Notes: generated by a model not told the origin, from the sequence alone. A stretch of DNA of 63,736 nucleotides, filler included, from Reclinomonas americana ATCC 50394 (GCA_048213135.1; 33 parts of 33 records of this genome joined end to end with filler, not necessarily neighbours in it), one strand, 5' to 3'. Shown: positions 1 to 63,736, numbered from the whole stretch's first letter. Program-made: numbers and translations.

Positions 1-303
1 CAGGCTCGCGACCGGCATCGTCACGAGCGTGACCACGACGGCGATGTAGACGCTGTTGAAGTACTGACGCGCGAACGGCTGGAACGTGAACGCCTCCGCA
101 TAGGCGGCGAGCGTCGGGGAGTCCGTGAAGATCGTCGGCGGAGATTGGAAGATCTCGTTCAACGGCTTGAGCGACGAGGCGATCATCCACACGGTCGGGA
201 CGACGAAGGGGATGGCGAGCACCGACAGCGCGACGATGAGGATGACGCGGCGCAGGACGTGGCCGGCTCGGCGCTGTCCGTGGGAGACGAGATCAGTCTT
301 CAT
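1..303 (-). CDS. Carbohydrate ABC transporter permease (second permease), 5' part
   Basis: ATG at 303 overlaps the end of the upstream permease. It reads ...AVLAIPFVVPTVWMIASSLKPLNEIF...YFNSVYIAVVV, a typical MalG-type N-terminus. Confidence 0.85.
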   Translation of the reverse strand, partial: MKTDLVSHGQRRAGHVLRRVILIVALSVLAIPFVVPTVWMIASSLKPLNEIFQSPPTIFTDSPTLAAYAEAFTFQPFARQYFNSVYIAVVVTLVTMPVASL

Positions 304-1252
304 AGAACACCCACTTCTTGCGGAGCTGCCACTGCAGGAGCGTCAGCAGCATCACGAACGTCAGCAGCATGAGCGCGAGAGTCGACCCGTAGCCGATGTT
401 GTTGAACTCGAATGCCTGCTGGAAGACGTAGTAGACCAGGACGGTCGTGGAGAGACCCGGCCCACCGCCGGTGAGGACGGCGATCTGCGCGAAGGCCTGC
501 AGCGCCCCGACGATCGTGATGATCGCGGTGAGCAGCACCGTCGGCGAGATGAGCGGGAGCGTGATGCGGAAGAAGATGGTGGCGCTGCCTGCCCCGTCGA
601 TGCGGGCGGCCTCGTGCAGCTCGCTCGGCACCCCCTGGAGGGCGGAGAGGAACAGCACCATGTTGATCCCCACGCTGCGGACCACCTGCGAGACGATCAC
701 GGCGATCATGGCCGTGTCGCCGCTCTGCAGCCAGTTCGGGCCGTCGATGCCGATGACGGAGAGGGCGCCGTTGATGCCGCCGTTGTCCTGCAGGAGGAAT
801 CCCCAGACCAGCGTCCAGGCGACGACCGACACGACGACCGGCGAGAAGAACAGCGTGCGGAAGAAGGTCACACCGCGGAATCGGCGGTTGAGCATCACGG
901 CGAGTCCCAGGCCGAGAGCGATGTTCAGGACGACGATGCCGCCGGAGAAGACCACCGTCGCGAGCAGGACGGACGGCAGCTGGGGGTCGGTCAGCAGGTC
1001 GGCGTAGTTGTCGCCGCCCACGAACTCGAGGCGGCCGCTGAAGATGTTCCAGTCGTTGAGGCTGTACCAGACGGCGAGTCCGACGGGCACGAGCACGAAC
1101 AGCACGACGCCGATGAGCTGCGGCGTGATGAACAGGTAGCCCGCGAGCTGGTCGCGGCGCGACGCCGACCAGAACCGTCGTCTGGACGGTGCGGCGGGGG
1201 GCCGGGAGGCGCCGGCGGGCGCCTCCCGGGTTTCCACGATGGTGACGGTCAT
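293..1252 (-). CDS. Carbohydrate ABC transporter permease (MalF/UgpA type)
   Basis: 319-aa ORF with multiple TM segments and the EAA loop ELHEAARIDGAG. Confidence 0.93.
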   Translation of the reverse strand: MTVTIVETREAPAGASRPPAAPSRRRFWSASRRDQLAGYLFITPQLIGVVLFVLVPVGLAVWYSLNDWNIFSGRLEFVGGDNYADLLTDPQLPSVLLATVVFSGGIVVLNIALGLGLAVMLNRRFRGVTFFRTLFFSPVVVSVVAWTLVWGFLLQDNGGINGALSVIGIDGPNWLQSGDTAMIAVIVSQVVRSVGINMVLFLSALQGVPSELHEAARIDGAGSATIFFRITLPLISPTVLLTAIITIVGALQAFAQIAVLTGGGPGLSTTVLVYYVFQQAFEFNNIGYGSTLALMLLTFVMLLTLLQWQLRKKWVFYED

Positions 1253-1308
1253 CTCAGTTCGCGAGCACGGGCTGGATCGCCTCGCACACCTCTCCGAGCA
1301 CGGCCTCG

Positions 1309-1408
1309 NNNNNNNNNNNNNNNNNNNNNNNNNNNNNNNNNNNNNNNNNNNNTTAATTAATTAANNNNNNNNNNNNNNNNNNNNNNNNNNNNNNNNNNNN
1401 NNNNNNNN
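1309..1408. other. Artificial contig spacer (N-run + TTAATTAATTAA + N-run); first of 32 identical spacers
   Basis: The same 100-nt pattern, with stops in all six frames, recurs at 2640, 3945, 5204 ... 61984. Composition and gene style often change abruptly across it. Confidence 0.98.
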
Positions 1409-1880
1409 GCGAGTTCGAGAACGGGTACGCGTAGAGCTCGTCATCGACGGAGAACTCCGCGGTGACGCTGCCCAGGAGGTCGTCGTAGTCCCAGCCCTTC
1501 GTCGCCTCGAGCTCGTCGGTGAGCGGGACGAGGGCATCCGCCGCGATGAGGTCCTTCGACAGGTCTCCCATCCAGGCGAGGTCGGGGGCGTTGCCGCCGG
1601 CGATCTGCGTGGTGAGCGTGGTGTTGTAGTCGGCGAACGGAAGGCTCTCGAAGGTGATCGATCCGATCTCCGGGTGATCGGCCTTGTACGCGTCGGCGAT
1701 CGAGTCGAACAGCGCGAGCTGGTCCTCGTTCGAGGTCCACACGCTCATCCGCAGATCGACGCTGCCGGGTGCGGCCTCGGTCTCGACGGGTTCCGGCGCA
1801 GCAGCCGCGCAGCCCGCGGTCACGAGACCGATCGATACCGTCAGCGCCGCGGCGCCGAACAGCTTCTTTGCTGTGTTCAT
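1409..1880 (-). CDS. Sugar ABC transporter substrate-binding lipoprotein, N-terminal part (C-terminal end probably at 1254-1308)
   Basis: MNTAKKLFGAAALTVSIGLVTAGC lipobox; GGNAPDLAWM and LYAYP motifs; GAAGGA RBS upstream. Confidence 0.88.
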
Positions 1881-1894
1881 GTCGTTTCCTTCTT

Positions 1895-2639
1895 CTAGTA
1901 GCCGATGATCTCGGGCCAGTGGATCTCCACGCCGACCTCGCCGAGGCGGGACTGGAGCTGTGCGGTGAGCGCAGCCTCGGCCGCGACGTCGTGGGGGCGG
2001 TGTCCCTGCTCGAGGCAGAAGCCGGCGAGCTCGCCGGCCGATTCGCCGATGTTCCATTCGACGGGGTGCAGACGGTACGCGCCGTTGGTGATGTGGGTGG
2101 TGCCGATGTTCTTCGCCGCGGCGAGCAGGTTCTTCGTCCGCACGGGGATGAGCGCGCCGAGCGGGATCTCGAACGGAGCGCACTCGACGTCGATGTAGTT
2201 GTCGCCGCCCGTCGACGGGTGCAGATCGATGCGGTACATGCCCACCCCGACCGTGTCGTCGAAGGTCGCCGGTCCCCCGTGTCCGCGGTGCGCGACGGAG
2301 ATGTCCTGCTCGACCACGGTCCGCAGCGCCCGGATGCGGCGGGACTCGCGGATGTACGGCGCCTGGGCGAAACCGTCGTCGCTGCCGATGACATCACCGC
2401 GCAGTCGGAGCCCGGGCCAGCCGTATCCGCCGTCGGGGCGCGGCGCCTCGGTCTGCAGCCAGTGGAAGTAGGCGAGCGACTGGGCCTTGGCCGCGGCGAG
2501 GTGTGACTCGCGGTCGGCGCTGTCGATGATGGACCCGCCGACGTAGTCGAGCTGCGGCCAGTTCGCCAGCACGATGTCGCTCGGGGCGAAGCCCTCGCGG
2601 AAGGTCTGCCGCGCAGCGATCCGACGGAACTGCCACAGA
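1895..2639 (-). CDS. FAD-dependent oxidoreductase (FAD_oxidored type), C-terminal part
   Basis: Motifs YIRESRRI, GVGMYRIDLH, PFEIPLGALIP and KNIGTTHITNGAYRLHPVEWNIGE. Confidence 0.85.
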
Positions 2640-2739
2640 NNNNNNNNNNNNNNNNNNNNNNNNNNNNNNNNNNNNNNNNNNNNTTAATTAATTAANNNNN
2701 NNNNNNNNNNNNNNNNNNNNNNNNNNNNNNNNNNNNNNN

Positions 2740-3919
2740 TCCCGCCGTCCTCGACCTCTGGCAGCGCGTCGGGGTCAGCCGCGTGCGGATCTCCTACGCC
2801 GGAGGCCCCGGTCTGCCGCCGGCGGACTTCGACGCACGGAGCATGCTCCACAACATCGAGCTGCAGCCCTCGCTGGAGGTCACCGACGCGGCCGCCGCGG
2901 ACTGGGCGGTCGCCAATGTGACCACGGCGATCGCCGCCGGTGCCGAGTACTTCGAGATCGGCAACGAGTTGAACCGGCCCTTCAACACGGGTGACGCCGC
3001 GCAGGCCTACATCGACAAGGCGCTCCGCCCCGTCGTCGATCGGGTCGCGGCGACCGGCTCATCGATCAAGATCATGAACAACGGCCTCGCGGGGATGGAC
3101 AAGCCCTGGGTGGAGAACTTCATCGCCGGGGGCGGCTGGGACCTCATCGACGCCTTCGCCTACCACCCCGGCCGCGGCAACTTCACCCCCGATTACATCC
3201 CGGACGGCGATGACTGGGAGGAGTCGAGCAACGGCACTTACTGGAACTTCGCCGGCGGCCTGAAGCAGCTGAAGGCGCTGATGGACGTGCACGGCGAGAA
3301 GGAGATCTGGCTCACCGAGGCGTATGCGTGCACACGGCCGAACGGCTGGTGGAACGACACCTATCGGCACGCCGCCGAGAACGTGTTCCTCACACTCGCG
3401 CTCGCGAAGGCCGAAGGCATCCGCCACGTGTGCTGGTACCAGTTCCACGACAGCGTGCTGGGAAATCCTCAGGTCGCCGACCCCGAGAACGTCGAGTACC
3501 ACTACGGCCTCATGAACCGTGACCTCAGCGCGAAGCCGTCGCTCCTGGCCTATGCGCACGCCGCGAAGACGCTCGACGGGGCGACCTTCCTCGGGAAGCT
3601 CGACCTCGGCGTCGTGAACGCCAAGGGCCTGCTGTTCGACACGCCCCTCGGGCATGCCGCCGTACTGTGGAGCCGCGCCGACGGCTACCTCCTCAACACG
3701 GATCACGATCCCGCCGACTGGCACTTCGCCGCGCCCGAGGTCTGGGTCGACCCCTGGCCGACGAAGACGACCCTCACGCTGCCGGCATCCGGCGGCACCG
3801 CGTACCAGCTCGATGCGATCGGACAGCGGTCCGACCTCGCGGTCACCTCCGGCACGGTCGACGTCGTGATCGACGGCGCGCCGCGGGTGTTCTACGGGCT
3901 CGACCTGGCGGTCGACTGA
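2740..3919 (+). CDS. Clan GH-A glycoside hydrolase-like protein (GH5/GH39-like), 5'-truncated
   Basis: Acid/base motif FEIGNELN, DAFAYHP, nucleophile motif IWLTE, followed by a beta-sandwich-like tail. Confidence 0.7.
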
Positions 3920-4043
3920 TCAGAGCCGGGCCGGGCCGAGCCGGNNNNNNNNNNNNNNNNNNNNNNNNNNNNNNNNNNNNNNNNNNNNTTAATTAATTAA
4001 NNNNNNNNNNNNNNNNNNNNNNNNNNNNNNNNNNNNNNNNNNN

Positions 4044-5203
4044 NCGGCCTCGTTACTGGCGGCAGCTTGACGACGGCTGGCAGCATGCAGGCTGGCACAA
4101 TCAGCACCGGCTCGACTGTGACTGCTGGTGGCTTGATCACTGGTGGCAGTTTGACGACGACCGGCAGCATGCAGTCGGGCACTGTGAGTTCTGCAGGGTT
4201 AATTAGTGCTGGTAGCATTACCACCACAGGTATTGTCAGGGGTAGCTACATCAGTACGTTTGGTAACATTGACGCAAACGGAATCGTTTCTGGTGGCAGT
4301 CTCTCTGCTGCCGGTTCTGTTGTTAGTGCGACTGTAAGTTCTGCCGGTCTTGTCACCGCTGGCAGCTTGTCCACCAGCGGACTGCTCTCGGCGACAACAA
4401 TAACGGTGTCTGGTACTCTGTCAGCAAACTCGATTAGTGTTTCTGGCAGTCTCATTTTCGCATCAGTGAGTACTTCTGGGTTGGTGTCTGCCGGCAGTAT
4501 TACAACGAGTGGCAGTATTTCTGCGTCGTCTGTTACGGCTGGCAGTATTGTGTCGGATAGTACGCAACTCACTGTCAGCAAGGCTGCCCGATTCAACGAT
4601 CGCGTAACTATCGACGGAAAAGCGACTTTCACGGGGACAATGTTGTCTTCCGATCGTGCGACATTTGATGATGCTGTTTCGGTCTCCGGCCTGTTAACTA
4701 CTAGCTCTGTTAACACTGTTGGCAGTGTGAGTGTCTCTGGTACTGTGACGGCGGCGTCTTTTATCGCGACGTCCTCCGTGAGTGCAACTGGAACAATCAG
4801 TAGCGGCAGCTTTACGTCGACTGGCAGCATGCAATCTGGTACTGTCAGTTCGGCTGGCTTGATCAGCGGCGGCAGTGTGACGACGGTCGGCAGCATGCAG
4901 TCTGGCACTGTGAGTTCATTCGGGTTGATCAGTGGCGGCAGTGTCACAACGGTTGGCAGCGTTCAGTCTGGCACTGTAAGCTCCTCTGGCTTGATCAATG
5001 GCGGCAGCGTGACGACGGTTGGCAGTGTCCAGTCTGGAACTATCAGCACGTCTGGTTTGATCAGCGGCGGCAGCGTGACGACGGTTGGCAGCATGCAGTC
5101 TGGCACTGCCAGCTCATCTGGTTTGATCAGTGGTGGCAATGTGACGACCACTGGATTTGTGCAGTCTGGTACTGTGAGCTCAGCTGGCCTCGTCAGCAGT
5201 GGC
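4044..5203 (+). CDS. Gly/Ser/Thr/Val-rich repeat protein fragment (11-aa period), probably eukaryotic
   Basis: Open across the whole contig. Repeats such as GSMQSGTVSSAGLISGGSVTTV vary mostly at third codon positions. Confidence 0.75.
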
Positions 5204-5303
5204 NNNNNNNNNNNNNNNNNNNNNNNNNNNNNNNNNNNNNNNNNNNNTTAATTAATTAANNNNNNNNNNNNNNNNNNNNNNNNNNNNNNNNNNNNNNNNN
5301 NNN

Positions 5304-6426
5304 GGCTGGCAGCATGCAGGCTGGCACGATCAGCACTGGCTCGACAGTGAGTGCTGGTGGTCTGATTACTGGTGGCAGTGTGACAACGGCTGGCAGTATG
5401 CAGGCTGGCACGATCAGCACCGGCTCGACTGTGACTGCTGGTGGCTTGATCACTGGCGGCAGTGTGACAACGGCTGGATCTGTGCAGGCGGGCACTGTTA
5501 GCTCGTTCGGATTGGTGAGCGCCGGAAGCTTCACAACAGGATCGACGGTAATTGCTGGCGGTCTGATTACTGGCGGCAGTGTGACGACGGCTGGCAGCGT
5601 GCATGCTGGCACGATCAGCACCGGTTCGACTGTGACTGCTGGTGGCTTGATTACTGGCGGCAGTGTTTCGTCGGCTGGGTCTGTGCAGTCAGGCACTGTG
5701 AGCTCGTTTGGGTTGGTTAGCGGTGGCAGTGTGACGACGGTCGGCAGCATGCAGTCTGGCACTGTTAGCTCCTCTGGTTTGATCAGCGGTGGCAGTATCA
5801 CAACGGTTGGCAGTGTCCAGTCTGGCAGCGTGAGCTCGTCTGGCTTAATCAGCGGCGGCAGTGTGACGACGGTCGGCAGCATGCAATCTGGCACTGTGAG
5901 CTCGTCTGGCTTGATCAGCGGCGGCAGCGTGACTACTGTCGGTAGCGTGCAGTCAGGCAGCGTGAGCTCCTTCGGCGTTGTAAGTAGTGGTAGCTTTACG
6001 ACAGTCGGTAGCGTACAATCTGGCACTGTGAGCTCTTTCGGCCTTGTGAGCAGCGGTAGTTTCACGTCAACTGGCAGCATGCAGTCTGGCACAGTTAGCT
6101 CGTCTGGCTTGATCAGCGGCGGCAGTGTGACGACGGTCGGCAGCATGCAATCTGGCACTGTGAGCTCATTCGGCTTGGTCAGTGGTGGTAGTGTGACGAC
6201 GGTCGGCAGCATGCAGAGTGGCACTTTGAGCTCTTTTGGGTTGATCAGCGGCGGCAGTTTGACGACGACTGGCAGCGTGCAATCTGGCACTGTGAGCTCG
6301 TCTGGCTTGATCAGTGGCGGCAGTGTGACGACGGTCGGCAGCATGCTGTCTGGAACTATCAGCTCGTCTGGTTTGATCAGCGGTGGCAGTGTCACAACGG
6401 TTGGCAGTGTCCAGTCTGGCAGCGTG
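5304..6426 (+). CDS. Gly/Ser/Thr/Val-rich repeat protein fragment (22-aa / 66-bp unit)
   Basis: Open across the contig; tandem GSMQSGTVSSSGLISGGSVTTV units with synonymous variation. Confidence 0.75.
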
Positions 6427-6526
6427 NNNNNNNNNNNNNNNNNNNNNNNNNNNNNNNNNNNNNNNNNNNNTTAATTAATTAANNNNNNNNNNNNNNNNNN
6501 NNNNNNNNNNNNNNNNNNNNNNNNNN

Positions 6527-7673
6527 ACCACTGCTGACTAGGCCAGCCGAGCTCACAGTACCAGACTGCACAAATCCAGTGGTTGTCACATTGCCACCAC
6601 TGATCAAACCAGACGAACTGACAGTGCCGCTCTGCAGGCTGCCAACCGTCGTCACACTGCCGCCGCTGACCAGGCCGGCGGAGCTAACCGTGCCAGATTG
6701 CATGCTGCCAACCGTCGTGAAGCTACCACTGCTAACAAGGCCGAAAGAGCTCACAGTGCCAGACTGCACGGAGCCGACCGTCGTCACACTTCCGCCGCTG
6801 ATCAACCCAAACGAGCTCACAGTGCCAGACTGCACGCTGCCGACCGTCGACACACTGCCGCCGCTGATCAACCCAGCCGAACTGACGGTGCCAGATTGCA
6901 CACTGCCAACCGTCGTGTAGCTACCACTGCTCACGAGGCCGAACGAGCTCACAGTGCCAGACTGCACGGAGCCAACCGTCGTCACGCTACCTCCGCTGAT
7001 CAAACCGAAAGAGCTCACAGTGCCAGACTGCATGCTGCCAGTTGACGTGAAGCTTCCGCTGCTCACAAGGCCAAACGAGCTAACCGTGCCCGATTGCATG
7101 CTGCCGGTCGTCGTCACACTGCCGCCGCTGATTAAACCGGATGAGCTCACAGTACCAGACTGCATGCTGCCTGCAGATGTGATACTGCCGCCGCTGATCA
7201 AGCCAGACGAGCTCACAGTGCCAGACTGCATGCTTCCGACCGTCGTCACACTGCCGCCGCTAATCAAACCAGACGAGCTCACAGTGCCAGACTGCACACT
7301 GCCAACCGCCGTCACACTGCCGCCGCTGATCAACCCGAATGAGCTGACAGTTCCAGACTGCATACTGCCAGTTGACGTGAAGCTTCCGCTGCTAACAACG
7401 CCAAAGGAGCTTAAAGTGCCAGACTGGACACTGCCGACCGTCGTAACACTGCCACCACTGATCAAGCCGGATGAGCTGACAGTACCAGATTGCATGCTGC
7501 CAACTGTTGTCACACTGCCACCACTGATCAAGCCAGACGAGCTGACAGTGCCAGATTGCACACTGCCAACTGTCGTCACGCTGCCGCCACTGATCAAACC
7601 GGATGAGCTGACAGTGCCAGATTCCACACTGCCTGTAGATGTGACACTGCCGCCGCTGATCAACCCGAATGAG
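6527..7673 (-). CDS. Gly/Ser/Thr/Val-rich repeat protein fragment (22-aa / 66-bp unit)
   Basis: Same repeat as the two previous contigs, on the opposite strand. The antisense frame has a stop at about 6918 while this frame stays open. Confidence 0.75.
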
Positions 7674-8265
7674 NNNNNNNNNNNNNNNNNNNNNNNNNNN
7701 NNNNNNNNNNNNNNNNNTTAATTAATTAANNNNNNNNNNNNNNNNNNNNNNNNNNNNNNNNNNNNNNNNNNNNCCACGCAGGAGGGCTGGATCAAGGAGC
7801 GGCGCGAGCGGATCGATCAGGCACTGGCAGGGCTCGACCGCGACTTCGCCAAGCTCGTCCCCGGCGCGAATTGACAGGAGAGGGCTGTCGCGAGGATCGG
7901 ATCGGAGGCGCCGCCCTCGGCGAGTATTTCGACCAAATCAGCGAGATTCGCCAGGAGAACTGCCGCTTTTGGGACATTCCGACGGGATTTGGATGGCAGG
8001 AGCGTTAGGCCGAGAGGTTGACAGCTGCCGGCTATATAAGTTGGTATCAACCTATCTTGAATATCAAGCCGGGTCGTGATGCCGCCCTGCCTAAACCTTC
8101 CTGGCCGAAGGCGTGTCTGGCGATGAGCAAGAGCTGATTCGGGTCGACATGCCGGCTGCCGGCTCGCTGCGATACTGCCGGACGGCGATCGCTTCGGCCG
8201 GGCTGCGGACTGTTTTGGCGTGTCTCGGCAAGTCGACACTGGCCCAGACACATGAGGAGACAACC

Positions 8266-8712
8266 ATGAAAATCGTGACGAGCCTGAGCTTCCGGGGGCA
8301 GTGCCGCGAGGCGTTCGAGTTCTATGCCAAGGTCCTGGGTGGCAAGATCACTGCGGCCATGCCCTATGGCGACGGCCCTCCCGGGATGCCGATCACCGAC
8401 GAGAAGTACAAGACCTGGCTGATGCATTGCTGGCTCGAGGTCGGCGACCAGGCACTGATGGGCGCCGATATGGACGTTGCCTGGGCTCACAACATCGACA
8501 AGCCGAAGAACGGCTTCGACGTCACGCTGCACACCAATGACAAGGCGCAGGGCCAGCGCTGGTTCGAGGAATTGTCCGAAGGGGGCAGGGCGGTGATGCC
8601 GTTCAGCGAGACTTTCTGGTCGCCAGGCTTCGGCTCTCTCGTCGACAAGTTCGGGATCCCGTGGATGGTCAACACCATCCCGTCGGCCGACTGGAAGCCG
8701 CCGCAGGGCTGA
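8266..8712 (+). CDS. VOC/glyoxalase family protein (PhnB/YjdN-like)
   Basis: GAGGAG RBS; MKIVTSLSFRGQCREAFEFY...MHCWL...ETFWSPGFGSLVDKFGIPWMVN. Confidence 0.9.
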   Translation: MKIVTSLSFRGQCREAFEFYAKVLGGKITAAMPYGDGPPGMPITDEKYKTWLMHCWLEVGDQALMGADMDVAWAHNIDKPKNGFDVTLHTNDKAQGQRWFEELSEGGRAVMPFSETFWSPGFGSLVDKFGIPWMVNTIPSADWKPPQG

Positions 8713-8844
8713 TTCAAGCCGCGTGATCGCAAAAAATCGCAGCGGCCTGTCGGCGCGGTCGAGGCCGCTGCGTCCTAGGGGCATCGAGCGCGCGTGAGGC
8801 CGCATGGCATCGCTAGCGGAACGCGATACGTCCCGGAGGCTCCT

Positions 8845-9192
8845 ATGAATCAATCCTATCGCTGGGTGATCGTCGCCGCAGGCGGCCTCTTGGGCTGCGT
8901 CGCGATCGGCGCCATGTTCTCGTTGCCGGTTTTCCTGCGGCCGATGTCGCAGGACACCGGCTGGTCGGTCACCGGCATCTCCACCGCGATGACGATCGGA
9001 TTCCTCGCCATGGCGGGCGCCAGCATGGCCTGGGGCAATCTCTCCGATCGCTACGGACCGCGGCCGGTGGTGCTGACCGGCTCGATCGTCCTGGCGGGGA
9101 GCCTGGCGCTCGCGAGCAGGGCGGACTCGCTGGTCGAGTTCCAGCTCCTCTTCGGCCTCCTGGTCGGCGCTGCGACGGCCGCCGTCTTTGCG
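8845..9192 (+). CDS. MFS transporter, 5' part
   Basis: GGAGG RBS; MFS motif A GNLSDRYGPR; hydrophobic helices. Confidence 0.88.
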
Positions 9193-9292
9193 NNNNNNNN
9201 NNNNNNNNNNNNNNNNNNNNNNNNNNNNNNNNNNNNTTAATTAATTAANNNNNNNNNNNNNNNNNNNNNNNNNNNNNNNNNNNNNNNNNNNN

Positions 9293-9573
9293 ATGGCGAG
9301 AAGGGTGGCTATCTCCTGCCGTTCCGTCGCGAGCCCATGGTGTTCCCGGCCCTCGCGCAGGAGGTCGTCGATACGATCGGCGCGGGGGACAGTTTCATGG
9401 GCGCCTTCCTCGCTTCGCTCTGGCGCAATGGCGGCCTCGGCCCGGTGATGAGGAACCTGCCGAATGAGCTCTGCGCGGCGGCTCTCGGCTTTGCCGTCGT
9501 GGTGGCGGCCGAAAACTGCGCCCAACAGGGCTGCAATCCGCCGCGGCGGGACCCGCCTTCAGCCCATGACTGA
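9293..9573 (+). CDS. PfkB-family carbohydrate kinase, C-terminal part
   Basis: VVDTIGAGDSF signature. Confidence 0.85.
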
Positions 9574-9586
9574 CGGACGAAGACCC

Positions 9587-10603
9587 ATGCGCCTCGCCTA
9601 TATCGACTACCACACCTGCGGCGAGCCGGTGCGCATCGTCACCTCAGGCTACCCGCAGCTCACCGGCGCAGGCATTCTCGACAAGCGCCGGCAGGCCCGC
9701 GAGCAGCATGACGACTTACGCCGCGCGATGATGCTGGAGCCGCGCGGCCATGACGGCATGTATGGCGTCATCCCGGTCCAGGCGAGCCATCCCGAGGCCG
9801 CCTTCGGCGTGCTGTTCACGCACAACGAGGGCTATTCGACCATGTGCGGCCACGCGACGATCGCACTCGGCCGCTATGCGATCGAGCAGGGGCTGGTGGA
9901 GGCAACCGAGCCAGTCACCCGCTTCGCCATCGAGGCGCCTTGCGGGCTGGTTCGCCTCACCTGCGAGGTCGAGGGCGGGAAGGTCGGCGATGTCAGCTTC
10001 GAGAGCGTGCCGGCCTTCGTCGAGGCGCGCGATCTCGTGGTCCCCGTGCCCGGTTACCGCGAGATCATCACCGACATCGCCTATGGCGGCGCCTATTACT
10101 GCATCCTGCCGGCCTCGCGCTTCGGGCTCGACCTGATGCAGACGCCGATCGAGGAGATCGTCGCGGCGGCCGGCGCGCTGACCGACCAGGTCCGGGCGAG
10201 CCGCAGGATCATGCATCCGACCGAGCCCGATCTCGGCTTCCTCTATGGCACGATCGTCACCGATGAGGCGGGTCCGGGCGAAGACAGCTTCAATCTCTGC
10301 GTCTTCGCCGAGCGCCAGATCGACCGCTCGCCGACCGGCTCCGGCGTCACCGCCCGGATGGCGCTCGACCATGCCAAGGGGCTGATCCCCGTCGGCCAAA
10401 ACCGCAGGATCCGCAGCGTCACCGGCGGCACCTTCACCGGAAAGGTGATCGGCCCGGTCGACTTTCTGGCTGCCGGCGCCGTCACGGTCGAGGTCGGCGG
10501 ACGCGGGCATCTCGCCGGCGAAGGCAGCTTCGTCATCGAGGCAGATGACCCGCTCGGCCATGGCTTTGCCCTGCCGAAGCGCTTCGCCGAGATCGCCGGT
10601 TAA
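9587..10603 (+). CDS. Proline racemase family protein, probably trans-3-hydroxy-L-proline dehydratase
   Basis: DYHTCGEP, EPRGH, STMCGH and DRSPTGSG motifs (Cys/Thr catalytic pair). Confidence 0.85.
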   Translation: MRLAYIDYHTCGEPVRIVTSGYPQLTGAGILDKRRQAREQHDDLRRAMMLEPRGHDGMYGVIPVQASHPEAAFGVLFTHNEGYSTMCGHATIALGRYAIEQGLVEATEPVTRFAIEAPCGLVRLTCEVEGGKVGDVSFESVPAFVEARDLVVPVPGYREIITDIAYGGAYYCILPASRFGLDLMQTPIEEIVAAAGALTDQVRASRRIMHPTEPDLGFLYGTIVTDEAGPGEDSFNLCVFAERQIDRSPTGSGVTARMALDHAKGLIPVGQNRRIRSVTGGTFTGKVIGPVDFLAAGAVTVEVGGRGHLAGEGSFVIEADDPLGHGFALPKRFAEIAG

Positions 10604-10714
10604 GTCAGGCGCTCNNNNNNNNNNNNNNNNNNNNNNNNNNNNNNNNNNNNNNNNNNNNTTAATTAATTAANNNNNNNNNNNNNNNNNNNNNNNNNNNNNN
10701 NNNNNNNNNNNNNN

Positions 10715-10859
10715 CCGGCGTCGCGGCAGGACCGAGCAGGGCCGTCGCCGGATCGCCGGGGACGAGCGCCGACAGGGCGAAGAGCAGGAGCATCGCTCCG
10801 AGCACGATCAGGACCGTGGTCGCCAGCCGGCTGGCGACGTAGTGAGCCGTTTCACTCAT
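10715..10859 (-). CDS. Dipeptide/oligopeptide ABC permease (DppB-like), 5' part
   Basis: MSETAHYVASRLATTVLIVLGAMLLLFALSALVPGDPA, with the PGDP motif. Confidence 0.85.
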
Positions 10860-10888
10860 CCGGGGCAACTCCCGTTCGGTGCGGCCAC

Positions 10889-11923
10889 TCAGGCGCGGAC
10901 GAACTGATCGAGCTGCCAGTCGAGCGCGCCGGGCAGGAAGGCCGGCTTGACCGTGCTGCGCCGCACGACATAGGCGACGTCGTTGGTCAGCCAGATGAAG
11001 GCGGCGGACTTGTCCATCTCCTGCTGGGCCTTGACCACGATCTCGGCGCGCTTGGCCGGGTCGGTCTCGACGATCGCAGCCTTTGCGAGCCTGTCGTATT
11101 CGGGGCTGTCGAAGCGCTGCCAGTTCCAGATGCCGATCTGGTCCGCAGTGAACCATTGCATCAGGAAGCTCGGATCGAGCTTGCCGTTGAAGCGCAGCAT
11201 GAACATGTCGAGGCTCTTGCCTCCATCGCCCTTGCCGGCATCCCAGTAGGTGCCGCCCTCGCGGACGTCGACATCGGCGCTGATGCCGACTTCGCGCAGC
11301 AGGGCCTGCGCGACCAGGGCCATGGTCTGGAAGGCCGGCTGGTTCAGTACGGTGATGCGGGTCTTGATCGCCGTCTGCCCGGCCTCGGCCAGGAGCCGCT
11401 TGGCCTCGGCGACGTTGCGCTTGTAGACGGGGGCCTCTTTCCACTGCCCCAGGATCGGCGCCATGATCAGCGTATTGAGCCGCGGGGCCTTGCCGTTGAA
11501 GCCGGCGAGCAGCATCTGGTCGACATCGAGCGCGAGCCGCACCGCCTGCCGTACGCGGACATCGGTGAACGGCGCCTTCTGCATGTTGATGCCGAGCCAG
11601 ATGAAGGCGAGGCCCGGCTGGCTCTCGACGCTGAGGCCTGATGCGCCGCGCATCGGCTCGGCGATGGCCGGCGGCAGCACGGCGAAGTCGAGCTCGCCGG
11701 AGCGCAGCGCCAGCTCCGCGGTCTTGGGATCCTGGATGAAGTTGACCTTGACCTCGTCGAAGGCCGGCTGCGGGCCCTTGTAGTCGGGATTGCGGCGGAG
11801 CACCGCCCCGCGTTGCTTCTCGACCGAGACGACCTGGTAGGCGCCGGAGCCGACCGGCTTGGTGTTGTGCTCGGCGCCGCGCGCGGTCAGCGCCTTCTTC
11901 GAGACGATGCAGCCGGAGCAGTC
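10889..11923 (-). CDS. ABC transporter substrate-binding protein family 5, C-terminal part
   Basis: PVGSGAYQV, ALRSGELD and PFTDVRVRQAVRLALD motifs. Confidence 0.9.
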   Translation of the reverse strand, partial: DCSGCIVSKKALTARGAEHNTKPVGSGAYQVVSVEKQRGAVLRRNPDYKGPQPAFDEVKVNFIQDPKTAELALRSGELDFAVLPPAIAEPMRGASGLSVESQPGLAFIWLGINMQKAPFTDVRVRQAVRLALDVDQMLLAGFNGKAPRLNTLIMAPILGQWKEAPVYKRNVAEAKRLLAEAGQTAIKTRITVLNQPAFQTMALVAQALLREVGISADVDVREGGTYWDAGKGDGGKSLDMFMLRFNGKLDPSFLMQWFTADQIGIWNWQRFDSPEYDRLAKAAIVETDPAKRAEIVVKAQQEMDKSAAFIWLTNDVAYVVRRSTVKPAFLPGALDWQLDQFVRA

Positions 11924-12198
11924 NNNNNNNNNNNNNNNNNNNNNNNNNNNNNNNNNNNNNNNNNNNNTTAATTAATTAANNNNNNNNNNNNNNNNNNNNN
12001 NNNNNNNNNNNNNNNNNNNNNNNGATCGATGCAACGTGAACTTTCCTTCGCTGAAACGCGCGAAAAATAGAGTGTCGTTACAATCGTCATCGGTAGGCTC
12101 TCTTGCGAAGCTTTCGGTGACGATTCGCCGCAACTGTAGCGTAGCGAAACGGGGTTGCCGCAGGCATTCAGGCGGCATGCCTTTCGCCGGAGACCGTC

Positions 12199-13172
12199 AT
12201 GAGCCTCGACGTCACGCCTGCCGCTTCGCGCTTCGTGTCCCGCCGCCGCAGGATCGAGTGGCCGACGATCCTGCTCGCCGCGGCGATCTATGGCGGCTGG
12301 TTCGCGACGACCTATTTCCACGCCAGCCTGCCCATCTGGCTCGTCGCAGCGGCCGGCGCCTGGCTGGTGGCCTGGCACAGCTCGCTGCAGCACGAGATCC
12401 TGCACGGCCATCCGACGCGCTCCCGCCGCGTCAACCGCGCTCTCGCTTGCCTGCCGCTGTCGCTCTGGCTGCCCTATGAGAGCTATCGCGTGCTGCATCT
12501 GCGCCATCATCATGACGAGCGGCTGACGGACCCGCTAGACGATCCGGAATCGCGCTATCTCACCGCCGCGGACTGGGATGGGCTGGCCCCCTCGGCCGCA
12601 GCCTGCTGCGGGCGCAGAAGACGCTGCTGGGCCGCCTCGTGATCGGCCCGTTCTGGGCTGTCGGGCATTTCCTCGCCGACGAGGCGCGGGCCGTGAAGCG
12701 CGGCGACAGGACGGCGCGGCGGGCCTGGGCCGAGCATCTGCCGATGCTGCTGCTCGTGCTGGCCTGGCTCGTCCTCGTCTGCGAGATGAGCCTGCCCTTC
12801 TACCTGCTGGGGATCGTCTATCCGGCGACGGCGCTGATGCTGCTGCGCTCCTTCGCCGAGCACAAGGCGGCCGAAGGCGTGCTGGAGCGCACCGCCATCG
12901 TCGAGAATGCGCCAGTCCTCGGCCTGCTCTATCTCTACAACAACCTGCACGCCGTGCATCACGAACGCCCGGTCATGCCCTGGTACGAGATCCCGCGCTG
13001 GTACCGGGCCAATCGCGAGCGGCTCGTCCGCGAGAATGGCGGCATGGTCTATGACGGCTATCGCGACGTGGCGCGCCGCTTTCTGCTGCGCGAGCATGAT
13101 GCGGTCGCCCATCCCTTCGGGGTAGCGGCCTCGCCGGGCGAGGCGGCCTCGCGGCGGACGGAGGCGGTGTAA
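12199..13172 (+). CDS. Membrane fatty-acid-desaturase-like protein, with an apparent frameshift near 12590
   Basis: His boxes HEILHGH, HLRHHH, FAEH and LHAVHH. They are split over two ORFs (12199-12642 and 12639-13172) that join if one base is added at CTGGCCCCC. Confidence 0.85.
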
Positions 13173-13180
13173 GCGCTGCG

Positions 13181-13806
13181 TCAGCCGAGCTCGCTCAGCA
13201 CGTCGTCCAGCGTCTGCGCGATCTGGTGGGGCTGGACCACGGCGAGCTTGATCAGCTCGTCGAAGCGCTTGCTGAACAGCCGGACATAGTCGATGCCGTT
13301 CAGCACNNNNNNNNNNNNNNNNNNNNNNNNNNNNNNNNNNNNNNNNNNNNTTAATTAATTAANNNNNNNNNNNNNNNNNNNNNNNNNNNNNNNNNNNNNN
13401 NNNNNNCGAAGCGCAGCACCTCCTCGGTCTTCAGGAAGTCCGGCAGGCTGTCCGGCACCGTCCGGACGCGATAGCCCTCGACCTCGCGCAGCCAGCCGAG
13501 GAAGTGGTCGTCGATGGGCGAGCGGGTATGGGTCTGGATCTGCATGATCGAGTCGATGATCTGCGTCCCGACCTCCTTGCGCGGCGTCAGCCCGAGCAGC
13601 CAGTCGACCGAGACCTGACAGGCCTTGGCCAGGGCGATCAGCGTGTCGGCGCGCGGCATGCGCGGCCCGTCCGCCGAAAGCAATTGCGACAGGGTCGAGC
13701 GGTTGATCTCGGCCATGCGGGCGAAGGCGGCCTGGTTCAGGCCCGAGCCGTCGATCAGGGACTGCAGGCGTTGCCGGAAGCCGGCTGCGGCGTCGGCGGT
13801 GTTCAT
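13181..13806 (-). CDS. XRE-family HTH transcriptional regulator (N-terminus 13407-13806; probable C-terminus 13181-13306 across the spacer)
   Basis: LNQAAFARMAEINRSTLSQLLS...PRADTLIALAKACQVSVDWLLGL helix-turn-helix. The C-terminal piece LNGIDYVRLFSKRFDELIKLAVVQPHQ ends in TGA at 13181. Confidence 0.8.
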
Positions 13807-13958
13807 GAAACCATCCGATCGTTCCGTTTCGTCTACAATTATCCCCTGAGGAGGCAGACAAGGTTCGAATGCTAGCTTTGTCAACAAACATCACATGATG
13901 CGCCTTGGCCCGCCTGCTCCGCCGCCCTTAACTCGATGGCGAACGGGGACTGCAGGCG

Positions 13959-15215
13959 ATGACGCGCTGGAAAGCTGGCGAAAGGGTACAGGACCAGGCG
14001 AGCCGGGAGCGCATGGCGCATCTCCTGGCTGAGCGGGTGCCGCACACCTCGCTGCCGCGCCCGTTCTATGACGATCCTGACTTCTTCCGCCTGGACATGC
14101 AGGCGATCTTCGAAAGCCGCTGGGTCTTCGCCGGCCTCGCCTGCGAGATCGGCAAGCCGGGCGCGTTCTTCACCGTCGAGATCGGCGAGACCTCGATCAT
14201 CGTCTGCCGCGACCGGGAGATGACGGTCCGCGCCTTTTTCAACAGCTGCCGGCATCGCGGCTCGATCGTGCTGGACCAGCCTTGCGGGCGCAGGACCAGT
14301 TTCGTCTGCCCGTATCATCACTGGAGCTACGATCCGACCGGCCGGCTCCTGCGCGCGCCCAATCTCGATCCCGCGGCCGACAAGGGCGAGCTCGGCCTGC
14401 GGCCGGTCCATGTCCGCGAGATCGCCGGGCTGATCCATGTCTGCCTCGCCGAGGACGCTCCGGACATTGCGCCTCTTGCAGCGGCGCTCGGGCCAGCGGC
14501 CGCGCCGCACCGGCTCGCCGAGGGCAAGGTCGTCCACACGGTCACGCTGCACGAGCAGGGCAACTGGAAGCTCGTGATGGAGAATGCCCGCGAGTGCGAC
14601 CATTGCCAGGCCGGGCATCCCGAGCTGATGAACACGCTCCTGATCTTCGACTTCGCCGATCCCTGGAGCGATCCCGCCATCGCCGAATTCTGGCGGCGCT
14701 GCGAGGCGAGCGGCCTGCCGAGCGTCACCCGGGACGGCGCCGATTTTCGCGTCGGGCGGATGCCGTTCAAGCCCGGCAACCTGTCGATCACCATGGATGG
14801 CAAGCCAGCGGTGTGCCGCCGCCTCGGCGACTGGCCGGAGCAGGACATCGGCTCGCTGCGCTTCACCCATTATCCCAGCATGTTCGGCCATATCCACGCC
14901 GACTACGCCATCGTCGTGCAGATGCTGCCGAAATCGGCGGGCGAGACCATCGTCACCTGCAAATGGCTGGTGCATGCCGAGGCGGTCGAGGGCAGGGACT
15001 ACGAACTTGAGCGGCTCGTCGAGGTCTGGCGCGCGACCAACGACCAGGACCGGCAGCTGGTCGAGCGCAACCAGCGCGGCGTTCGCTCCGTCGGCTATCG
15101 CCCCGGCCCCTATGCCGAGGCCTCCGAGCACGGTGTCTGGACCTTCGTCGAATGGTATGCCCGGATGATGCAGGGCTTCGCCGGGGCCACCTCCCACTCC
15201 GCGGCCGCCGAATAA
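13959..15215 (+). CDS. Rieske non-heme iron oxygenase alpha subunit (GbcA/Stc2-like N-demethylase group)
   Basis: Rieske CRHRG...CPYH; mononuclear iron motif ENARECDHCQAGH; TNDQD and YRPGPY as in glycine/proline-betaine demethylases. Confidence 0.88.
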   Translation: MTRWKAGERVQDQASRERMAHLLAERVPHTSLPRPFYDDPDFFRLDMQAIFESRWVFAGLACEIGKPGAFFTVEIGETSIIVCRDREMTVRAFFNSCRHRGSIVLDQPCGRRTSFVCPYHHWSYDPTGRLLRAPNLDPAADKGELGLRPVHVREIAGLIHVCLAEDAPDIAPLAAALGPAAAPHRLAEGKVVHTVTLHEQGNWKLVMENARECDHCQAGHPELMNTLLIFDFADPWSDPAIAEFWRRCEASGLPSVTRDGADFRVGRMPFKPGNLSITMDGKPAVCRRLGDWPEQDIGSLRFTHYPSMFGHIHADYAIVVQMLPKSAGETIVTCKWLVHAEAVEGRDYELERLVEVWRATNDQDRQLVERNQRGVRSVGYRPGPYAEASEHGVWTFVEWYARMMQGFAGATSHSAAAE

Positions 15216-15260
15216 CGCGGTCCGCGCCATACCCAAGCCGACGATCGAAAGGGAACCCGC

Positions 15261-16526
15261 ATGAGCGTCAAGCAACTGGGCGCGACGAGCGTCGGCCTCG
15301 GCACCATCCTCTCCATCGTCGATGAGGGGCATCCGGTCGCCCTCGACCCCGCGGTCGTCGCGCGGGTCGCGGCGGCGCGGGCCGTCGTCGAGCGCTACAT
15401 GCATCGCGACGAGCCGATCTACGGGCTCAACACCGGGCTCGGCGGCAATGTCGGCTACCGGATCCCGCCGGACGAGATCGAGGCCTTCCAGGTCAAGATG
15501 GTGCGCGGCCGCTGCATCGGCGTGGGCGAGCCGTTCCCGGAACGGGCCGGCCGCGCCATGCTGCTCAGCCGCATCGTCGGCATGGCCCNNNNNNNNNNNN
15601 NNNNNNNNNNNNNNNNNNNNNNNNNNNNNNNNTTAATTAATTAANNNNNNNNNNNNNNNNNNNNNNNNNNNNNNNNNNNNNNNNNNNNCATCTTCGATCC
15701 GCGCCTCGCCGAGGCGCGGCCGGCGCGCGGACAGGTGCAGGCCGCGGCCGCCTTCCGCTCGGCACTGAACGGCAGCTACCTGCATGATCCCGGCGCCGCC
15801 CGCTCGATCCAGGATGCGCTGTGCTTCCGGGTGCTCTCGCAGATCTACGGGCCGGCACTAGCCAGCTTCGAGACCGCCGTCGCCAGCGTCACGACGGAGG
15901 TCAATTCCGCCGCCGACAATCCGCTGGTCATGGCCGAGGACGACCTCATCCTGTCGACCGCCAATTTCCACACCCCGGACATCGCGCTAGCCTTCGATAC
16001 GCTGGCGATCGTCAACGTCCAGCTCGCGACGGCCTCGGCCTATCGCACGATCAAGCTGATGAACGCCCAGCTCTCCGGCCTGCCGAAATACCTCTCGCCC
16101 CTGGGCGGCGCCTCGAACGGCTACAACTCGATGCAGAAGACGGTCTCGGCCTTGCAAGGCGAGGTCAGGCTGAGGGCGACGCCGGCGAGCACGGATTCGA
16201 TTCCCGTATCCGAGACGGTCGAGGACCACGCGCCGCAGACACTGCTGACGATCCGCAAGCTCGAGGAACAGATCCTGCCGCTCCGGCTGATCTTCGCCAT
16301 CGAGGCGCTGGTCGCGGTGCAGGCGGTCGACCTGCGGGGCAGGCCCCGCCTCGCCGAGGCGACCGGCGCGCTCTACGAGGCGATCCGCAAGGACATCCCG
16401 ATGCTCCAGGACGATCGCGAGAACGGCCCGGACGCCGACCGCGTCGCGGCGATCCTGCGCGACGGAGCGCTGCTTGCCAGGCTGCGCGATAGCCTTGGCA
16501 ACGCCACGCTTTTTTCGCTGGGTTAG
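15261..16526 (+). CDS. Aromatic amino acid ammonia-lyase (HutH/PAL superfamily); N-terminus 15261-15588, C-terminus 15689-16526
   Basis: IYGLNTGLG, QDALCFR, NSAADNP, ANFH and VEDH motifs. The MIO tripeptide region falls in the gap. Confidence 0.85.
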
Positions 16527-16528
16527 CC

Positions 16529-16715
16529 TCAGGCCACGCCGAGCAGGCGGATCAGGCCGAGCGAGATCGCCGCGAGCGCGAGCAGCGAGAGGACGACCGT
16601 TGCGGTGACGCGCGGGCCGGCCTGGACGACGGAACGGATGTCGACGCTGAGCCCGAGCGCCGCCATCGAGACGATCGTCAGCACGTTCGCGGCGGTGGCG
16701 AGTGGCGGCAGCAGG
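16529..16715 (-). CDS. YeiH-family membrane protein (putative sulfate exporter), C-terminal part
   Basis: LTIVSMAALGLSVDIRSVVQAGPR motif. Confidence 0.75.
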
Positions 16716-17733
16716 NNNNNNNNNNNNNNNNNNNNNNNNNNNNNNNNNNNNNNNNNNNNTTAATTAATTAANNNNNNNNNNNNNNNNNNNNNNNNNNNNN
16801 NNNNNNNNNNNNNNNTGCTCCTTCTTCGCCTCGTTCTCTCGTTCTTCTCCTCCCACACCCTCTCTCTTCTTCTTCCCCACTCCTGTCCTTCTTCATCCCT
16901 CCCTCATTCCTCTCCCCATTACGCATCCTTTCCTTCTTCGCCTCTTTCCCGCTTGATCTCCTTTCCTTCTTCATCCCTTCCTCCCTTCCCCGCTCAATTC
17001 CTTCTCCATCCTTTCTTTATTCACTCTTCCTTCCCTCATTCATTCGTCATCCCTACTCTCTTTCTCTTCTCTCTTCTCTCTCCACCCACTTCGTTCTCAC
17101 GGCCGTGCTGTCCGCCGCTTGTCCCGTTTTCTATTCTTCCGATGCGCAACGAGTGAATGTCTTCGAATTCGTGTGTGTGTGGTTGCTGTTGTTGCCATTT
17201 TGAGCCGTTGGCTTGCAGAACACAGAAGGAAGATCAATTTTCGTGCACTTGACGCAAGAAGCGGTGTCGGTGTGGGGAGAGAGAGAGAGAGAGGGAAAGA
17301 CTGGTCGTTAAAGAGATGAAGAAAAGAGAAACCTCCACACCGCAGCAGCCCATCGTCCTGTTTCTCTCATTTTTTCTCTCTTCTCACGCTGCGTGCTCTC
17401 ACTCATCAGCATATTTCCTGCTCCCACAGACGCTCTCGTTGATGATGCAAGGGATACTCATGGAGCGCGACTCGCACCTCCACCGCCACCTCCGTCTGGA
17501 CGATTGTTGATCCCAATTCGCCTCCACCGAATTTCGTTAGCGGCCCTCAGTCATTGCTGTTGTGCCATTTCATCGTCTTCTCCTTGAGGAGGAGGAGGAG
17601 AAGGAAAGAAGATGATCTGCTGGATGTGGCGACATAGGCATCTTTTGGAGGTACGTGCGTATGTGTGGCCTTGGGGTGTGGATGGGAAATCAACCGCGGC
17701 TGCCTCGCTCACTCATTCATTCATTGTGTCTTT

Positions 17734-18700
17734 GTTCAGCAGCACGATCCGTGATCCTGCTCAAATGGAGAGTTGTCTCTCTCCCTGTCTCCACCATCGC
17801 CGGTGCATGCATCGCAAGGCTCGGACGTCTCTGTGTGTTGTCCCTGTTGCATTGTTCCTTCTCCCCCTCCCTCGCTCCTCACTCACTCATTCATTCATTG
17901 TGTCTGTTCAGCAGCACGATCCGTGATCCTGCTCAAATGGAAAGTTGTCTCGCTTTCTGCAGCTGTCTCCACCATCGCCGGTGCATGCATCGCAAGGCTC
18001 GAACGTCTCTGTGAGTTGTCCCTGTTGCATTGTTCCTTCTTCCCCTCCCTCGCTCTCCTCGCTCAGTCATTCATCAATTGTGTCTGTTCAGCAGCACGAT
18101 CTGTGATCCTGCTCAAATGGAGAGTTGTCTCTCTCCCTGTCTCCACCATTGCCGGTGCATGCATCGCAAGGCTCGGACGTCTCCGTGAGTTGTCCCTGTT
18201 GCATTGTTCCTTCTCCCTCTCTCTCGCTCTCCTCGCTCACTCATTCATTCCTTGTGTCTTTNNNNNNNNNNNNNNNNNNNNNNNNNNNNNNNNNNNNNNN
18301 NNNNNTTAATTAATTAANNNNNNNNNNNNNNNNNNNNNNNNNNNNNNNNNNNNNNNNNNNNGTTCAGCAGCTCGATCCGTGATCCTGCTCAAATGGAGAG
18401 TTGTCTCTCTCCTTGTCTCCACCATCGCCGGTGCATGCATCGCAAGGCTCGGACGTCTCTGTGAGTTGTCCCTGTTGCATTGTTCCTTCTCCCCCTCCCC
18501 CGCTCTCCTCGCTCACTCATTCATTCTCATTGTGTCTGTTCAGCAGCTCGATCCGTGATCCTGCTCAAATGGAGAGCTGTCGACGTCCTCTCTCTCTAGA
18601 TCTCTCTGTCTCCACCATCGCCGGTGCATGCATCGCAAGGCTCGAACGTCTCTGTGAGTTGTCCCTGTTGCATTGTTCCTTCTTCCTCCTCCCTCGCTCT
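17734..18700 (+). repeat. Tandem repeat of about 172-180 bp, at least 5 copies across a spacer, each shaped as exon + GT..AG intron
   Basis: GTTCAGCAGC(A/T)CGATC(C/T)GTGATCCTGCTCAAATGG recurs at 17734, 17906, 18086, 18362 and 18538. Confidence 0.9.
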
Positions 18701-21700
18701 CCGTTTCTCACCATTGATCCAGTCATGCCTGGCTCGTCAAACAGGAGCGTATTGCATGCAGACCGCACGCGGCATTGCGACACGCTGCTTGTCGGTTTCT
18801 TCCTTCTCAATAACCGCCATCGATTGCAACAGCATGCATTGTGTGTGTGAGAGAGAGAGAGAAAGAGAGTGTGTGTGTGTGTGTTTGCATGCTTGTTCCT
18901 GCTGGTTTGTTTTCCTCACTCCCCATCCTCCTCCTCTTCCCACTCTCAACCTCTCAACATTCTCCTTGAGCTCTCTCCCCTTCCCCTTCCCCACTTTCTC
19001 CCCTCCGCTGCAATGAGCGGGATGGCAGACTCTCCACTCCGTCGCCTTCCTTGCTTTTCTCTCTCCATCGGCCACAGTCGATGTTCATGCGGTGCACGGA
19101 GATTGGCACAGCGCCGCTCCATCCATCTCTTCCTCTCTTCCTCCTCCTCCGTGGCTTTTGCCTCTGTCCTTGATCGGCGCCGGCAGTGTGTGTCGTGAAT
19201 GCCGATTGAGTCGGGAACCACGATCGTCGCGGACTGAGTGGCTGTGGTGGTGGTTGTCGTGGTGGCGCAATGTATGCATCCGCTCTCTGCATCTCACTCT
19301 CCTACACACACTGCCTCTGCGATGAATACCAGCAAGGAGAGGGAGAAGAGACGCACACACGATGTCCAACGTCGCATCATTTGTCCCCCGCACTTCCCTC
19401 CGCTTCTTTCTTCTTCTTCTGTTGTGTGGTGTGATGTGCTGATGCACGAGCAAAGCATCAGTGGTGCGGCTTGCGTGTGATCGTGAATGCATGAGCGAGT
19501 GAGCGAGTGACCGTGTTTCGTCATTGGCACGCATTCTCTTGTCACTCGTGTGTGTTTTGCGAGGAGACTCGGAGAATGAGGAGGAGGATGAGTGTGGCAC
19601 GCTTGTCGACATCGTGCATGAGCAGCTGCTTGTACACACACACCAGGTGAGTGAGTGTGTGGGAAAAAGAGAGTGTGTGAGTGTGTAAGAGTGGCATTCA
19701 TTGTTTCGCGCGTCTCTTTCTCTCATTTTCTCTCGCTCTCTCTCCCTCTCTCTCATCCACCNNNNNNNNNNNNNNNNNNNNNNNNNNNNNNNNNNNNNNN
19801 NNNNNTTAATTAATTAANNNNNNNNNNNNNNNNNNNNNNNNNNNNNNNNNNNNNNNNNNNNTCTCTCTCTCTCTTCTCTTCTCCTCTCCTCTCTCTCTCT
19901 CTCTCTCTCGCGCGTGCGCTTCCGCCCTCTCGTTCGTGTGAGGAAGCGTGTGTATGCGTCGTGGATGAGTCTCTTTGCGTCTGTTGATCAAATCCCCACA
20001 CACTCGTTCTCCTCCTGCGTTCTCTCTTCTTCCTCTCTCTCTTTCTGCCCTTCGAGTTCCCTTCTCATCCTTGGCTCTGGTCAGAGTGACAGATGGATGT
20101 GAATCTGTGCGTTCATGTAATCGCCTCTCTCTCTCTCTCTCTCCTCTCCACCCTCGTTGAATCATTGCTCTGTTATCTCGTCCTCCTCATTCTCTCTTCC
20201 CCCTCCGCCCCCCTCTTTCGCTTTCTCTTCCTTCGCGTCTTCCCTTTCCCTTCGCGCCTTCATCCTCGTTGAATAGTCGCTCTGTTGCTGTCTCTGTCTC
20301 TCCCTTCTCTTCTGCTTTCTTCTCTTCCTTCGCATCTTCCCTCTCCCCTTCCGTCTGCACGCCTCTCCCTTCTCTTCTGTTTTCTCTTCCTTCGCATCTT
20401 CCCTCTCCCCCCCTCTCCCCCCTTGTCCGCCATGCCACCGTTGCTTTCTTCTGTCTCCTCCACCCACCTCTCCCTCTCGCTTCAGATTCACCGATTCACT
20501 CTCTACGCCCTCCTTCTTCGCCCAATTCTGCGCCCACACTCACTTTATCGCGCTCTCCGCCTGCAGGCGATGATTGCGTGAGAGCGGTGCCATTCGAACG
20601 TCGACGTCGCTTGTCAGCCGGCGTGATATCGATGGGAGCTCGTGTGAGCCAGTCGTCGGCCACCGCCGGATTCGCAATGTGGCGCATCTTGTTCTTCCTG
20701 TTGGTGGCTCTGCGTTGATCGACCGTCACGCACTCCTCCACAGCAGCAGCTGGTGATGCTGGTGGCGTTCGACGGTACACACGTGCGGGGTGAGTTGACG
20801 GGAGCGGTGAGAGGAGTGGAGAGAGAGAGAGAGAAGAGGATCGTTTGCGATTTGAGGTTGAAGGGAGGGCGACCAGCATGGTCATGCACTGATACGCATG
20901 ATGCCACCTTTGCGACAGATGTGGGATGCATTTCGACTCGCCCGGTCCACATGCTCTGCTGCAGCAGGTGCAGCTGGGCGGCATCCTGTCACTTGCCGCG
21001 GTGTCCCTTGACTGCTCGAATGCCCACACACATTTTCTGTCGATCAGTGTGTGCTTGTGGTGCATGCAACACGAATGCCGGCTGCTCTGCTTTTTTTCGT
21101 TGCTCACATATGCGCTCTCATGTCGCAGGGGAGTGAGGCCTGTCATCGCACCATCTGTCCATTGTGTTGTGCGAGACGGCGCGCCGTGGCGACGAGATGT
21201 GTGCATGTGCCTCGCAATGGCGCGCTCCAGCATCACATTCAGATCTCTCCTTGCCCGCCTTGTGCGGCACCCATGACGCGGAGCGAGTACACGCTGCGCC
21301 GACTGTGTTCTTGTGTCTCACATACTGAGCAGGTGAGCGATTCACGTTACTTTTGTCTCTCGTTCTTTTTCACCTCCACCCTTCACTCGCATTGGTCACG
21401 TTCACTTGCACCCTTCACGACTCCTCCCGCTCCCCATTTCCTCACCTCGTCTCGTCTCGTTTCGCTCTTTCTTGTGTCTTCCTTTCTTGGCCTCTTTCCT
21501 CTCCAGTGTTCAATTCCCGTGAGCCGCCCTTGTTGCTTTTCGTTGATCTCTTTCACTTGCATCCTTTACTCCTCCTTCTCTTCACCTCNNNNNNNNNNNN
21601 NNNNNNNNNNNNNNNNNNNNNNNNNNNNNNNNTTAATTAATTAANNNNNNNNNNNNNNNNNNNNNNNNNNNNNNNNNNNNNNNNNNNNAAGCATCCCTTG

Positions 21701-22882
21701 GCTTGCCTCTGATCAAACGCGTATTGGTTACAGGTGCTGGTCGGTGTGTTTGTCTGGTGAGACAGAGCAGATTTCTCTCTCCTTCCTCCATTCTTCGCTC
21801 ACAGTGTACCGACATGCAGGCACCTTAGGGGCAGGTCCCCCTCGTTGTTCCGTAATGATTGCAGGCGTGCTGTGCATCGCCCGCTACCGGCTGTCACCTC
21901 ACTCACTCGGCTCCCCACTCGCATCCCACCGTGCACTCAGCAGGTGCGTGGCCCTGTTCTTCGTGATCTCTCTTTCCTCCTTCCCTCCACTCACCTCATC
22001 CATGCAGGCCGTGCACGCCATGAGGTGCGTGGCTGGGTGGGTGTACACCTGCGTGTCGTTATGTGCGATGGATGGCCTGGTCGTTGGATCGTTTTCAATC
22101 CCGGCTGGCAAGTCGGAGCGGATCGATGATGTGCGCTTCTTGGTTGCTGCTGTCGCCGCCAAGTAATGATGGTGGTGGCCATGGGAGACTGCTGGCGTGT
22201 GCGTGGCCTGGTGAGTACGTGTTCTGCATCTGTGTTGAGGAGTAAGTTGGTGAGACTTGGAGATTGACTAACTCAATTCTGTGTGACAGGCGTGCTGGCA
22301 AGTGACTGGCATGCGAAGACACGTGGTTCCGTGCCTCACAGTGCATGCATGAGACAATGCACCGACCGACTGTGAGTGTGATTGAAGGCGCGAAGCACTG
22401 ATTGTGACTTGGGTGAGAGGAGGCGAGTCTCACGACAGCGCTGCCTCTTCCATCGCTGTGCTGCTGTGCTGGTCGTTCCTCTCTTGTTCCTTGTGACTCT
22501 CCCTCTTCGTCGTACCATCATGACGTGCGCCTCGTCAGCTTCGCTGTGGGCCGAGCCAAGGAGGTGTGAGGTGTCGCTGACTCGCTGCACAATTAATTGT
22601 TCTCGTGTGTGCCGTGGCATCAACACAACAGAGCCATATCTGCGTATCCAAGCAGCCCGACATGCGAGTCCTCGTTTACAGAGAATGCAGGTCAGTCGAA
22701 AGAGAGTGTCGCTGGACAGCAGCGCGATGCAGTGGAGCGCCACCTCGAGCCACCACCGCCTGCATGTCCAAATGCATTAATANNNNNNNNNNNNNNNNNN
22801 NNNNNNNNNNNNNNNNNNNNNNNNNNTTAATTAATTAANNNNNNNNNNNNNNNNNNNNNNNNNNNNNNNNNNNNNNNNNNNN

Positions 22883-24521
22883 ACACGCCACCCGACGTGC
22901 TCAGCGTCGCGCCGTACACGTAGCCGGTGGAGCTGATGTTGCCGCCAGTCACGCCATTCTGCGCCGACACGCTGTCGCCACTGATGGCTCCCGATGAGCT
23001 CACGCTGGCGCCTTGCAGACTGCCAGTCGTCGTCACACTGCCGCCAGTAATCACGCCGCCAGCCGACACGCCACCCGACGTGCTCAGCGTCGCGCCGTAC
23101 ACGTAGCCGCTGGAGCTGATGTTGCCGCCAGTCACACCACCAGCAGTGCTCACACTGCTACCAGCCACGGAGCCGGTGGTGGTGACATTCGAACCAGTAA
23201 CAACGCCCGTTGAGCTGACGGAGCTGCCAACAATGGTTCCAGTAGTAGACAAACTGCCACCGCTAATGACTCCACCAGCGCGGATGTAGCCCGCAGTGCT
23301 AATGTTATCACCACTGATGCTGCCCAGGGTGCAACCAGTGAGCTGACCATTCTGAATTGTGCACTTGCCGTCCGAGAGCAGCGAGCCAGAGATGTTACCA
23401 GTGGTGGTGAAGCTTCCACCACTAACGACACCACCGGCAGACACGGTGCCAGTAGTGGCCAGGCTACCGCCAGACACAGCGCCAGAAGCGCTCACAGTGC
23501 CACCAGTGACTGAGCCACCAGTACTCACACTGCCGCCGCTCACAGCACCACCAGTGCTCACACTGCTGCCTTGCAGGGTGCCAGTCGTCGTCACACTGCC
23601 GCCAGTAATCACACCGCCAGCCGAAACAGCGCCCGACGTGCTCAGCGTCGCACCGTACACGTAGCCGCTGGAGCTGATGTTGCCGCCAGTTACGTTACCG
23701 CCAGTGCTCACACTGCTACCAGCCACGGAGCCAGCAGTAGTGAGGCTGCCACCAGTAACCACGCCTCCAGCCGAAACAGCGCCCGACGTGCTCAGCGTCG
23801 CGCCGTACACGTAGCCGCTGGAGCTGATGTTGCCGCCAGTAACACCACCACCAGTGCTCACACTGCCGCCGCTCACGGCGCCACCAGTGCTCACACTGCT
23901 GCCTTGCAGGGTGCCAGTCGTCGTCACACTGCCGCCAGTAATCACACCGCCAGCCGACACGCCACCCGACGTGCTCAACGTCGCGCCGTACACGTAGCCG
24001 CTGGAGCTGACATTGCCGCCAGTGACTGCACCACCAGTGCTCACACTGCCGCCGCTCACAGCACCACCAGTGCTCACGCTGGCGCCTTCCAGACTGCCAG
24101 TCGTCGTCACACTGCCGCCAGTAATCACGCCGCCAGCCGACACGCCACCCGACGTGCTCAGCGTCGCGCCGTACACGTAGCCGCTGGAGCTGACGTTGCC
24201 GCCAGTAACACCACCACCAGTGCTCACGCTCGCGCCTTGCAGAGTGCCAGTCGTCGTCACACTGCCGCCAGTAATCACGCCGCCAGCCGACACGCCGCCC
24301 GACGTGCTCAGCGTCGCACCGTACACGTAGCCGCTGGAGCTGACATTGCCGCCAGTGACTGCACCACCAGTGCTCACACTGCCGCCGCTCACGGCACCAC
24401 CAGTGCTCACACTGCTGCCTTGCAGAGTGCCAGTCGTCGTCACACTGCCGCCAGTAATCACGCCGCCAGCCGACACGCCACCCGACGTGCTCAGCGTCGC
24501 GCCGTACACGTAGCCGCTGGA
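22883..24521 (-). CDS. Gly/Ser/Thr-rich repeat region (probably a continuation of the EGF gene on the next contig)
   Basis: Open across the contig. Units GGNVSSSGYVYGATLSTSGGVSAGGVITGGSVTTTGTLQGSSVST are essentially identical to those at 24622-24790. Confidence 0.8.
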
Positions 24522-24621
24522 NNNNNNNNNNNNNNNNNNNNNNNNNNNNNNNNNNNNNNNNNNNNTTAATTAATTAANNNNNNNNNNNNNNNNNNNNNNN
24601 NNNNNNNNNNNNNNNNNNNNN

Positions 24622-26654
24622 GCCACCAGTGCTCACACTGCTGCCTTGCAGGGTGCCAGTCGTCGTCACACTGCCGCCAGTAATCACACCGCCAGCCGAC
24701 ACGCCACCCGACGTGCTCAGCGTCGCGCCGTACACGTAGCCGCTGGAGCTGACATTGCCGCCAGTCACATTGCCACCAGTGCTCACACTGCTACCGGCCA
24801 CGGAGCCGGTGGTGGTGAGACTGCCACCAGTAATCACACCAGCGGCACTGATGGTGCCCGATGCGGTAATGTTGGTGACACTGAGGTTGGTCGCCGAGCA
24901 ACCGGTGAGGACACCGTTCTGCATCGAGCAAGTGCCATCCGACACAACCGAACCCCTGACGGAGCCAGTGGTGGTCAAGCTGCCGCCGGAAACGATGCCG
25001 CCGGACGTCAAATTACCCGACGAGCTGACGCTAAGCGATTGCAGCGTGCCCGCGGTGGTGATGCTACCGCCTGAAAGCAGGCCGCTGGTGCTAATGGTGG
25101 CACCCAGCACTGCTCCCGCAGTGGAGAAATTCAGGGCGTTGATGGCGCCCGATGAGCTTACAGAGCCGGCCGTCAGAGATCCACTCGTGCTGAAACTTCC
25201 AGCCGCAATCACACCAGCCGTGCTAATGGAGCTCAAGGAGCATCCGGTCAGCACACCATTCGAAATGGAGCAAGTACCGTCGCTCAGAGTGCGTCCGGTA
25301 ACCGAGCCCGAAGTGGTGAAGCTGCCGCCAAAGACGAGGCCGCTGCTGCTAATGTTGAGACCGAATACGGTACCGGTGGTGGAGACCGTTTGGCCGAAAA
25401 TGTTGCCAGACGAGCTGACGAGACCCGTGCGGATGTCGATAGCTGTCGTGGAGCCGAGGGTGGCTGCCTGCGCAAAGAGCTGACCGGATGCCGACAACGT
25501 CGCGGCATTCACAAAGCTGGAGCTGGAGATGCCGACCGCAGTAAGGCTGCTGCCGACCACCACCGCGCCATTGAGGGACGACTGCTGGAACACCGTCAAG
25601 GTGCTAGTTTGCACAGTTGGTGACGTGACCAGGCCGTTTGCTGACAGCGTGACGGCTTGCACACGACCGGCGGCAGAAAGACCACCAGTGGCAATGTCGG
25701 CCACAGAGAGCCACGACTGCATGACCACCGGGCCCAACATCAGCGACCAACCACGAACTGTCAGTGCAGAGGCATCCGTCACTGTGCCAGTAATGGCACT
25801 GCACGACGAGCCAGAGTAGCCAGAATTGCATGTGCACACTTGGCCAGTGGTCGAAGTAGCACTGCAATTACCACGCACAGGACTCGCAAAGGCTCCGCTG
25901 TGCGCATTTACAGAAATAAATACAAGCACCGTGGGGTCAGGGTGAGAGGGCACGTGCCACGTACCATTGAGTCCTGCTGCATGTGCAATTTACACCACCA
26001 AAAGTGGAAGTGCAAGTGCAAATACCGTTGGTGCAGCTCGCCACAGCCGAGGTACCGACAGGGCTGGTTATACGCACAATCCACCACAATGAGCATTCGC
26101 AAGAAGCACGCCGTCACCCCACAACACGTGCGCGCCACTTACCAAGAAGCCGGGCAGTTGCTCGTGCAAGCGCCAGTCGCTGCGTGCAGTTGAGAGTTGT
26201 CAGAAATGTGACCAAAAAAATGCAGGCGACAGTGGGAAGAACAAAACATTGGTTGCAAGTGGTTCCAGCAGGGCAACTGCAGACGCCGGCGCAACGAGAT
26301 CCGTAGAAGCCAGTGTTGCAAGTGCACACACCAGTCGTGGCATTGCAAGTACCGTTGTCGTTGCTGTGTTTATGGTGTGACGTGAGCAATGCGTCGCCGT
26401 TTCATCCAATTTTCTCATTCACATACCAGTTGTCGGCGCAAAGCGATGTCGACGCGCAGTTGGTACCGGAGAAGCCCGACAAGCATGTGCATGTGCTGCG
26501 TTGGTATCACGTGAGCGAGGATTCAGTGTGGTGGACCAACGAGGGAGGGAGAAAAAAACACAGCACCACTCACCCAGCACTGTTGCAATAACCCTTTTGC
26601 GTGCAGCCCGAGTCACCGGTCGCGCAGTTGTTGCAACCCACTTCACTGCATTGG
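24622..26654 (-). CDS. Spliced eukaryotic gene: EGF-like Cys-rich repeats followed by Gly/Ser/Thr solenoid repeats (both ends truncated)
   Basis: Exons 26574-26654, 26427-26495, 26248-26363, 26143-26179, 25965-26063 and 24622-25897 join in frame through GT-AG introns. Product includes CTCLSGFSGTNC, NGTCNATTGVCTCNTGFYGSRC and CTCNSGYSGSSC. Confidence 0.8.
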
Positions 26655-28173
26655 CTGTGGTGCGTGACGAGGAGGAGAAGGGGGGAGGTGGTGGCGCACG
26701 TCAATACACAAGCACAGGCATTCAGGATTTCAAGAAACAAAAACAAACCAATTGGGTCCGCCGAATNNNNNNNNNNNNNNNNNNNNNNNNNNNNNNNNNN
26801 NNNNNNNNNNTTAATTAATTAANNNNNNNNNNNNNNNNNNNNNNNNNNNNNNNNNNNNNNNNNNNNACCACCACCACGCACTCCATCGTGGGTGGGTGGG
26901 TGGGTGTGTGTGTGTCACGGCGGAGGATCATGCACCGGAGAAAAAAAGTACATGAGCCCCGAAAAGGGAGCCGCCGAGCGAATCTAACACACGCAAACAC
27001 AGCACGCACTGTCATTGTGTGCGCATGTGCGCGCGCACTCACACGCACTCGCACGCACGCACGTGAGAGAGTGAGTGAGTGGGTGCGTGAGTGGACAGCA
27101 GTTGAATCTGACGTGTGAGTGGTCGCGAGAGCCGTGTGAGAGTGGTTTCGCGAATGCCTATCGGGGAGATAAAGAAGAGGAAGGAACGGAGAGAGAGAGA
27201 GAGGAAGGGGGGGTGAAGGGAGTGGAAGCGAGAGCGCGTCACCCCCTGCACTGCGACAAGAGACAACACTTATTACTCTCCAGATTTGGCAGTCACGTGA
27301 AAGAACAACTCCGTCGCGCCACGAGCCACGAGTATGTGTATGTGTACAGACACTGAAGTGGTGGCGGCGGTGGTGCGCCGCATCTGCAGCGGAGGCAGAT
27401 TGAGGACCGCATTTGGATCGAATATGCAGTTTTGAGTTTGAGGCGTCGTCAAACAACGCCTCTCGTTGTTGTGAGATTCGACGACGAATGCGCATCGATG
27501 CACACCCCGCACCGGTGATGTCACTGCACTTCAATGAAGAACCACCTTGCACACAGCCGGCGTCAGTTAACTCGAGCTTGCAACCAGTTTTCTCGGAAGA
27601 ATGCTGGATATGGCAGAGATTTATTTAATATGTACAACAACAGTGAGTCCTCACGAAGCCACACTCCAAGCATCGCCAGCGACGTGCCACGAAAAGGAAG
27701 AGAAGAAAGGATCCTTTGGCCTTGGCTTGCAGGATTCGCTCGACAGTGACTTTGTGTGCGCGGGGTGGGCGAGGATTGAAGCAGCTTCGAAGCTCTGTCA
27801 TGTCCCAGCTCCGCCTTCCGGGGCGCCTGGCCACCGACGTTCCAGAGTCTCGCGGCGGTTGGCGGGGCCGATTTCTTGCTGTCGAATTCGAATTCGATTT
27901 TCGATATCGAAACAACAAAACACTTCATTCACCACATTCCAATAATGCGACAAATGTCCACAAACTCGCCATCGAGAAGTGACGTGCGAGCTTTTCTATC
28001 ACGTTCCAGGTTCTCCGTCGGAGGCCTCCATATTGTATTACTGGCGATACATTGCACAGCGCGGCGGCCGATGNNNNNNNNNNNNNNNNNNNNNNNNNNN
28101 NNNNNNNNNNNNNNNNNTTAATTAATTAANNNNNNNNNNNNNNNNNNNNNNNNNNNNNNNNNNNNNNNNNNNN

Positions 28174-31100
28174 CGTTGCCGGGCATGAGCATGGTGGCTG
28201 CCGGTGCGATTCACTCACGGCTGCACACTCCGCTGCCGATGTTACAGATGGCTCAGCTCGACACGGCGGCCGGCTCCGGCACAGTGCAGTTGTTGCGTTC
28301 GAATGTTTTCGAGGCTGCCGTGCTGCAACTCTCCATTGTGACGCCGCACAACACGACCTTGTCGTTGGTCAGCAACGACGCGCGCATGCCTGGCCAGACG
28401 TTGCACCTGAATGCATCGGTGGCGAGTGCATCGCTGCTCTCTGCCACGGTGGATGCGTCGGTTGACTGCCTGGTGCATGAACCGATGATCGTGCTTGTGG
28501 GCACGCTGCGTGCTGTTGTTGGCACTGACGGCTGGACACAGGAGCTGGCGACACACTTCAACGCCACCCAAGCCGGCACACTGCACGTTCTACACAGCCG
28601 CCTCGTCAACGACACGCAGCTGAATGCGACGCTGGCGGGGGTCGCCATGTGGCGCGGCGTGACTTCTGTCGTCGGTGAGAGTACGAGTGCTCAGTCGCAA
28701 CTCAACGTGCAAGTCGCCAGTGCATCGGAGTTGCTGGCCGTGGGTGTCTGTGACGTACGTACGGCAGGCTTATCGGTGCAGTCTGCGGATGCGCAGCAGG
28801 TCACCATGGCGCTGCAGCAGAGCGTTGTCAGCAACGTGACGGCCTCGCAGCTGGCACAGTCGTCTGTGTGGTCCACCCGTCGACTCACGTCTGTATCGTT
28901 GGCCACGCAATTGGTGGAAATCGACTCGTGGCGCGCTGACCTTGATGCTGCCGGTGTGGACACGCTGGCCTGGGAGTCGCATTCGAGCAGCAGCAGCACC
29001 GATGGCCACAGTGTCGGAGTTGATGCGGTATCACTCCACGCCAGAGTATCACAGGCGGCGCACACTCACTGGACGGTTGAACACCCGGCACACTCGGTGC
29101 ACGCAACCTTGGCCAGTAATGCCACTGTGGATCTGTACGACGCGGCGACGGCATTGCGCCAAGTTGTTCACGCACAGACGGACTCGTGTGCCTCGTGCAG
29201 TGTTGAGCTCGATGCTCAGCGGCGTGGCCAGTATGCAGTGGCTGAAGCGGCGCGCTTTTCGGGCCTCACGGCACAGCTTACGGGCGCACGTCAGTGCAAC
29301 ACGACAGTGTCGGCCCCGACGCTCCACAGTGCGACGGCAACCATCCAGCAACAGCAACAAGCCACGATCAGTGGCACGCTCGCTGTTGGCGGACCACAAG
29401 CTACTGTGCGCTTGTCGTCCATGCCGAATTCAGCTGGTATGTTGCCGCCTTCGACTCCGACAGTCACCCAGACGGCGACCGTGAGCAGCGGCGGTTCCTT
29501 CACGTACCAGGACGATGGCACCGTCTCGTTGCTGACCGCCAGCGCTGATTGGCTTTCATGGACTGGCTCGGCGACGACAGACAATACGGTCAACCCCGCT
29601 GGCTACGCCTCACTGGCGTACGTGGCCAGCAACACGACGGCTGCGACAGCACTTGTCGCCACGTGCAATGCGCGCCTGTCGGCGGCAACTGCACAGGTCA
29701 CCATTGCTGTCGACGGTCTGATAGGGTCGCTGGACGGCAGCGCGTCGGCTTCGACCACCGGATTCGCTGGCGCCACCGTGCGCGCCGTCAATGCGACATC
29801 GTGGACGGCCAACGCGTCGAGTTCATCTGCCTCGCTGACGGTGGTGTCGGTCGGCTATGCGGCACTCAACTCTACCGTGCATTCTCCGCTGGCGATCCCG
29901 GCGCCCGTCGACTCGCGTGGCGACTTTGGTGGCGCACTGTCAACTGGCTTCCGGCTGGTGACCACCGTGGACAGCGCCAGTGGCACGTCCATGAATGTGG
30001 CGGCACTGGTACCAACTGCAGGCCTCAGCGGTACCAGTGTCGTCGCTGATGGCGCTGCGTGGGTGTTCTCGTCGACGCTCGTGTCGCAGCAGGGCTCACC
30101 CGCCTTGGTGCAACACGCCTTGTCGGCACGAATCGCCGGCATCGGTGAACCCCGACAACTGAACTTTACGGCCTCCAGTGTGCCGCGCAGCACGACGCTG
30201 ACCGGCACTTTGGTGGCCACCACCATGGGGCCTGCCTCGTGGAATTCCACCTCCACCCGATCGGCCATGGCACCACAACCGCTCTCTGTCTCGACGGCGG
30301 TGGCTACTGGAGCGTGGACAGACGCAACGACGCAAGTGACGACAATTATTGCGCTGGCACCGGCAGTACAGGGCGCCACCACTGGGGGCATCTCGGTGCA
30401 GATGCGAGGTTCAAGCAGCACTGCCGCGTCGGTGGCACTGCAGCTGCTGCGACAACCACCGGTGGAGACAGGCACAAGCACGTCTCCACTGCAGTCGGTT
30501 GCGGTTACGGACAGTGGTTTCTCTGTGTCGCTGGACTCTGCTGCGTGGACGGTGTTGGACTGGGGCAGCGATGCCTTGACGGCAGCCGCCGTTCAGTCGT
30601 TTGCGCTAAGCCTGGCTGGCGGTCGCTCAAACGTCGAGTTTGTGAGCCCTAATGGACCACAATTGCCCAACGGCAAGTACCGCTCACTCTCCTTCGACAT
30701 TAGCCGGTCCGTGCTCACAGGCGTGTCATGGCACATACCACCCACCATGGCAGTGCGCGTTCCCACGCAGCAGCCAGTCCTCGATGCTGACAGTCGCACT
30801 ATTAAGTGGACGTCTGCATCATCTTCTGCGACGAGTGACGACTTTTGCATTAGTGCTCTTCTGTGTGAAGACCAGTCGTGGCGCTACGAGAAGAACTATG
30901 GCTCATTCGGCTGTTACAGCACGCCGGTGCGCAGTATGTGTGGTGTGGTGGCTACTGTGGTGCTGTTGGGTGCGGCCGGTGAGCTGCAATGCTACACCCC
31001 GAACCGTGGCTCCCCGCTGTTGTTGCAGTCGCCGCCTGGTCTGACGCCCGTCCCCGAGCTGCCGTTGGCCACGCGAGCAGCCTCGCTCAACATTGTATTC

Positions 31101-31320
31101 TACTTGCTCTTTGTGACTGCGGTGGCCGTGTTTGCCTGGGGTGTGTATTGGACTTTCCGGCCTCTGACCGTGGCTGCTCTGTCAAGATGGCGGTTCGGCG
31201 GCGACGTGCTGCTTGACGAGTTTTACACGGCGTGGATCCTGTCCGCGCTGGCTGGTCTCATAAACAACTCACTGGCGGTCGGATGGGAGCCGCAAACACG
31301 CGCCGTTCTCGATGCCTCGA
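28174..31320 (+). CDS. Large Ala/Thr/Ser/Val-rich ectodomain membrane protein, partial
   Basis: ORF over 1000 codons with no apparent intron; Cys-containing segment, then the hydrophobic helices IVFYLLFVTAVAVFAWGVYWTF and FYTAWILSALAGLI. Confidence 0.7.
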
Positions 31321-31420
31321 NNNNNNNNNNNNNNNNNNNNNNNNNNNNNNNNNNNNNNNNNNNNTTAATTAATTAANNNNNNNNNNNNNNNNNNNNNNNN
31401 NNNNNNNNNNNNNNNNNNNN

Positions 31421-31800
31421 TCATGCTGACGCTGTGGGTGACGTGGATCTTTGTGTGCCCGCTGAGCTCCATGCTGCTTCTGTGGTGGTGGTTGCGCAGA
31501 ACATGCTTTGCACCTGTAGAGAACCGTATGGCGCGACCAGGTGATCGCGGCCAACAGGTCAACGTCGCGGTCGATGGGAATGTGCAGCAACGCATGCTGG
31601 ATGCGCCAGACGTCGACGATGAGGTGCAACATGATCTTCGCTTCGGTGGCGCTGGCGGAGAAGATGAGGGGGATGGAAATGACGGCGACGATGGTGGTGG
31701 AGATGTGGTGCAACGTTATAGAAAGCAGCCTGTCTCGATGGGGACATATGGGGGCGGAAAGTCGGCGGCTGCGGATCCACCGTATGATCAATTGGATTGA
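31421..31800 (+). CDS. Membrane protein C-terminus (last TM helix + acidic tail), possibly the same gene as the previous contig
   Basis: LWVTWIFVCPLSSMLLLWWWLRR, then a Asp/Gly-rich tail ending YDQLD-stop. Confidence 0.5.
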
Positions 31801-32239
31801 GTTAATGTATAATGATGAAGTGCTGAGGTGGAAGGGAGGAGAGAGGGAGGAGGGGAAAGGGAGGGGGAGGGGAGGGAGGAAATGGAGAGGGAGGATGGGA
31901 AAGGGAGAGGCAAGAGAGGGAGGGTGACAGGGAGGATGGGAAAGGGAGACGGAGGGCTGGTGAGAGTGGCGCGCGTGGCAAAAAGGCGTGGTAAGCAAGG
32001 TACATCATCGAGACGTTGAAGTAGAGCAACATCGGGCACCCCATTGGCACCGGAGACGACATGATGCCGAAAAAGACAGCAGTGTCTGTGACTTTACAAG
32101 AGACAACCAAGGGTCTCGAAAGAGGGCACACTATTGCCTTCGCAGGCACACTTGGCATCCGTGGCCGCAACCCAACCGAGGCGCTGCCTGTCACGGGGAA
32201 CGGTGAGTGACCGAGGAGGTAAGGGCGGAGGAAGGGCGC

Positions 32240-33000
32240 GCGGGAAGGAGGGTGGATGGGCACATCAAGGGGAAAGGGGAAAGTGCATGCGTGCGAAAAG
32301 GAGGGTGGGTGACTGCAAATGGGCCATGCAGGAGGGAGATGGTGAAGGAAGGGGAGAGTGAGACGCGTGTGAGAAGGAGGGAGGATGACTACAGATGGGC
32401 ACATCGAGGGGAGAGTGAGACGCGCGTGCGGGAAGGAGGGTGGGTGACTGCACATGGGCACGAAGAAGCAGAAAGTGCGATGTGTGCTGGAAGGAGGGTG
32501 GGTGACTGCGCATGGACAAATAAAGGAAGGAGATGGAGAAGGAGCGATGTGCGCGGGAAGGAGGGCGGATGACTACAGATAGGCACATGAAGGAGGGAGA
32601 GTGCGATGCGTGCGAGAAGGAGATGGATGACTGTGGATGGGCACATGAAGGAGGGAGATGGTGAAGGAAGGGGAGAGTGCGATGCGTGCGGGAAGGAGGG
32701 TGGATGGGCACAGATGGGCACGAGGAAGTGGAAAGAGCGATGTGTACGAAAAGGAGGGCGGATGACTGCAGATGGGCACATGAAGGAGGGTTGATGGTGA
32801 AGGAACGCGAAAGTACGATGCGTGCAGGAAGGGGATGACTGCAGATGCTGGAGCAAGGGGAGAGTGAGCCGCGTGGGGGAAGGAGGGTGGATGACTAGAA
32901 AAAGGACACACGAAGGAGGGTTGATGGTGAAGGAACGGGAAAGTGCGATGCGTGCCTGTGAGAAGGAGGGAGGATGACTGGGGAAGCCGCATGGAAAAGA
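32240..33000 (+). repeat. Degenerate purine-rich minisatellite (about 55-85 bp spacing)
   Basis: Core GAAGGAGGG(T/A/C)GG(G/A)TGACT(G/A)CA(G/C)ATGGGCAC, repeated about a dozen times with variation. Confidence 0.75.
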
Positions 33001-33247
33001 GGGAACATCGTAACGGACAACACAGGGAGTGCCATAGATCGCCATACAATCGAATTATTCTGTGCAAGAACACAGCGAACGATAAAATCGGAAGGAGAAG
33101 GGTAGCACGCACAACGAGAAGCAGGGCAGGTGTGCAAAAAGGACATGNNNNNNNNNNNNNNNNNNNNNNNNNNNNNNNNNNNNNNNNNNNNTTAATTAAT
33201 TAANNNNNNNNNNNNNNNNNNNNNNNNNNNNNNNNNNNNNNNNNNNN

Positions 33248-33948
33248 GCAACTGGACGGGGCGCATCTTCGACGGCGAGAGTGCCGAGCTCGCGGCCGCT
33301 GATCTGTGGAGCGACCAGACGCTGTTCCCGCCGGCGCGCTATGCGATCGTGCCCGACCCCGCGGGCTCCGGCCGTCCGGTGATGCGCTTCACCGTTCCGG
33401 CCGATCAGACCTCGTACCGGGCGGAGATCGCCCGCAAGCAGTTCGCTCCCGGTCGCTATCGTTACGGGGTCTCGCACTACATCCCCACCGACTACGTGCC
33501 CTACGAATACGGCACGCTGCTCGCGCAGTGGCACGGTTTCACCCTGCCGGACGGCCGCGCCACCAACCCGCCGCTCGCTCTCGTGCTCGACGGGGCGCCG
33601 ACGCCCGCCTGGGAGTTCCACACCTACGAACTGCTGCCCGACCTCACGACGAGACTCACGCGGCACCCGCTGCCGGTGCCGGTGGTGTACGGCCGCTGGA
33701 ACGACTGGAGCTTCGACATCAGCTGGTCCACGCCGTCCACGCCCGGTCGGGTGATCATCACTCACGGCGGCTCGACAGTGCTCGACATCTCCGGCGACAA
33801 CAACTACCACCAGCAGTGGCCGCCGTACTTCCAGACCGGCATCTACCGGTCTTCGTGGCGCACCGGAGGGTATCCGGCCCAGCCCGACCTCCAGATCTAT
33901 CACCGGGGCATCACCGTCCACGATCTCACCGGGTGCGCCGCCGGGTGA
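33248..33948 (+). CDS. Polysaccharide lyase-like jelly-roll protein (heparin lyase I / Polysacc_lyase-like), 5'-truncated
   Basis: RAEI, YGVSHYIP, LLAQWHG, GRWND and PYFQTGIYR motifs. Confidence 0.75.
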
Positions 33949-34032
33949 GTCCGGGAGCTCGGAGCGTGCCGCTCTGCGACGGGCGCGCCACCCGATGCGG
34001 TCGACGGCGAGTGGTTCCGGCATCCTTGGGGG

Positions 34033-34367
34033 ATGGCCAAGCAGCTCATCGTCAACCTGTTCGAGATGGCGACGCCGGGGCACATCACTCACGGACTGTG
34101 GCGTCAGCCCGACAACCAGCGCGAGCGCTATGCCGACATCTCGTACTGGACCGAGCTCGCGCAGGTCGCCGAGGCCGCCGGGTTCGACGCGATCTTCCTC
34201 GCCGACGTCGTGGGTGCGTACGACGTGTACGACGACGGTTTCGAGCCGGCGCTGGAGCGCGGGCTGCAGATCCCGAACATCGATCCGCTGCTGCTCGTCG
34301 CCGCGATGGCGGCCGTCACCGAGCACGTCGGCTTCGGCGTGACCTTCTCCACGACGTACGAGCCGCC
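34033..34367 (+). CDS. NtaA/DmoA-family flavin-dependent monooxygenase (LLM class), 5' part
   Basis: GLWRQP, YWTELAQVAEAAGFDAIFLADVVG and TFSTTYEPP motifs. Confidence 0.9.
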
Positions 34368-34467
34368 NNNNNNNNNNNNNNNNNNNNNNNNNNNNNNNNN
34401 NNNNNNNNNNNTTAATTAATTAANNNNNNNNNNNNNNNNNNNNNNNNNNNNNNNNNNNNNNNNNNNN

Positions 34468-35501
34468 CCCGGGTGATCTGCGACGCCGGCGAGCACTTAG
34501 ATGATCCCGCGGCCCGGGACGCGTACTCGGCAGAGGTGCTCGGGTTCGCGGAGACCGAGTCCCCGAACCGTGTCGCCCGGATGGCACGGCGGATCGCGGA
34601 ACGCTACCAAGCCCGTCCGATCGGTGAACGACACAAGGATGCGCGGGCGAAGCGGGGCGTGTGGGTGAAAGACCTCCCCGACGGGATGGCCGAACTCGGC
34701 ATGACCGGCCCCGCCGCGCTCGTGCACGGCGCGTTCGACCGGATCACCGCCATGGCGAAAACCGTGCAGGAACAGACGGTGCAGGAGCAGTCGAATCCGA
34801 CTGCGCCTGGCACGGAGGCTGCCGCCGCTGGGCCGCGGGAGAGCGCATTCGGCCCGGCCGCCGACAAGAAGCGCGACGGCATTGTCGCCAAGGACCCGCG
34901 CACTCTCGGCCAGATCCGCGCCGACCTCGCTCTCGATCTGCTCCTCACCGGCACACCGGCTGGACACGACACCCCGGCCGGGCTGCTCGCCGCGATCACG
35001 GCCACCGTGTCGGTCACGGTCCCTGTCACGACTCTGATGGGCCGGGGCACGACCCCCGCGGAACTGAACGGGCGCACCCCGATCGACCCCGACACCGCGA
35101 GACGCCTGGCCGGGGCGGCATCCGGATGGGATCGCATCCTCACCCACCCCATCACCGGGGCCCTCCTCACCGTCGACCGGTACCGACCTGGCGCTGACCT
35201 GAAACGACACCTCAGGGCTCGGGATCAACGCTGCCGATTCCCCACCTGCGGATACCCACCATCGGACTGCGACATCGACCATCACCACGACGCCGCCCAC
35301 GGCGGTGCGACCACCGCCGAGAACCTCGGCCACCTCTGCCGACGACACCACACCCTCAAACACCACACCCCGTGGCACGTCGAACCCCTCACCGACGGGT
35401 TGTACGCCTGGACCAGCCCCACCGGCCGCACCTACATCGACACACCACCACCACCCCACACCATCACCTTCACCGAAGACGACACCCCACCACCCTTCTG
35501 A
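34468..35501 (+). CDS. DUF222 + HNH endonuclease protein (actinobacterial 13E12-repeat type), 5'-truncated
   Basis: RTLGQIRAD, RARDQRCRFPTC, CDIDH, NLGHLCRRHHTLKH, WTSPTGRTY and the terminal PPPF. Confidence 0.9.
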
Positions 35502-35525
35502 CGCAGGGGCGCCCCGAAAACCGGC

Positions 35526-36194
35526 TCAGTTCGCCGGCGCGTCCACCGCGATGAAGTTCTTCGACAGCACCTCCTGCACGACAGGGCCGACCGGCTCGCC
35601 CTCGCACGTGACGATGACCCACACCGAGTAGTCGGCTTTCACGAAAGCTCGCGCGGCCATGAAGTATCCGACCTCGTTGAACGTGTAGCTGAACTGGCGG
35701 TGCTCCACGCCGGAGCCTTCTCCTCCGTAGCGCAGGAACTCTCCGTCGGTGAGCCAGTCCCGCCCGAGGAAGTCGTCACCGGCCTGATGCTCGATCATGG
35801 CGTCGGTGGCCTCCCTGTCGTCCATGCCGGTCGCGTCACCGAGCACACCGCCCCGGAACGAGGCCGTGCAAGCACCGCTGGCATTCACATACGACCATCG
35901 CCCCGGCTGGTCGGCCGGCAGAGCCTCCCACTCCTCGTCCTCGATCAGACCGTCGCCCCACCCGATGTCCGAATCCGCCGGCAGTTCCGCGCCCGCAGCG
36001 AAGGTCACGTCTTGCGAGACCGACCCGATCCCCGCACCCGGTGTCGGGCTCGCGCCCGGTGCGCGGCTCGAGTCCGCACTCCTCGCCTCGCGCGAGATCG
36101 GTGGTGCGGCGCACCCGCTCGCGACAGCCAGGAAGGCAGCCACGGCGATGACGGCAGGGATGCGGAGGGTGGTGGGATGAATTCGTCGAGTCAT
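35526..36194 (-). CDS. Hypothetical lipoprotein
   Basis: 222-aa ORF with a signal peptide and lipobox VASGC. Confidence 0.7.
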   Translation of the reverse strand: MTRRIHPTTLRIPAVIAVAAFLAVASGCAAPPISREARSADSSRAPGASPTPGAGIGSVSQDVTFAAGAELPADSDIGWGDGLIEDEEWEALPADQPGRWSYVNASGACTASFRGGVLGDATGMDDREATDAMIEHQAGDDFLGRDWLTDGEFLRYGGEGSGVEHRQFSYTFNEVGYFMAARAFVKADYSVWVIVTCEGEPVGPVVQEVLSKNFIAVDAPAN

Positions 36195-36355
36195 GCTGCG
36201 GGAGCCTAGGCAGTCGCCGCATCCGCCGATCCGCTCCTGTGGATAACTCCCGAAGNNNNNNNNNNNNNNNNNNNNNNNNNNNNNNNNNNNNNNNNNNNNT
36301 TAATTAATTAANNNNNNNNNNNNNNNNNNNNNNNNNNNNNNNNNNNNNNNNNNNN

Positions 36356-36422
36356 GGAAGACGGATTCCGATGTCGCCTGGCTTTCGGGCATTTCCCAGC
36401 CGGCGCGACGCTTGATCAACAT
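36356..36422 (-). CDS. msrP: Probable N-terminus of protein-methionine-sulfoxide reductase catalytic subunit
   Basis: MLIKRRAGWEMPESQATSESVF resembles the conserved alphaproteobacterial MsrP leader before the Tat motif; GGAG RBS. Only 22 codons are visible. Confidence 0.55.
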
Positions 36423-36519
36423 GACGGACATACTCCGTTGCAACGGAGCAAGTTTAGTCGATCCGAGGGCGGGGGACCAAGTCACGAGCGGGAGAGCAGC
36501 TCTCCCGCTCGCTTCTCAA

Positions 36520-37059
36520 CTACGGCAGATCGGCGAAACGCTTGGCGTAATCCGCCTCGAGCGTCTCGATCCGTGACCAGAAGGCGCGTGGCGGATTGCC
36601 CGCAAGCTTATCCTCGAGCAGGCCGAGATGCGCGTGCCAGCCGCTGGAGACGCTGGCCATCTCCGCCTTGTCGGCGAGCTTGCGATGCGTCAGGACCAGC
36701 CTCACCTTGTCACCCTCGGGGACAAGCTCGAAGGTCACTTCGGAGCTTGCGTCACCCTCGCCCGGCCAGGTCATCGCCAGCGCGGTCATCGGCTCATAGC
36801 GCGTCACGGTGCCCTTGGACGGCCAGCCCTTGTCGTTCATCTCGCGATAGCGCTCCGGCGGCTGCTCGCTGGTGATTTCGGAATGTTTGAACAGAAGATC
36901 GGCCGCGCCGCCGACCCGAGGCTCGATCTCGCCCGAGGCGAGCCAGGTGCCGCGCTTCTCGGATTGCGTGAGATAGGACCAGACCCGTTCGAGCGGGCCG
37001 GGCAGAAGCCGCTCGAAGCGGACCGCGCCGCTCTCCAGAACCACACCGTATTCGTTCAT
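36520..37059 (-). CDS. SRPBCC/AHSA1-domain protein
   Basis: VRFERLLPGPLERVWSYLT...VRLVLTH...GWHAHL; GAGGAG RBS. Confidence 0.9.
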   Translation of the reverse strand: MNEYGVVLESGAVRFERLLPGPLERVWSYLTQSEKRGTWLASGEIEPRVGGAADLLFKHSEITSEQPPERYREMNDKGWPSKGTVTRYEPMTALAMTWPGEGDASSEVTFELVPEGDKVRLVLTHRKLADKAEMASVSSGWHAHLGLLEDKLAGNPPRAFWSRIETLEADYAKRFADLP

Positions 37060-37070
37060 GGCTATTCTCC

Positions 37071-37379
37071 TCATTCGTCTTCGGGCTTTGCGAGCTCTCG
37101 TTCCAGGCGGTCGAGCCCGGCATTCCAGAAGCCGCGCACCTGCCTGACCCAGGCGTCGAAGGCATCGAGCCCGTCGGGATCGAGTCGGTAGATCCGGCGC
37201 TGGCCGCTCACTTCGACGCTCACCAGCCCCGCCTCCTTCAGCACCTTGAGATGCTGCGAGATCGCCGGCGCGCTCATGCCGAACTGCGCGGTGATCTCGC
37301 CCGCCGCCATGGCGCGCTGGCCCAGCATCTCGACGATGCGGCGGCGGGTCGGGTCGGCAAGGGCGGTGAAGCGATCCAT
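37071..37379 (-). CDS. ArsR/SmtB-family transcriptional regulator
   Basis: FTALADPTRRRIVEML...SAPAISQHLKVLKEAGLV...GQRRIYRL. An alternative start lies at 37388. Confidence 0.92.
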   Translation of the reverse strand: MDRFTALADPTRRRIVEMLGQRAMAAGEITAQFGMSAPAISQHLKVLKEAGLVSVEVSGQRRIYRLDPDGLDAFDAWVRQVRGFWNAGLDRLERELAKPEDE

Positions 37380-37383
37380 GCCC

Positions 37384-37413
37384 TTCATTTAGCCGATCAC
37401 TTAATTAAGTCAA
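37384..37413 (-). promoter_or_regulatory. Putative sigma70 promoter / ArsR operator
   Basis: Minus strand TTGACT-N16-TAAATG, 6 nt before the ATG; overlaps the perfect palindrome ACTTAATTAAGT (37399-37410). Confidence 0.45.
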
Positions 37414-37504
37414 TACGAAAATAACATGGCCGCGCAGCATGCCCTGCCCGCGCCGCGCCCGCCCCTTGCGTGGAGCCGGCTTGCCGCCTCCATTGCGGCA
37501 GGCC

Positions 37505-37823
37505 ATGAAGAGTGCCCCGTCCGCCGCCTCCCACGAGATCATGCCCAGCCGAAACGCCACCCTCGCCGGCATCCTGATGATGCTGCTCGGCATCCTCCTG
37601 TTCTCGCTCAACGACGTGATGGGGAAATGGCTGGTCGCGACCTATACGGTCGGCCAGGTCCTCGTGCTGCGCTCGGCTGCGGCGCTGCTGGTGATCGTGC
37701 CTTTCGTCGTCAAGCAGGGCGTTCAGCGCACGCTGCGGCCGGAGCGGCCGGGCCTGCAGCTGCTGCGCGTCACGCTCGGCTCCTGCGAGGTTGCGCTGTT
37801 CTACTGGGCAGTGTCCTATCTGC
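37505..37823 (+). CDS. DMT/EamA-family transporter, 5' part
   Basis: GILMMLLGILLFSLNDVMGKWLVATYTVGQVLVLRS...LQLLR. Confidence 0.85.
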
Positions 37824-37934
37824 NNNNNNNNNNNNNNNNNNNNNNNNNNNNNNNNNNNNNNNNNNNNTTAATTAATTAANNNNNNNNNNNNNNNNNNNNN
37901 NNNNNNNNNNNNNNNNNNNNNNNGTGGGCTGTAG

Positions 37935-38865
37935 GTGCAAGCCGATGGTGACGAGAACACCATTCGCGATATGATTGTGGAGAAGCTGGCCCCGTACCCC
38001 ACCATCTCGTTCGCCGAGATCGCCGAGGCGGCGTTCAAGAACGGCAAGCACAAGCTGGCCATCATGCTGCTGGACTTTGAGCCGCGAGCCTCCAACCAAG
38101 TCAAGCTGCTGGTCAGCATGAACCAGCCAGAAATCGCACTGGCCAAGGCCGTGGAGAGTGGCGATGCCGATCTGGGTGCGTTGCTGCATTCGCGTGTGTG
38201 TTGTTGTCTGGTTGGAAGCTTCCCACTCACTCCTCACTCCTTTTCTCCGTCTCGCCAGTGTACTTTGTCATTCTGAACCTCAAGACACGCCACTCGGACC
38301 CCGTCATGTTCTTCCGCTCACTGGCGGGCAAGCCGGCGGCGCGCAACCTCATGATCCGCTACTGCCGCGAACGAGGTGCGTTGGCATGGAGTGCGTGTGC
38401 GTAGAATACGGTGGCACTAAAAAACTCGTCGTCGCGCAGACAAGCAACTGTTGTTCGATTACTACAACTTTGAGCACATGACCATGGAGACGAGCGCAAT
38501 GCACATTCAGGATGCGTTCATGGAACCGGTGCGTGGAATCCTCTCTCGCACGATGTTGTTTCTATTCTTCTGACGTGACGCTCGATGTACAGGATGAGAG
38601 CGCACAACGGAATCACCTGCAGCAAGTGGTCACACAGTTCAACTCTGCAGGTCGTGATTACTTGCCACTGGTCAAGGTCGGTGCTGGCGTCTTCTTTTTT
38701 GTTGTCACTGTGCCTGATGTCTCACTCTCTCCCGCAATGAGCAGGCAACCGAGGAGCAAATCCGACTGGCACATTTCCAGCGCGAGCTTGAGGAGTCGAC
38801 CGAGGAGAACATTTTCGCCCACACGTCGCTCATCGACACGCTTTCGATGGCCGTTGAACGTGGAC

Positions 38866-38910
<45 letters not shown>

Positions 38911-39480
38911 GAGTGCGAGTATGCGCAGTTTGCATTCTGACTCGTCTCCGTGCGTCACAGCTGAAGAAAGCGATCAAGATCAAGAACGAATTCAAGCTCA
39001 GCGACAAAAAGTTGCGTGTCGGGGCAATAGTAGTCCCACCAGGGCGGTTGGTGATGCTCACAAACACTGTCGCAGATGGTGGTGGTTGCGTCTGCGATCA
39101 CACGCTCGAGTGCTGGACTTTGAGGGCATTGAGGATATGGCCAAGGAGAAGAAGTCGCCCATTGGGTGGCAGCCGTTTGTCGATGTTTGCTTGAAGGCAC
39201 GGAGACCGCTGGAGGCCGCCAAGTACATACCGCGCTTGCCGGATCTGCTCGCCCGTGTACAAGCGTTCGCCAACATTGGGTTCGTGCCTGTGGCGATGAG
39301 CATGGTTTACTTCTGTGCGCTGAGACGGAGAGATTGTTGTGCGCGCACAGATTCTTCCAGGAGGCCGCCGATGAGGCATTCAGAGGGCGGGATTTGGGCC
39401 TGCTGGAGCAGTTGCAGGAGAAGGCACCGCGGCAATTCCAGGCGGCCATCACCACCATGATGCAGCAACTACGGGGTTAA
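37935..39480 (+). CDS. VPS16: Vacuolar protein sorting 16 (HOPS/CORVET), C-terminal exons
   Basis: Exons 37935-38175, 38259-38375, 38440-38528, 38593-38676, 38745-38867, 38961-39010, 39076-39279 and 39351-39480 join in frame. Motifs ISFAEIA, LLDFEPRASNQV, ALAKAVESGDADLVY, FKLSDKKWWWLRL, KKSPIGWQPFVDVC; TAA stop. Confidence 0.92.
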
Positions 39481-39610
39481 GCGAGCGCGGTAATGACGGT
39501 GGTGGTGGCTGGTTGTTGTTGATTGAGTGGCGAGTAAACACAGAAAAGCAAACAGTGATTCATTGAGATGGCAAGTTAATGTTTGTTGATAATAGAGAAC
39601 CAGGAGATTT

Positions 39611-42308
39611 TTAGAGTTGGACCTGACCGACGGCAATCCACGTCGTGTCGATCTGCTCGGCGCCCGCCACCGAGTACGTCAGACCGGTGACGGGGCCACT
39701 CATGTTGGGTTGCACCAGTACGCCAGTGGTGGCGCTGACATTGAGAGGACCCGGCAGCGGCTGCTGTGTCCTCCAGCCGCGCAGGAAAACCGCAAAGCGC
39801 ACGCTGTTGGCGTTCAGTGGCGCACTGAATGCGACGCTCACTGGTCCAGGCGCGTCGGAGGACTGGCCGGCAGTGACGATGAAGCCGCTCAAGTTCGTGT
39901 CGTCGCTGTTTCCCGAGCCGACAACGTAGCGGTAGCCGAGGGAGCGCACACGTGCCGCGTCACGCACCACGGCAGAAACGAGGAAATTGTTCTCCGACTC
40001 CACCGTGAGGTCGGCGCTAAAGTTGTCTTGACGGTACGTCGTCGATGTCGACGAGTCGCGGCGGATCAGGACCAGGTCATGCAGCGCAATGGCCACCACC
40101 GGCTGTGTGCCGAACGGATACACGGCGCTGAACGATGAACTCTGCGGATCAAAGTGAGACGAAAGGAAATCCATTGCACGACAATGCGTGCCGCGCCCAC
40201 CTGTCGAGCCAGCTTGTTGTTGCTGGTGTTGGTCCACGAGGCGCCGCCGGTGAACTGATGCTGTCCGTCGAGCGAGAACGCCAGCGAGTGGTGCGTGTAG
40301 AACGCCACATACGAGAGAGCCTCTTGCGAGATGGTGGCACTGTGGCCCACACGGCACACGGTGACTGCCGCGGTCAGCGACACCGCCGGCGCACCGCAGT
40401 GAACCCACGCATCCGACTGCACGGTGGCAGTGGCCAGCTGACGGAAGCTGCAATGCGTGGAGATTGAGTGATTCGTGGACGGAGAGTTGCATAGAGAGAG
40501 AGAGTGTGTGTGACGCACCCAACCAACACGCGAGGGCGCGACACGAACGGGAACGCAAACGTGTGCGTAATCGTCACTTCCGAGCCGTAGCCAGTGGCAC
40601 GGGTGGCCATTGCCGGCTGTACGTACACACATTTGAGCACACACAAGAGAAGGACGACACAACGCAAAGTGAGTGCGTCTCGCACCTTGCCCTGCAGCGA
40701 CAAGGAGGTTGCACCCTCTCCAGTCAACACTGACTCGGGGCACTCGGAAATGTGGCCCTCAGCGTGCAAGTTGAAGCACGGATCGGGTGCGGCGATCGTG
40801 GCGTCCACCTGGGTGCCTCCAATCACCGTCTCGCCCTCCACCTTGACAAAGCTCGGTGCGCTGTCACCGTTGGAGGCCGGTGGCGACTGCATGCACATCT
40901 GCAGACCGGCACCGCCACTCAACAGGCCACGCAGACGATAGAACGTGCAGCCGATCGTGGCGTCGCACGCTCGTGCCTCCAACGCGCCCGCCTCGTACGT
41001 GGTCATAGTCAGTGCTGCGAACGTGAGTGTGAGTAAGAGACGAGACGCACGGAGCGAGTCACTTGATGCTACGCACCAGCCGACTGTGTGCCAGTGTCGC
41101 ACGAAGCACTCGTGTCGACAAACTTCCAGCGCATGCAGTTGGTGATCGAGTTGTTGGCGGCACTGATGGTGAACACGGTCGGCACATCCGGGCGCAACAC
41201 CGACGGCGTGACAAAGCTGATCTGCGGCGCCGCCGCCGGCACAATGGCCACAATGGCTGCGGGACCGTACGCGCCGCTGTGGAAACTGGGGAGGGGAGAA
41301 AAAAAGGTGAGAATGACACAGACAGAGCACGCATGGCGTGGTCCACCAGGCAGAGACACACCGTGCGCAGAGAACGTGATTGACATTGGTGACGGGCACA
41401 CTGCACGTCGCCGCCGCCACGCTCGCAATGTCAAAGGTGGTGACGCTGAACACCAACTCCACGGTACTCGACACCAGCAGCGACGCCGACATGTTGACCG
41501 ACGGAGTCGCACAGGTGGTGTCGGTGAAGATGCCCACCGAGGCCGTCACTGCGGGGATGCCAGTGGCGGCCACACGCACCGATTCGCGAATGAGACCCGT
41601 CACGAGGCGAGTCGGCTGCGGTGTGGCCGAGCGAGTCGACCCTGCCAGCGCCACAGCGTCAGCGATCAAAAGGCGAGAGACAAAGAGAGAGAACGAGAAC
41701 GCACAGAGATTGATGCGAGCGACCGCCGAGAAGACCGAGTTATTGAGCGGATCGGTGCACAGGTAGAGCGTGCTGACGGCCGATGGTGTGGCTGTGTTGA
41801 AGCGGAAGGCGATGACGTCGGGTGTGTTGGGCGCACCAGCCGTCAGAGTGGCGGTGCCGAAACCAGCAATCGTCACCTTGCATTGCGTGACACCCGCGTC
41901 GGCGCAGTTGCTGGTGCACAAGGCTGTGTGTGTGTGTGTGCGACAGGATGCGTCCCGAGTCAGCAGGGGGAGGAGGGAGGGAGAGGAGGAGGAGGAGGCA
42001 AGGAGAAGTGACGAAACAGTCGGGCGACACGAACGAGGCGGGTGACGACAAGGCAAAGTCGACGCCCGTGAAGGAGACCGGCACCTCGAAGCTCGCCACT
42101 CCCGTGCGTACATAGAGGTCGGAGGGGGAGGCGACTGCGTGCAGAGAGTGAGCGTGCTGCAGAAACAGAAGCAGGCGGTCGACGGAGGAACAGACAAACC
42201 AATGGCTGCTTGCGCCGAGCCGACAGCAATGCACAGCAGGACAAGGAGGATTGAGAGGCCGGCGAGCGGCAGTCGCAGTTTTCGTGATGCGGCGTGACGA
42301 TGGTTCAT
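39611..42308 (-). CDS. Secreted multi-exon protein with three C-terminal H-type-lectin-like repeats
   Basis: Signal peptide LAGLSILLVLLCIAVGSAQA; eight GT-AG introns join in frame. Repeats TFAFPFVSRPRVLVGF..LSYVAF, YPFGTQPVVAIALHDL..YRYVVG and VAFSAPL..TTWIAVG. Confidence 0.65.
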
Positions 42309-43381
42309 TCTCCGCAACGGCGTGGAAACTAATGCTAAGGCGTCGGGAGAACCCAGCACAGCCCGCGCGGAAGAACTGACTCGGGACGGAAAAATACAGG
42401 TTGGGGGAAAGTAGTCAGTGAGGTGGGTGGGTGGAACGCAGAGGGTCGGTGGGGTGTGGGTGTGTAGAAGAGTGCGCAGATGGTCGGGGTGCAGCAGTGG
42501 AGAGGGAGAAAACCTTGACCGATATTCGTAGCGCTATCGATATCGATCGATATCGGACCAATCGCTGCGGGACGACAAATGAGCCGGCAGCAACAGAAAC
42601 AACTTGACTAGTCCAAAGAGCAGCATACATGCTGCATGTCGATCACCTGGATCGAGAGCCAGAAACGGAGATATCACAGAAACATTTGAAAATTAACAAC
42701 AACAATTCATTCACCAACAAACAAGCAACAGCTGTCTTGTCGATCGACGTCGACGCTGGCAATGCTGCAAAAGAACTCACGGCTCGTGACAATAGGCAAG
42801 TCCAACCGTATGCAGAACATCGACACTGACACCAATGGCTGAAGCAGCAACACGTTTTGAATTCTACGCGTGTCCGCTCTCGCGGTGAACAAAACCAACA
42901 CCACTGCGACCGCAGCGTTATCGCTTTTAGTTCAATTTCTCAGCCAGAGAAGAGTTGCAGTTTTAGAAGGCTGCGTGGTGCAAGGATGACCTCGTTGTAG
43001 GTCCGAAACATCAACGCGTATCGACTGGAGCGGCAGTCGCAAACGAGCATGGTCGATCGGCAGATCCTGATTTCGAATCCGTGAATTCGAAGCAACAATC
43101 GGGATCGCGATTGTTTGGCATCAGCTGAATCAAGTCGTATGCACTCCATCAACAAGTTCACACCAAATTACCCAAAACAACCAACCTGCCCCACGCCTTT
43201 ATTTTCAGCATGTCCAGTCGCCGGATTTCCGCGATTGACAGCTTTTGTCAGGATTTCAGCGCTGAGAATGGCAGGGAGAGCAACACACCATTCTTCTTCG
43301 TCCTTCGGTGAGCGCACACCACCACCCCCCTCCTGCCCTCCTCCCCCCCTCACCGCCTCTTCGCAGCATTCTCACAACAAC

Positions 43382-43490
43382 ATGGCCAACACAAGCACCC
43401 TTCCCTGCTACCACTACCACCGCGGTGGCTGCCGCGCCGCTGACTGTCAGTTCCTGCATCTGCCCTGGGATCGCGTGCATGCGTGTCGCC
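43382..43490 (+). CDS. CCCH zinc-finger protein, N-terminus
   Basis: MANTSTLPCYHYHRGGCRAADCQFLH fits C-x7-C-x4-C-x3-H. Confidence 0.7.
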
Positions 43491-43590
43491 NNNNNNNNNN
43501 NNNNNNNNNNNNNNNNNNNNNNNNNNNNNNNNNNTTAATTAATTAANNNNNNNNNNNNNNNNNNNNNNNNNNNNNNNNNNNNNNNNNNNN

Positions 43591-44819
43591 TCACCTACGC
43601 GGCCGCGCAGTACACCACCGAGTTCCAGCGTCTCGGCTCGACCTACATCCTGCCTGAGCACATCTGGGCCGACGTCGCCGACTTCGCGAACTTCGCGAAC
43701 GAGGAGCCGGTCGGATCCGGTGCCTACGTCGTCGACAAGACCACCAGCGAGTCGTACACGCTCGTGGCGAACGAGAACTTCCGCGACGCCGACAAGCTCG
43801 GTGTGAAGAAGGTCCAGTACATCGCCGTCGACAACAACCAGACCGCACAGGACCTGCTCGCGGCGGGTGAGCTCGACTGGACGGGCATGTTCATCCCGAA
43901 CCCGGATGACGTGACCGCCAACGGCAAGATCAGCTGGGTCAACACCCCGCAGGACCCCACCGTTCTCTACACCTGCTCGAACGCCGAGCTCGGCTGCGCC
44001 GGTCCGCAGACCGACGTCGCCGTGCGCCAGGCGCTCAACGTCGCGATCGATCGTGCGGCGATCAAGGACAAGGCGTTCGTCGGTCTCACCGGCGACATCT
44101 CGCCGACCTACGCGCTGCTCCCGCGCGACGAGAAGTGGGTCGCGGATGCTGCCAACGAGGTCAGCCCGCAGGAGGCGGACGCCGCCGAGGCAGGCAAGAT
44201 CCTCGAGGCCGCCGGCTACGTCAAGGACGGCGACTTCTACGCGAAGGACGGCGTGCCGCTCGAGCTCACGCTCACCTCGGTCGACGGCTGGACCGACTAC
44301 AACGACGCCGCCAAGCTGATCGCCGAGCAGGCCGCGGCAGCGGGCATCAAGATCACCGCGTCGACCGTGCAGTGGCAGGAGTTCTCGGACTCCCGTCAGG
44401 GCGGCGAGTACCAGCTCATCGTCGGCGGCATGATCGGCACCTCGGTGGCCGACCCGTTCCAGATCTACCGCGACTGGGTCGGTGGCACCGCGATCCAGTC
44501 GACCAGCCCCGTCGGCACCGAGGTTCCCGCTGGACGCTGGAACTTCAGCCGCTACGACAACCCCGTCGTCGACGCCGCGATCCAGTCGGCGATCAGCACG
44601 AACGACGAGGCCGAGAAGAAGGAGCTGTACGGCACGATCCAGACCGAGATCGTCCGTGACCTGCCCTACATCCCGCTCGTGATCAACGCCACGCAGACCT
44701 TCTACAACACGAAGGACTTCACGGGTTGGCCGACGGAGGAGGAGATGTACGCCTTCCCGCCGTCCTGGGGTGCGATCGCGGCAGGCTACGTCCTGACGCA
44801 GCTGCAGCCGGCTAAGTAA
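43591..44819 (+). CDS. ABC substrate-binding protein family 5 (oligopeptide/oligosaccharide), 5'-truncated
   Basis: PVGSGAY, DVAVRQALNVAIDR, GWTDY, NFSRYDNP and FTGWPT motifs. Confidence 0.9.
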
Positions 44820-44851
44820 TTCGAAGGGACGGGGAAGCAGGAAGCAGTGAC

Positions 44852-45660
44852 ATGAAGTTCTATGCACGAAGAATCGGGTTCTACGCGTTCACGCTCTGGG
44901 CCGCGATCTCTCTCAACTTCCTGCTTCCCCGGCTCATGCCGGGGAATCCCGCCGACATCATGATCGCCAAGATGCAGCGGGCCGGCGGCGAGATCTCCGA
45001 GACCACCATCAGGAACATCAAGCTCCTGCTGGGCGGCGACGACTCCTCGCTGTGGGAGCAGTACCTCTCCTACTGGGCGCGCATGTTCCGCGGCGACCTC
45101 GGCATCTCGGTGACGAAGTATCCGACCCCGGTGACCGAGCTCATCGCCGGCGCGATCCCGTGGACCCTCGTCCTGGTGGGTACCGCGACCGTCATCTCGT
45201 TCATCCTCGGCATCGCGCTCGGCGCCTGGGCAGGGTGGAAGCGCGGGACCTGGGTCGATCATCTGATCCCGGCGACGACCGTGCTGCAGTCGATCCCGTA
45301 CTTCTGGTTGGCCCTGATCCTGGTCGCGGTGTTCTCCGTGGGCTCGGCTGGTTCCCGCTCTTCGGGGGCTACGACGTCTTCGACTTCCCCGACGGGCCGG
45401 AGCCGACCTGGGCGTTCTTCACCAACGCCTTCTCGCATGCTCTCCTTCCGGCGATCACCATCGTCATCTCCTCGGTGGGCGGCTGGATGTTCGGCATGCG
45501 CAACATGATGGTCGCGACCCTCGCCGAGGACTACGTCCTCACGGCCGAGGCCAAAGGCCTTCGCCCGCGGCGCATCCTCACCACGTACGCCGCGCGGAAT
45601 GCCGCGATCCCGTCGATCGCCGGCTTCTCGATCACCCTCGGGTTCGTCGTCTCGGGCTCC
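44852..45660 (+). CDS. DppB-type ABC permease, with an apparent frameshift near 45343
   Basis: PRLMPGNP and GDLGIS in the first frame; EDYVLTAEAKGL...YAARNA in the second frame. Confidence 0.88.
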
Positions 45661-45760
45661 NNNNNNNNNNNNNNNNNNNNNNNNNNNNNNNNNNNNNNNN
45701 NNNNTTAATTAATTAANNNNNNNNNNNNNNNNNNNNNNNNNNNNNNNNNNNNNNNNNNNN

Positions 45761-48597
45761 GGCGTTGGAGCCAAAGTTCTGCGGAATCGTCCACTGCAGG
45801 AAGATGTTGTTGAGGCCGTACTGCGTCACGACCAGGCTGGTCGGCGGGTTCGGCACGACGCCAGAGGCAGCCGGAGTGGTGAAGTTGATGGCAGTGCTGA
45901 ACGCGCACGTCACCGGGTTGGCGGTGGTGCCAGCCGGGTTGAAGGGCGAAGTCGGGAAGGCAATCGAGAACTGGTTGCTGGCGCAGATCTGCAGGTTGAC
46001 CGAGGTGCCAGCCGGCAGGCCAGTCACGTCAATGTAGTAGGTCGACAGGTTGGCGTTCCACGATCCAGTGCCGGTGCCGTTGGTGGCCGGGATGGAGCTG
46101 GTGTCAATGGCAACGGCAGAGCCGGCAGTGGCAGCAGTCACCGACGAGGCGCTGGTGGTCGAGTACACCACACGGTAGGCGCTCACGTTCGGAGTCGGGG
46201 TCGACAGGTTGCCCTGAGTGGCGCTTGAGGTGGCAGTGTTGGAGCCGCCGACGCTGATCGGGGTCGAGAAGTTGAGGCGCACGCCAGTCGAGAACAGGCG
46301 CGAGTACGCCACACCAGTGGGCGCAGCCGGCACGGAGCCGTTGTTGTCGGTGGTGGCCTGGAGGGAGCCGGCCGCCGAGGCAGTGGTGTTGTTGTTCACA
46401 GTGACGCGGATCTTGGTCGTGTACTGCGTGGCAGCCACAAAGTTGTTGGTGGTGCCGCTCACAGTGAAGCCGGTAATCTGCTGGTAGAAGCCAGAGTTGT
46501 ACGAGAACAGGCCGAAGAACGAGGTGGCGATGGTGCCAGCGCCAGTCGCACCGGTGGTGATGGCAGGCTGGTCAGTGCTGGCGTTGGTCACCGTGTAGGC
46601 GGCAGTCGGCGCAGCGGTGGTGTCGCCCGTGCCAAAGGTGGCCGGGTAGTTGAAGGCGACGACAAAAGACGTCGAAGTGACCTGGTCCACAGAGCCAGTG
46701 TACGGAGCCACTGCGTAGCCAGTCGGCGTGGCCGGCGCACCCGACGCCAGAGTCACAGTCACGGCGGTCGAGAAGGTCAGATTGGCACCGTTGGCACCCG
46801 GAGTGCCGCTGTTGTTGTTGTAGGCCGTCGAGATGGCGCAGCTGGTGCCAGTCAGGCCAGTGACCTTGACGAGCACGCGGTTGCGCGACAGACCAGAGCT
46901 GCCGACCGGGATGCCAAAGTCGGTCAGGTCGGCAATGCTGGTGACCACCGTCACCGCACCGGTGCCGCAGTCCGACTTGACGTACCACGACGGAGCACCG
47001 CCAATCACGCCCACATTGGCCGCCACACCCTCCCACTCCACCCACGCCGAAGTCGACGTGACGTAGCGCAGGGTCGACGACAGCGTCGGCGCCGCAGTCG
47101 ACACCTTGGTGGCATCGGTACCGCTGGTGGTCAGAGTGCCGCTCCAGGGAGCAGCCGAACGGTTGACCTGCGACTCGGTCCACACGTTGATGGTGTAGCC
47201 CTGGCCAGTGGAGGCGCTGGCAGCGGCGAGCGTGCTCAGCGTGTAGCCGCGCCACGTGCCAGACGACACGCTGGCAGCGGTCACAGTGGTGGGACCAGCG
47301 TCGCCAATCACGAACGCGCGGTTGGCAGTGGTGCCGGTGGCGAGGTTGGTCGTCTGCAGCACAGTGAGCGACGTGTTGATGTCCTGGAAGGTGCTGGCAG
47401 TGGCACCAGGGGTCTGCGACGAGAGACCACCCTGGCCGACAAGGTCAGTCGGCAGCTGCAGCCAGATGGTGGCCTGGGTGCTGCCAATGTAGTAGATGGC
47501 GTTGGAGCCGGCAGTGGCGGCCGGGCCACGGGCTGTTTAGGAGGAAAGGAAAGGAGAGAAGTGTGAGCTTTCAGGTGGCGAGAGAGAGGGAGGGAGGGAG
47601 GGGAGGCGCAACTGGTGGCGGTGTAGAAGTTGGTGCCAGTCGGCGAGGCGGCGGCGGCCGAGTTGGTGCTGGCCGCGTTCGTGACGGAGAAGGCGACCTG
47701 GGGGAAGTACTGGCGGCCGGGGAGGAGGCCAGAGAGGGTGACCTGCCAGCCGTCGAGGTGAGCAGTGACGGCTTGGTTGCTGTTGGCAGTGGTGGTGAGG
47801 CCCGAGGCGACAGCGACACCGCGCACATTGGCAGTGCCAGTGGCAGTGAAGCCGTAGACGCTGGCAGCAGACGAGGCGTTGACGTTGGCCTGGTTCGCAG
47901 TGTACTGCGCACCGCCGGCGGTCAGCGTGATGACGAAGGTCAGCGAAGTGTCGGTGATGTCGATGACGGTGATCGAGTTGGCGGCGGTGAGGGCACCAGC
48001 GTTGACGCCGACACCAGAGGCAACACCGCCAGCAGTGTTCGGAAGAACAATGGCGGCACCGCAGCAGAAGAGCGGCGCAACGGTGCCACCACTAACAAGA
48101 GTCCACTGGGCACCAAAAATCTGGGTGGCAGCGACAGTAGCAGCAGCATTCATGCGGACAGCCACCACGAACTTGGAAGCCGTCAGGGCAGTAGTCGAGG
48201 TGTTGCCGTCAAGGTACTGGGCATCGGTGGCAGCAGTAATGCCAGCAGCGCCCGTAAGGCCGTAAGCGAAGGTAATGGCATTCACGCCACCAACCGAAGT
48301 GCCAGTGGCGGCAGTCGCCACCACACCGCGCTGAGTCGGCGAGCCAACGTTCATCACCACAAAGTTGTTGCCGAGCGTGACGTATCCATTGACGTCGGTC
48401 ACGGCAGTGCCAGAGCGGTTGAACCAGATGGCATTGGTGGGAGCAGTCACAGCAAGGGAAGTGACGAATGTCATGGCGCCGTTGGCAGATCCACTGGTGG
48501 CGTTCGTCACCACAAGGTTCACAGTGCCGGCCGCGGTGGCGTTGAACGTCACAGTGCCAGTGAGGTCGCTCGCGCCCATCGACACGGTGCCGGTGGC
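45761..48597 (-). CDS. Large Thr/Ala/Gly-rich fibronectin type III repeat protein, partial; one intron at 47533-47612
   Basis: VTLSGLLPGRQY, PAAPTGV, IDVTGLPAGTSVNLQICASNQ and PNPPTSLVVTQ..IFLQWTIP are FN3-like motifs. Confidence 0.75.
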
Positions 48598-48697
48598 NNN
48601 NNNNNNNNNNNNNNNNNNNNNNNNNNNNNNNNNNNNNNNNNTTAATTAATTAANNNNNNNNNNNNNNNNNNNNNNNNNNNNNNNNNNNNNNNNNNNN

Positions 48698-50010
48698 TCC
48701 AGCGACGCCATTGGCGCCGAAAGTGTACGGAGTCGCACCAAAGCCACCGTTGCCGATGACCGTGGCAGCAGCCGTGTTGTAGAGGCAGTTGATGGTAGTG
48801 CCACCAGTCACTGCCCAGCAAGCCACCAGAGTCGGGGCAGCAATAGTCGGGTTGGCAGCAGCGCTGAGGGTGAGAGTCTGCTGCGAGGCAGTGTCGAGCG
48901 CGGCAGTGCCGTCGCCGTTGGCGTTCTGAGCGAGCACACGGACGCGGTACGTGGTGATGGCGCCACCGTTCTGCGTCGTCGGCAGCGCCGAGATCAAGAC
49001 GTGGCCACCAGACACACGGCCAAAGGTCGTGTCGGTCACTGGCGTGCCAGTGGGCGTCGAGAAGGCGTTGTACAGCACAGCGCCATTGTTAAACGCCGCA
49101 GTCTCCACCTTCCAGCCGGTGATGGCACCGCCAGTCAGCTGAGGGGAAGTCCACGAGATGAGGCCGCCAGCCGAGGCCGCAGCCACAACAGTCGGCTGTC
49201 CGACCTTGTTCGGGGACTGCTTGCCGTCCTGGGTGGTCACCGTGGCGGTCTGCGAGAGAAGAGGAGAGAAGGGTGGGGTGAGCAAGCTGCTTCGCACAGA
49301 TACACACAACATTTCACAATGACAAAAAGACGCAACAGAGCTCCACGGGCCAAAGCCCCACTGGCCCACAGCGCGCGCGCGCACCACGTAGCCGGTGCTC
49401 GGCTGCAGGATGCTGGACGAGGCAGTGGCACCAGTGCCAGACACCACGCACGTCTGCTGCGAGAACGGACCAGCACTGAACGGGATGATGGCCGCATTGG
49501 CGTTGTTGCCGTTGATGGTCTCAGTGTAGAAGGTCACCGGAGTCCAGGCGGTCAGCGAGCTGCCAGTCGAGCTGCGGATCTGCACCTGGAAGAACGGAGT
49601 CTGCAGCTGGTTGAAGTTGGCGACGTTGCCGGAGCCCGTGGCGCCAGTCTGGCCGAGCTTGATCGGCGGGTAGAACGACAGCACGAACGAGGTGGCCGAC
49701 GTGTAGCTGATGGCCAGGTTGGTCGGCTGGCGCGGGGTACCGCCGAGCGGCACCGTCACGACCTGCGACGAGGTGCGGACGCCCTCACCGTACGAGTTGA
49801 CCGCGTAGGCCTGTTGGTGGGGGAAGAGAGATGAGATGAGTGTGGGGATGGGAGGAGGGAAGAGAATGGGAGAAGAGAGACGCAACAGCGATGGTGTACT
49901 GCACGCCCTCCTGGATGTTCTGGTCAAAGTAGCGCAGAATCATGCCGTAGCAGCCGGCGCCGCCAGAGGAAGGACCGCCATTGGCCGCAATGGCGTTGAC
50001 CGACGAGCAC
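48698..50010 (-). CDS. Fibronectin type III repeat protein, partial; introns at 49250-49336 and 49811-49886
   Basis: YTIA|AYAVNSYGEG, LQPSTGYVVRARAVGQWGFGPWSS|TATVTT, ISWTSPQLTGGAITGWKVE and YRVRVLAQNANGDG. Confidence 0.8.
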
Positions 50011-50367
50011 TGTTGTTGGAGGGGAGAGGAGAGGGTGAGCAGAGGGAGTGGGAGAGGGACNNNNNNNNNNNNNNNNNNNNNNNNNNNNNNNNNNNNNNNN
50101 NNNNTTAATTAATTAANNNNNNNNNNNNNNNNNNNNNNNNNNNNNNNNNNNNNNNNNNNNTGGAGGCAGTGGGCACACACGCACACAAAGAGACAGAGCA
50201 GAGAGGGTTTGGAGTGTGCCGCGCGTGGTGGAGAGTGTGCAGCGAGAGGAGTGAAGTACTCTGCAGCAGTGAACTGCATCAGTGATCAATCGATTGCCAA
50301 TCAAATCCCGGACATACCAAGGGAAGTGGATCAAGTGAGTTTGGTGCAGAGACCAGAGCGTGCATGA

Positions 50368-50420
<53 letters not shown>

Positions 50421-51585
50421 TGAGAGTGAGAGAGGGAGAGAGAGTGAGTGAAACCAAGAGAGGTAGGTGAAAACAGAGTAAACATTGCCAGGATGAGCGA
50501 CACGAGAAAAAGCATTGTGACAAGAGGAGAAGAAGACTGACAGAGTGACAGACAGAGCACTCACGGGAAAAACAGACACCACCACCCGTGAAAAGCGAGT
50601 TGCCGACTCACCACGATTGCGGAGAGAGTGAACTAACATTGACAATCGCTTGCTCGCCCTTTTATTGTCCACTTGCTCCCTTTTGTGGAATGTAGGGCTC
50701 TGTGAAATTTCTTTGTTGACTGACGCCGAAAGGCAATCAGTGAGTTTGTCACAACTTTGAACTTGACGGTTTTCAACACCTCGTCATGCACCAGAGCACA
50801 ACTGAGGATTGGCGTGCGCGTCTCTGGAAGGCGCACACGCCAGTCGCGCAAGCGCTCTATGGCGATGCGAAAACGGGCAGAGGGGATGGTCCGCTGAAAG
50901 TTTTTTCTGTTCGCCACACGCTGTCCTGATTCCCGGTGATGCACTACCATATGGGGTGTCGGGGCAACCGATTCCGAAACTCCGCCGAAGTCTCGCACTG
51001 TCATTTCAACAGATTGACTGTCGGTTGACACTTGTCGCATTTTTTCACTGTCTCGCTGGTGTGCACTGATGGTGGGAGTACCATCACCTTGCTCACCCTC
51101 GAGCGCGCTTCACGTGGATAATGTTTTTTCGATGATTGCGGCTGTTTCAAGTTTGTCTGATTTTTTGTGCGTGAGATGCGAAAGTTAAGTGATCTCGATG
51201 TCCACCAACACACGCGTGTGCATGGCGACCACGTCTTGGAGGGCGATGAGTGGCGCTCCTGGTGACACTCTGTGTGCCACGCACAGAGCCGTGTGAGTCG
51301 TCTGGTGCAGTCAACCGCCACTGATAGCTATTTTTGGATGTGCGGTGTATTGAGCGTCCCCCACCGCACACTCTCGCACATGCAGTCGCTCCTCATCCTC
51401 CTCTCTTTCACAACTGACACGAAGCCGATGCGCGAGGGCGTGCGCGCTCGGCACGGACATATGGTGATAGAAGGTGTAACATTCGNNNNNNNNNNNNNNN
51501 NNNNNNNNNNNNNNNNNNNNNNNNNNNNNTTAATTAATTAANNNNNNNNNNNNNNNNNNNNNNNNNNNNNNNNNNNNNNNNNNNN

Positions 51586-51949
51586 CGGAGAGGTGGTGCG
51601 TGCGCAGGTAAGAGCACGAAAGAATAGAATTCGCGGGCTTTTTGCCCACTTGAAGTGACACCAAAGTCACGTGGGTCAATTCCGACGTTGCGGGAAACGC
51701 GAGCACACTCATAGTCCACTCACCGTTGCGGTTCGCATTCTCCTTTCCCTCCTCTTCCTCCTCATCCTCCTCTTCATCGCCCACTTCATCTCGTTTCTTC
51801 CTCCTCTTCTCACACAAGATGCCCACGCGCGGTGCTGGTGGAATGTCACGCCACTCGACGATGCAATCCTCGTCGTCATCCTCGATCACAGTGGACTCAC
51901 GTCGCACTGCGTCATCGTCGCCATCCAGGAAGTCAGAGTCGTCAATCAT
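51586..51949 (-). CDS. Hypothetical eukaryotic protein, acidic N-terminal exon
   Basis: MIDDSDFLDGDDD...EEEEEGKENANRN followed by a GTGAGT donor; no family recognised. Confidence 0.35.
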
Positions 51950-52169
51950 ACCCCGCGCAGACAACGACCCATGCTATGCCAACAACGTAGACGCGTGCGA
52001 ATAAAGCGGGACAAGTGATTTGCGGGACTTGTGCGCAACGACGTTTTCGTGTGCTTCGAAAGGAGGGTGAGGGGTGGCTGGGCACTCAAGACTGCTACAT
52101 CAAAAAATAACTGCTTCTGTTGCTCTTATTGTCGGTGAATGAACTGCCTTCGCTTCGTTCACTCACTCC

Positions 52170-53923
52170 TCAATCATCTTCGGTAGCCATCCAGCAGAAA
52201 CGCGCACAGAGAAAGAGATGATCCGAACCGTGCGCCGCATTGGGGATTCCCGGGTACGGAGGCTGCGTGTCTGCGCGCCCCACAAATCACGTCAGCTTCT
52301 CCCTTTCCACTCTTTGCCCCACTGCCTCTTCCTCCTCATTTTCTCACCTGCAGCCTCAATGTCCTTGATGCCCGGCATAGGCACAAAGGCGGTGAGACGG
52401 AGTCCGTCGGTCACCGAGGCCGATGCTTTGCTGCCGCCGGGTGTGGTCGGTGTGGCCGGACTGAGGTCGCCATCGTGCGCTGTCAGCGGCGGTGGCGTGT
52501 ACCACATGTAGTCCACCGTGCCGGTGTCGCGAGGACTCCACAGGGTGAATGGTGGTTCGTGGTGCGAGCGAGGCGTGCGGTTCGGACCGTCGTGGGTGGC
52601 CGGACACGGTATCACCTCAAAGTCGCGTTCCTCGTGCTCCAGCGACACCGGATGCGAGTACACGCTGCGGAGGGGCAACGAGTGCTCCAGCGGCAGTGTC
52701 GACAGGTACTGCGTTGGATCCCACTGCACGTCGGGGTGAATGGTGGGCACGCTACCCGAGTCAAGGTAGTGATACACCGCACTGTGGAAGAGGATTAGTG
52801 TCGTGCACACACACACACACACACACACGCAGTCAGACACACACACACACACGCGTCGTACCTCCAAGGGAACGAGTTGAAGTCGCCGCAGAGGATCACT
52901 GGCGGCGGAGCGCTGCCGGTCACCTTCCACAGCACCTCGCCGTTGGAGTGGAGAAAGCGTTGCAAGGCCTCCACCACTTGCACAGCTTGCCACAGTTTCT
53001 GCACATCGGAGACGGGCGTGAGGCAACCTAGCAGCGGCACGACACATTGCAGAAAACACACACACACCAGGTCCGGGTGCGTGTGCGGAAAGTACAAGTG
53101 GGTCGAGGCCACCACCACGAGATTGTTGGTCAGCATATCACGCAGCAGCACAAACAGCGCCGAGTTGCTGAACCGACTGCCTGCGTTGGCAAAGCGCGCC
53201 AGCACGGCAGGATCAGCGTCCTTCAGCGTCGCCTCGGCATGCCTCCGCAAATCCAGCGTCGCGCTCGCAATGGTCTCGAATCTACGCCAGCGCGCGCGCG
53301 CACGTGTGTGTGAGTGAGACGCACTCGTGGCAGTCACAGCACACACAGAGACGCGCTCGCTCGCACCGATCACGCTTGAACAGCACCGCGTTGCCATCGA
53401 TGCTGCCCTCCTCATCGGTCCTCTCCGCATCGCGCTCCACGTACTCGCCCTCGTACCCATGCTCCGCAATGTACTTGGTCAAGGCATCGTCCTCTTCTTC
53501 TGCATCCACCTCGCCTGCACTCACCGCCATCCAGTGCGCAAACATGCGTCGCTCCACCTCTTGCATGACGAGAATGTCGGGCGAGAGGCGAGCAAGGTCC
53601 GCGGCCATGAGCTCCGCGCGTTGCTTCCATGGCAGATGTTCAGGCAGGAAGAGCCACATGTCGACATCGGCTTGCTTGGTGTACATGGGCTGTACGTATA
53701 TGAGATAAGAGTGAGAGAATGCTCAATCAGTTGTCTCACACGTGATGCAATGCACACAACTGCAAGAATGTTGTGTGACAGCACAGTGAACGAGGAGGTT
53801 TCTGTGGGCACGTGCGCACAGCAGCATCAGTGTGCGTGTGTGTGCGTTTGTGTGTGAGAGAGACACACACACAACATACGCACCAGCCTCCCCTGGCTCA
53901 TCAATCTGCACCCACTCTCTCAT
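52170..53923 (-). CDS. EEP-superfamily nuclease (CCR4/nocturnin/Angel/PDE12 group), multi-exon
   Basis: Spliced product contains FTVLSHNILAPMY, DILVMQEV, DGNAVLFK, STHL, ILCGDFNS, TVDYMWY and GSDH. The start is uncertain. Confidence 0.88.
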
Positions 53924-54034
53924 GGGAGTTTAACAAACGATTTTCACTCTCACACACGCGCTCACTCTCTTTGCTAATGGTACACCTAACACGGGCGGGC
54001 GAGCGGGCGGGCGGGAGTTGCGCGAAACTGAACT

Positions 54035-56702
54035 TCACAGCAAGTCCTGTGGATTTTGGTTGCTGTCGCGCGTCTCGGTAACAAACGGGTGCTGCAGAAG
54101 CAGACTTGCATCTGGTCGTTCCATGGGATCACTGTGTATCGCGCCAGAGGAAGGGCGAGTGAGGGGCAATCGATTGATACAGCTGTGAAACGTCGCGCGC
54201 TGCGTAACATGCGGAGACACCGGTGCAGGAAGTCTTGCGCCAGTGGTGGCAGGTCGGACGGTACTCGTGGCGTCTCTCTTGAGAAGAGCTTGAAGGCGAT
54301 GGCAAACTGCAAACAAAGGGCGAAGTGGTGAGTGCGGTACGACTTGAATGAGATCTTACGAGAGAGTGGCGAACCGAGTCCGGCAGCTCGGGGAACGGGC
54401 GGTTGCCGCTGCACGAGGTGGGGGGAAGAGGTAAGTCTGTGGTGGTAGGTGAAGCAGACAAGCGGTTCACGAAGACGCACGTTAAGAGTTCGAGAACCGT
54501 GCAGCCGAGTGACCTGCAATCGCGTGGTGAGGAAAACAGGCATGTAATCATCAGCGCGCACAGAAACCGCCGTCCACGCACCAAATGTCCACCTTGGCAC
54601 CTGCGGGACTTGACACGATCAGCAACAACGGCGGAGTGGACTACCGGCCTCTCAGGGAGACGACCTCCGACGCAACTGTAGCGAATCCTTGACGGTTTCT
54701 TTTCTTGCAACTGGAACGAGGTTAGCGGACCGACGGCGGCCAATGCAGCGGAGAGGGAGATGGAGGGCGAGGTGGCGGAGCCGATAAGCGATGGTGTTAC
54801 GGTGCCCGTGTTGCTGCCCTCCACTGGGCAGATGACCTCGCGCGGCAGGTATGCCATAGAGCTGATGTCGCCCGTGTTGGTGCACGTGATGCCCGCGTTC
54901 TCCAGACACCTGTTCAGACCAAAATCTGTGCGGCGGGGCGGCGGCGGCGGTTGCGTGACACATTGGGAGGATCAAAGAGCGGCAGCAGCAGCAGACACAA
55001 ACCGGCCAGCTTCACCAACGTGCGTCCGCCGTCGTGCGTCAACAGAACATTCGATGGCTTGAGATCTACATCCCCGTCATGAGAAACGAGTGGCGCACAC
55101 ACCAGACTCCTCACATACCTCGGTGAATCACTCCACTCCGGTGCAGGAATTCAATGCCCGTCAACATCTGAACCCCGCGCACCAGATTTAGAATCTCCGA
55201 CACACATTTTCACATCACACACGAGGCAAGTGGCGCACCTGTTTCGTGTAGTTTCGCACCGCGGCCTCGGGCAACCTGCGATCCTTGAATCGCCACGCCA
55301 GCTGACTCAGCGAACCACCGCTGCAGTATTCCATTACTGCATCATTCGCCTCGCGTGTCAGCAGCACACACACACACATCGAAAAACATTGCCCAAATAC
55401 AGAAAAACAATGGGCGGAGATACAGAAAAACTCCTCTCCCCCACACACACACCGACTTGCATCTCGTCGCCGCCGACCGGCGCCACACGATACACCGACG
55501 CCACATTCGGATGCACGACGGCCTCCATTACCGCATATTCTCCAGCAATGGTCGCCGCCTGCTCATTCGTGAGTGCACAAAAAGAAAAAGCACCCCCCAC
55601 CGCACCACCAAGGAAGCACACCGTGACCACGGCCGGATCCACATGCAACGCCACTCTCTTCACCGCCACCATCATGCCTGCAGACGGCCCGCTCGATATC
55701 ACCGCATCATGAACCGTCGCAAATGTTCCGCGCCCCAGCTCCCTTGCTGCGCACTCAGCCGCTCAGCACTCGACTCACCACTCACCCAGCACAGCACACC
55801 AAGCGACGCAACAGCTGAGCTCATACACCAGCTCCACGCCACGCTCCACGCGTGGTGTCTCACCTCCACCTGCGCCCACTGCGCCTCCGCGACTCCCTCT
55901 CCGCGACAAGGACGACGACAGAGACGAGCCCGAGGAACCCGACGATGACGCGCCCGCCGCAGCTGCTGCTGTCACAGCCGCAGCCGCCGCAGCTGTTGTT
56001 GCCGTCACCTTGCTGCTGCTCATCTGCTGCTCCTCCTGATCATCTTCATCATCATCAACATCTTCCTCCTCTTGGTCATCATCATCATCATCATCATCAT
56101 CATTGATAGTCGCGCTCGTCACAGTGGTCTCTGTGAACGCCAGACTGTGGTACCGGTGATGCCCGCTGACGTGTCCCTCTTGTTGCTGTTGCTGCTGCTG
56201 CTGCTGTTGTTGTTGTTGTTGTATAAGCTCGGGGTGCAAGTTGTGCAAGAGCCCTGGCACTGCGCCCACTGATGACACCATCGACGCCGACGAGCGTTGC
56301 ATAGTGCTCCCGGGGATCGACTGTATATGCGACGCACAATAGTGAGCGCGCGAGTGTGCTGACAGGGCAGCGACGAGTGTGCTGACGAAACGATCATGGA
56401 GCCACTGGAAAGGTCCTCGCCAAACATCGTAAGAGATTGAGAGAGTGACAGACTCGCGCGCGCGCGTCTCTCTCACTGCTCTCACACACACGAATGGCCG
56501 CGGACGTGTTGCCAGAGCACCCGGGCGAGCTGGTGGCACAGGTGACACTGACGCTGTTTGGCATTGGGTTTGGGGGCTCTGCCTCTGCTGGATCGTCCAT
56601 GTCGTCCTCCTCCTCTTCTTCCTCGTTGTTGTCTTCGGTGCCGGCGGAGCGTGCGCCATGTAATCGCATAGTGCAAGGCTTGTTGTTTGGCGATGGCGCC
56701 AT
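54035..56702 (-). CDS. Ser/Thr protein kinase (STE/MAP3K-like) with a low-complexity N-terminus, multi-exon
   Basis: Spliced product contains ELGRGTFATV, VAVKR, HPNV, MEYCSGGSL, IHRDLKPSNVLL, VKLADFG, KVDIWSLGCTVLELLTGNRPF and DPMERPDASLLLQHPF. The start is uncertain. Confidence 0.88.
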
Positions 56703-57066
56703 GATCACAGAGTTGCGCGCGCGCGTGTGTGTGTGAGAGAGAGTGTGTATCAGTTGCTCATGATGATGACGATGATGCAGGGGTCTGCGTGGTGGCGACG
56801 ATGTGCATGAGCGTGTGACGGAGCATGTTGCGTGTATGTCGCACCTCTTGCCTCACTTACCACGCATGCTCATGTCGTCTCTCTCTCTCTCTGTTGTGCA
56901 GCAACTGACGATCTTTCATCTGGCGGTGATCTGCAACGGGACCAAGCTGCTGAAGGTGTTGCTGGCNNNNNNNNNNNNNNNNNNNNNNNNNNNNNNNNNN
57001 NNNNNNNNNNTTAATTAATTAANNNNNNNNNNNNNNNNNNNNNNNNNNNNNNNNNNNNNNNNNNNN

Positions 57067-60000
57067 AGCGCAGAGTTCCCCGAGACATGAGATGCGGCAA
57101 GGAGGGACTGCGCTCCCACCAACGCTCCACCACCAGTTACGTGTTCACCAGAAACGGAGTTTTTCGAGATGATACATCCAGCTGCCGAGCTTGATGCGTC
57201 GAGCAGCATTGCGCCACCTCCATGAGAGCGACCGGCAATGACAAGCGGGACAGACGATTGCACGGAGTTGCCAGTCAGGGTTGACGAGGAAACCGCGGCA
57301 CCGTCAGCGGCGAGCACCGCACCGCCACCGCAGAATCCACCTGAAGGATATAGCGCATTCCCAGCACCAGCGTCCTCCACGCGGTTGTCGACGAACTGAG
57401 AAGCGGAGAGGTATGAGGGCGAATTCACCAACAGCACGGCACCACCACCGTTGTGGTTGCTGCCTTGCCCATTGAGAGTGTTGCTGAGGCCACCCACACC
57501 GTCACGGAGAGACTGGTTGCCGACAAATGTGCAACTGGAAATGTTGAATGTGCCCTGAGAGCGGAGATACGAATGGGGGAGTGAGTGGGCTTCTAGCACG
57601 ACAATATGAGCAACAGAAACGATGCAACTGTTGTTGTCGACGGTGCAACCAGCAGCGCCGCTCCTCCACCATTGAAGCCGCCAAAAGATGCACCGATCGT
57701 GCTGTTGAAACCGCCCGCACCGTTGCGCCACGACGTGTTGTTGAGAAACAGGGACTGGCTGAGCGTCTGCAACGTTGAGGTGAGAGACTCAGGACTTTGC
57801 AAAGGCGGATGCACTCAGTGACAGGCAGACAGACCAGGAAGGATGCAGAATTTGGGGTGGAGAAGACAAGCAGTGCGCCTCCGCCGGAGAATGTTGAAAG
57901 GCTGCTTCCCGACGATGTATTTCCGCTTCCCCCGTTTCCTGTGTGAACGATGAGTAAGTGTGATTTGATCATAGAAAATTCTGACGATTGCACGGCAAGA
58001 GTGGGGATCACCATTGCCGCCAGCGGAGTTGTTGAAGAAGATGCAGCCGGAAATCTGTTTGAGCAGCACAACGCGACAAGTAAATGGCAGTCTAAGTCAT
58101 TAAGAGTAGACGAAAAGCAGAACCTCGAGAGTGCCAGGAAGAGCGACCAAGACGGCGCCACCACCACTGGCTGACCCGGTGGCATCGCCGCGGTTGGCAC
58201 CGCTGCCTCCAACAGAATTCGATAAAACCACATTGGAGAGGAATGAGCAGCCCCGTAAAACCGCCTGTGCAAGTGTAAATGTAAGGTCAGGTAGTTATGC
58301 AGATAGACGATGAAGCGAGAAACCGTGTTAGTGTTGCTCCCGAGTGATACAAGCAATGCGCCACCTCCATTTTGAGAACTCGATGCGTTGTCAGCGAGTT
58401 GACTCGATCCCCCATTTCCATTTGTGCTGGCCTCATTGCTCTCGAACCGACAACCCTCAATTATCTATTTGTGGGATTGTGTGAAAATCGGATATACTAT
58501 GACGACAACAAGCACGTGGGTACGAACCAAGTTCGATGTCGATCCGGCGACAAGCGAGACTAGCATGACTCCACCCCCATTCATGCTGCTAGAGGCACTG
58601 GCTGAAACTGTGTACGGCGACGCACGAGAACATCCGCGTGTTAGAATCGTAAACCACGAGATCGCAATGCGGTTGTCGTCGTGGTGGCGTAGGTGGCCTC
58701 ACCCGCAGAGCTGGAGCCGCCATTCCCATTGTTATTTGCAGCATTCGACGTGAAGGTGCAGTTGCTGATTACCGACGTCTGCAAAAACAACAACAACAAC
58801 AACAACACCAACAACAACAGACGCACACAAAGTGAGAGTGACACGAAAACAAACAGTCTCTCAACTCTTTCCAAGCTTGTGCAAACATGCAACCAACAAT
58901 AGGAAAGAGAGAAAGAGAGAGTGAGAGAAAGAGAGAGAGAGAACACACCTGACTGGTAGAGGCACCGGCATAGACCAGCATGACACCACCACCATTCACG
59001 CTACCGCTGCTATCCGCACTCGTACCGCCTACAAGCAAAAAGCACACATCAACCAGGTCAAACCGTACGTGCAATCAACGTCACACACACATTCGCTCTC
59101 ATACACGCATCGTGAACCGGAACATAAGACCAACATGCACCGCACGCACACACACCAAGTGTCATTCATATTACTCACCATCTGCACCACCATTTCCATT
59201 GTAGCTTGCAGTATTCGACGTGAAGGTGCAGCTGCTGATGGTCTGCGACAACGACAACTACAGAGCACAACAGCAACAACAACAACAACAACAATAACAA
59301 CACGAAGAAGACGCACACAAAGTGAGAGTGACACGAAAACAAACATACTCTCAACTCATTCCAAGCTTGTACAAGCAGACAGCATAGCAATAAGAGAGAA
59401 AGGGAGAGAAAGAGAACACACCTGATATGTTGAGGCATAGGTTAAGATCAGCATGAGACCTCCACCATTCGAGTAACTGCTGCTATCCGCACTCGTACCT
59501 GCTACAAGCAAAAAGCGCACATCAACCAGGTCAAACCGTACGTGAAATCAACCTCACACACACATTCGCTCTCATACACACATCTTAAGATCTTAAACCG
59601 GAAAAGAAGAACAATATGCGCCACACGCACACGCTAAGTGTGATGCATACTTCTTCTCACCATTTACACCACCATTCCCATTGTAGCTTGCAGTATTCGA
59701 CGTAAAGGTGCAGTTGCTCATGGCCTGCAACAACAACTACAACAACAACACAATAAAAGCAACAACAACAACAACAANNNNNNNNNNNNNNNNNNNNNNN
59801 NNNNNNNNNNNNNNNNNNNNNTTAATTAATTAANNNNNNNNNNNNNNNNNNNNNNNNNNNNNNNNNNNNNNNNNNNNCGCACACAAAGTGAGAGTGACAT
59901 GGAAAACAAACAATCTCTCAACTCTTTCCAAGCTTGTGCAAACATGCAACCAACAATAGGAAAGAGAGAGAGAGAGAGAGAGAGAGAACACACCTGAAAT

Positions 60001-60301
60001 GTGGAGCTATTGGCGTTGATCAGCATGACACCACCACCATTCGTGAAACCGTTGCTATCGGCACTCGCACCGAAATCTGCAAGCAAAGAGCACACATCAA
60101 CCAGGTCAACCGTACGTGCAATCGGTTGAACCTCACACACACATTCACTCTCGTGCACACATCTTAAACCGGAAAAGAAGAACAACATGCACCACACGCA
60201 CACACATCAAGTGTCATTCATGCTACTCACTGTTCACAGAACCACCATTCCCATTGTAGTATGCAGTATTCGATGTGAAGGTGCAGTTGCTGATTGTCTG
60301 C

Positions 60302-60332
<31 letters not shown>

Positions 60333-60760
60333 CGAAGAAGATGTACAGATACACAAAGTGAGGGTGACACGAAAACAAGAAGTCTCTCAACTCATCCCAA
60401 GCTTGTGCGAACATGCAACCAACAATAGGAAAGAGAGAGAGAGAGAGAGTGAGAACACACCTGATTTGTAGAGCTATTGGCGTTGATCAGCATGACACCG
60501 CCACCATTCGTGTTGCCGTTGCTGTTCGCACTCGTACCGCCTGTAAGCGAAAAGCACACATCGGCCAAGTCAACCGCATGTACACTCAACCATGCACACC
60601 CACTCACGCATCTCGCATTATGATGAATCCCAAAACCACAGCAACACACAGCAAGCGAGCTCACAACAAGTGTCATTCATACCACTCACCATTTACAGAA
60701 CCACCGTTCCCATTTTCTCTTGCAGTATTCGATGTGAAGGTGCAGTCGCTAATGATCTGC

Positions 60761-60853
<93 letters not shown>

Positions 60854-60947
60854 AACACGAAGAAGACGCACACAAAGTGAGAGTGACACGAAAACAAACA
60901 ATCTCTCAACTTTTTCCAAGCTTGTGCAAACATGCAACCAACAATAG

Positions 60948-60984
<37 letters not shown>

Positions 60985-61763
60985 TGAGTGAGAACACACC
61001 TGACTTGTAGAGGTAGCGCCATAGACCAGCATGACACCACCACCATTCACGCTACCGCTGCTATCCGCCGCACTCGTACAGTCTACAAGAGAAAAGCACA
61101 CATCAACCAGGTCAAACCGTACGTGCAATCAACGTCACACACACATTCGCTCTCGTGCACACATCTTAAACCGGAACATAAGAACAACATGCACCACACG
61201 CACACACACCAAGTGTGATTCATGCTACTCACTGTTCACAGAACCACCATTCCCGTTGTAGTTTGCAGTATTCGATGTGAAGGTGCAGTTGCTGATAGTC
61301 TGCAACAAAACCAACAACAACAACACCACCACCAACAACAATAACACCACGAAGAAGACGCACAAAAAGTGAGGGTGACACGAACACAAGAAGTCTCTCA
61401 ACTCATTCCAAGCTTGTGCAAACTGAGAGAAAGAGATAGGGAGAAAGAGAGAGAGAGAGAACACACCTGACTTGTAGTAGAGGTACCGGCGTTGATCAGC
61501 ATGACACCACCACCATTCACGCTACCGCTGCTATCCGCACTCGTACTGGCTACAAGCAAAAAAGCACAAATCAACCAGGTCACGTACGTGCAAAAACGTC
61601 ACACACACATTCACTCTCATACACACATCTTAAACCGGAACAAAAGAACAACACGCACCACACGAACACACACCAAGTGTCATTCATACCACTCACCAAA
61701 TACAGAACCACCATTCCCATTGTAGTTTGCAGTATTCGATGTGAAGGTGCAGTTGCTGATGGT
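57067..61763 (-). CDS. Pmp-like / pectin-lyase-fold beta-helix protein, multi-exon, partial, spanning a spacer
   Basis: Alternating CTFxxN and GGG(A/V)(L/M/V)L motifs; small exons join in frame through GT-AG introns. Confidence 0.8.
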
Positions 61764-61892
61764 CTGCAACAACAACAGCAACAACAACAACAACAACAAC
61801 GACACCAAAAGAAAACGCACACAAAGTGAGAGTAGCACGAGGACAAACAATATCTCAACTCTTTCCAAGCTTGTGCAAACATACATCCAACA

Positions 61893-61959
<67 letters not shown>

Positions 61960-61960
61960 G
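58703..61960 (-). repeat. Tandem array of about 470-540 bp exon-intron-exon-intron cassettes containing (GA)n and (CAA)n microsatellites
   Basis: Seven A exons and six B exons, with highly similar intervening introns. Confidence 0.92.
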
Positions 61961-62083
61961 ACGTACGTACGTACGTACGTACGNNNNNNNNNNNNNNNNN
62001 NNNNNNNNNNNNNNNNNNNNNNNNNNNTTAATTAATTAANNNNNNNNNNNNNNNNNNNNNNNNNNNNNNNNNNNNNNNNNNNN

Positions 62084-62403
62084 ATGATGGCCGAGGGCGA
62101 GACCTGGCCGATACCGAACAGCACGCCGACCGCGGTGCCCAGGGCCATGGAGAGGACGCTGATCAAGAGGTTGAACAGGAATCCCTGGAAAATCAGCGGC
62201 GCCCAGCGCAGCAGGATGGTGACGGCGCCGTCGCGGGCGGCGGGGCCGGTCGCCTGCGCCATAGCGAGGGAGGCGGCGAAGAGGATGGCGACACCAGCTA
62301 TGAGCCCGGCGCTGAGCATCATCGGCGCAGCGAGCCCGCTCGGCGCGATCGGCGCCGCGCGGAAGGGTTTCAGGACGGGGAGATCGGTCGTGGCGGTCTT
62401 CAT
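62084..62403 (-). CDS. Amino acid ABC permease, 5' part
   Basis: PLIFQGFLFNLLISVLSMALGTAVGVLFG; ATGA overlap with the upstream permease. Confidence 0.85.
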
Positions 62404-63149
62404 GGCATGTATCCAGGAATGCGCATGGCCCGCTCCCAGCGATGCATCACCCAGACCAAGACCGCCACGAGCAGCACATAGACGACGAGCAGCACGTTCA
62501 TCATCTCGCGGACATTGAAGACCTCGGACCAGATCTGCGATGCCGCATAAAGCAGTTCGGGCACGCCGATGGCGTAAGCGAGCGTCGTGGTCTTCACGAG
62601 GTTGACGAGGTTGTTGTTGAGCGCAGGCAGGCAGATGCGGAAGGCGAGCGGCAGCACGATCTGGCGCCAGAGCTGGAAGCGGGTGTAGCCGAGCGATTCA
62701 GCCGCCTCGACCATCGTCTCCGGCACCGCCTCGATGCCGGCGCGGAAGATCTCGACATTGAAGGCGCCGGCGAAGAGCGAGAAGGCGATGATGGCCCAGC
62801 CGGTGCCGCTGACTAGCGGCGACTGTCCGCCGAAGCCGTCGGAGACGGTCGGCAGCATTCCGCCGACGGCAAAGTAGAAGAAGGAAAGCTGCACCAAAGG
62901 CGGCGTGTTGCGGAAGAACTGGACGTAAGCCCGCACCACGAGCCGGCCGAGCCGCGAATTGCTGCCGGCGATCCAGACGCCAAGCAGCCCGATCGCGAGC
63001 GAGGCAAAGATCGAGACGACGCAGATATAAGTCGTCGTCCACAGCCCGGTCAGGAAGCGCGAGCGGTCGAAGGCGTCGTAGAAGATCGAGAAGTTGAGGC
63101 CGTGGACCTCGTTCAGGCGCTCGAAGAAAGCGGCGATCATGTCCGACAT
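62400..63149 (-). CDS. Polar amino acid ABC permease (HisM/GlnP type)
   Basis: FFRNTPPLVQL, EIFRAGIEAVP...EAAESLG and NLVKTT motifs. Confidence 0.92.
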   Translation of the reverse strand: MSDMIAAFFERLNEVHGLNFSIFYDAFDRSRFLTGLWTTTYICVVSIFASLAIGLLGVWIAGSNSRLGRLVVRAYVQFFRNTPPLVQLSFFYFAVGGMLPTVSDGFGGQSPLVSGTGWAIIAFSLFAGAFNVEIFRAGIEAVPETMVEAAESLGYTRFQLWRQIVLPLAFRICLPALNNNLVNLVKTTTLAYAIGVPELLYAASQIWSEVFNVREMMNVLLVVYVLLVAVLVWVMHRWERAMRIPGYMP

Positions 63150-63165
63150 CTCGGGATGACTTGGT

Positions 63166-63250
63166 GCGTCATGGTCGGGCCGGGCCCGACCATCTCGAAA
63201 ACCAGAACCTTCTGGTCATGAGATTCTCGGAGCAAGCCCGAGAATGACGC
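63166..63250. repeat. REP-like palindromic intergenic element
   Basis: Hairpins ATGGTCGGGCCGGGCCCGACCAT and ATTCTCGGAGCAAGCCCGAGAAT, bounded by GCGTCAT...ATGACGC. Confidence 0.7.
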
Positions 63251-63258
63251 GCCCTCGC

Positions 63259-63736
63259 CTACGAGCCGCCCTTCAGCTTCTTGTTGGTCTCGATCAAATA
63301 GGGGCTCTGCTTGATACCCCATTTGGTCTCGAGCGCGAGCAGCTTGCCGCTCTTGTGCCAGTCGACCGACATCTCCTTGACCAGCTTGCCGAAGGGGCCG
63401 TCGAGATCCTCGAGCCGCACGCCGATGGCCCAGAGCTGCGGGTCTTCCGAGACCAGCGGCATCTCGTAATTCGCCCATTTCGGGTCGCCGCCCGACAGGG
63501 TCGAGACGATCAGCGTGTCGTCGAACAGGAAGGCGACGCAGTTATTGCCCTGCAGCGCGTTGAGGGCGTCGGGCACCGAGGGGAACACCACCATCTCCGG
63601 CGAATACATCTGCGAGACGCGGCGGTTGTAATAGGCGCCCTGCACAGCGCAGACCTTGCGGCCCTTGAGGTCTTCCCATTTCTTCAAGCCGGCGCTCTTG
63701 GGCGCGAGCACATTGGTGGCGCCGGCATAATAGTTC
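63259..63736 (-). CDS. Amino acid ABC substrate-binding protein (family 3), C-terminal part
   Basis: WEDLKGRKVCAVQGAYYN...ALQGNNCVAFLFD...WHKSGKLLALETKWG. Confidence 0.9.
   Translation of the reverse strand, partial: NYYAGATNVLAPKSAGLKKWEDLKGRKVCAVQGAYYNRRVSQMYSPEMVVFPSVPDALNALQGNNCVAFLFDDTLIVSTLSGGDPKWANYEMPLVSEDPQLWAIGVRLEDLDGPFGKLVKEMSVDWHKSGKLLALETKWGIKQSPYLIETNKKLKGGS

Follow-up and report, generated by a model that had tools for sequence, protein, structure and literature searches.

How a 5' splice site can be recognised when its consensus appears to lie one base further into the intron is the question raised by the short introns of this DNA, about one quarter of which begin with GTT..G, a form rare in well-studied organisms. 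The window, i.e., the whole stretch of 63,736 nucleotides (filler included) that was analysed, joins 33 short contigs, of which at least 13 carry bacteria-typical domains; the introns come from the eukaryotic pieces, which may originate from more than one eukaryote. Many introns were proposed by a dynamic-programming pass whose scoring favoured the two donor patterns described below over all others, which it penalised. Reading frame, homology and a list of alternatives served to check the final set, which is not independent of that scoring prior. The set contains 45 introns in eight gene models, all of them GT-AG, and none of the eight translations has an internal stop. The junction positions are those predicted by models resting on frame and protein homology.

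Most donors belong to one of two classes. Class A, with G at +5 and the consensus G/GTGCGT (the slash marks the exon end), comprises 31 of the 45 introns, nine of which start with exactly GTGCGT. Class B begins with GTT, has a base other than G at +5 and carries G at +6. It comprises 11 of the 45 (Wilson interval 14-39%), five with exactly GTTGCGT. The other three donors are weak, lack G at +5 and +6, and all lie in a PMP-like gene. Class B introns were found on six contigs and in every gene model, interspersed with those of class A within single genes. The sample is small (45 introns, 8 genes), and two FN3 genes supply three of the 11 class B introns. The models with coordinates, and one intron added in this analysis, are the following.

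37935..39477, plus strand: Vps16 C-terminal gene model; seven introns, six class A and one class B; Pfam Vps16_C, gapless alignment to P0001-P0003.
54035..56704, minus strand: MAP3K-like kinase gene model; 11 introns, eight class A and three class B.
52170..53923, minus strand: EEP (CCR4/nocturnin-like) nuclease gene model; six introns, five class A and one class B.
39614..42307, minus strand: 'geneS' secreted protein model; eight introns, seven class A and one class B.
41642-41704, minus strand: in-frame 'geneS' intron added in this analysis, tct/GTGCGT.
24622..26654, minus strand: EGF-like Cys-rich gene model; five introns, four class A and one class B.
57069..58464, minus strand: PMP-like gene model (GGGA[LV]LV / F..N repeat); five introns.

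The Vps16 product is about 32% identical to GC-rich, intronless metagenome relatives over the aligned region and 51-52% identical in the best segment. From its motifs NILA, GDFNS and SDH we take the product of 52170..53923 to belong to the EEP family; a Pfam match was not obtained for it.

The last exon base separates the two classes sharply. G stands at -1 in 29 of the 31 introns of class A and in one of the 11 of class B (Fisher p = 4.7e-7), where A or T occupies the position in ten cases and T alone in six. The +5 base of class B is C or T throughout. G at +6 never accompanies G at +5 (0 of 31 donors) but occurs in 11 of the 14 donors without it (Fisher 3.6e-8). Altogether 11 GTT..G donors were observed, against 1.29 expected among 45 if positions were independent with pooled frequencies (binomial P = 4.5e-8). 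The pattern, how often it occurs among these introns and how it depends on the -1 base can be read directly from the curated set. The curated introns bear out much of a preliminary description of this DNA, which had reported G at +5 in most introns, usually together with G at -1, and a set of ten introns with an extra T and G at +6. All ten run from GT to AG on the strand assigned to them, begin with the hexamer reported and are preceded by A or T. Both the excess over independent positions and the dependence on the -1 base, by which the pattern was to be judged, were found within the window. The proposal that this is a major second donor class holds for 11/45 introns and 8/8 models, as a frequency among the 45 modelled introns of the window.

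A matrix of class A donors was used for scoring, so that the organism's own consensus, not a U1 sequence, took the place of U1. In the normal register, class B donors average -13.9 bits, while exonic GT decoys average -6.8 (n = 810). One base downstream, the class B mean rises to +5.9, compared with a leave-one-out mean of +4.4 for class A itself. Ten of the 11 score at least +3 in this shifted register, and a single one of 122 exonic GTT decoys attains the class B median. Positions +4 to +7 of class B (G 7/11, C 8/11, G 11/11, T 8/11) mirror +3 to +6 of class A (G 20/31, C 16/31, G 31/31, T 23/31). Class B thus shows what marks a +1 shifted register, namely a poor normal fit, with non-G at -1 and +5, and a better fit one base downstream, the class A consensus again standing in for U1. 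With its poor normal score and good shifted one, class B therefore amounts to G-G-T-G-C-G-T with T as the second letter and the cut before the first G. The link between the extra T and the non-G exon end is hence seen both in base counts and in register scores. The two heptamers are about equally good donor markers: of 12 occurrences of the class B heptamer on the non-bacterial contigs, 5 mark a curated donor, as do 7 of 17 for the class A heptamer. The ten class B introns of the preliminary description are given here with their scores in bits.

39011..39075, plus strand: Vps16 intron, aaa/GTTGCGT, 65 nt; canonical -15.3, shifted +9.7.
54601..54676, minus strand: kinase intron at RYS/AKVDIWS, aca/GTTGCGT, 76 nt; canonical -17.0, shifted +8.1.
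54132..54208, minus strand: kinase intron at CLR/IDPMERP, cat/GTTACGC, 77 nt; canonical -11.9, shifted +3.1.
55747..55812, minus strand: kinase intron just 5' of the glycine loop, gct/GTTGCGT, 66 nt; shifted +7.4; moderately supported.
53690..53760, minus strand: EEP/CCR4-like nuclease intron at NILA/PMY, gca/GTTGTGT, 71 nt; shifted +6.5; ambiguous.
47533..47612, minus strand: intron of FN3a, an FN3-rich surface protein gene, cca/GTTGCGC, 80 nt; shifted +6.4.
49811..49886, minus strand: FN3b intron at YTIA/AYAVN, gct/GTTGCGT, 76 nt; shifted +8.0.
49250..49336, minus strand: FN3b intron, tct/GTTGCGT, 87 nt; shifted +6.9.
41924..42017, minus strand: 'geneS' intron joining two frames, act/GTTTCGT, 94 nt; shifted +6.7.
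26180..26247, minus strand: EGF-like Cys-rich gene intron, aat/GTTTTGT, 68 nt; shifted +3.8.

The reading that we favour, with a probability of roughly 55%, is that class B represents a +1 shifted register in which one heptamer is read in a fixed place, and that it forms a regular second class here. Most 5' splice sites would be defined by G-G-U-G-C-G-U and cut after the first G, as in class A; roughly one intron in four would have U in second place, the G-U-U-G-C-G-U of class B. Both heptamers would be bound at the same place by a factor acting early in recognition, for which the 5' end of U1 snRNA is the likeliest candidate, so that in class B the first intron G takes the partner that normally belongs to the exon's final G. 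The cut would then be made by the catalytic spliceosome before the sole available GU, one base further upstream. We infer that the reader is U1, that this U1 is ordinary and that cuts fall where the models place them. A search of the window for U1, U6 and U5 snRNAs gave no match, whether the gathering score or a limit of E <= 5 was applied. The broader statement, that in this GC-rich protist recognition and cutting are routinely uncoupled in about one quarter of introns genome-wide, with one reader on G-K-U-G-C-G-U and the cut at the available GU, is tentatively put at just short of an even chance.

Bulged-nucleotide and asymmetric-loop U1 registers were reportedly described by Roca et al. in 2012. 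Applied to class B, such a register would let +1 and +2 pair normally, with one U at +2/+3 bulging and +4 to +7 pairing as +3 to +6 do in class A. Once one T is removed, GTTGCGT is identical to the class A hexamer, and human 5' splice sites with one-nucleotide bulges, including +3 (or +2), have been described (PMC4856993). Pairs counted by hand against a standard U1 are about five in either model, and since these counts are equal, the choice between them rests on the -1 statistic. A bulge would leave the last exon base opposite C9 of U1, and G at -1 should then be at least as frequent as in class A (29/31); the single G among 11 shows that exon-end pairing is not kept. Under the class A matrix, the exon bases -3 to -1 of class B have a log-likelihood of -43.6 when slid by one and of -68.1 in place. 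The scarcity of G at -1 is predicted by the shift and not by the bulge, which makes the bulge an unlikely account. Of the shifted and bulged pairing mentioned for mammals in the preliminary description, it is the former that is favoured here. The shift model itself betters a plain background on these exon bases by only 3.5 nats, and T at -1, as found in six of 11, is contrary to pairing with U1 position 10.

A dedicated reader, be it a second U1 variant, another snRNA or a protein fitting GUUGCGU in the normal register, is a rather improbable alternative. It would suit a class that is frequent and sharply defined, with exactly GTTGCGT in 5/11. Variant U1 genes are known in humans. For the two intron sets of Ostreococcus, the possibility of two spliceosomes was considered by Irimia and Roy (PMC2483917), who judged a single one likelier. 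Here, the two classes are found together within individual genes, and a one-letter difference between heptamers needs no second reader. The variant U1/U6 snRNA or altered U1C/Luc7/Prp8 put forward in the preliminary description is speculative. Acceptors end in CAG in 43 of 45 introns, and CTCAC or CTGAC is present in 20 of the 31 introns of class A and 7 of the 11 of class B; these common acceptor and branch-like signals point to a single spliceosome.

It would also be surprising if class B were a modelling artefact, with some or most of its introns misplaced or the class inflated by the search, and the true donors ordinary. The junctions are models, the scoring rewarded GTT..G donors, and two program-proposed GTT..G 'introns' were spurious (49413-49481 and 39476-39614). 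Against this stand the best-fixed members. The junction SDKK/WWW of 39011-39075 is set to the residue by gapless alignment with six homologues (three fungal Vps16 and three intronless metagenome relatives), and it has no in-frame competitor whose donor belongs to either class. For 47533-47612 there is no in-frame GT-AG alternative within +/-60 nt. Reading through 54601-54676 breaks the frame, and its in-frame alternatives lose conserved residues or need AAG acceptors. Its removal, together with that of 54132-54208, restores what we take to be the kinase spacings Y..KVDIWS and CL..DP..RP; for the exons flanking 54132-54208, the matches to kinases in the PDB are weak (GCN2 E = 1.5, MAP4K3 E = 0.11). 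The junction of 49811-49886 restores the spacing Y..A.N..G.G present in two other FN3 repeats of FN3b. Eight of the 11 class B introns alter the reading frame and two of the three in-frame ones hold a stop. With the five best-fixed introns alone, the class would still make up 5/45.

The remaining placements vary in firmness, and three class B calls, 53690, 55747 and 58123, are ambiguous or weak. The motif-based placement put forward earlier stands for SDKK/WWW, but NILA/PMY is ambiguous: an in-frame tandem donor, gtt/GTGTGC, lies 3 nt downstream in 53690-53760, and its use would add one Val. Intron 55747-55812 is in frame and holds a stop; it too has in-frame class A alternatives, gag/GTGAGA 51 nt upstream (a 117-nt intron) and ctgg/GTGAGT (a 39-nt intron). 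For exon 2 of the kinase, the match to the PK_Tyr_Ser-Thr profile begins at position 5 (E = 0.013). Intron 49250-49336 is in frame and stop-free, with 41 in-frame alternatives; because the frame does not require it, it rests on pyrimidine-rich composition and signal score. The reading frame is the support for two others: 41924-42017 has one class A alternative (ctc/GTTCGT, 124 nt), and 26180-26247 is framed by its adjacent exons and the strong adjoining intron 26064-26142, the sole one of its two in-frame alternatives with a class A or B donor being itself class B.

Descent of class B from one mobile intron family (introner-like elements) is close to refuted: four of 11 share their first eight letters, but outside the splice signals the mean local score is 8.36 (55 pairs) versus 8.28 in class A (465 pairs), with no whole-intron similarity of the kind such a family should have, the maximum is 18 versus 28, and lengths vary from 65 to 94 nt.

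Two further readings were rejected. A donor 3 nt downstream was considered at 39011 and 54132. At 39011, where it would give a GC-AG intron (GTT/GCG), the extra residue would break the gapless DK.[FW][WA][FW] of six Vps16 relatives, and at 54132 it would break the L..DP..R kinase spacing. U12-type introns of the minor spliceosome have the long conserved donor RTATCCTT and a branch site near the acceptor. An A at +3 with TCC after it is found in none of the 11 donors, whose hexamers are GTTGCG, GTTTCG, GTTACG, GTTGTG, GTTTTG and GTTCTG.

The PMP-like gene shows that a clean two-class picture is too tidy. Its donors are ctg/GTCTGT, gag/GTTCTG, acg/GTTTCT, atg/GTGATC and aca/GTTGCA, three of them without G at +5 or +6, and two of its introns bear on class B.

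58055..58123, minus strand: intron with gag/GTTCTG, 69 nt; canonical -6.8, shifted -1.5.
57555..57628, minus strand: class-B-like intron with A at +6, aca/GTTGCAT, 74 nt; canonical -12.5, shifted +1.8.

The former had been named as a possible counter-example to the rule on the -1 base. The intron exists in the model with the donor reported, but by its scores it is not a true class B member: it matches the class in letters and groups with the weak donors of this gene. The latter has an in-frame alternative, ctg/GTTGCA, 21 nt upstream. Three PMP-like donors are poor in both registers, and recognition may therefore be looser than two classes imply.

If the shifted reading is true, it would show that such a register can be a normal mode of splice-site definition. 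Shifted and bulged U1 registers are regarded as rare exceptions, a view that 14-39% of donors would break. Such introns would offer many natural test cases of what sets the cut once U1 has left, and a high-frequency natural system for the choice of the cut by U6, U5 and Prp8 independently of U1. Donor models trained on +5 G would miss about one quarter of introns in genomes of this kind.

Among known systems, the closest is the +1 shifted U1 pairing at human atypical 5' splice sites (Roca and Krainer 2009, via Tan et al. 2016, PMC4856993). Human shifted sites and class B share a GU at the cut, non-G at -1 and +5, a good fit after a one-base move, and a cut one base upstream of the position implied by the register. 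The human sites are rare, all validated non-canonical registers together amounting to 1.5% of 201,541 sites, whereas class B accounts for 11 of 45 introns known from gene models. The consensus also differs, GUUGCGU deriving from a GC-rich GUGCGU and the human sites relating to GUAAGU. A shifted register at rare human sites is thus known; a regular and frequent second class would be new, and the odds lean slightly towards it. Bulged-nucleotide and asymmetric-loop registers, treated in the same source, resemble class B in the extra U after GU and in a consensus that resumes one base on, but they keep exon-end pairing, and the single -1 G among 11 fits the shift better.

Non-canonical U1/U6 registers have been proposed for delta-3 tandem donors such as that of STAT3 exon 21 (PMC11162779). 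Intron 53690-53760 resembles these in having two in-frame GUs 3 nt apart (GTTGTGTGC), an arrangement seen in one of 11 class B introns, the other ten having no second in-frame GU nearby. In Mamiellophyceae green algae, canonical introns have the donor AG/GTGCGT(G) and the branch NCTGAC (PMC3879977, PMC2483917). Class A shares this unusual hexamer and a CTGAC-type branch motif, whereas a GTT donor class is absent from the passages cited, and these algae are intron-poor while genes here have 5-11 introns. Nothing supports placing the organism in this group.

A literature search, covering few subscription journals, found no lineage with such frequent shifted donors. A lineage-wide break with the standard donor rule is known from appendicularian tunicates, for which a shifted U1 register has been raised as a possibility (PMC13326754). 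About 95% of their introns are not GT-AG, whereas all 45 introns here are GT-AG and only the register differs.

Among 45 introns curated on the basis of gene models, which span roughly 20 kb in a single mixed assembly, 31 have a donor with G at +5 (class A, consensus G/GTGCGT, the slash marking the end of the exon), the commonest hexamers being GTGCGT (nine) and GTGTGT (four). In eleven others, termed class B, GTT is followed by C or T at +5 and by G at +6; five of these read exactly GTTGCGT. Three introns belong to neither class. G occupies the last exon base, position -1, in 29/31 class A donors versus 1/11 class B donors (Fisher 4.7e-7), which bears out the link to a non-G exon end proposed in the preliminary description. 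Pooled base frequencies at independent positions predict 1.29 donors of the GTT..G pattern among the 45 introns, and 11 were observed (P = 4.5e-8), so that the proposed excess also holds. None of the 31 donors having G at +5 has G at +6, as against 11 of the 14 lacking G at +5 (3.6e-8). The ten GTT..G introns described earlier all start with GT, end in AG, lie on the strand and show the hexamers reported for them, with A or T at -1. The single counter-example suspected there, 58055-58123 (-), gag/GTTCTG, has the letters described but does not match the class, scoring poorly in both registers considered below. Class B donors occur in all eight gene models, alongside class A in six, and the two FN3 genes contain class B introns only (3/3). 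On the strength of these models, the observation of a GTT..G donor class can be taken as confirmed. In non-bacterial contigs, 5 of 12 occurrences of the class B heptamer and 7 of 17 of the class A heptamer lie at a curated donor; bacterial contigs hold none and two, respectively. Class B heptamer copies at 56827 (+) and 4568 (-), outside the gene models, are followed by YAG 75-81 nt downstream.

The window, 63,736 bases, is not one locus. It comprises 33 contigs of 1.0-5.6 kb, separated by 32 identical spacers in which a 12-base block of stops in all frames is flanked by 44 N on each side (e.g., 1309-1408 and 37824-37923). At least 13 contigs (GC 0.64-0.69) carry unbroken frames with Pfam domains of bacterial type, including ABC-transporter solute-binding and permease domains, proline racemase, Rieske ring-hydroxylating dioxygenase, aromatic amino-acid lyase, DUF222, and luciferase-like monooxygenase, so that eukaryote and bacterium are mixed in this assembly. 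Other contigs (GC 0.51-0.64) hold eukaryotic genes split by short GT-AG introns. Three contigs at 4045-7673 contain long frames, open on either strand, in which a unit of about 22 residues recurs in tandem (one reading gives, for example, LPPLIKPDELTVPDCMLPTVVT); Pfam gave no match of note for them. At 59878-61983 and 58500-59777 the DNA is repetitive, with long runs of AAC/CAA type that translate as poly-N or poly-Q and with repeat units of about 500 nt; gene modelling gave no convincing model there. Rfam at gathering score found no match in the window, hence no snRNA gene, and at E <= 5 returned five rows only, chance-level miRNA or snoRNA matches.

Many of the introns were proposed by a class-aware dynamic program, which favoured both donor patterns and was taken as a source of proposals only. 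In a codon-only dynamic program and in self-training, the FN3 genes dominated and boundaries were misplaced. Eighteen proposals were left out as spurious or unverifiable, two of them with the GTT..G pattern: 49413-49481 (ccc/GTTCAG), within FN3 coding sequence, and 39476-39614 (ggg/GTTAAG), whose start falls on the stop codon of Vps16. The others are 40340-40408, 49139-49204, 29290-29371, 29406-29488, 30753-30875, 56359-56491, 54028-54086, 53906-53957, 52092-52207, 51907-51983, 39674-39776, 20355-20467, 27756-27808, 58640-58692, 60358-60490, and 60543-60651. Not counted either were 26655-26748 (ttg/GTTTGT), probably an intron of class A, whose upstream exon is cut by a contig end, and a donor near 51725 (acg/GTGAGT) with no clear acceptor. 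The eight models, none of which has an internal stop on translation, are as follows:

37935-39477, +, Vps16 C-terminal region, 7 introns
56704 to 54035, -, MAP3K-like kinase, 11 introns needed for a clean catalytic domain
24622-26654, -, EGF-like Cys-rich module gene
57069-58464, -, PMP-like repeat gene
Further models: EEP nuclease, the secreted protein geneS, and two FN3 genes

The spliced Vps16 product aligns without gaps at every junction with three fungal Vps16 proteins, and a search with exon 1 matched three proteins, the best at 61% identity (Batrachochytrium). A metagenome scan with the same exon yielded only three relatives (L001, L002, L003), distant at 51-52% identity and located on GC-rich contigs (0.62-0.70), with no intron where the gene described here has seven. 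They read FRLSDKHWAWLR or FKMSDKHWAWLR opposite SDKK/WWW and align across that junction. The two alignments fix intron 39011-39075 to the residue; with the donor moved to a GC 3 nt downstream, the protein would gain a residue for which the alignment has no room. The three relatives helped to fix this one junction and provided no further introns of this lineage.

In the kinase, introns 54601-54676 and 54132-54208 restore Y..KVDIWS and CL..DP..RP, respectively, spacings general to kinases. Outside support consists of PDB searches with the two exons flanking 54132, which matched different kinases weakly (E = 0.11-1.5). Searched singly against Pfam, one of six kinase exons matched (exon 2, PK_Tyr_Ser-Thr, E = 0.013). 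Protein searches with the kinase N-lobe frame and with the EEP exon found no homologue, a full HMMER scan with the N-lobe frame gave two matches, both repeat proteins and not kinases, and a genome-contig scan with the 590-residue FN3 exon found no relative. In-frame GT-AG alternatives lying no more than 60 nt away were listed in full for all donors of class B or of neither class, with the following results:

47533-47612, no in-frame alternative
39011-39075, no alternative having a class A or B donor
26180-26247, two alternatives, of which just one has a donor of either class, namely class B
41924-42017, one class A alternative, of 124 nt and with C at -1
54601 and 54132, alternatives remove conserved residues or need AAG acceptors
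49811-49886, Y..A.N..G.G spacing kept, as it is in two FN3 repeats elsewhere in this gene
49250-49336, weaker call, in frame and stop-free
55747-55812, weaker call, alternatives being gag/GTGAGA 51 nt upstream or a GTGAGT leaving a 39-nt intron (shortest in the curated set, 53 nt)
53690-53760, weaker call, with a tandem donor 3 nt downstream

Several models have features of their own. All five introns of the EGF-like gene are in phase 1, splitting the junction codon after its first base, and stand directly before Cys, Gly or Ser; a long Ser/Thr/Gly-rich exon follows. In geneS, intron 41642-41704 (-) is a 63-nt, in-frame, stop-free segment inside a 719-codon open frame, with a tct/GTGCGT donor, a CTGAC branch-like motif and a CAG acceptor; only one other class A donor likewise lacks G at -1. 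The PMP-like gene, to which 58055-58123 belongs, is built from repeats bearing F..N and GGGA[LV]LV motifs, reminiscent of polymorphic-membrane-protein repeats, with one short intron per repeat. Its donors are unusually weak (GTTTCT, GTGATC, GTTCTG, GTTGCA): acg/GTTTCT and atg/GTGATC have G at -1, and a fifth donor, aca/GTTGCA, resembles class B in its behaviour, with A in place of G at +6.

Positions +4 to +7 of class B repeat positions +3 to +6 of class A. With a matrix built from class A sites (positions -4 to -1 and +3 to +9), class B donors averaged -13.9 bits in the normal register, where exonic GT decoys scored higher (-6.8, n = 810), and +5.9 bits one base downstream, the leave-one-out mean of class A being +4.4 bits; 1 of 122 exonic GTT decoys reached the class B median. 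Class B thus amounts to the class A heptamer, G-G-T-G-C-G-T, changed to T at its second letter and cut ahead of the first G rather than after it.

Two known modes of U1 pairing could accommodate such a site. In the first, the duplex would move one base downstream, so that the intron's own first G would sit opposite U1 C9 and the last exon base would come to lie where class A has its position -2, a position seldom filled by G (4/31). In the second, one intron U would be bulged out and the last exon base would stay opposite C9, favouring G at -1 as strongly as in class A. By a hand count against the standard U1 5' end, as given in PMC4856993, either would form about five pairs, and A at -1 would give the shift one further pair. 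The G at -1 that a bulge predicts stands in 1/11 class B donors, and the observed bases side with the shift: for positions -3 to -1 of class B the log-likelihood was -43.6 with the slid matrix, -68.1 with the matrix in place and -47.1 for background, a small gain over background for the shift model. The fit of the shift is also imperfect, in that T at -1, found in 6/11 class B donors, would not pair with U1 position 10. The shifted register is the best-supported explanation, at a probability of roughly 0.55. A variant snRNA, such as a dedicated U1, or a variant protein would be a speculative alternative.

Several other readings were rejected. A mixture of two eukaryotes is opposed by the occurrence of both classes within the same genes. 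If sequencing errors had added a T, the sites beneath would be class A donors lacking G at -1, contrary to 29/31. U12-type introns and a mobile-intron (introner) family are dismissed by a minor-spliceosome signal in 0/11 class B donors and by class B introns no more alike than class A (mean pairwise local score, 8.36 vs 8.28). Signals at the 3' end are common to both classes, with a CAG acceptor in 43/45 introns and CTCAC or CTGAC in 20/31 class A and 7/11 class B introns, at a distance of 9-39 nt from the acceptor. Several introns contain (GT)n or (CA)n microsatellite runs (38868-38960, +; 52782-52861, -; 55337-55452, -; 41924-42017, -), which account for the highest intron-to-intron similarity score (28). 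Intron interiors are richer in pyrimidine in class B (0.670 vs 0.595 in class A; chi-square p = 0.0008); without three FN3 introns (47533-47612, 49250-49336, and 49811-49886; -) the class B value is 0.612, and the difference is therefore mostly an FN3-gene property.

The original papers on shifted and bulged U1 registers are reportedly those of Roca and Krainer in 2009 and Roca et al. in 2012. According to PMC4856993, both registers are established for human U1, and validated non-canonical registers make up 1.5% of 201,541 human sites. In Mamiellophyceae, the canonical signal is GTGCGT with a CTGAC branch, as stated in PMC3879977 and PMC2483917; the likeness lies in the class A hexamer GTGCGT and in CTGAC, and nothing places the organism there. 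In the literature accessible as full text, a body without most subscription journals, no lineage with a frequent GTT-shifted donor class was found. Should the frequency seen here hold genome-wide, it would be of real interest for the study of splice-site definition.
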